32,747 nt of DNA from positions 1 to 32,747 of the forward strand of contig JBDRLB010000019.1 of the NCBI GenBank assembly GCA_043813365.1, read 5' to 3'. A program made the position numbers and the translations under genes. This stretch comes from Candidatus Micrarchaeota archaeon (GTDB taxonomy: Archaea > Micrarchaeota > Micrarchaeia > Norongarragalinales > SBBD01). Shown here in pieces: positions 1 to 32,747 of this stretch; the first letter of the stretch is position 1, and every line of letters starts with the position of its first letter. The notes beneath the pieces were generated by a model. That model searched no databases and had not been told where the DNA came from. It saw only the letters and a program-made list of their open reading frames with translations.

Positions 1-47
1 GGGAGCTAAACTTCACATGCTTCAATTATGCAGTTTGTTGATCCTCC

Positions 48-1118
48 ATGGTTAAATGCTTCAAATGCTCCAAAACAGCGAAAGTGCGCCTGAAATACAA
101 CAAGATGGATTTATGCGAGAACTGCTTCTGCGACCAATTTGAAAACAGGGTAAGGCAGGCAAACAAGGAGTTCAAGCTCATTAAATTAAACCAGAAAATC
201 GGGGTTGGGCTTTCGGGAGGGAAGGATTCAAGCGCAATGCTTTACGTGCTGAATCGGATGGTAAAGAAGGTCCACGGGACCACTTTGGTCCCCATCCTGA
301 TCGATGAAGGGATTGAGGCGCACAGGCTGGATGCGATCGCAAAAGCAAAGGAGTTATGCAATAAGCTGGGGTTGCATTTGCATATTTTCTCTCTCAAAGA
401 CCTCTACGGCATAACGATGGATGAAGTGGTTCAGCTGAAGCAAAACATGAAGGACGCGAACCTCCAGAGGAATTGCACATATTGCGGCGTATTCAGGAAA
501 TCACTGCTGAACAAAACGGCATTGGAGCTCGGATGCGATTCACTCGCGATAGGGCATAACGCGGATGACATTGCACAGACCTTCCTCATGAATATGCTCC
601 ATAATGAGCCGGAGAGGATGAAGCGATTTGATGTGATCAATGATGAAACAGAAGGGTTTATCCCGAGGATCAAGCCGCTCATCTATAATCCGGAGGAAGA
701 GTGTTCACTATACTGCAAATTCAGGAAAATCCCCCATTACAAATGCGGCTGCCCCCATGCAGGCGAGAGTTTCAGGCTGGAAATCAAGTTGTTCCTGAAC
801 GATCTCGAAAGGAAATTCCCCGGAGTTAAGTTCAATTTGCTCCGTTCCTATTTGGCAATGAATGCTGAATTGCGGAAATTGAAGGAATTTGAGGCGGAAT
901 ACGGCAAAATTAGCAAACCAAATTCAATTGAACGGACAATACTCAGATGCAAGCGATGCGGCCAGAACACCTCCACCAATGTATGCAAAGCGTGCACTTT
1001 CAGGGAGAAGATTTTGGGGATAAAGGAAAAGTTTGCAAAAACCGGAAAAAAGATGAAACCGCTTGATTATGATAAGCTGCTGGAGTCCTCCACTGCAAGG
1101 GGAATGTGCTTCGGCTGA
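48..1118 (+). CDS. tRNA 2-thiolation enzyme, NcsA/TtuA/Ctu1 family (PP-loop ATPase)
   Basis: N-terminal CxxC...CxxC zinc finger, PP-loop SGGKDS, central CxxC (CTYCG), GHNADD, CP motif, and C-terminal CxxC...CxxC. Confidence 0.9.
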   Translation: MVKCFKCSKTAKVRLKYNKMDLCENCFCDQFENRVRQANKEFKLIKLNQKIGVGLSGGKDSSAMLYVLNRMVKKVHGTTLVPILIDEGIEAHRLDAIAKAKELCNKLGLHLHIFSLKDLYGITMDEVVQLKQNMKDANLQRNCTYCGVFRKSLLNKTALELGCDSLAIGHNADDIAQTFLMNMLHNEPERMKRFDVINDETEGFIPRIKPLIYNPEEECSLYCKFRKIPHYKCGCPHAGESFRLEIKLFLNDLERKFPGVKFNLLRSYLAMNAELRKLKEFEAEYGKISKPNSIERTILRCKRCGQNTSTNVCKACTFREKILGIKEKFAKTGKKMKPLDYDKLLESSTARGMCFG

Positions 1119-1152
1119 AATGTTTTTAAATTAAATATAACAACTACATCTC

Positions 1153-1875
1153 ATGCCCAAAAACCCGCCGATGCCTAGAGACCTTACAATGGAAATTTAC
1201 CACTATATCGATAAATTCGTTTCAGACCACGGATGGCAAAGGAGCCTCAGCACCCCCTTCGTCGTTGGCCAATATTCCCAGATTTTGGAGCATATGCTTG
1301 TCCATTATGGGCTCGAACCTGAGGGAGGAATGACCATCGCAGGCTCCATCCGAAAACTCGTCAAAAACAGGCGGATTGCTGAACTCGGTTGCAGGGAAGG
1401 CGGCTTTTTGAAGTTCCTCGAAATGCATGGCGCAATAATAGCCGGGTCGACCGGAGAGCATTACATTGAAAGAACGAGGAAATTTTTAGGGGAAAAAACA
1501 CCCCTGGCAATTGCCCAAATGGAAAATGCAGGCGAAAGCGAGGTACTTAGGCAATTCCGGCCAGATATTATTTTTTCATACCATTTCTTCCATCCAAACA
1601 GGTGGAAGAAGTTGCCATTAAATCAGCAAGAACGGTACCCCGCAAACGTCTTCTTCAGGGCCGTTAGCCAAATTGCTACGCCGGGCACCCAGGTATTCGT
1701 ATACCCGTCGGGAGGGAGCAATGCACATTCCTGGAGCCATAACCTTACGGAAGAGGGGTTGAAAAAAAACGGCATCACGGAATTCGAATGGAGGAATCGG
1801 AGGATTCGGGGGATGGATGATACGGTCAGGATAGAATGGGGAAAGGCAAAAATGGCTGAAGGGCACGAAAAATAA
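1153..1875 (+). CDS. Hypothetical protein with class I SAM-methyltransferase-like motif
   Basis: 240 aa ORF behind an AT-rich TTTAAATTAAATA box; IAELGCREGGFL resembles SAM-binding motif I; PDIIFS resembles a later methyltransferase strand. Confidence 0.55.
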   Translation: MPKNPPMPRDLTMEIYHYIDKFVSDHGWQRSLSTPFVVGQYSQILEHMLVHYGLEPEGGMTIAGSIRKLVKNRRIAELGCREGGFLKFLEMHGAIIAGSTGEHYIERTRKFLGEKTPLAIAQMENAGESEVLRQFRPDIIFSYHFFHPNRWKKLPLNQQERYPANVFFRAVSQIATPGTQVFVYPSGGSNAHSWSHNLTEEGLKKNGITEFEWRNRRIRGMDDTVRIEWGKAKMAEGHEK

Positions 1876-1887
1876 ATTTTCATAATA

Positions 1888-1901
1888 GCCCGCAGGCGGG
1901 C
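1888..1901. other. GC hairpin between the ORF and the tRNA-Val promoter
   Basis: Perfect inverted repeat GCCCGC-AG-GCGGGC; function unknown. Confidence 0.3.
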
Positions 1902-1973
1902 CCCATTTCGGCATGCCCAGCCAAAAAAATACGGTTAAATATGTAATCTTCCAAAAGAATACCTCCCCCACGG

Positions 1974-2101
1974 GGGCCCGTAGTCGAGTGGTAAGACGTC
2001 AGTTTCACACAGACCTTTTTCTTTAGAAAAGAAAAAGCTCTACCAAAAAGAAAACGCGTCGTGAAAACTGAAGAACCGGAGTCCGATTCTCCGCGGGCCC
2101 A
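1974..2101 (+). tRNA. tRNA-Val(CAC) with one 56-nt intron (2011-2066, position 38/39)
   Basis: Acceptor GGGCCCG/CGGGCCC+A, D stem GTC/GAC, anticodon stem TCAGT/ACTGA, spliced loop TTCACAC, T stem CGGAG/CTCCG. Splice motif TCAC[AC|A]GAC...GTC GTGA[AA|A]. Confidence 0.9.
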
Positions 2102-2109
2102 TTGATTGC

Positions 2110-2709
2110 ATGCAAGTACCAGGGCCCAGATTGCTCCAAAAGAACATGGGGGAATTCAAAAGGGCAGTCGAGAAGTCTAATGGCAGAGTTTTGGTAGTCA
2201 TGCATCCTGGATTTGATCCGGGCATCTATTGGCATTCTCCGGAATACAATAGCTTTCCCCAGCGTTTGGATGGACTGGTAAAAAAATCAAAAATTCCGGT
2301 AGTTGTCTTTGAAATAAGACCTGGTTTGAAAAATGCCTTGCAACGTTTTGGGAGAAAAAGGAATCATTTCTTCATAGAAACGCCAGGAAACCATGTGCGT
2401 GCAAATCCTAAACCGAGCATGGGCTGGAGGAAGGCCCATGAGCTTTTCCGAGGGGCAAATGTCCGCTATGTTGCAATTGCCGGATTGCTTGCGGTAAAAC
2501 ACCACCCCCCAAAGAAAATAGAAGAATAAGTAAAAAAAGAGGGGTTGAATGTAACCGACCATGTAGTGGAGGGATGTGTGGGAATCGCATACCGGAAATT
2601 CATAGGAGCAAAATTCAAAACCCGCATCGTCCCGAACATGGTTTATCCGCATAAACCGTCATTCGCGCCCAGAGTAATAAAACCGGGCAGAAAAAAAACC
2701 GCATTTTGA
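2110..2709 (+). pseudogene. Isochorismatase-like hypothetical gene interrupted by an in-frame TAA at 2527-2529
   Basis: The frame stays open for 59 further codons after the stop (VKKEGLNVTDHVVEGCVGIAYRKF...TAF*). The segments VLVVMHP, VAIAG and GCV resemble the cysteine-hydrolase motif order and span the stop. Confidence 0.55.
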
Positions 2710-2766
2710 CCCAATAGGAATAATTAAAACTTGCATCAGGCTTAATTTTACCTTCAAGACGATTTT

Positions 2767-3984
2767 ATGAGCCAGCAAAGCAAGGAGATGTACGAGTTCA
2801 AGAAGCAGCTTAAGAAATTGGCTGAATTCCAGGGGAAGGGAACCGAGATGATCTCCCTGTATATCGGGCCGAACATGCAGGTTTCGGATTTCACAGCGAA
2901 GCTCCGGGATGAGTTCGGGCAGGCAAGCAACATCAAGAGCAAATCAACGCAGAAGAACGTGCAGGGCGCAATCGAGCGGGTTATGCAATACCTGAAAACG
3001 CTTTCGCACAAGGCGCCTGCAAGCGGGATCGCGATTTTCTGCGGCAACGTTTCCGAAAGGGAGGGGCAGAGCGACATCCAGCTTTTTTCCGTTTTCCCCC
3101 CTCAGCCCTTGAACACTTCCTTCTACAGGTGCGAATCAACATTCCAGATTGAGCCGCTGGTGGAGATGCTGGAGAAGATCGGCTCATATGGGTTGGTGGT
3201 TTTGGACGGGAAGGAGGCGACAGTTGCAATCCTGAAGGGGAAATCTTTCAAAATAATCCGCACATTGACCTCGACAGCGCACCAGAAAGTTATGAAGGGA
3301 GGGCAGTCCGCCGCAAGGTACCAGAGGATCCATGAGGAGGTAGTTGAAGTTTATTACAAGCGGATAGGAGAGGCGATGGACGCGTTCTTGCAGCTGAATA
3401 ACTTCAAGGGCGTGATTGTCGGCGGCCCTGGCCCGGCAAAGGAGGATTTCATGAAGCTTAAGCCCTACAATTACCAGCTGAAGGTGCTCGGGGTTGTTGA
3501 TACGGGTTATACTGATGAAACGGGAATACGCGAGCTGCTTGAAAAGGCAGGCGACATCATCGAGGAGCAGGAAGCGATAAAGGAGAAGAAGCTGCTGAAT
3601 GATTTCATGAAAGCCGTAGCAACGGATGGGCTTGTGACCTACGGCTATATGGAAATAAAAAACGCGTTGGAAAAAAACCAAATCTCGAAACTGCTTGTTT
3701 CCGAGGGTTTGGAGCTCCATGCACTCAAAATCAAATGCTTCCAATGCGGCAACGAGGAGGAGAAAATCTCCGAATTGAAAGTAGAGAAGCTTGAGGAGGA
3801 GGCAATTTGCAGCAAATGCAATTCAAAAGGCAAAACTACTGAAACAAAGGACCTTCTGGAAGAGCTGCAGGACATTGCCGCTGCAAAAGGAGTTGAGATT
3901 GAGATGATTTCGCAGGAAACGGCTGAGGGCGACCAATTCTTCGGCACATTCCATGGCTTGGGAGCGTTTTTAAGGTACAAATAA
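2767..3984 (+). CDS. prf1: Archaeal peptide chain release factor 1 (aRF1/eRF1)
   Basis: NIKS motif, YxCxxxF (YRCESTF), GGQSAARY, GGPG, and a zinc-ribbon minidomain CxxC...CxxC. Confidence 0.98.
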   Translation: MSQQSKEMYEFKKQLKKLAEFQGKGTEMISLYIGPNMQVSDFTAKLRDEFGQASNIKSKSTQKNVQGAIERVMQYLKTLSHKAPASGIAIFCGNVSEREGQSDIQLFSVFPPQPLNTSFYRCESTFQIEPLVEMLEKIGSYGLVVLDGKEATVAILKGKSFKIIRTLTSTAHQKVMKGGQSAARYQRIHEEVVEVYYKRIGEAMDAFLQLNNFKGVIVGGPGPAKEDFMKLKPYNYQLKVLGVVDTGYTDETGIRELLEKAGDIIEEQEAIKEKKLLNDFMKAVATDGLVTYGYMEIKNALEKNQISKLLVSEGLELHALKIKCFQCGNEEEKISELKVEKLEEEAICSKCNSKGKTTETKDLLEELQDIAAAKGVEIEMISQETAEGDQFFGTFHGLGAFLRYK

Positions 3985-4085
3985 CGTCATCAAGCTTGCG
4001 GCATAATCCTTTTTTTTAGCGATTATAGAAGTCTTTTTAAGCAACAAATTGCATCAATATTATAATAATTTCAGAGGTGTTATAT

Positions 4086-4616
4086 ATGCCTGAGGAACCG
4101 ATTATCAACGACCTTAAGGAGGTTGAGGCAAAAAAAATATTTGAAAAACATCGGCTCGACATTGTTACCGCTGCAAGAGCGCATGCCATCAAAACATCTG
4201 GTCCGGAAAGCGAATCTCGCAACTTTGAATTTCTCAAATCGACCTTGTTCGAGTTGGGGCATAAGGCATTCAAAATGGGTACATCAAAAGACAAGGCACA
4301 CTACATGCACAATGAGGGTTTTGGTGCATTATCGGAAAGGCGTCGTGGAAGTCCCGACAGGAGGGATACTGAACTAATATATTCGCGGCGGGAAAGGATG
4401 AAAGCCGAAAAAACCCAGGATGAAAAATTTGTTGAAGAAACAATTGGCAAAATTGTAAAGACTATTATCGATAGGTCTGACTGGAGTAGAGGATTGCATG
4501 AAAACAAAAAAGGCCACTTATCGGAAGACCAAGAGAATCTCGTTATCAGATTTGTCAAGCGGATGCACAATCTTGGGCCCACTTTGCAGCCGGCGACAGG
4601 AATATCGAAGTGTTGA
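4086..4616 (+). CDS. Hypothetical charged protein
   Basis: ORF with GAGGTG Shine-Dalgarno before the ATG at 4086; no recognised motif. Confidence 0.55.
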   Translation: MPEEPIINDLKEVEAKKIFEKHRLDIVTAARAHAIKTSGPESESRNFEFLKSTLFELGHKAFKMGTSKDKAHYMHNEGFGALSERRRGSPDRRDTELIYSRRERMKAEKTQDEKFVEETIGKIVKTIIDRSDWSRGLHENKKGHLSEDQENLVIRFVKRMHNLGPTLQPATGISKC

Positions 4617-4680
4617 AAAGGAAGACCAGAGATTACGCGAGTTTCGCACGATAGGATTTTCCATTATAGGGGCCTGCCAT

Positions 4681-5499
4681 ATGGACCAGCTATTCCTTCT
4701 TAAACTAATTCTCGCATTCATCTCAGGCGCAGTGGTTGTGACGCTTACAACTGTGATTTCGGAAAGAATCAGCACAAAATACGGAGGGATATTCGCGGCG
4801 ATGCCGAATACGATGGTCATCACTACGATTTTCATCGCGTGGACTCAAAATGTGCAGGCTGCGGTTGAGGCGACAACCTCGGCGCCAATTGGAATCATGG
4901 GGCTGTTTTGCTTTTACATCACATACTTTTACTCAAGTATGAAATGGCCAAAATCGTATTTGAAACCAATAGCAATGGCGCTAATTGCGTGGTTCATTGT
5001 AGCAATTATTGGAAGCACGATAAGGCTCGATTGGTCATTTTCCGCAATCGGAGTCGCATTATTTTCAATTCCCGCTTTTTACATTCTTTATAGGCAAAAA
5101 CCCAACCCTCAGATGAGAAAGGAAAGGGCAACAATAAAGGAGTTGATGATCAGGGGCATTTTTTCCGGCACAGTTGTTGCGGTTGGAGTCATCATCGCCA
5201 AATATTTGAGCATTTATTTCGGAGGGACAATGGCCGCATTCCCGGCCGTACTTACTAGCGCTTTCGCTATTTTGCATTACAAATACGGATCAGCATATGT
5301 GAGGGAATTCCTGCGCACGGTTCCTTTCGGCACACTTTCGCTATTCGTTTTCGCATATTCGGCGAATCAGCTATTTCTTGTTGTAGGGATGGTCTACGGA
5401 ATAATTATTGCACTCGCGTTCTCAATTGCATTTATAGCGGCCATGTATGAATTAGCCAAGGGTAAGGCATTCAGCGGGCACATTGGGAAGAATCAGTAA
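4681..5499 (+). CDS. Multi-pass membrane protein with two related halves (DUF3147-like)
   Basis: About 8-9 hydrophobic helices. Repeated pattern SG.VV......S/A......GG..AA.P in both halves. Start moved to ATG 4681 to avoid overlap with the upstream ORF. Confidence 0.7.
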   Translation: MDQLFLLKLILAFISGAVVVTLTTVISERISTKYGGIFAAMPNTMVITTIFIAWTQNVQAAVEATTSAPIGIMGLFCFYITYFYSSMKWPKSYLKPIAMALIAWFIVAIIGSTIRLDWSFSAIGVALFSIPAFYILYRQKPNPQMRKERATIKELMIRGIFSGTVVAVGVIIAKYLSIYFGGTMAAFPAVLTSAFAILHYKYGSAYVREFLRTVPFGTLSLFVFAYSANQLFLVVGMVYGIIIALAFSIAFIAAMYELAKGKAFSGHIGKNQ

Positions 5500-5837
5500 T
5501 CCAAGCTTCTGATTTTGATTTTCTGCTTCATGGGCGCCTGCATTTCCGCATATGCTTTGGAAAGCTTCAGGTCGAGCTCAATCAGGGCTTTTACTCTGGG
5601 ATTCTGCTTGTTCAGGCAATACATTTCCGCCCGTCCGATTGTGCGCGTTTTCCTTATGAGACCGGTTTCAGTGAGCTTGACCCAGATTTTTTCCATCGTG
5701 ATGCGGGAAATGCCTGTTTCAGCAGCCACTTGGGTTTTGCTGTAGTCGAAACCCGGGAACGTAAGGAAGAAATCAAGCGCCTTCATGTGCGGAGAATCAC
5801 CGAACGTTTCCAAAAATAAACTTTTTTTCGATTCCAA
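5493..5837 (-). CDS. Winged-helix DNA-binding protein
   Basis: FGDSP..KALDF, SKTQVAAETGISRITM (HTH), and wing TRTIGRAEMYCLN. TTG start at 5837 preceded by GGGTGGGG. Confidence 0.8.
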   Translation of the reverse strand: MESKKSLFLETFGDSPHMKALDFFLTFPGFDYSKTQVAAETGISRITMEKIWVKLTETGLIRKTRTIGRAEMYCLNKQNPRVKALIELDLKLSKAYAEMQAPMKQKIKIRSLDY

Positions 5838-5945
5838 ATCAACCCCACCCTTAAATCGGAATTTGTGCACGATTATTGCATTGAAAGAGGATGGATATTA
5901 TTGTTTATAAATAGTATACTTTTATTGCATATAATATATACATCG

Positions 5946-6230
5946 ATGAAGTCCATGGAAAATGATGAAATTGCCAATCATCTGCTGCTGAAACTTTATC
6001 GGCTCGGAGCATGGGGCACGAGGCATGTTTCCGAAAGCAACCTGCAGAAGGGCTTTCCTCCCGAAGCAAGGGGAAAATGGCTGCTTAGGATAGCGGAGGA
6101 TTTGAGGAAGCAGGGATTGCTGTTCAAACGCCCAAGTCATCATGAATACCAATGGAGCCTTGTTTGGGAGATGAAACCGGAAATCGAGCGGAGGATAGAG
6201 ATGATAGCCGGAGGGGAAAACCTAATTTAA
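5946..6230 (+). CDS. Small hypothetical protein, possibly winged-helix, divergent partner of the upstream regulator
   Basis: KLYRLGAWGTRH...NLQKGFP...LRKQGLLFKRP. ATG at 5946 or 5955 after an AT-rich TATA-like region. Confidence 0.65.
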   Translation: MKSMENDEIANHLLLKLYRLGAWGTRHVSESNLQKGFPPEARGKWLLRIAEDLRKQGLLFKRPSHHEYQWSLVWEMKPEIERRIEMIAGGENLI

Positions 6231-6307
6231 AATATCTTCCTCATAATCTATTCGATATGGAAATTCCTGCTGGGAAAACGATTAGGAACAATCAGGAGTA
6301 AGAAGAG

Positions 6308-6916
6308 ATGGTGACCTATAAACGTTTAACAAAGGAAGAATCGCCGCGACTTTCCCGGAGGATGCGGAAGGAGGAAACAGCAACGGAATGGGGGACAAAG
6401 CGTCTGGTCAAAGCCCATGAGTGGGCGATAAGGGAAAACAGCAAGCTCATTTTTCATTTGCGTCAAAATCAAGAGATCCTGAAAGAAGGGAAATATACCC
6501 TCAGGGGGTCGGAGTTCGCAAAAGAATGGGAAAGAATGAAGACCGATGGGAAAAAAGGCTTGTTGACGCCAATTAGCGTACTTATTGCTATGCTTCACCC
6601 CAATGTAATAACTGCAAATTTAGGCCTGATGGCCGGTTGGATAGGCTTGTACTATTCAAGGAACGCTGTACTCAAAGCCTATGGATTGAATCAACAACCA
6701 GCTCACTACTATGCCGAATTCAGATTGAATCGGCTGATGAGGAAGGACGCGCCCGAAGTGCGCCAAAGGAAAATTGGAAGCGCCATTAAGAACCTGGAAC
6801 TATTGAACGGGGCGCATGAAAAGAAAATTGCCGAATTGGAGGTGGGTAAGGCAAGCATTCCTGAAGGAAACTGGAGGGCAAGGCTCAAAAAGCTATTAAA
6901 AACAGCTCCTTCGTAA
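6308..6916 (+). CDS. Basic hypothetical protein with a central hydrophobic hairpin
   Basis: 202 aa, K/R-rich, hydrophobic segment LLTPISVLIAML...LGLMAGWIGLYY; ends 7 nt before priS. Confidence 0.6.
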   Translation: MVTYKRLTKEESPRLSRRMRKEETATEWGTKRLVKAHEWAIRENSKLIFHLRQNQEILKEGKYTLRGSEFAKEWERMKTDGKKGLLTPISVLIAMLHPNVITANLGLMAGWIGLYYSRNAVLKAYGLNQQPAHYYAEFRLNRLMRKDAPEVRQRKIGSAIKNLELLNGAHEKKIAELEVGKASIPEGNWRARLKKLLKTAPS

Positions 6917-6923
6917 CCGTTTC

Positions 6924-8063
6924 ATGGCAGAACAGTTCATGCAGAGCAGGGAGGCGCAGCTGGTTATGCGCAAATTCAGGGAATACTACTCCCACAGCTT
7001 AAGGCCGCCCTCTTCGCTTCATATGCGCGAATTCGGCTTCGGGTTCGAGAAGAAAATCGATTTCAGGCATAGGGCGTTCTCCTCGGATAACGAGCTGAAG
7101 GCGTTTTTCGAGAGGGAAACACCCCTATTCGCATCCTATTCAGCAGCATATTACCGCTACCCTGCTGCAACCCCGATGGAAAAGAAGGAGTATTTGGGAG
7201 CGGACTTGATTTTCGACCTGGATGCGAATGCGGAGCATGAGGGCCATAACAAGCTATTTTGCGCCTATTGTTTGGAGACTGTAAAACAGGATACCATCCG
7301 CTTAGTGGAGGATTTCCTCCTTGATGATTTCGGTTTCACGAAGGAGGAGGTGAAAATCAACTTCTCCGGCCAGAAGGGATACCATATCCATCTTGAAGAG
7401 AAAAAGTTCCGGGAACTGTCGCAGGAGGCAAGGAAACAGATGCTGAATTACATCAACGCTACTGATCTGGATATGGAAAGCATTTTGGTGAAGCAGCAGC
7501 TGGGGTATGGGAGGCATATCCTAAGGGGGCCAACTAAGGAGAGCAAGGGCTGGGCGAAAAAACTCTATATTAAAGCGATAGAATTCATCCGGGATGCGAA
7601 AGTGGAGGATTTGAGGCATTTTGGTTTGCGGAAGAAGGATTCGGAGGATGTTTTCGGAAGGAAGGAGTTCATAATAAGGAAGATGGCGGAAGGGAACTGG
7701 GACCTGCTGAAGGGTTTGGATACGCTCTGGGAGAACCTGCTGAAGGATACGGTTTCATTAAAGAGTGTTAATGTGGACAGGAACGTCACGTTCGACCTTG
7801 CGAGGCTGATAAGATTGCCGGATTCGCTTCATGGCGATACGGGTTATATCGCAAAATCACTGAAGTTGAATGAATTGAAAGAGTTCGACCCCACTAAGGA
7901 TGCGATAGCGTTCAAGGGAGAGAGGATGAGGATCCGGAACACTTCCTCAATTGAGTTCGAATTCGCCGGAGGGCATTACAATTTGAAGGAGCATGAGGAA
8001 ATTGACCTTCCGGAGGCGCTTGCGGTGCTGCTGCTTTGCAAGAGGCATGCGAAATTAGTATAA
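6924..8063 (+). CDS. priS: DNA primase catalytic (small) subunit
   Basis: REFGF, DLIFDLD catalytic motif, SGQKGYH, zinc knuckle CxxC, and D..VT.DL.RLIRLPDSLHG.TG. Confidence 0.97.
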   Translation: MAEQFMQSREAQLVMRKFREYYSHSLRPPSSLHMREFGFGFEKKIDFRHRAFSSDNELKAFFERETPLFASYSAAYYRYPAATPMEKKEYLGADLIFDLDANAEHEGHNKLFCAYCLETVKQDTIRLVEDFLLDDFGFTKEEVKINFSGQKGYHIHLEEKKFRELSQEARKQMLNYINATDLDMESILVKQQLGYGRHILRGPTKESKGWAKKLYIKAIEFIRDAKVEDLRHFGLRKKDSEDVFGRKEFIIRKMAEGNWDLLKGLDTLWENLLKDTVSLKSVNVDRNVTFDLARLIRLPDSLHGDTGYIAKSLKLNELKEFDPTKDAIAFKGERMRIRNTSSIEFEFAGGHYNLKEHEEIDLPEALAVLLLCKRHAKLV

Positions 8064-8069
8064 TCCGGC

Positions 8070-8717
8070 TTATTTCTTTTGCATTTTTATCCAATCGTCG
8101 TTGAACTTCTTTATCCCGGCATCAGTAAGGGGGTGCTTGAACATCTGTTTCAGTACTGCGAAGGGGATGGTTGCATAATCCGCGCCTGCTTTGGCGGCTT
8201 CCGTAACGTGGACGGGATGACGAATGGAGGCAGCAAGCACGAAAGTTTTAATTTGATAGTTGCGGTAAATTTGGACGATTTCGCGGACGAGTGACATTCC
8301 ATCCTGGTTAATATCGTCCAATCTTCCGACAAATGGGGAAACGAAATATGCGCCTGCGCGGGCTGCAAGGAGCGCCTGATTCACGGAAAATACGAGGGTG
8401 ACATTGCACCGGATTCCTTGCTTGGAAAGTTGGGAGCATGCTTTTATGCCTTCTTCCGTCATGGGCAATTTGATTACAACATTCTTATGCCATTTGGAAA
8501 TATCATGCGCCTCCTTTACCATTTCCTCCGCCTTAGTTGAAAGCACCTCGGCAGAAATCGGGCCGTCAATGAGGTTGCAGATTTCAATTATCCTCTGCTT
8601 GAAATCCCCGCCTTCCTTTGCAACAAGGGAGGGATTGGTGGTGACGCCGGCAATAATCCCCCAGCTTGCAGCTTCACGGATTTCATCGATGTTCGCGGTA
8701 TCTACTATTAGTTTCAT
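8070..8717 (-). CDS. tal: Transaldolase (short TalC/MipB family)
   Basis: [14 protein letters not shown] (catalytic Glu), VVIKLP (Schiff-base Lys), NVTLVFS, SPFVGR (Phe), ASIRHP, HPLTDAG. Confidence 0.95.
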
Positions 8718-8744
8718 ATCATACCCACCTTAACGAAATGGAAT

Positions 8745-10406
8745 TTAATGCAATAATTTTTCAATGTTGAGCTCGAAGCCGACGCATGGGACCTCGAGCT
8801 TGAATGCCTCCAGCACTGCTGGGGACAGTTCCCCGACTTTGCCGATTTCCGCAGTGTCGCCGTTTATCCTCGCGGAAATCACCGTTTGCCGTCCATTTAT
8901 GAACATCTCCAGTTCGGATTTTCCGATTTTGAAATCCGTCCGGAACAGGCGCATGATTTCAAGGAGTGATGAGGACAATTCCGCAAGGTTAGCATTCGAG
9001 TGCGCGATTATGCCGGCAACATGGAGGTCGTTCCGGGCGGAAACCGGAGAATTGGCATCCTCAGTTGCGGCAAGCCCTATTTCGAATATTTTCTGGGGGT
9101 AATTGTTGTGCGTGTTCTTGGAGAGTGCATCAATGAGGTGGGGAAGGAGGGACGAGCGGATGTTCTCGTATTCCTCGCTGACCGGATTCTTTATGAGGAT
9201 GAGCTTCTCGCCAGATTTTGCCTTGTCGAAAAGCTTCTGGCTGGTAAGAATCGGCGTATTGAGCTCCATGAAACTGGAACCGACCATGAGATCCGTCAGG
9301 AGGTCGACTATTTTTGTCCTCCTTGAGACGGAGCCCCTCGTAAATATTGAGGGGGATTTCGGCTGGAAATTATTGTATCCGTAGCCAAGCGCAACCTCCT
9401 CAATCAGGTCAACGGGATGGAGGAAATCAGCTCGGTAGCGGGGAATGAGGCAATTCAGCACTGCGGGGGATTTTATTTTGGCGGAAATGCGCTGCTTTGC
9501 GAGAGCGTCAATTATTTCCTGAGGGGAAAGGCTTATCCCCAACAATTTGTTTGTCTCGTGCACCTTCAGTTCCATTGCCTCCGGCTCGGTTTCAGGCGTC
9601 ACTATCGTTTTATGCGGATACTTCACTTCAACTGATTTGACTGTGCAGCCGCGGTCATAGAAATCCTGGCACAGGATGTTCAGTGCAATGTTGCACGAGT
9701 GGTAATCGGGGCCGGTGATATCGATGAATATTGTTTTTGTGCCGATGCGCATTTCCGTGAGTATGCCGTTGATGATGGGCGGGAATGATAGCACCTGGTT
9801 GCGCGAGTCGAATATGATGGGCATTTTTTTCGCATCCTTCAAGATCCAGCCGTATTCGATGCCCTTCGGGTGCTTTTCCAATATCTGCCTAAGGTTCATT
9901 TTCCTGTTTTCCATCAGGGGGACGAACTCCACAGATTCCGGCTCAACTGCCTTGTAATAAAACGGGGCCACGAGCGATTCCATGTCATGCAGCCCTATGG
10001 CGACCTTTTTCCTTTTCCTTCCATGAGTGATGGTGAGCTTTTCCTGTATTTGTATGAGGTCCTTCAGATCTTCATCGGTGAGTTTCACGTTTTCAATAAC
10101 GGCACAGACGATGAATTCCCGCACCTGCTTTACGGATTCGTCAACGTGCACCATATAATTGCCCTTTTCGAATTTCTCTTCGGGAATTCCCTTTTCAATC
10201 CCAAGTGGGCCCTTCAACGCGCGGCTGATTCCCTCTGCAGAGAGCAGATCAGGCCGATCGCCGGTCACTTCGATGTTTATTCTGTCGCCATCCATTGAGT
10301 CAATAGGAGCCTTGATCTGGTGGAGGTGGTGCTCAAGCTGCTCATCAGTGAGGTGCTTCCCTATCAATTTCAAGAGGTATTTTTTGCTGACCTCGGTTGT
10401 TACCAT
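8745..10406 (-). CDS. pheT: Phenylalanyl-tRNA synthetase beta subunit (archaeal type)
   Basis: DRPDLLSAEG, GRKRKKVAIGLHD, SFPPIIN, P.YRAD.LHPVDLIEEVA..YGYN. Confidence 0.98.
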   Translation of the reverse strand: MVTTEVSKKYLLKLIGKHLTDEQLEHHLHQIKAPIDSMDGDRINIEVTGDRPDLLSAEGISRALKGPLGIEKGIPEEKFEKGNYMVHVDESVKQVREFIVCAVIENVKLTDEDLKDLIQIQEKLTITHGRKRKKVAIGLHDMESLVAPFYYKAVEPESVEFVPLMENRKMNLRQILEKHPKGIEYGWILKDAKKMPIIFDSRNQVLSFPPIINGILTEMRIGTKTIFIDITGPDYHSCNIALNILCQDFYDRGCTVKSVEVKYPHKTIVTPETEPEAMELKVHETNKLLGISLSPQEIIDALAKQRISAKIKSPAVLNCLIPRYRADFLHPVDLIEEVALGYGYNNFQPKSPSIFTRGSVSRRTKIVDLLTDLMVGSSFMELNTPILTSQKLFDKAKSGEKLILIKNPVSEEYENIRSSLLPHLIDALSKNTHNNYPQKIFEIGLAATEDANSPVSARNDLHVAGIIAHSNANLAELSSSLLEIMRLFRTDFKIGKSELEMFINGRQTVISARINGDTAEIGKVGELSPAVLEAFKLEVPCVGFELNIEKLLH

Positions 10407-10407
10407 G

Positions 10408-11874
10408 TCATTTGCTCCTCAATAATTCCAGATCCCTTGTGTGCAGGTCGCGGATATCCTTCAGTTCTAATTTGATCATTGCAAGCCTGTCCAAACCCAG
10501 CCCCCATGCTAAAACAGGTACATTGCATCCCAGCGGCACGGTTACTTCCGGCCGGAAAATGCCGGCCCCTCCAACCTCGGTCCATTTGCCGTTGATTTTC
10601 ACCATCATTTCAACGGATGGCTCGGTGAATGGGAAATAGGAGGGAGCGAATTGCACGTCCGCTGGTTGGGCGCCGAAAATATCAACTGCAAATGCTTTCA
10701 AATAGCCCAATAGCTCCCTGAAGGTCATGTTCTCATCCACTACTATTCCCTCGCATTGGTTGAACTCGAGGAAATGCTTCCAATCTATCTCATCCGACCG
10801 GAACACCTTCCCGATGCAAAATATCTTCGAAGGCGGCTTCACTCCCGCTGCAAGTGAGCGTGCGGATACGGTGGTTGTTTGGGAACGCAGCGCGATGCCA
10901 GCTGCCATCCTCTCACTCCACTCATATCCCCATCCTTTGGAGCCCGCAACGCCCTTCTCATGCGCCCTTTTAACATTTTCAACGATCTTTTTGTCGGGAA
11001 GGGTACCCGTTTTCAAATCGAGATGGAAAACATCGTGGATATCGCGTGCAGGATGGTCCTGGGGCATGAAAAGCGCATCCATGTTCCAGAACTCGAGCTC
11101 GGTAAAAGGGCCGTGCGCTTCCTGGAATCCAAGGGATGCCAAGCGTTCCTTCAAATCCCTGACAAATTGCAGGTAAAAATGCTTCTTTCCCAGGTAATGC
11201 ACTTTGGGCCGCAGCAACAGGCTGATGTCGTATTCACGGAAAACAACGTCCCTCCATCTGCCGTCCTTGAGCATCTGGGGCGTAAGCTGGGATGCGCCCT
11301 CCACCCGGGGCTCCGAGAGCGCCTTTACTCCCTCAGGAGTGATTTTCGCCTCAAATTCCTTCTCAGTAACAAGTGAGATGAGGTTCCTGCCTTTCAGATT
11401 TTGGAAAGGAGGGGAATTTTCGAACGGCATTTTTGAGCCTTTCAAACGGGCAAGCAATTTCTCTTCCTCTACAGGATTGGGGTGATTTAGCAATGAAACA
11501 ATTGTTTTCCCGACTTCCTTTTCTATCTTGATCCAGTTGTGCTTCCTTGCCCATTGGATGGCGATCTGCGTTTCAGTGGGGGAAAGGCCCGCAATTGCGG
11601 AAATGGAATTGAACTCAACAGGGGATTTTTTTAATGCTTCCGCAAGTTTCCTTTCGGGCAGCCCGGAATGGCAGTAAGCCTTGCCTTCGGGAGTCAGTTC
11701 CGCGAAAACGGTTTCCTCCTTCTTAAGATGAATAAGTTTCTCATCGGACAATTTGGAAAGAATGCTCATGAGGGAAGAGTAATCCATCTTCAGGGATTCG
11801 GAGATTTTCCTTGCCGGAAGGTACTCCTGATGCTTTTCCAACTGCCTCAATAGTCTCATTTCCGCTTCGTTCAT
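10408..11874 (-). CDS. pheS: Phenylalanyl-tRNA synthetase alpha subunit (archaeal/eukaryal type)
   Basis: N-terminal wHTH domains, FWNMDALFMPQDHPARD, FPFTEPS, GAGIFRPEV, AWGLGLDRLAM. Confidence 0.98.
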   Translation of the reverse strand: MNEAEMRLLRQLEKHQEYLPARKISESLKMDYSSLMSILSKLSDEKLIHLKKEETVFAELTPEGKAYCHSGLPERKLAEALKKSPVEFNSISAIAGLSPTETQIAIQWARKHNWIKIEKEVGKTIVSLLNHPNPVEEEKLLARLKGSKMPFENSPPFQNLKGRNLISLVTEKEFEAKITPEGVKALSEPRVEGASQLTPQMLKDGRWRDVVFREYDISLLLRPKVHYLGKKHFYLQFVRDLKERLASLGFQEAHGPFTELEFWNMDALFMPQDHPARDIHDVFHLDLKTGTLPDKKIVENVKRAHEKGVAGSKGWGYEWSERMAAGIALRSQTTTVSARSLAAGVKPPSKIFCIGKVFRSDEIDWKHFLEFNQCEGIVVDENMTFRELLGYLKAFAVDIFGAQPADVQFAPSYFPFTEPSVEMMVKINGKWTEVGGAGIFRPEVTVPLGCNVPVLAWGLGLDRLAMIKLELKDIRDLHTRDLELLRSK

Positions 11875-11996
11875 TGGAACCAGAAAATTTAGGCGCTTAC
11901 GATTTATAAGGGTGGCGCTGCATTGCCAGTGCTAGGAAAATGGAAAATAAAAAAACCTCCGGCTAGGCGCATAAAAAAAGGAAAAAAGGGGAACCC

Positions 11997-14900
11997 TCAC
12001 TTCTTGCGTTTAAGCACATAGAAGGCGATCCCTAACACTGCCAGAACAAGCAGGCCGTACTGCCATTGGGATGACGCAGCAGTAAAGAAGCCCGTTGCCC
12101 ACGAGTTTGTTCCTGTGTCGGGAACAATCGGCACATCCAGATTCGGAGCAGGGGGCAATTTTGCCGGCGGTGTTTGGGAGTCGGGTATAACCGCCACCAT
12201 ATTTTCCTCCGGTTCCGGTGCCGCTGTTGGTGCAGCTATTTCCTTGGTTTTTGCCGGTTGCGGAGTTTGGTCCCCTCCAGAATAAGCGCTTGAGCTTACG
12301 TAGGAGTTCCCCGAACTGCCGCTATAGCCATTGTTTGTGCTGGGTGGCGTTGTTGGCTGCGGCGCTTGCACACCTGCTTTTGCGCCCTCGTTGCCCAAAA
12401 CGTCGACGGCGCTCACAGTCCATGTGCCGGTTTTGCCCGGTGTATCAAAGGTGTTCGTTGTGCTCGTGCCCTCCAGGTTCCCATTGAGATAGATGTTGTA
12501 GTGGTCGACTCCGGTCATGTCCGTTGCAGCTGCCCAGCTTAGCGAAGTTCCAGAGAGTGTCACTCCTGCTGGCATCACCGGCCCGCTCAAATCTATCTTG
12601 AAGGTGATTTCGGGGTCTGAGCAATGCGGAGGTATTTCCGCTCCGGAAGGCAAAGTGCCCGTAAAGAGCGAATCACACACCCTTGCCCTGAGGAAGTAGG
12701 TCTTCCCATCCTCAAGCCCTTCCAATGAGGTATTGAAATCAGCGGAGTAATTGCCGTTCTCATCGCTTCCCTCGAAGAACTTCAGCTGCCTCCAGCCGGA
12801 ATCGTATGTGCTGTTCCCGATTGGAATGCCGAAGAGGCTTGCAACGTCCTCGAACACGCGGTACTGCGCCGTGTCAGGGTTGATGCCGGAAATGTCGCTT
12901 GCGTGCATGATTATCGGCATGACCTGGCCGTATGTCGCGCCTGCCTCAGGCGAAAGGATCGCCTTTGAGGGCGGCGTATTGTCAACCATCATCGTGGTGC
13001 TGACGCTGCCACTGTTGAACTCGCGGTCCATTGCATACAATCCCATGGTATGAGAGCCATCGGGGAGCCCGTTGGGGACGGTGCCGAATATCCGGCAATG
13101 CTGGTCATCAATGATGACTCCCTGGAAGTTGAATGTGGCTTCAGTTTCCTCGTCCACTACTTCACCATAGCAGTTCAGCAATTCGGAGTCAACATCAACA
13201 GCCTCTAGCGTCGCGGAGAAATAATCCCCGGTCGAGAGCGGCCTATCGAGCCCTTCCTCGGCAACAAGCTCCACCATCGGCGGAGTGTTGTCGATGTCCA
13301 TCAGGATCTCGTCCTTGTTCTGGTCGCGTGCAAAATCGAACAGCGTGTTGCAGCTCCTGTCGGTTATCTGCACAACAAGGTATGCCTTGTCGGTCAGGCC
13401 CGATTCCTCAGGGATCTGCAGGCTGCCGGCACATACTCCATCGGAATACGGAACATTGCCAAGCGGAACCAATTCGTAACGGCCATCGAGGTATTCAAGA
13501 AGATCATCCAGCCTGCCTGGCACCTTCAGCATCCGCATTACCTCAAGCAACTCGTTATCGGTGAGCTCCTCGAAATGTATGTCGATCGCAAAGAATGAGC
13601 ACTCCTTGAATCCGCTTGCTGGATTGCCCAAATCAATTGCGGGTGCATACACCGAGAATTTCTCGCCATCATGGTACCATCTGCCGGAAGTCGGGTTCAG
13701 CACCCATACCTTCGGAGGCTGCTTGTCAAATATGTCAATTTCGCTTTGGACGGTTTCGATATTGTTGAGCTGGTCGTAACTCCGGTATTCAATCGCGTAA
13801 ATCCCCTCTTCAGAGAAGGAGAAATTCGTGAAGCCGTCGTATTGGATCCAATAGGACCACTCGCCATCACCAATCCGATACCTGTATTCGGTAACTACGC
13901 CATCAACATGGCAGATTGGCCCGCCATCAGGTGCGGAGAAGCCGATCGTTGTGTCACGGCATACGTAATAGTCGCACTCCTCATCCTCATCGCAGGCAGT
14001 TTTATTGCCCATGATGAGCTTCTCTGTTTCTGGCGGAGTGGTGTCCACACGGTCGATTTCGGTTTCCGTAATTGCCTTGTTGCCGAGCGCGTCCTCGCAA
14101 TAATATTCAATGGTATGCACCGAATCCTCCTCGAATTGGATTGTTGCCATGGTGTCATCTACGTACATCCATTCGGTCCATTGGCCGCCATCGACATTAT
14201 ACCGGTAAACGATGCTTACATGGTCAACCGGGTGCGGGTATTGATCCTCGCAGTAAAGGCTGATTTCGGTATCCTGCGTGATGAAATAGTGGCAGTCATC
14301 GCGTTGGAGCTCCGAGCATGGGATCGCCGGTTTGCCCATCGATTTCCTTACAACAGGAGGTTGCGTGTCAACGATATCTATTTCGGTCTGCGTGTATTCC
14401 TCATTGCCCAGCTCATCAATTGAGTGATAGAAGAGCGTGTGCCTCGAGTCCTCCGGGAAGGTGAACGGGCCTTCATAAAGCATCTCATCGCTGCACCATT
14501 CAAACTCTTCGGTTTTCTCATCAGGCATCCCGAGGCAATAGTAGTAGTAGGTTTCCACATTGTCAACCGGATGCGGTTCGGGGTCAACTGCAGTCAGCGT
14601 AATGGGAGTTTGCTGCGTGATATAATAGTCGCAATTCTCCTCTTCTCCCTCATGGCCTTCGCAGGCATGCTTGGGATTGCCAACTGTTTTTGTAGTGACT
14701 GGAGGTACGGATTCCACGACATCCACTTCCCTGTAAACTGGGCCTTCATTCCCGAGTGCATCAACAGCGTAATATTCGAGCTCGTGCCTTGAATCCTCTG
14801 CGAAATAGATGGCTCCCTCATAGAGGTACCATTCGCTCCATTCCCCTCCATCAATGCGGTAGCGGTAATACACTTCCACGCTGTTCACGGGATGGGGAAG

Positions 14901-17900
14901 CGGATCAGTTGCCTCGAACGAGATCGGGGTGCTTTGCGTTATGTAATAGTCGCATCCGAGCGGATCATCATCGCTGCATGCTACTTTGGGATCCCCAACG
15001 GTCTTGACAACTGTCGGGCCCTGGTTATCAACTATGTCAAGCTCCTTTTGCGTTTCTGCAATGTTCCCCAAAAGATCCTTGCAATAGTACTCTACCTCGT
15101 GCATGGAATCCTCGGGCAAATTGAATTGCACCTGGTCGCTTTGCGTGACTATCCATTCTCCCCAGTCGCCCCACACGCTCTGTTCGTCAAACCTGTACCT
15201 GACCCTGTAATAGATCGATACCTGATCCACCGGGTGTGGGTTGGGGTCGTCGCAGTAAAGCGTTATGGGGGTTTGGGAGGTGATGTAAACGCAAAGTGCG
15301 TTCGGCATGCTGCATCCGCCTTGCACGGTAAGGTCATACAGTATAGGCGATGCTTCCTGCGTGCCCTTCATGCTTACCTGCACCTCCAAATACCTTCCAT
15401 TGGGAGTTGTTGCAAAGCCACCGCCATTTGTTACGGTTTCCCAGCTGGACCAGCTTACATGGTTCTCGGAGCTCCTGACTTTGACAATCAATTCGGTCCC
15501 TTCAGGAACATTTGCATTCCATGAAACCGGGCCGAGATCGGAACCGGCTTCACCCGCATCATGCACAACATTCCATGTGCCCACTCTCACAGATGCCCTG
15601 AACCCAAGGCCAGTTGCATCACTGTATGTGTAGGGGCCCCTTCCGGTATTGAAGACACCCAATGCACCGCCATCGGAACCCCGGTATTTTGCCATCCGGT
15701 CATTCCCCCTTAGCAGCACCCATACGTCATTGTTGGAATCAACCACAATCCCCCGGCCTTCGCCGGAATACTGGGTAGCCACGTTCCAAATGACGCTTCC
15801 ATCAGAGGCAAATTTATATGGCGCTGCGGTTGAACTCCTTGAAACCAGGATGTTCCCATCCTTGTCCGTTGCGACCCCATAGGTTGCAAATTTCACTGCC
15901 GCCGGGGTTGAGAATGTCCCGGTTCCGGAATTGTATTCGATGTATGAATAGCCGCTCAATGACCCGAGGTATACATGCGTATTCCCTCCCGAATCATACC
16001 CGAGCGCCACTCCGTAATTGCTGCCATAGCTCGAATGGTAATACAGGTTAACTGCATTCGTATTCGTGTCCAGCCTCAGCAAATTGTTGCCGAGTGACGC
16101 ACCCCAGAGGATTCCGTACTTGTCAACCAATGCGCCATACGGAGTATTCGCGCCAGTAGAGATGGGTCCTGCAAGTATTGCGCCGGTGTCACCATCCAAT
16201 TTGTAGTATGCTGACGACCCATAGCATCCGAGCCAGATATCACCGTTCAAATCAATTGCAAGCGACCTTCCAACGCAGTTGTTCGGTCCCACACGGGAAA
16301 CCCATGCAACGCGCTCATCAGTTATTTCACTGGGATCGATGATATTGTTGGTGTTGCTGTCCGTCATTTGGAGCATTTCAGACGGAAGTATGTTGCCGCT
16401 GCTGTCCGCATTGAAAGAGGTGTCAATTACGCCATTCCCATTGCGGTCAATCCAGTCATCCGCATAGATTTTAATCACATCTGCCGGCCTGCCGTCAAAA
16501 TGCCTGTTGGCGACATAGACGTTTCCATCCGCGTCAACAGCCGTCCTTGAAGGCGCAGGGCCCGACCAGTCATCATGGTTGGCAAGCGGCCCGAACCAGG
16601 TGTGGTACCTTGCAAGCTCCACATTGTTTGTCGTATCCCATTTTGAAAGCGAATCCTCGCCGGCATTGGCGATCCACATTATCGGGTAAGTGTCGCTTTC
16701 CCCGGCCTGTATTTGCAGTTGGTCAGCCACGGTATCATGTTCCAGGCCTACGAGTGTTCCCATATCAAAATCCGAGTTGATAGTGTACGTGTATGACGAG
16801 CTGCCATCCTCGCATTCCACGGGCTCTTCATCGCACCATACTTTGGGATCGCCCACCACTTTCCTTACAACGGGCGGGACTGTTTCCACAATGTCGATTT
16901 CCGTCTGTTCAACCTCTGTGTTGCCCAAGGCATCGATGCAATAGTATTTCAAAGTGTGCATCGAGTCCTGCGGGAACGTGAACGGTTCATCATAAAGCAT
17001 CAATTCCGTCCACTTGCCGTCATCGACCATGTATTGATAGTATATCTGCTCTCCGCCAACTGGATGCGGATTTGGATCCTCGCACGTAAATGCTATGGGA
17101 GTTTGCTGCGTGATGTAATAGTCGCATCCGAGCGGATCATCATAAGCGCACTCCACTTTCGGGTCGCCGACTTCCTTTACAGTAGCAGGAGGCTGCGAAT
17201 CAACAACGTCCACTTCGGATTGCACCTGCTCGGCATTCCCAAGCGCATCCTCGCAATAATACTCGAGGGTGTGCTTCGAATCCTCGGGGAAAGAGAATGG
17301 CTCTCCATAAAGCATCCATTGCCCGAACTGGCCGTCATCTACGCTGTAGCGGTAGTACACGTTAACATGATCCACCGGGTGCGGCTCCGGATCGGTGCAT
17401 TCCAGCGTGATCATCGTGTCCTGGTTGATGTAATAGTCGCAATTGTTCGGGTCCTGAGGGTCGCACTCCACCTTGGGGTCTCCAACTGTTTTGATTGTTA
17501 CGGGCGGGACGGTTTCCACAATGTCATATTCGTAATAATGCTGTCCCTCGTTGCCAAGCGCATCAGTTGCATAATATTCGAGCTCGTGCCACGAATCCTC
17601 GGGGAAGGTGAACGGCCCGGTGTAATTTGTCCATTCGGTGCATGGAATTACCGTAAGCAGCACTTCGGAAAGCCCTTGTGTGCAATACCTGTAAGTAATT
17701 ACAACCGGTTTGTCCTTCACATGGCTGTAATCGGTTGCCATAAAAGTGATCGGCGTTTGCTGCGTGATGTACCAGTCGCATTCCTCCTGCGGAGTGCATT
17801 GGTGCTTCGGTTCTCCGACTGTTTTCTCTACTGTTGGGGGAGTCGAATCGACCTTGTCCACTTCGGTTTGCACCTTCTCCTTGTTGCCAAGCGCGTCCTC

Positions 17901-20900
17901 GCAGTACCATTCGAGTGCATGGCGGGAGTCTTCCTTGAAGGTGAATGGCTCAGTGTAAACCGTCCAATCGGTGCAGAATGGTTCATCCACTTCCGTTACG
18001 CAGTATTTGTAATTGATTTTTACATCGTTTACTGGATGCGGTTCGGGATCAATGCATTCCAAAGTGATTGGCGTTTGCTGCGTAATGAAGTAATCGCAGT
18101 CGTCCCCTGTTTCGCATTCCAATTTCGGGTCGCCAACGGTTTTTTCGCTCTCCGGAGGCTGCGTGTCAACAACATCAGTTTCAAATTCGTGCTCATTCAC
18201 ATTTCCGAGAATGTCCTCGCAGTAGTACTCCAATTCATGTATGGAATCCTCCGGGAAGGTGAATGTCGCATTCGTGCCATCCACATTCTCAAAATCGGAC
18301 CATACATTCCAGTCTGATTTCCAGTCCTCCTTGGTGCGGTAGCGGTAGCTGATCGCAACATGGTCGACCGGATGGGGCTGGCCGTCCTCGCAGATTATTG
18401 ATATTGAGGTATCCTGGGTGATGAAAGTGAACCCATCCCCTTGCACTTTCGGATCGCCTATTAATTTCCTCATGGAAGGCGGCTGCGTATCAACCACATC
18501 AACCTCCATCTGCTCCTTCTCCTTGTTTCCGAGTGAATCTTCGGAGTAGTAATATAGGGTGTGCCTCGAATCCTCTTCGAATGCGAACGGGCCGGTGTAG
18601 ATCATCCAGCCGGTGCAATATGGCTTCTCAACTTCGGAGACGCAGTATTTGTACCAGGTGGTGACATCATTCACCGGATGCGGCTCGGGGTCAACTGCAG
18701 CCAAGGTGATAGGTGTTTGCTGCGTGATGTACCAGTCACACTCTTCCTCAGTAATGCATGCATGCTTAGGCTCGCCAACCGTTTTGGTTGTTACGGGCGG
18801 GACCGTTTCCACAATGTCGATTTCGGTCTGCACCTGCTCGGCATTCCCCAATGCATCAACGCAGTAATATTGGAGCATATGCTTCGAATCCTCTGCGAAT
18901 GTGAACGGTTCCCCGTAAACCACCCATTCCGTGAATGCACCGCCATCTACGCTGTAGCGGTAGTAAACGGTTGCATCATTGACGGGATGAGGCTGCGGGT
19001 CAACGCACCTGAAAGTTATTGGAGTTTGCTGGGTGATGTAATAATCGCACCCTAACGGATCATCGTCGGAACATTCAACGCTAGGCTGGCCGACAAATTT
19101 CTCCGTTATTGGAGGCTGCGAATCCACGAAATCCGCCTCCACAATGGGGTTGCCTTTGTTGCCGACGTAATCAACTGCATAATACTCCAGGGTGTGGTAG
19201 GAATCTTCCTGATAGCTGAAGGAACCGGCGTATTCCATCCATTCAGTGCAGCTTTCCGGATCGACATCAAAGTCGGGCCGCGTGCAGATGCGGTAGTATA
19301 TCTTGATGGGCTTGTTTTCAGCATGGCCGAAATCAGTCGCGGTAAGGGTGAACAAGGTGCTCTGGTTAACGTAGTAATGGCAAACATATCCGCCGGTTGG
19401 TTCTGTTTCACATTCTATTTTGGGATCACCGACTGTTTTCTCAACTGTTGGAGACTGCGAATCAACCTTCTCCACTTCTACGTGCTTCTGCTCTACATTC
19501 CCAAGCACATCCTCGCAATACCATTCGAGCTCGTGCCTTGAATCCTCCTTGTATGTGAACGGTTGGGAATAAGTCGTCCATTCAGTAAATGCGCCATCAT
19601 CAACTTTGTAGCGGTACTTTATCACAACTGCATCGGAAGGATGCGGCTGCTGGTCCTCACACGTAAGGGTTATGGAGGTCTGCTGGTTGATGAAGTAATC
19701 GCAGTCATCGCCTGTTCCGCACAGCGCTTTCGGCTCGCCAAGAGTTTTTTCGCTGATGGGCGGCTTTGTGTCAACAATATCGATCTCAAAGTGGTGCCTT
19801 TCCTCGTTCGCGCAATAATCAATTGAATAATACTCTATTTCATGAATGGAATCCTCGCTGAAGCTGATCGGCCCGGAATAAAGAATCCAGCTGCTCCACG
19901 CGCCCCACGGGTCGGCAAAATCAATTTTGTACCTCACGCGGTAATAGATTTTCTCGTTGTCTGAGTAGTAGCCATCCGCTGGGATGAAATCGGTTGTATT
20001 AAGGGATATCAGCGTGCTCTGGGTGACAAAATAGCATGCCTCTGCTTCCTGCTGGTCACCGAGGTAATCGCACCTCACTTTCGGAGTGCCGATTGTTTTC
20101 ACTGTTGTTGGAGGAGTGCGGTCTATCACGAAGCATACTTCCGGCTGGAAGCTCATTTTCCCCCAATTGCCCGCAAGGTCCCTGCCATGCAATTTCACGC
20201 AATGCCTTCCCTCGCCAAACCGGGAGTTGTTGATCGTTGCATTTACCCATTCGCAAAGCTCATCGAACAGCCCATCCGAGGCGAACATCGGGTAGCCCGC
20301 GCCATTCGGCAGCCGGGTCCAGTTGCCATCCATGAAATACTCCGCGTACGTTATGGGAGACTGTGAATCACAGATTTCAGAAATGAGCAGCGGATTTTGT
20401 GCGCACGCCCAATAAGGAATGGTAACGTTCCTCACGATTTCCGGAGGAATCAGGTCCATGTCGAATGGGACCGAGCTGCATTCGCCCCAGACGCCAGCAA
20501 TGTTCTGGGACCTCACATAAATGTCATGTCTGCCATCAACGATCCCATAATTCGCAAGTATCAAGTCAAGCCTGCTAATGTATTCCACCAGCTTCTCCTC
20601 GTTGTATGTGCCATCGTCGGCCGGGTAAACATAATAGCCGGTGCCCGGATAGCCGCATTCATCGAAATAGAATTCGGAATAATTTATCGGGGTGCATGTG
20701 TCTGTTGTCGTTGCATGGAAATTGATCTTGTAATTTGTCGGATCGGGGTATGCAACCAGATCGGTTACAACCGGGCCCGTAAGGTCAAGCGGGCCTTGGG
20801 TGCCGTCACAAACATCATAATATACGCCTTCCTGGCAGAACATCGAGGAGTACCTGTCTCCACAGCCGTTTTCTGTGCATGACTGGAAGCCATAATAGCA

Positions 20901-21566
20901 AATATCATCCGTAACGGTTCCCGTTGTCGGGCAGTATTGGTCCGCCTCAAATCCGCAAGAGCACGAATCAAGGTCGCAGTACCCGCCGTAATGGCAGTAG
21001 TCATCTAGCAGATAAGGTTTGCAAGCCTCCTGATTCTCTGCGGAGCATTCGTCCGGGGGAACAGTGCATTGGGGCGTCGGTGAAGGCGAGGGGCTCGGGG
21101 ATGCTATTGGCTCGCAATTAACATCAGCCTGGCACATGCTTTCCCCTTCCCCTTCAACGCTCACGCATTGGAATGCATCGTTGCAAACGGAATGGTAAAC
21201 TGGCGGAATGGAGGGCGACGGAGAAGGTACTATCGAAGGCTGGCAGTCCGCATCAGCTGTGCAATCATTGTCGCCTGCACCCTCAACGGATGCGCAGATG
21301 TAATTCGGAGTGCACTCGGAATGGTAAACAGGAGGGATGCTTGGTGAAGGGCTCGGGGAAATCGAGGGCGTAGGAGTCGGGGAAGGGCATGGCGAAGGGG
21401 TGCAAAGCAGGAACATCGTCTGGTTACCCCCAGTTGTTTCATTTGTTGTGGCCGAGCTCACGCTAAGCAATATGCCTGCGAATATAATCAGGAGATAAAT
21501 GTGGTAGGACGCAATCAGGTTGCCCAAAGCACCGGATAGCCCAAGCCTGCTTTTCCCTCTTTCCAT
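11997..21566 (-). CDS. Giant acidic, Cys-rich cell-surface protein with tandem Ig-like repeats, an inserted beta-propeller and a C-terminal membrane anchor
   Basis: Hydrophobic signal peptide, PS/PT linkers, 15 repeats of about 105-115 aa, a Ser/Pro-rich stalk, and TM helix YGLLVLAVLGIAFYVL followed by KRKK. GAGGTGGG Shine-Dalgarno. Confidence 0.9.
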   Translation of the reverse strand: MERGKSRLGLSGALGNLIASYHIYLLIIFAGILLSVSSATTNETTGGNQTMFLLCTPSPCPSPTPTPSISPSPSPSIPPVYHSECTPNYICASVEGAGDNDCTADADCQPSIVPSPSPSIPPVYHSVCNDAFQCVSVEGEGESMCQADVNCEPIASPSPSPSPTPQCTVPPDECSAENQEACKPYLLDDYCHYGGYCDLDSCSCGFEADQYCPTTGTVTDDICYYGFQSCTENGCGDRYSSMFCQEGVYYDVCDGTQGPLDLTGPVVTDLVAYPDPTNYKINFHATTTDTCTPINYSEFYFDECGYPGTGYYVYPADDGTYNEEKLVEYISRLDLILANYGIVDGRHDIYVRSQNIAGVWGECSSVPFDMDLIPPEIVRNVTIPYWACAQNPLLISEICDSQSPITYAEYFMDGNWTRLPNGAGYPMFASDGLFDELCEWVNATINNSRFGEGRHCVKLHGRDLAGNWGKMSFQPEVCFVIDRTPPTTVKTIGTPKVRCDYLGDQQEAEACYFVTQSTLISLNTTDFIPADGYYSDNEKIYYRVRYKIDFADPWGAWSSWILYSGPISFSEDSIHEIEYYSIDYCANEERHHFEIDIVDTKPPISEKTLGEPKALCGTGDDCDYFINQQTSITLTCEDQQPHPSDAVVIKYRYKVDDGAFTEWTTYSQPFTYKEDSRHELEWYCEDVLGNVEQKHVEVEKVDSQSPTVEKTVGDPKIECETEPTGGYVCHYYVNQSTLFTLTATDFGHAENKPIKIYYRICTRPDFDVDPESCTEWMEYAGSFSYQEDSYHTLEYYAVDYVGNKGNPIVEADFVDSQPPITEKFVGQPSVECSDDDPLGCDYYITQQTPITFRCVDPQPHPVNDATVYYRYSVDGGAFTEWVVYGEPFTFAEDSKHMLQYYCVDALGNAEQVQTEIDIVETVPPVTTKTVGEPKHACITEEECDWYITQQTPITLAAVDPEPHPVNDVTTWYKYCVSEVEKPYCTGWMIYTGPFAFEEDSRHTLYYYSEDSLGNKEKEQMEVDVVDTQPPSMRKLIGDPKVQGDGFTFITQDTSISIICEDGQPHPVDHVAISYRYRTKEDWKSDWNVWSDFENVDGTNATFTFPEDSIHELEYYCEDILGNVNEHEFETDVVDTQPPESEKTVGDPKLECETGDDCDYFITQQTPITLECIDPEPHPVNDVKINYKYCVTEVDEPFCTDWTVYTEPFTFKEDSRHALEWYCEDALGNKEKVQTEVDKVDSTPPTVEKTVGEPKHQCTPQEECDWYITQQTPITFMATDYSHVKDKPVVITYRYCTQGLSEVLLTVIPCTEWTNYTGPFTFPEDSWHELEYYATDALGNEGQHYYEYDIVETVPPVTIKTVGDPKVECDPQDPNNCDYYINQDTMITLECTDPEPHPVDHVNVYYRYSVDDGQFGQWMLYGEPFSFPEDSKHTLEYYCEDALGNAEQVQSEVDVVDSQPPATVKEVGDPKVECAYDDPLGCDYYITQQTPIAFTCEDPNPHPVGGEQIYYQYMVDDGKWTELMLYDEPFTFPQDSMHTLKYYCIDALGNTEVEQTEIDIVETVPPVVRKVVGDPKVWCDEEPVECEDGSSSYTYTINSDFDMGTLVGLEHDTVADQLQIQAGESDTYPIMWIANAGEDSLSKWDTTNNVELARYHTWFGPLANHDDWSGPAPSRTAVDADGNVYVANRHFDGRPADVIKIYADDWIDRNGNGVIDTSFNADSSGNILPSEMLQMTDSNTNNIIDPSEITDERVAWVSRVGPNNCVGRSLAIDLNGDIWLGCYGSSAYYKLDGDTGAILAGPISTGANTPYGALVDKYGILWGASLGNNLLRLDTNTNAVNLYYHSSYGSNYGVALGYDSGGNTHVYLGSLSGYSYIEYNSGTGTFSTPAAVKFATYGVATDKDGNILVSRSSTAAPYKFASDGSVIWNVATQYSGEGRGIVVDSNNDVWVLLRGNDRMAKYRGSDGGALGVFNTGRGPYTYSDATGLGFRASVRVGTWNVVHDAGEAGSDLGPVSWNANVPEGTELIVKVRSSENHVSWSSWETVTNGGGFATTPNGRYLEVQVSMKGTQEASPILYDLTVQGGCSMPNALCVYITSQTPITLYCDDPNPHPVDQVSIYYRVRYRFDEQSVWGDWGEWIVTQSDQVQFNLPEDSMHEVEYYCKDLLGNIAETQKELDIVDNQGPTVVKTVGDPKVACSDDDPLGCDYYITQSTPISFEATDPLPHPVNSVEVYYRYRIDGGEWSEWYLYEGAIYFAEDSRHELEYYAVDALGNEGPVYREVDVVESVPPVTTKTVGNPKHACEGHEGEEENCDYYITQQTPITLTAVDPEPHPVDNVETYYYYCLGMPDEKTEEFEWCSDEMLYEGPFTFPEDSRHTLFYHSIDELGNEEYTQTEIDIVDTQPPVVRKSMGKPAIPCSELQRDDCHYFITQDTEISLYCEDQYPHPVDHVSIVYRYNVDGGQWTEWMYVDDTMATIQFEEDSVHTIEYYCEDALGNKAITETEIDRVDTTPPETEKLIMGNKTACDEDEECDYYVCRDTTIGFSAPDGGPICHVDGVVTEYRYRIGDGEWSYWIQYDGFTNFSFSEEGIYAIEYRSYDQLNNIETVQSEIDIFDKQPPKVWVLNPTSGRWYHDGEKFSVYAPAIDLGNPASGFKECSFFAIDIHFEELTDNELLEVMRMLKVPGRLDDLLEYLDGRYELVPLGNVPYSDGVCAGSLQIPEESGLTDKAYLVVQITDRSCNTLFDFARDQNKDEILMDIDNTPPMVELVAEEGLDRPLSTGDYFSATLEAVDVDSELLNCYGEVVDEETEATFNFQGVIIDDQHCRIFGTVPNGLPDGSHTMGLYAMDREFNSGSVSTTMMVDNTPPSKAILSPEAGATYGQVMPIIMHASDISGINPDTAQYRVFEDVASLFGIPIGNSTYDSGWRQLKFFEGSDENGNYSADFNTSLEGLEDGKTYFLRARVCDSLFTGTLPSGAEIPPHCSDPEITFKIDLSGPVMPAGVTLSGTSLSWAAATDMTGVDHYNIYLNGNLEGTSTTNTFDTPGKTGTWTVSAVDVLGNEGAKAGVQAPQPTTPPSTNNGYSGSSGNSYVSSSAYSGGDQTPQPAKTKEIAAPTAAPEPEENMVAVIPDSQTPPAKLPPAPNLDVPIVPDTGTNSWATGFFTAASSQWQYGLLVLAVLGIAFYVLKRKK
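13722..20124 (-). repeat. Array of 15 Ig-like protein repeats (about 315-345 bp each)
   Basis: Consensus D/ExxPPxxxKxVGxPKxxC-loop-CxYYITQxTPITxxxxDPxPHPV...W..Y..PFxFxEDSxHxLxYYxxDxLGN, counted by eye. Boundaries approximate. Confidence 0.9.
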
Positions 21567-21952
21567 ACCGACCCACCTCTAGACTTAAGAAAATGAAATG
21601 GAAGAAATAGGAAGAAAATCTCTAAAATTGTGAATAGTGCTGACACGGATTTGAATTTCGAATCCTGATGCTAATCTGTTATAACGCAACTATTCCCACC
21701 CCCTTTTTTATTTGCCGTAGGAGAATTCGTAGGTAAACTATAAAAACGGGTAGGTAACTACTTTGCAGTTACAATATAACAGTATAACATACACTATGAC
21801 TAATAAGGATTATTTCTATTTATTTTAAAAAAAAAGATTTTATTTTCAAAATTCTAATAGTAATACTATTTCGGCTCAGCAGGTTTCTCTTTACCTTCCA
21901 GGTTTCCCTAGTTTGAGGTTCTTCCTGACCCTTTCCAATTAGAGCACGAATA

Positions 21953-22444
21953 TCACTTGGGTTCAGGTGGTTTGCGCTTTACTCTCCACGTCTCAACAAT
22001 TGAAGTCCACTCCCCACCAATGTGGCGCAGGGCTTCGCCGAATTTTGTTGATGTGCGTATTACCATCTCATGCCGTTTATCCTTGTCCGTCATTCCTGTA
22101 GGGTTCTTCCTCTCCCTCGCAAGGAAGCCGCACGCGATCATCCTCGGTATCACAAGGTTCCTCAATGTTGACATCGGAACGCTGTTCTTCGTAGCCCATT
22201 CTGCGACATCGTCCCCGGTTGCTTCTTCGGTTGAGGCAAGGTAAATGAGCAGCTTGCCCGCTATTTCATATTGCATCTTCTTGTATTGTGGAGGAAAAAC
22301 GAGTTTAAGGATGTCATCCGTTTCCCATCTGGCCTGCAGGGACATGGGCAGCTTATTATAATGGAACCATATGCTCTCCTTCGAAGGGATGCCCCTCGAA
22401 GCAGGTTCGCCCGTCTTCCGTATTTCCTTTTTTTCCTCTTCCAT
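21953..22444 (-). CDS. Hypothetical protein with a winged-helix-like segment
   Basis: ATG 22444 preceded by GCGGTGA. VAEWATKNSVPMSTLRNLVIPRMIACGFLARE resembles an HTH plus wing. Confidence 0.65.
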   Translation of the reverse strand: MEEEKKEIRKTGEPASRGIPSKESIWFHYNKLPMSLQARWETDDILKLVFPPQYKKMQYEIAGKLLIYLASTEEATGDDVAEWATKNSVPMSTLRNLVIPRMIACGFLARERKNPTGMTDKDKRHEMVIRTSTKFGEALRHIGGEWTSIVETWRVKRKPPEPK

Positions 22445-22455
22445 AAAAATCACCG

Positions 22456-22845
22456 CTAGATTTTCCGCACGAATCCCTCGCAATCAGCAAGAACGTCCGC
22501 CCAGGACTCGTACCCATATTTAAGCAGGTCAAGGAATTCGTCGTAAACATTGTTGCCCCCCAAAACTCCCCGTTGGGCATATGCCATCGGGCCAAGTGTG
22601 CGGGAAAGGAACCCCTTCACGGAATTGATCGCTTCGAGTGCATCCTCCTTCCCTTCAAGTGCCGAGAAATCCGCCATCCGGATTATTTCCCTATCGGAAA
22701 AGGAGGAGTATTTTTTTGCGAGATCACCATAGCCCATTTCGGGATATGTTTGGATGAGCTCATGGAGCACCAATATATGGGAAAGTGCTTCACGGTAGGG
22801 CGTATTCTTGCTTTTCTTAATAAGCATGGATTTGAATGCGGCCAT
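22456..22845 (-). CDS. Hypothetical protein, probably co-transcribed with the downstream wHTH-like gene
   Basis: 129 aa ORF with a TTTATATA box upstream (near 22879-22887 on the minus strand); ends 11 nt before the next start. Confidence 0.65.
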   Translation of the reverse strand: MAAFKSMLIKKSKNTPYREALSHILVLHELIQTYPEMGYGDLAKKYSSFSDREIIRMADFSALEGKEDALEAINSVKGFLSRTLGPMAYAQRGVLGGNNVYDEFLDLLKYGYESWADVLADCEGFVRKI

Positions 22846-22910
22846 ATTTTGATCAGCAATGGGCTATTCTCAGAGTAAATATATAAACATTGCCATGGTG
22901 TAACGGGAAA

Positions 22911-23291
22911 TTAGTCCTTCTTATCAACGGAAAATGGCGCCACCATGACTGAAGCCGCCAAATACCAGAAAATCAGCGTTAGGAAAAAACCCGCCGGCCG
23001 GAGGTTTTTGGATAATTCCACAAGCGGAATGCGCAAATCATCATTGCCTCCGGTCGTATTTGCAATGATGTCGCTCCCGCCCTCCAGAATATATGGGAAC
23101 CAGAAAATCGGGTTCAGGTGCATCTGGCGCAGGTATGCGGTATCGCAATTGAGCGCTTTCTCCTGTATGCAAAGCACATTGGTTTGATCCGTATGGTAGG
23201 AGCCGATGAAGGGGAAATTTGCCGCCATTGCAACAAGGAAAAAAAGCAGCAGCTTTTCCCAGGATGGCAGGAAAAAATCGGAAAGCATCAT
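22911..23291 (-). CDS. Small membrane protein with two TM segments and a Cys pair in the loop
   Basis: Hydrophobic N- and C-terminal segments flanking a loop with CIQEKALNC. Confidence 0.65.
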   Translation of the reverse strand: MMLSDFFLPSWEKLLLFFLVAMAANFPFIGSYHTDQTNVLCIQEKALNCDTAYLRQMHLNPIFWFPYILEGGSDIIANTTGGNDDLRIPLVELSKNLRPAGFFLTLIFWYLAASVMVAPFSVDKKD

Positions 23292-23296
23292 TTAGG

Positions 23297-23785
23297 TCAC
23301 ATTTTCGAGAGTTTCACGGTGAAGCGGAAATGCCTCGCATCCGACTCCAGGAACTTTAGCGTTTCAAGGGTGAAATCAAGTGCCGCTATTGCCAGCAGCA
23401 CATCAATTGCCGCATCAACGAGCACGAACCGGAGAAGGTTGAAGAAAACATAGGCGAACATTGCGCCGAAGAAAAGCCCGCTTCCTACGGAAAGAATTAC
23501 AAGAGGGCTGCGCGTAACGATCAGGGAGAAATCCTCCTTCTTCGATATGAGCATGTCAATTGCGACCCATAATGTGCCAAAGCATAGGAAGATGGATGCG
23601 ATCGCCATCAGGAAGTTCCCTATTGTAAGTATGAAATATGCGAGATCGGCCCCGCCGGACTGCACTTCCTTCAGAACAAGGAGGAATTCGGGCACGCTTG
23701 TCAAGATTACGGGTTTTGTGAAGCCGAAATATTGAAGGAAAACAACAGCTATAAGGATCAGAATGACGCCAACAGCCTTCTTCAT
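23297..23785 (-). CDS. Hypothetical membrane protein, about 4 TM helices
   Basis: Hydrophobic helices, AGGTGA Shine-Dalgarno, 5 nt upstream of the next gene. Confidence 0.7.
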   Translation of the reverse strand: MKKAVGVILILIAVVFLQYFGFTKPVILTSVPEFLLVLKEVQSGGADLAYFILTIGNFLMAIASIFLCFGTLWVAIDMLISKKEDFSLIVTRSPLVILSVGSGLFFGAMFAYVFFNLLRFVLVDAAIDVLLAIAALDFTLETLKFLESDARHFRFTVKLSKM

Positions 23786-23861
23786 GCGCTCACCTGTTTA
23801 AACTAATTTGCGGGGGTATAATAAGTTTTCTTATGAGGGCAATTGGGGCCGCTCCTGAGGC

Positions 23862-23870
23862 TATTTAAAC
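23862..23870 (+). promoter_or_regulatory. TATA box for the C/D sRNA
   Basis: TATTTAAAC about 25-30 nt upstream of box C. Confidence 0.55.
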
Positions 23871-23890
23871 ATTCCCGGCAATAATGTTCC

Positions 23891-23952
23891 CACATGATGA
23901 CACTGTCCCAGACTGAGCGCAAGCGATGAAGATCGAGGTAGCTACTGACACA
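23891..23952 (+). ncRNA. Box C/D 2'-O-methylation guide sRNA
   Basis: Box C ATGATGA (23894-23900), 12-nt guide, D' CTGA (23913-23916), C' ATGAAGA (23926-23932), 12-nt guide, D CTGA (23945-23948), then a T5 run. Confidence 0.92.
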
Positions 23953-24090
23953 ATTTTTCATGGGATCCTCGATGGGTTTGTTGGAGGGGTGCTACCTCCT
24001 TTTTTATGAATTGCCAGCGGTACCGCCATGAATTGGAATGGATATTGGAATTGCTTTTTTGAAAGCGGCTCAAGTAATTTGAATTATACT

Positions 24091-27018
24091 TTATGCCGCA
24101 GTTGTCGAATTGAGTGCATTCGTGCGGATCCGGAAGCCTGCACCAGCAGCAGTGAAATTTGCATATATGGTTATATTCAGGCGATCGCTTTGGGGAACCG
24201 TCCCCCAGAGCGCCCATGTTGAGTTCCAATTGCCCTCGCCAGAAAGGTCGCAAACGGAGACTGTGTTCGTCACGCCTCCCGTTCCGGATGAATTTGCGCA
24301 GGTACGGACGCCAGTGCCGGCAAGGGATGCATTGAGGTGCATGTAAAAATCGAATGTTGAAGTGCCCGTGTTCAATATTTCATACGCGGGCCAGCCCATT
24401 CCGCTCTGGCAATCGGTTATTCCGTCTGCTGATGCGCATGGCACCACAAGCGCATGGTAGGCGCTGGTTGCATTGAAGAAATATGCTTCCGTGGGGTTGG
24501 AAACTGAAGGATCGGATGTTGTGGAATTGGATTTGCCTGCGCCTAAGGTGAATACAGTGAAGGAAATTGATGCGCTTAGCTCCCATGTTCCGGCATTGCA
24601 TAAATAACCTTCAGAGGAAGCGGTATCAGCGATGCATGCGCCGGTTGAGTTTACGCAATCCGTTGCCGCGCTGCAGCATGCCAAATAAAATGTTTCGCCC
24701 ATCGAGGTATTGCGGATGTTTTCCCCGCCGTCATCGCCGCAGCATTCGCCTTCAGCCTGATAGGCAGTGTAGCCCCCCAATGCATCGGATTCCCCCGTTA
24801 CTGCGCATATTTTGGAGCCTGCAGTATCCCATGAATGGTCGGAAACATCATCGCAGTAGTAGCCGTTGTGGGTGTTGCACGCAACCTGCTCTGCATCTCC
24901 GGAATTGCCGCAAACATCAATGCTGCTGCTGTCAGTTGGGTCGGATCCAAAGCCGGTGCAGCAGGTGGTTGTTGCTGCGCAGACCCCATCAGCGTTGTAA
25001 TCTCCGCCGGAGGTTATTGTTGAATCGCACGCGTTTGATTCGGAGCAGGAACTGCAATCAGCTGCAAAAGCTGCTCCAGTATAGCATACATGCCCAGAAG
25101 TGTCGCACGCATTAGCAGCGCAGATGCCGGTTTGCACGAAACCGCTGCCATCAATTGAATCATCGCATGCGTCTCCTGAAGTATCATCACAACTATAAAC
25201 CATTCCGCTTGCGATATCAGTGTTCGCGCAGCCATCTGTTCCGCAATTGAGCCTTGTTGCGCCGCTTGTCCTGCAGGAGCCGTCAACGCAGGTACCCTCG
25301 TCAGCTGGGCCGGAAGCGGCAGTTGTGTCGCAGATCGCTCCTTCCGCCGAGGCGCAGGAGTTAGTTTCGTCATTCCCACCCCAATCCGTTGCAGAGCAGC
25401 CTGAAAGGCTGCCGCATTCATCCGAGCCTGTTGTGCTTGCAACTATCAAGGAGGTTGTGCAGGTTGATTGGGCGCAGTAGCCGTCCCTTGCATAATCCCC
25501 CCCTGTTGCACCGGAATCGCATTCCCTTCCTGCTGCACAACCTGCATAGTAAGTGCTGCCTGATTTGCCTATAGCGCCGCTTGTGGTGCAGCCGCTTGAG
25601 GTGCAGGTGCCTGTTTGGCCGAAACCAGATCCTTGAATTGCATCATCACATGAATCTCCTGAAGTGGAAGTGCAGCCCACGGCCATGTTGGCATCCGTCA
25701 AGTCGGCATTTGTGCAGGAAGTGCCGCAATTGACCATTATTATGCCGCTGGTACGGCAGGAATCTTCTACGCAAACGCCGCCAGCAGTAGGCCCGGTTGC
25801 TGGTGTAGAATCGCAAAGCGAGCCCTCATTGCCCGTATCGCATCCATCATCCGAATCCGCGTCCGTGAATACGCCCGCGCTGCAGCCTGTTGTAAGGGTG
25901 CCGCATTCGTCGGTGCCTACGGAGCTTGCAACAATTGCGGTTGTTGCGCAAGTGCTGGTGGCGCCGGCGCAGTAGCCGTTCCTAGTGTAACCTAATGAGG
26001 GGGATGTGATGTCCGAATCGCATTCATTTCCAGAAGCGCATCCGGTGCTGTAGGTGCCCGCATTGAGCCTCACGGTTCCGGAAGTAGCGCAGGTGCTGGA
26101 GGCGCATATCCCTTCGGAAGAAAGCGGCACGCCTGTTGCGGGTGTGTTGTCGCAAATGTCTCCGGCTGAAGCGCAACCGCATGAATTGTCCGAGTCAGTC
26201 CAGTCGGGCGAGGAGGCTTCGCTGGAGGAAATCGCACTGGTGCAGCAAGTGGTGGATACGCAAAAACCGTCGCGCACGTACTGAGGCGGAGTGCCTCCAG
26301 TTTGAATGGCGCTGTCGCAGACATAGCCTCCGTTTGCGCAGCCGGTTGTGAATGTTTGGCTTGAGTTCATTACTATGCCACTAGAAGTGCATGCGTTGCT
26401 TGCGCAAATGCCATCCGCATTGTTGCCTGCATCAGTGCTGTCGCAGGATTTGCCTCCGGAATCGCAGCCGCACACAACATCATTCCCAGCAGGTGCGGTT
26501 GTTCCTGAAGATTGTTGGCTATCGCGGACGACGTCAGTGCATTGGTAACCATCTATGTTCCAGTCATAATTCCATCCGCCGGATGTACTTGCGCAATACC
26601 TATCATCCAATGTTGACACACCATTGCAGCAAAAATTACCTCCATCCGATTCCCCCTGCCATGTTTCTGTATACATGCCGTCATCCCCGCAGCAATTATC
26701 AAGGGGACCAGTTGCAATCCAAGTAAACGGCCAAGCATACCCACTTGTGCAAACGGCACCGTATATATCGATTTCGGTGCTGTCACAGCACGCTGCGCAT
26801 GCAAAGGAACTCATATCACACTCGGTCTCTAACCAAGTCGTGCCTGTTAGTGAATACGTGCAGGAACTTCCAAGAGCATTGCAACAAGAATAACCATCGG
26901 CGATTGAGCCTGCCGGGCAATATAAAGCTTCCGCCAGATTTGCCAAAGCAATCAGGACAATTGCTGCCAGTCTTACTGCTTTAAGGAACTTTCTGATCGC
27001 CAAATCAAATTTTTTCAA
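24091..27018 (-). CDS. Secreted, very Cys/Gly/Ser/Thr/Asp-rich repeat protein
   Basis: TTG start behind AAGGAGG, signal peptide ending AEA, many CD...G.C....C.TSG units, N-x-S/T sequons, and no C-terminal TM helix. Confidence 0.85.
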   Translation of the reverse strand: MKKFDLAIRKFLKAVRLAAIVLIALANLAEALYCPAGSIADGYSCCNALGSSCTYSLTGTTWLETECDMSSFACAACCDSTEIDIYGAVCTSGYAWPFTWIATGPLDNCCGDDGMYTETWQGESDGGNFCCNGVSTLDDRYCASTSGGWNYDWNIDGYQCTDVVRDSQQSSGTTAPAGNDVVCGCDSGGKSCDSTDAGNNADGICASNACTSSGIVMNSSQTFTTGCANGGYVCDSAIQTGGTPPQYVRDGFCVSTTCCTSAISSSEASSPDWTDSDNSCGCASAGDICDNTPATGVPLSSEGICASSTCATSGTVRLNAGTYSTGCASGNECDSDITSPSLGYTRNGYCAGATSTCATTAIVASSVGTDECGTLTTGCSAGVFTDADSDDGCDTGNEGSLCDSTPATGPTAGGVCVEDSCRTSGIIMVNCGTSCTNADLTDANMAVGCTSTSGDSCDDAIQGSGFGQTGTCTSSGCTTSGAIGKSGSTYYAGCAAGRECDSGATGGDYARDGYCAQSTCTTSLIVASTTGSDECGSLSGCSATDWGGNDETNSCASAEGAICDTTAASGPADEGTCVDGSCRTSGATRLNCGTDGCANTDIASGMVYSCDDTSGDACDDSIDGSGFVQTGICAANACDTSGHVCYTGAAFAADCSSCSESNACDSTITSGGDYNADGVCAATTTCCTGFGSDPTDSSSIDVCGNSGDAEQVACNTHNGYYCDDVSDHSWDTAGSKICAVTGESDALGGYTAYQAEGECCGDDGGENIRNTSMGETFYLACCSAATDCVNSTGACIADTASSEGYLCNAGTWELSASISFTVFTLGAGKSNSTTSDPSVSNPTEAYFFNATSAYHALVVPCASADGITDCQSGMGWPAYEILNTGTSTFDFYMHLNASLAGTGVRTCANSSGTGGVTNTVSVCDLSGEGNWNSTWALWGTVPQSDRLNITIYANFTAAGAGFRIRTNALNSTTAA

Positions 27019-27085
27019 ATGATCTCCTCCTTGAACCGCATTTTTTCCTGCTTGACCGATAACAATTTCATTTACGTTGAGGGCG

Positions 27086-28189
27086 TTACACTACGAACCC
27101 GAAAGCATCCTCGATGATTCCGGTTCCTTTTCCCCGTTCCTTGCCCCTGATGGTGAAATCCACCGTCTCGGCAAAATATTCGAGGTATTTGAACTTCCCG
27201 AATCCCCTGAAAGTGAACGGATGGGAAGAGTACGCCTTTGCAAACAGCGAATATTCCTTCCCGAATATGTGCCACCTGCTCCCGTCCTTTGTTTTTTCTA
27301 TGTTGAAATCCGGGAACTGCAGCGTCCGGCCGTTCTTCATGTCAACATATTTAGCCTGCGTCCACAATTTTATTTTTGCGGGTATGATCGGCGTGTAAAG
27401 CGCGAAGAACTCGAAAACGTTGCCATCCTTAAAATAGAACCTTCCCCAATTCCAGGGGATGAATGGCGAAGTGAGAATCACCTTCTGCAAATAGCAATTC
27501 CCGGAAAATGGCTTTCCGTACAGCATGCCCTTGAATTTGAAATAGAGGTTCACGAACCCATAGCCGTTGTTAGCCGCGAGGAAATTGATGATTTCATAGG
27601 GTTTGCCGCGTTTGGAGCGGTTTATTTCAAGGGAAATCCTGCTCTTCCCATTCTCCTCGAGTGCAAGATCGTATTGGGGATATTTGCCCTCAATTGAAAA
27701 ATCGTGCTTCCGGTTTGAGAATGAGAGTGAATTTTCCGCATCCGATGAAAATAAGAGGCTTTTTGCCCTCGAGTCAATCACTACCTTCTTCTTCCCGTCG
27801 AAGTACCAAACAACTGCCGCGCAGTCGGATTCGATTTTTGAATTCCCTCCTTTCAATTTCACCTTATTGATCTCCATTCCCGAGGAAGGCCTGCCGAAGG
27901 TTACTACCAGCTGCCTTTTGCTGCTATCATCCACGAAATACATGAACCAGTACTCCTTCCCGAAAGGGGGCAGGGATTCGAATTTGAAGAAGAAGTCGTC
28001 CGCCTTCTCATACCTATTCGTGCCCAGGAAGCGCGATAGTGTCCTGAGATTGGAGGAAATGATGCCTATAGCCTCCTTGGAGGCCTTCCTTTGGATATTC
28101 CCCAATTTCGGCAATTTTGATTGGTAATAGCTGAATGTTTTGCCGATTTTTTTCTCCAGCTTATTTACGGAGAATGGTAACAGGTCCAT
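27086..28189 (-). CDS. Hypothetical beta-rich protein, possibly AttH/CrtC/tocopherol-cyclase-like
   Basis: 367 aa with aromatic beta-strand pattern; KEYWFMYF near the N-terminus and WNWGRF mid-protein resemble the EWWYF and WDW motifs. Confidence 0.55.
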   Translation of the reverse strand: MDLLPFSVNKLEKKIGKTFSYYQSKLPKLGNIQRKASKEAIGIISSNLRTLSRFLGTNRYEKADDFFFKFESLPPFGKEYWFMYFVDDSSKRQLVVTFGRPSSGMEINKVKLKGGNSKIESDCAAVVWYFDGKKKVVIDSRAKSLLFSSDAENSLSFSNRKHDFSIEGKYPQYDLALEENGKSRISLEINRSKRGKPYEIINFLAANNGYGFVNLYFKFKGMLYGKPFSGNCYLQKVILTSPFIPWNWGRFYFKDGNVFEFFALYTPIIPAKIKLWTQAKYVDMKNGRTLQFPDFNIEKTKDGSRWHIFGKEYSLFAKAYSSHPFTFRGFGKFKYLEYFAETVDFTIRGKERGKGTGIIEDAFGFVV

Positions 28190-28274
28190 TTGGCACCGGA
28201 TCTAGTAACCGCTCCGATTTTTTAATGGTTTGGCTCCGCCGCCAAAGAAGGAATTTGATTTGCAGAATAAGAAA

Positions 28275-28534
28275 TGCAGGGGGGGAGATTTGAATTCGGG
28301 GACCGCACCGGATTGATGCAATCTCTCCCGCAGCCCTAAGGCACAGGGTTTCCTGGAGCCCTTTCTTTTTCCCGAAGCTTTTTCTTCCGCGAAGACTTAA
28401 CAAGTCTTCGGGGCCGTGAAGAACGGAGTTCTTCCCGGTCGGGAAAGAAAAAGGCTCTCCTAAGCCCTGCGCATTTGACCAGGTTGCAGCAAACCTCCCT
28501 TCAATGAAGGAAGGAACGCCTCTGCCACCCCTGC
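28275..28534 (-). tRNA. tRNA-Leu(TAG) with three introns (15/16: 28484-28519; 37/38: 28350-28458; 53/54: 28295-28324)
   Basis: Spliced product: GCAGGGG TG GCA GAGCCTGGTCAAA TGC G CAGGG CTTAGGA CCCTG long variable arm GGGAG TTCAAAT CTCCC CCCCTGC A. Each junction has bulge-helix-bulge geometry. Confidence 0.92.
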
Positions 28535-28585
28535 AGCAGCTACAATTAGGGATAGGGATATTTTAAACACTAATCGGACGGGGGC

Positions 28586-28984
28586 TTACTCCGTTGTTTT
28601 CCCGTCGAAATGCTCTTCCTTCGCAAGCGCATCCTTCTTCGTTTTGCGCAAGACCTTGTCCTGGTGCTCCGGAGGGGAATAAATAGTGTATAATTTCAAA
28701 TCGGTTTTGCCGACATTGATTACATTGTGCTCCGCACCGGAAGGCACGATTACGCCTGAACCGTCTGAAACGGGATTCCTTTTCCCATCAATCACGACTA
28801 CGCCCCTTCCCTTCTCAAAACGGAAAAACTGGTCGACATCGGGATGGGTTTCGCTGCCTATCTCCTCACCGGGTTTAAGGCACATCAGCACAAGCTGGGA
28901 ATATTTGCCGGTATAAAGCACTTTGCGGAAATTCGAATTTGCCAAAGTAGCCTGCCCCAAATTGGCATTAAATCCCCTCTTCAT
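28586..28984 (-). CDS. Cupin domain protein (mannose-6-phosphate isomerase-like family)
   Basis: FRKVLYTG..SQLVLM.L.PGEEIG.E.H...DQFFRFE.G.G, VPSGAEHNVIN, LKLYTIYSPPEH. ATG 28984 with GGAGGGGTG Shine-Dalgarno. Confidence 0.9.
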   Translation of the reverse strand: MKRGFNANLGQATLANSNFRKVLYTGKYSQLVLMCLKPGEEIGSETHPDVDQFFRFEKGRGVVVIDGKRNPVSDGSGVIVPSGAEHNVINVGKTDLKLYTIYSPPEHQDKVLRKTKKDALAKEEHFDGKTTE

Positions 28985-29033
28985 ACCAAACACCCCTCCC
29001 GCTATATGCGTAAAAAAAATAAAAATGGAAAAA

Positions 29034-30548
29034 TCAGATCTTCGGGAACATCGCATTCTTGTTCTGGTTCGAATCGACCTTTTCCCTCTGCAATATCGGC
29101 TTGTTGCCGCCGGAGCCCATTACGGTTTTGATTTCCATCTCCTTTACGTGCCCTCCGCCCTTCTTCCTGAATTTCAATACGTAGATTATGACGCCGATGA
29201 CCGATGCGACAAGCACAACGATCGCCGCCATTATGGTGGGGTCGTTCAGGTCGCTTTGCTTCGTCGGAAGGGTGTTTGCACGGTCGCGGAGTTCGTCCGC
29301 ACGCTTCGCGATTGCCTGGAAGTCCGCCACCTTCACTTCCGTCTGGTTCGCAATCCTCTGCCCAAGGATGGCCAAATCCTTTACGACATCAACGTACTTG
29401 TTATTGAGGTCGATGACTCGCGTATCGGTGTCCCCGAACTGCTTCTTCGCAGCATCAATCGACTTCTTCGACTCATCCACGCTGTGCAGGGTGTTGTTGT
29501 AGGCATAAAACAGCCCTTTGGGATCGTTTATCAGCGCCTCAAGCTCCCCGTATTTCACGTTCATTTGGTTGAAGTTGGCCGAGGCGGTCTCGAGAAGAGT
29601 CGCATTCTGGAGCCTTTCATTCGCGGTTTCAATTTCCGCCTTCTTTGCCTCTATTGGCTCGAATTTGACGTCCACCTTAAGGACGAGGTTCTTCGTCTTC
29701 TCCATCAGGTCGCGTCCGTTGGTCTGCAGCTCCTTTACGGATGCCACGTCCTTCCGCTTGTTGAACTCGGCAATGATTTCTTTTGCCTCGGAATTCACAT
29801 CGGTAATCTTATTGCGCATTGCCTGCGAGGAGAGCGATATCACATCATCCACCAGGGAATAATCGAAAAGGCACACGGGGTCCTTGTCCATGGTGTTCCC
29901 GAGGAAATACCGGTAGCCTATTGACGGGTCGTCCATGAATATGGTTTCATTCTTCGCGTTCTTTGCAGCCTCCTCGATCTGGGTCAACGCGCTTATTATC
30001 GCATCCTTTGTATCGGCAGTCCTCAACAGTTCCACCTTCGCCTTGTAAGCGTCCCATGCGGCCTTCCACCTAGCCCTCTGCGCGAATGCCAAATCGCATA
30101 CCCTTCCGGTCGCGGCATCGATGCACTTGAACTGGTACCAGAAAAAAGCATCCTCCACGTACTTGTAGAAATTGTTATGGCACAAATTGAACAGGTAATC
30201 GGACTGGTTGAACTTATCGAACAAATCCACTTTGCTCTGCTCGGTGAAGCCAGTTGCGCCGCTCACCTTGTAATAGTCCTTGAGCACTTCAACCAAAACG
30301 GCCTCGTTAAGAACGGGCGCTACCCTGTCATCAAAAACAACGGAATTCTTGTCATCAATTTGCAGGATGAAGTAGGTTTTCCCCGTTGTGGAAAGGTTCA
30401 TCTTGAAATAGGAGGCGCTTTCCCCGCGCATTATGTACTTTTTCGCTTCTGCGGAAATTTTGTCGTCAAGCGCATCGGCCGAAACCACGTTCGCAAACAT
30501 GGCAGCTATTAGCAAAAGAAGGGCAAACAGCCTGAATGTCGAATCCAT
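29034..30548 (-). CDS. Exported helical/coiled-coil protein with a C-terminal TM anchor and cytoplasmic tail
   Basis: Signal peptide ending VSA-D, long heptad-like helical region, TM IMAAIVVLVASVIGVIIYVL followed by KFRKK, and GGAGG Shine-Dalgarno. Confidence 0.8.
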   Translation of the reverse strand: MDSTFRLFALLLLIAAMFANVVSADALDDKISAEAKKYIMRGESASYFKMNLSTTGKTYFILQIDDKNSVVFDDRVAPVLNEAVLVEVLKDYYKVSGATGFTEQSKVDLFDKFNQSDYLFNLCHNNFYKYVEDAFFWYQFKCIDAATGRVCDLAFAQRARWKAAWDAYKAKVELLRTADTKDAIISALTQIEEAAKNAKNETIFMDDPSIGYRYFLGNTMDKDPVCLFDYSLVDDVISLSSQAMRNKITDVNSEAKEIIAEFNKRKDVASVKELQTNGRDLMEKTKNLVLKVDVKFEPIEAKKAEIETANERLQNATLLETASANFNQMNVKYGELEALINDPKGLFYAYNNTLHSVDESKKSIDAAKKQFGDTDTRVIDLNNKYVDVVKDLAILGQRIANQTEVKVADFQAIAKRADELRDRANTLPTKQSDLNDPTIMAAIVVLVASVIGVIIYVLKFRKKGGGHVKEMEIKTVMGSGGNKPILQREKVDSNQNKNAMFPKI

Positions 30549-30661
30549 CTAAATCGCCTCCGCTTGATTAGTCAGAAATCCTTTATAAATGTATTTTGAG
30601 CGATTTGGCGATCACGGAAAATATAAAAAGGGGAAAATGGAAAAAAAGATTTTTTCCCGGT

Positions 30662-32155
30662 CTATTCGGTAAGAAGCGGATTGCTCACCCTGCCCATGAA
30701 CAATATCGCCCCATTCGAATTGTCCTGAATCAGGAATATGAACGGGTGGTCGGCTGTGAAATCCGGGATCCGGACGGGCATTTCAACCGAAGTCATTCCT
30801 ACAATGATTCCGGTTGCAGCAGCAGCCTCAGTACCTTCCTCGTTCACCTCCACAAAAGCCTTATGGAAAGCGTCGGAAACGAAGAGATCCTTTTGGCCGT
30901 CAATGCCGGATAGGTCCGCGGTTTCCGAAAATGCCTCGCGAATCCCCATTGCCTTTAGTTGGCCCTTGAGATTGTAATTCTTCGTGAATTTGAATTTAGG
31001 CAGGGTAACAATGACATCCTTGGAGGCGAGCGATGTTTTCCACGCAGCCAGATTCGCCGGGTTGAGCTCCTTCTCCAATTCGCTTATGCCATTACCCTTC
31101 GGAAGCAGGATAAGCATTGAAAGGTCCTCCCCTTTGTAGTCCATATCCAGCATCTGCAGCTTTTCGTTCTCCATGTATTTGAAAATATCTGTTTTATGCA
31201 TCATGGAAACGACCCTCGTCTGTGTTGCATCCAATTTGAAATCACCATCCTCCGTCAATTTTTTGTCGAATTCCTCAACCCATGCACCCTTGAAGTAGAT
31301 GGCGTTTGTAATTACCAGCCGTGTTGACGGGTGTATTGACCCTTCAGGAAGCAGGTCCTTGATCTTCTCATTTGTTTTGCTTTCCACCCATTTGTTTATG
31401 GTATTCCTTGAGCCTTCCGCATCCGCCTTGAAATCGAGGTTGTTCGCCTCGCTGGAATAATAATCGATTGCAGCCTGCTTGTAATCCGGCAGTATTGCAA
31501 AGTCCTTCTGCATCCAAAGCGCGTTCGCGACATTGAGCTGATAAGATCCGTTCTTCGGAACCAGCCTTGCATTCAATGATTTGAAAGCGTCATGCCTCTT
31601 TGCGGCGTTGGGATCAAACCCGAACACGTTTTCAATTTCCTTTGCAGTATTCCCTTTTGCGCCCTCGTAAAGGATTCCGAAAGCCTCCGCCATGCTGAAG
31701 CCGGAAAAGAAGAGGTTGCCGGGGTTGCCCTTAATCTGGGAGTAGAAATCAAGCGTGAATTTGTTCGTTGCATCTGAAAGATCGGCATTTGAAGGAATTG
31801 GCGTTGCCGTTGTTTCCGGCGTAGGAGTCGGCGTAATCAAGCCCGTGCACCTCCAGTTGATTTCAGCTGTTTTGGTCTCCAGATTTACAACGCAAGCGGG
31901 CGAGCATCCCTCATGCCCTTGGACATTCATGCCTATCCAGTAGGTCCCGGTCATGGAGTTGCACCATATAACATCGGCCAGGATCCCGGATTCCATGCAA
32001 ACGCTTTCTGATGCGATTTTCATTGCTACCGCGCCAGTAATTTTCAAATCCGTTCCATCCTTAGTACAGGCAATATTTTCATCCGGAATTGGTTGCGTGC
32101 AACCGAACAAAATAAAAGCGCCAACAAGCAAAAATGAAAGTGCAAAATATTTCAT
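30662..32155 (-). CDS. Serpin (serine protease inhibitor) with lipoprotein-like signal and N-terminal Cys-rich domain
   Basis: NLFFS, INKWVESKTNEKIKDLL, NAIYFKGAW, LPKFK, hinge EEGTEAAAAT, FTADHPFIFLI, LFMGRVSNP. Start ATG 32155 (GGGTGA Shine-Dalgarno) with LFGC box. Confidence 0.95.
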   Translation of the reverse strand: MKYFALSFLLVGAFILFGCTQPIPDENIACTKDGTDLKITGAVAMKIASESVCMESGILADVIWCNSMTGTYWIGMNVQGHEGCSPACVVNLETKTAEINWRCTGLITPTPTPETTATPIPSNADLSDATNKFTLDFYSQIKGNPGNLFFSGFSMAEAFGILYEGAKGNTAKEIENVFGFDPNAAKRHDAFKSLNARLVPKNGSYQLNVANALWMQKDFAILPDYKQAAIDYYSSEANNLDFKADAEGSRNTINKWVESKTNEKIKDLLPEGSIHPSTRLVITNAIYFKGAWVEEFDKKLTEDGDFKLDATQTRVVSMMHKTDIFKYMENEKLQMLDMDYKGEDLSMLILLPKGNGISELEKELNPANLAAWKTSLASKDVIVTLPKFKFTKNYNLKGQLKAMGIREAFSETADLSGIDGQKDLFVSDAFHKAFVEVNEEGTEAAAATGIIVGMTSVEMPVRIPDFTADHPFIFLIQDNSNGAILFMGRVSNPLLTE

Positions 32156-32320
32156 ATCAATTTTCACCCAATAGTTAAAACCGGCGTTTAATAATACCTT
32201 TTCCAAATTGCTAGGCAAACGCTTAACTATCGCCTGCTTGAAACCTTTAAAAAAGCGGGCGGGCATAATTGTAGTCCATTCCCTAGACTAGAAATGAGTA
32301 GGGAAGATGTGAGTTTTTAT

Positions 32321-32576
32321 CCCGCAGTAGCTCAATCTGGCTGAGCGTCTGTAGGCCTTTTCACACGAAGAGGCATGACGAAACTGTAGTTCGGCTGACT
32401 TCACATGAAGTCGAATCGCTTACCAGAAATCAGAAGGCTGCCAGTTCAAATGCCCGCGACGGGGACACCTTGCCGGTTTCCCCTTGACCGGGCCGGTCGT
32501 TCCCCTTCCCAAAGAGGAACTTTCGGTCCGCCGTATATTTATTATCCGGTTTGGGCGGTAAATCTGGCCTGCGGGA
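32321..32576 (+). tRNA. tRNA-Tyr(GTA) with three introns (30/31: 32352-32382; 37/38: 32390-32428; T-loop, best fit 59/60: 32451-32562)
   Basis: Spliced product: CCCGCAG TA GCTC AATCTGGCT GAGC G TCTGA CTGTAGA TCAGA AGGCT GCCAG TTCAAAT CTGGC CTGCGGG A, a fully paired cloverleaf. Confidence 0.9.
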
Positions 32577-32609
32577 TTTTATATTTATGCTGCATTTGTT
32601 TGCAGTACT

Positions 32610-32747
32610 GCCTTGGTAGTGTAGTGGTCCAGCATAGGGGCTTGTCGTTGAGCCTCTTTTTCTTTCCAAAAGAAAAAGACCCTCGGGAGAACAAAGAAAG
32701 GGTCTTGATCTGCGAATCAGGAAAAGAGGTTCTGCAAACAGCCCTTG
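32610..32747 (+). tRNA. tRNA-Asp(GTC), 3' end outside the window, with a 92-nt intron at 37/38 (32648-32739)
   Basis: GCCTTGG TA GTGT AGTGGTCCA GCAT A GGGGC TT GTC G | intron | A GCCCT. BHB TTGT[CG|T]...GCAA[AC|A]. TTTTATATTTA box upstream at 32577-32587. Confidence 0.88.

Follow-up and report, generated by a model that had tools for sequence, protein, structure and literature searches.

The window analyzed here, which spans positions 1 to 32,747 of the forward strand of contig JBDRLB010000019.1 (Candidatus Micrarchaeota archaeon, GCA_043813365.1), contains the genes for tRNA-Val(CAC), tRNA-Leu(TAG), and tRNA-Asp(GTC), each with an intron in its anticodon loop. An earlier note on this DNA had described three blocks in these introns, and we found them exactly at the positions it gave and in the order it claimed: a pyrimidine block (Y), its inverted repeat (R), and a mirror copy of R. 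As it also reported, all three copies have one orientation relative to the tRNA, and a 7-nt linker is seen in the Val and Leu copies; that orientation is sense. We refer to such a unit as an arm, which is composed of a short terminal helix, a hairpin of the Y and R arms, a linker that is either 7 to 12 nt long or a GC hairpin, and a final purine tract mirroring the purine arm.

The tRNA-Val gene (1974..2101, +) has a single intron and matches Rfam entry RF00005 with 53.5 bits. ARAGORN, with introns allowed, detected the gene with a miscalled anticodon, and the CAC anticodon was verified against the intronless orthologue L038. The 56-nt intron at position 37/38 (2010..2065, +; ARAGORN i[33,56]) was delimited by orthologue comparison, and a 4-bp helix drawn by hand between two bulges (2005-2008/2061-2064) is a candidate relaxed bulge-helix-bulge (BHB) motif. 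The Val arm (2015..2054, +) consists of Y (2015-2024), R (2028-2037), the 7-nt linker, and the mirror of R (2045-2053/4); its linker is of the CTCTACC-like type common to reverse-oriented copies abutting the 5' ends of class II tRNAs.

The tRNA-Leu gene (28275..28534, -), which ARAGORN did not recover, was delineated by eye in an alignment with four orthologues of the genus and contains three introns. The 37/38 intron (28350..28458, -, 109 nt, with a boundary ambiguity of 1 nt) was defined by comparison with G003, which has no intron there, and with G002 and G005, which have a short form. Its arm (28362..28453, -) comprises Y (28453-28444), R (28387-28378), the linker (28377-28371), and the mirror block (28370-28362), and its hairpin loop carries a 56-nt insert (28388..28443, -) missing from the G002 and G005 orthologues. 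The hairpins that had been noted in this insert are indeed there, but they are not specific to Leu: they form a two-hairpin module of ∼46 nt that recurs in other arms of G003 and G004, with both hairpins predicted by RNAfold and both showing compensatory changes. The two other introns lack triple blocks; one lies in the D region (28484..28519, -, ∼36 nt, boundaries within ∼2 nt) and is missing in the G005 orthologue, and the other lies in the T arm at 53/54 (28295..28324, -, ∼30 nt, by eye against G002 and G003). In the 3' trailer (28212..28272, -), we recognized by eye a decayed arm, missed by the regular expression, in which the centre hairpin of the family is followed by a Y tract and a GC hairpin.

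The tRNA-Asp gene (32610..32747, +) was assigned by eye from its 5' exon, its intron, and the first 8 nt of its 3' exon, which is truncated by the contig end, so that ARAGORN cannot recover it. Its 92-nt 37/38 intron (32648..32739, +) matches the family in an nhmmer search with an E value of 3.4e-18. The arm (32656..32699, +) has its blocks at 32656-32665, 32669-32678, and 32691-32699, the last with one mismatch to the third block of Val and Leu. The alignment showed that a centre hairpin (32706..32719, +) is common to the short and long forms of the family, and the same palindrome is found at the middle of long T-loop introns.

We then looked at the frequency of the motif in the whole genome. 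The three-block architecture was significantly enriched, with 40 arms compared to a mean of 2.5 (range, 0 to 6) in 20 Markov-1 simulated genomes, but one 10-mer block alone was not (11 matches versus a mean of 5.35, with at least 11 in 3/100 shuffles). Classification by eye placed 24 arms in tRNA introns, 6 in 5' flanks, 4 in 3' flanks, and 5 at other intergenic sites, between protein genes, with 1 of unknown location. Thus, 34/40 arms lie in or beside tRNA genes, at 37/38, at 53/54, in the T loop, and in both flanks, and they occur either as single units or with two inverted copies flanking a small palindrome. Deleting the arm-bearing stretch and rerunning ARAGORN recovered a tRNA at 12 places, which we take as confirmed intron cases. 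Among the introns called by ARAGORN, arms were present in 6/6 of those of at least 56 nt and in 0/7 of those of at most 36 nt. The suggestion of a dispersed non-autonomous element residing in tRNA introns therefore holds as far as the arms are ORF-less, dispersed, and mostly intronic, but they are not restricted to anticodon-loop introns. The likeness between the three introns of the window is part of a large repeat family, not an oddity of three copies, and this family is abundant and nearly confined to stable-RNA genes and their edges.

In 30 related genomes, the arm pattern had 426 matches, versus 19 for a control pattern read backward; 21 genomes contained arms and 9 did not. In G011, G019, and G023, arms were found inside the small- and large-subunit rRNA genes and the RNase P RNA gene. 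Presence of the element varies between orthologous tRNAs of the genus, as the comparison proposed earlier was meant to reveal: at position 37/38 of tRNA-Leu, G003 has no insertion, G001 has one of 18 nt, G002 and G005 carry the short element, and G000 carries the element with the module; the tRNA-Val intron occurs in three species and is missing from two Val genes of G010. Identity over 55 nt is possible between copies located in different tRNAs and at different positions, as shown by C3 (37/38) and C17 (53/54). The family belongs to tiny Micrarchaeota-type archaea and undergoes fast gain and loss between species. Our literature searches found no description of it.

Covariation of the blocks, whose absence the earlier note had named as a refutation, bears out the mirror relationship, since block 3 changes with block 2 as its mirror across many tract-length classes. 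Block 3 was an exact mirror match in 43/69 arms, against a mean of 6.8 and a maximum of 20 in 5000 permutations, and among the 48/69 arms where both blocks are asymmetric, 42 were mirror and 6 direct. Four other families (88 arms), which include patterns with two interruptions such as 4,3,2 / 2,3,4 / 4,3,2, gave 40 exact matches, 28 of which have an asymmetric block 1; another 18 arms come within a single base of a match, and 1 is direct. The mirror was not kept in a G023 subfamily of five arms with a TTCAGT-like linker. Such tracking of block 1 by block 3 is demanded by a three-stranded fold and not by alternative Watson-Crick pairing.

We propose that the three introns are probably members of a lineage-wide, ORF-less repeat family of the triplex type, which is kept in the form of predicted BHB introns, like the transposing introns of Thermoproteales, and would spread at the DNA level. 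In the transcript, the terminal helix, together with a few bases able to pair with the exon, would make a BHB motif, which the splicing endonuclease would cut before a ligase joins the exons. The insertion would then be silent, so that the family could build up in tRNA and rRNA genes despite the high compactness of the genome. The genome encodes a 388-aa EndA that aligns over its full length with 4FZ2 (E = 2e-128) and is of the ARMAN-2 epsilon2 type, and the 3' ends of T-loop introns covary with the host T loop (by eye). The enzyme is present in 29/30 relatives, and nine relatives have the same endonuclease without arms, so it makes the family possible without accounting for it. The mirror block may be retained because one strand folds back as a three-stranded helix, as in the bacterial BoxC/PIT/TMECO repeats. 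Stable-RNA genes may pass arms to one another through copying or recombination, perhaps with help from fold-caused instability, and neither a resident HUH transposase nor a reverse transcriptase would be involved.

Orientation bears on which strand folds. The sense strand reads Y-R-R in 18/21 arms located in rRNA and RNase P RNA of relatives and, by eye, in 12/16 single intron arms of this genome. This bias is not expected of a purely DNA-level element unless transcription filters orientation, as it might if termination plays a part, the sense Y-R-R order having one oligo-T block and the reverse two. RNA function or RNA-mediated spread would account for it directly. It is conceivable, if unlikely, that the arms are functional structured RNAs, with the circular released intron or the leader folding into a shape used by the cell for intron RNA stability, as a guide, or as a processing signal; in the Y-Y-R order, this shape would be a U.A-U major-groove triple helix. 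All tested RNAs were more stable than shuffles (z scores of -3.6 to -4.8), compensatory changes affect the ACCC/GGGT helix as well as the module hairpins, and, by eye, 4/4 copies at tRNA 5' flanks and 4/4 at 3' flanks have the order capable of a U.A-U triplex. However, the Y-R-R order favored in introns corresponds to the purine motif, a triplex type that RNA reportedly does not adopt (PMC4666352), making an RNA triplex unlikely in the three introns of the window. Against a triplex of either kind, in DNA or RNA, ViennaRNA predicted competing Watson-Crick folds, with blocks 1 and 3 of Val pairing over 8 bp and a long closing helix in Asp. A further constraint applies to minimal introns, whose third strand would stop at the closing helix and, as long as the helix at the splice sites is formed, could not lie against the hairpin; triplex and BHB would then be mutually exclusive. 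Relative to the tRNAs, members of one subfamily point either way, five arms have protein genes on both sides, and nine related genomes are arm-free; G.U pairs (18 versus 15) display no strand asymmetry that would flag either strand as the folding one. Given the purine-motif order, the two orientations, and the constraint in minimal introns, single-stranded DNA is more likely than RNA to be the folding strand.

Improbable in our view is a benefit to the host in cis, by which the arms would serve as rigid local folds at exon edges that stop long insertions from disturbing the folding of the tRNA or rRNA, or that help to place RNase P or the splicing endonuclease. Every arm has its hairpin end toward the neighboring exon or gene edge, four leader copies stop 2 to 3 nt 5' of tRNA position 1 (by eye), T-loop introns pair with the host T loop through their 3' ends, and RNase P RNA is present in the genome alongside the epsilon2 EndA. 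Yet an outer end directed toward the host is seen with any inverted-repeat insertion, orthologous tRNAs of sister species function without the element, whole families with the same EndA are arm-free, and such a role needs no mirror tract.

We also consider it quite doubtful that the introns transpose via RNA, an excised intron being ligated into a stable RNA at a BHB-like site, copied into DNA, and recombined. Besides the sense orientation of nearly all intron copies, the insertion sites are those able to form a BHB, and the positions of related introns vary, as they do in Thermoproteales (PMC4090602). Against this, RVT_1 was not found in G000 (88.6% complete) or in 29/30 relatives, the sole holder, G021, is arm-free, and there are antisense copies at tRNA flanks and copies between protein genes. 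The least credible possibility, which we regard as remote, is that an HUH (Y1) transposase moves the arms as single-stranded DNA, which would make them a miniature element of the REP/REPIN-like or IS200/IS605-derived kind: the architecture is hairpin based, inverted pairs resemble REP doublets, and the genome has one IS200-type Y1_Tnp gene, but that gene is flanked by its own GC hairpins unrelated to the arms, Y1_Tnp does not track the arms (8/21 genomes with arms versus 4/9 without) and is missing from nine genomes with 14 to 46 pattern matches, and our search for TnpB found none. The link to an HUH/TnpA-like gene envisaged by the earlier note is therefore not borne out, and we saw no target-site duplication and found no transposase or other mobilizing gene for the arms.

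Compared with known systems, the arms resemble REP/BIME/REPIN elements with their RAYT transposases and MITEs in being small, ORF-less, hairpin forming, dispersed, and found as inverted doublets around a spacer, but they differ in having no co-occurring HUH gene, no visible target-site duplication, a mirror third block, and a habitat in stable-RNA genes. They also resemble RNA triple helices of the ENE/MALAT1 type, since a Y-Y-R RNA could presumably form ∼9 U.A-U triples and one C.G-C triple, whereas the majority of intronic copies run the opposite way and there is no A-rich 3' tail to protect. In Thermoproteales, families of transposing BHB tRNA introns have been described (Fujishima et al. 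2010, via PMC4090602 and a 2026 preprint). According to the available parts of these sources, they share with the arms recent gain and a broad-specificity endonuclease in the host, and related introns are known there in different tRNAs, contrary to the earlier note's view that BHB introns of different isotypes normally have unrelated sequences. The present family differs in its DPANN host with an epsilon2 enzyme, in the hairpin-plus-mirror architecture common to its introns, and in also occupying leaders, trailers, rRNA and RNase P RNA genes, and a handful of intergenic sites. "Ca. Micrarchaeum" ARMAN-2 also combines disrupted tRNA genes with an epsilon2 endonuclease (Fujishima et al. 2011, PMC3239211), shares introns at 37/38, 53/54, and 59/60, and has a tRNA-Pro(GGG) with two T-loop introns, as seen here by eye on C43; unlike the arms, its introns are described as short (13 and 25 nt), and the available text of that paper mentions no repeat family.

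Our best reading is that the family may be an archaeal, A/T-rich counterpart of BoxC/PIT/TMECO, the bacterial intrastrand-triplex repeats (Holder et al. 2015, PMC4666352; Hoyne et al. 2000, cited there). As far as the available text of PMC4666352 describes them, both have the order Y, inverted R, mirror R (class II), stems of 9 to 10 nt, dozens of copies per genome as single units or inverted pairs, and a patchy distribution among close relatives tied to local rearrangement with no transposase nearby. The arms are archaeal and A/T-rich with one or two C/G interruptions, whereas BoxC/PIT/TMECO are G/C-rich, and the second loop is 7 to 24 nt or a GC hairpin in the arms, compared to 3 nt. They differ further in habitat: the word tRNA is absent from PMC4666352, whereas nearly all arms are sited in genes for tRNA, rRNA, and RNase P RNA and form the body of the introns there.

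The three tRNA genes of the window are all interrupted, and default ARAGORN, run without introns, therefore calls no tRNA in it. The tRNA-Val gene (1974-2101, plus strand) matches the Rfam tRNA model with a long insertion after the anticodon, and ARAGORN with introns allowed recovers it with a 56-nt intron and a miscalled anticodon. We fixed the loop by means of the intronless tRNA-Val(CAC) of a relative (G010), which places the intron at 2010-2065 (plus strand). The tRNA-Leu(TAG) gene (28275-28534, minus strand) was compared with four orthologues of the genus and contains three introns; a decayed copy of the repeat lies 3' of it, at about 28212-28272 (minus strand). The tRNA-Asp(GTC) gene, read by eye, starts at 32610 on the plus strand and has a 92-nt intron ending at 32739 (plus strand), with the contig end falling 8 nt into the 3' exon. 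Joining the exons gives a standard tRNA for Val (according to Rfam, deletion followed by ARAGORN, and the intronless orthologue) and for Leu (according to the orthologues), the Asp gene being cut by the contig end. The block sequences of the Val, Asp, and Leu copies are exactly those given in the earlier note: a pyrimidine block 1, an inverted purine block 2, a linker, and a mirror purine block 3, together termed an arm. The Asp intron also holds a small palindrome (32706-32719, plus strand), the same as that found at the center of long forms with paired arms. For the Val splice site, a 4-bp helix (2005-2008/2061-2064) can be drawn by hand, with a 3-nt bulge on one side and, on the other, a bulge of 2 nt that faces an unpaired base; in hand-drawn T-loop members, UUCG, UUCA, or UCCG pairs with the 3' end of the intron. 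Elsewhere in the window, DNA contigs from public runs skip 2.8 to 3.8 kb within 14.1-17.9 kb (14099-17926) and 68 to 83 bases at 28834-28919, inside a reading frame (28586-29056, minus strand); both skips probably come from relatives or repeats.

We then looked into the abundance of arms in the whole genome (G000; 1.34 Mb in 78 contigs). A 10-mer block alone is not unusual, with 11 matches versus 5.35 expected and 3 of 100 shuffles reaching 11. The composite pattern of the earlier note, with one mismatch allowed per block, is found at 11 places. A general expression (T-tract C T-tract, loop, A-tract G A-tract, 4- to 24-nt linker, A-tract G A-tract) yielded 40 matches versus a mean of 2.5 (range, 0 to 6) in 20 Markov-1 genomes with the same dinucleotide makeup, so that the three-block pattern is enriched over composition-matched sequence. 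We discarded one match in a reading frame of contig C22 as spurious and entered by hand the Leu copy, which the expression missed because its loop is 56 nt, leaving 40 arms at 33 places. Their stems of at least 8 nt, with pyrimidine (Y), complementary purine (R), and mirror purine blocks in that order on one strand, correspond to the class II definition of intrastrand triplex motifs (ITxF/TMECO). At least three subfamilies occur in G000: short introns whose linker is of the CCCTTGGG type (Asp and Leu); copies with a 7- to 8-nt CTYNACC-type linker (Val); and copies bearing terminal GCCTTGCC in which a GC hairpin serves as the linker, which commonly form inverted pairs about the small palindrome and make introns of about 150 nt. 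The Asp copy and those on contigs C43 and C76 match the family profile with E values of 1e-18 to 1e-20, and a tRNA-Cys copy at position 37/38 (C3) is identical over 55 nt to a copy at position 53/54 of a different tRNA (C17). In Rfam, the window, the family loci, and 20 archaeal and bacterial loci of the motif matched only tRNA.

Placement by eye, guided by ARAGORN, put 24 of the 40 arms inside tRNA introns (at 37/38, 53/54, or T-loop position ∼58/59), 6 in tRNA 5' flanks, 4 in tRNA 3' flanks, and 5 between protein genes, with 1 unplaced. Among the introns called by ARAGORN, all six of at least 56 nt contain arms, versus none of the seven of at most 36 nt. Deleting every interval and rerunning ARAGORN at 36 places gave a junction-spanning tRNA in 12 intron cases, including a tRNA-Asn with a 144- to 146-nt T-loop intron, and an adjacent tRNA in 7 flank cases; at the window Leu gene, it returned just nine unreliable calls. 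At 16 of the 36 places no tRNA was obtained, and the context there comes from reading; among them are the five intergenic places, several genes that contain two or three introns, and three genes truncated at a contig end. Box C/D motifs are known from archaeal tRNA-Trp introns, and the intron of a tRNA-Trp(CCA) gene cut by a contig end (C46:38983-39283, minus strand) has box C/D-like motifs followed by a reverse-oriented arm. The 3' trailers of two tRNA-Leu genes (C11:5156-5210 and C13:21378-21430) are conserved between them and include a GGGGAG...CTCCCC hairpin, and a related hairpin lies 3' of the tRNA-Leu(TAG) gene of the relative G003. By eye, a tRNA-Pro(GGG) gene (C43:172-514) apparently has three introns, one at 37/38 and a T-loop pair at 53/54 (with an arm) and 59/60, an arrangement also pictured for ARMAN-2 tRNA-Pro(GGG) in the excerpts of PMC3239211.

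Comparison with relatives revealed that the arms are widespread and come and go. A 211-nt query taken from a long T-loop intron detected numerous copies in each of the other five genomes of the genus, as well as in several further families. Across 30 genomes, a simple three-block pattern gave 426 matches versus 19 when read backward, with 33 in G000, up to 46 elsewhere, and none in 9 genomes that are 80 to 90% complete. At the 37/38 site of tRNA-Leu(TAG), G003 is empty, G001 has 18 unrelated-looking bases, G002 and G005 have a short element, and G000 has the element plus a ∼46-nt module of two hairpins within the loop of the arm. The D-region and T-loop sites of this tRNA vary independently among the five genomes. 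In G003 and G004, arms of two subfamilies also carry this module in their hairpin loop, and compensatory changes are seen in both hairpins of the module. The tRNA-Val(CAC) intron is present in three species of the genus and absent from two Val genes of G010, and an extra T-loop arm is found in tRNA-Val(CAC) of G003. The presence/absence comparison of orthologous tRNAs suggested by the earlier note thus uncovers differences between relatives at both the Leu(TAG) and Val(CAC) sites. In addition, a relative's DNA contig from one public run has 12 bases matching the G001 form in place of window positions 28354-28455. Searches of G000 with SSU and LSU models found no rRNA gene, and arms in rRNA were therefore examined in relatives only. 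Stretches from four other families contain arms inside 16S and 23S rRNA genes; heavily interrupted rRNA operons with arms within the insertions are found at L180 (G011:C63:4300-11200), L187 (G019), and L193 (G023), and the G011 16S gene spans 2,931 nt versus 1,478 model positions. In G023, the RNase P RNA gene likewise contains one arm (L193, 319-350).

We then analyzed how the three blocks relate to each other. For a block 1 of the form T(n) C T(m), hairpin pairing requires a block 2 of A(m) G A(n); block 3, with A(n) G A(m), mirrors block 2. In a set of 69 distinct arms (G000 and the first set of relatives' loci), the pattern of block 3 equals that of block 1 exactly in 43, versus a mean of 6.8 and a maximum of 20 in 5,000 permutations; block 3 thus covaries with block 2, as the triplex symmetry proposed in the earlier note leads one to expect. 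Both blocks are asymmetric in 48 of the 69 arms, 42 being mirror and 6 direct (in most of these 6, the outer A-run of block 3 is merely longer), and the remaining 21 have a symmetric block 1 or block 3. The 88 distinct arms taken from four other families, some with two-interruption patterns, comprised 40 exact cases (28 with an asymmetric block 1), 18 within one base, 1 direct, and 29 other, mostly because the expression splits the blocks differently; since these regions were preselected by a 3,3 core pattern, they are informative only beyond that core. Copies that share descent do not count as independent; the weight lies with the different classes obeying the rule, of which there are more than 10. 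An exception to the rule is one G023 subfamily (5 arms). Alternative Watson-Crick pairing of block 3 with block 1 was rejected as the cause, as it would favor a direct repeat, which is essentially unseen; to a duplex-binding protein, block 3 would present a different site. The structure known to account for such a mirror rule is a three-stranded helix, which is here a candidate fold. In the excerpts of PMC4666352, the third strand runs antiparallel to the purine arm on the Y-R-R strand (purine motif) and parallel to it on the complementary Y-Y-R strand (pyrimidine motif).

The main argument for RNA-centered alternatives, in which the arms would act as functional RNAs or spread by way of RNA, is orientation. 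Three relatives have 21 arms inside rRNA or RNase P RNA genes, of which 18 are Y-R-R in the sense direction and the other three overlap a sense match; in G000, by eye, single intron arms are 12 versus 4 in the Y-R-R sense and all eight tRNA-flank arms are opposite to it. Orientation relative to transcription is therefore not random. RNAfold predictions were significant but ambiguous, the low-complexity blocks pairing in more than one competing way. We consider single-stranded DNA the more likely folder, for the following reasons. The Y-R-R order preferred in introns is reported, in the excerpts of PMC4666352, not to form a triplex in RNA; the same subfamily is found in both directions; some copies are located in the gaps between protein genes; G.U pairs are not biased to either strand (18 versus 15); and block 3 directly abuts the closing helix in the minimal Val and Leu introns, so that it could probably not align with the hairpin as long as the splice-site helix stays closed. 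The orientation bias itself might result from selection against oligo-T blocks on the sense strand of genes that are read through, where the Y-R-R orientation would carry one such block and the reverse orientation two. Such selection would fit the reverse orientation of arms in trailers.

Four of the six 5'-flank arms stop 2 to 3 nt ahead of position 1 of a class-II tRNA or a tRNA-like 5' end, and the other two are overlapping matches on C50 beside a duplicated 5'-exon piece; the 3'-flank arms lie 40 to 75 nt downstream of the tRNA gene. The T-rich block of the 5'-flank arms falls at -27 to -19, but oligo-T would make a poor TATA box, and we do not favor a putative promoter. Duplicated pieces accompany several arms: ∼35 nt of a tRNA 3' end and trailer past a solo arm (C42:10163-10502), ∼40 nt of a protein-gene end (C74:3697-4042), a 12-nt 5'-exon piece upstream of an intact tRNA (C50:18288-18657), and a pseudo 3'-exon downstream of an arm (C2:28565-28905). 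These look like local rearrangement at arms. The idea of split tRNAs, with arms pairing in trans as in Nanoarchaeum, was set aside, as the exon pieces on C2, C42, and C50 duplicate portions of intact neighboring tRNAs; no partner halves were seen around the arm-linked exon pieces of G000.

G000 encodes a predicted splicing endonuclease for noncanonical sites. This 388-aa protein has two PF01974 matches, and its alignment with the ARMAN-2 enzyme 4FZ2 (E = 2e-128) runs from one end to the other; that enzyme, a three-unit protein of solved structure, cuts strict and relaxed motifs according to the excerpted text of PMC3239211. The same endonuclease is found in 29 of 30 relatives, including all nine without arms, and an RNase P RNA gene is present in G000. 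The association with an HUH/TnpA-like gene for which the earlier note advised a search did not hold up: Y1_Tnp occurs in 8 of 21 arm-holding versus 4 of 9 arm-free genomes and does not track the arms, and the sole IS200-type gene of G000 has end hairpins unrelated to them, which speaks against an HUH transposase. That gene (C8:1-620; L055) lies at a contig start, encodes a 172-aa Y1 transposase between two GAAATCC-hairpin ends, and has, by eye, an apparently higher G+C content than the genome; it probably arrived recently. REP/REPIN-RAYT and IS200/IS605-derived repeats, defined by a repeat-flanked or co-occurring HUH Y1 transposase, do not accommodate the family, nor do MITEs, as the long forms have inverted arms but no autonomous partner was found in G000. 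An integrase-like gene is present on C63. Apparent target-site duplications at T-loop introns were rejected, as these repeats are the exon-intron helix; the flanks of inserted introns are similar because of the splice-site helix. Neither reverse transcriptase nor TnpB was found in G000, and RVT_1 occurs in 1 of 30 genomes, one without arms.

The motif extends well beyond these archaea. Counting one genome per species, we found the exact CTTTTTCTTT / AAAGAAAAAG / AAAAAGAAA motif (5,3 class) at no fewer than 122 loci (L057-L178; at least this many), mostly bacterial and from many phyla; the same class occurs as an intron in a Diapherotrites tRNA and in tRNAs of other named Micrarchaeia-type records. 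Hosts among the matches listed include gut Clostridia, Selenomonadaceae, Bacteroides, Gastranaerophilales, Lysobacter, and Haemophilus. Among the motif loci listed, the stem is lengthened by covarying pairs, and by eye the bases immediately 3' of block 3 can often pair with the hairpin loop, in a pseudoknot-like layout. A terminator-like hairpin lies 3' of the motif in several Clostridia among the matches listed. Rfam gave no match for the listed bacterial loci.

Archaeal tRNA and rRNA intron gain is an unsolved problem that this family makes tractable. The family is large and recent and has a defined structure, its gains and losses are visible within one genus, and its mirror third block points to a physical structure that can be tested. 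Arms may also contribute to the difficulty of detecting and assembling tRNA and rRNA genes in these small archaea, and tRNAs are likely underannotated in genomes of this lineage. Our broadest proposal, which we consider doubtful, is that a three-stranded fold-back in single-stranded DNA (in RNA if reversed) would be the working core of self-propagating, ORF-less archaeal introns that invade tRNA, rRNA, and RNase P RNA genes and are hidden by bulge-helix-bulge splicing, and that the same module in bacteria would serve as a general transposase-free device for mobility or instability.

Full-text searches on tRNA and rRNA introns of Micrarchaeota and DPANN, on triple helices in archaeal tRNA introns, and on intrastrand triplexes in genomes turned up no description of the family; the words triplex, mirror, and purine are absent from a 2026 preprint on Asgard tRNA introns. 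Two known systems come close, and the family joins their two literatures, on bacterial triplex-type repeats and on disrupted archaeal stable-RNA genes. As excerpted from PMC4666352, the bacterial intrastrand-triplex repeats resemble it in block order, in their layout as single copies or inverted pairs, in patchiness, in a link to instability, and in doing without a transposase. The transposing tRNA introns of Thermoproteales, in the parts of PMC4090602 consulted, resemble it in that similar introns occupy different tRNA types and positions and are present or absent among relatives. The G000 family differs from both in composition, linkers, and host lineage and, above all, in its stable-RNA-gene habitat, and it combines features of the two systems.
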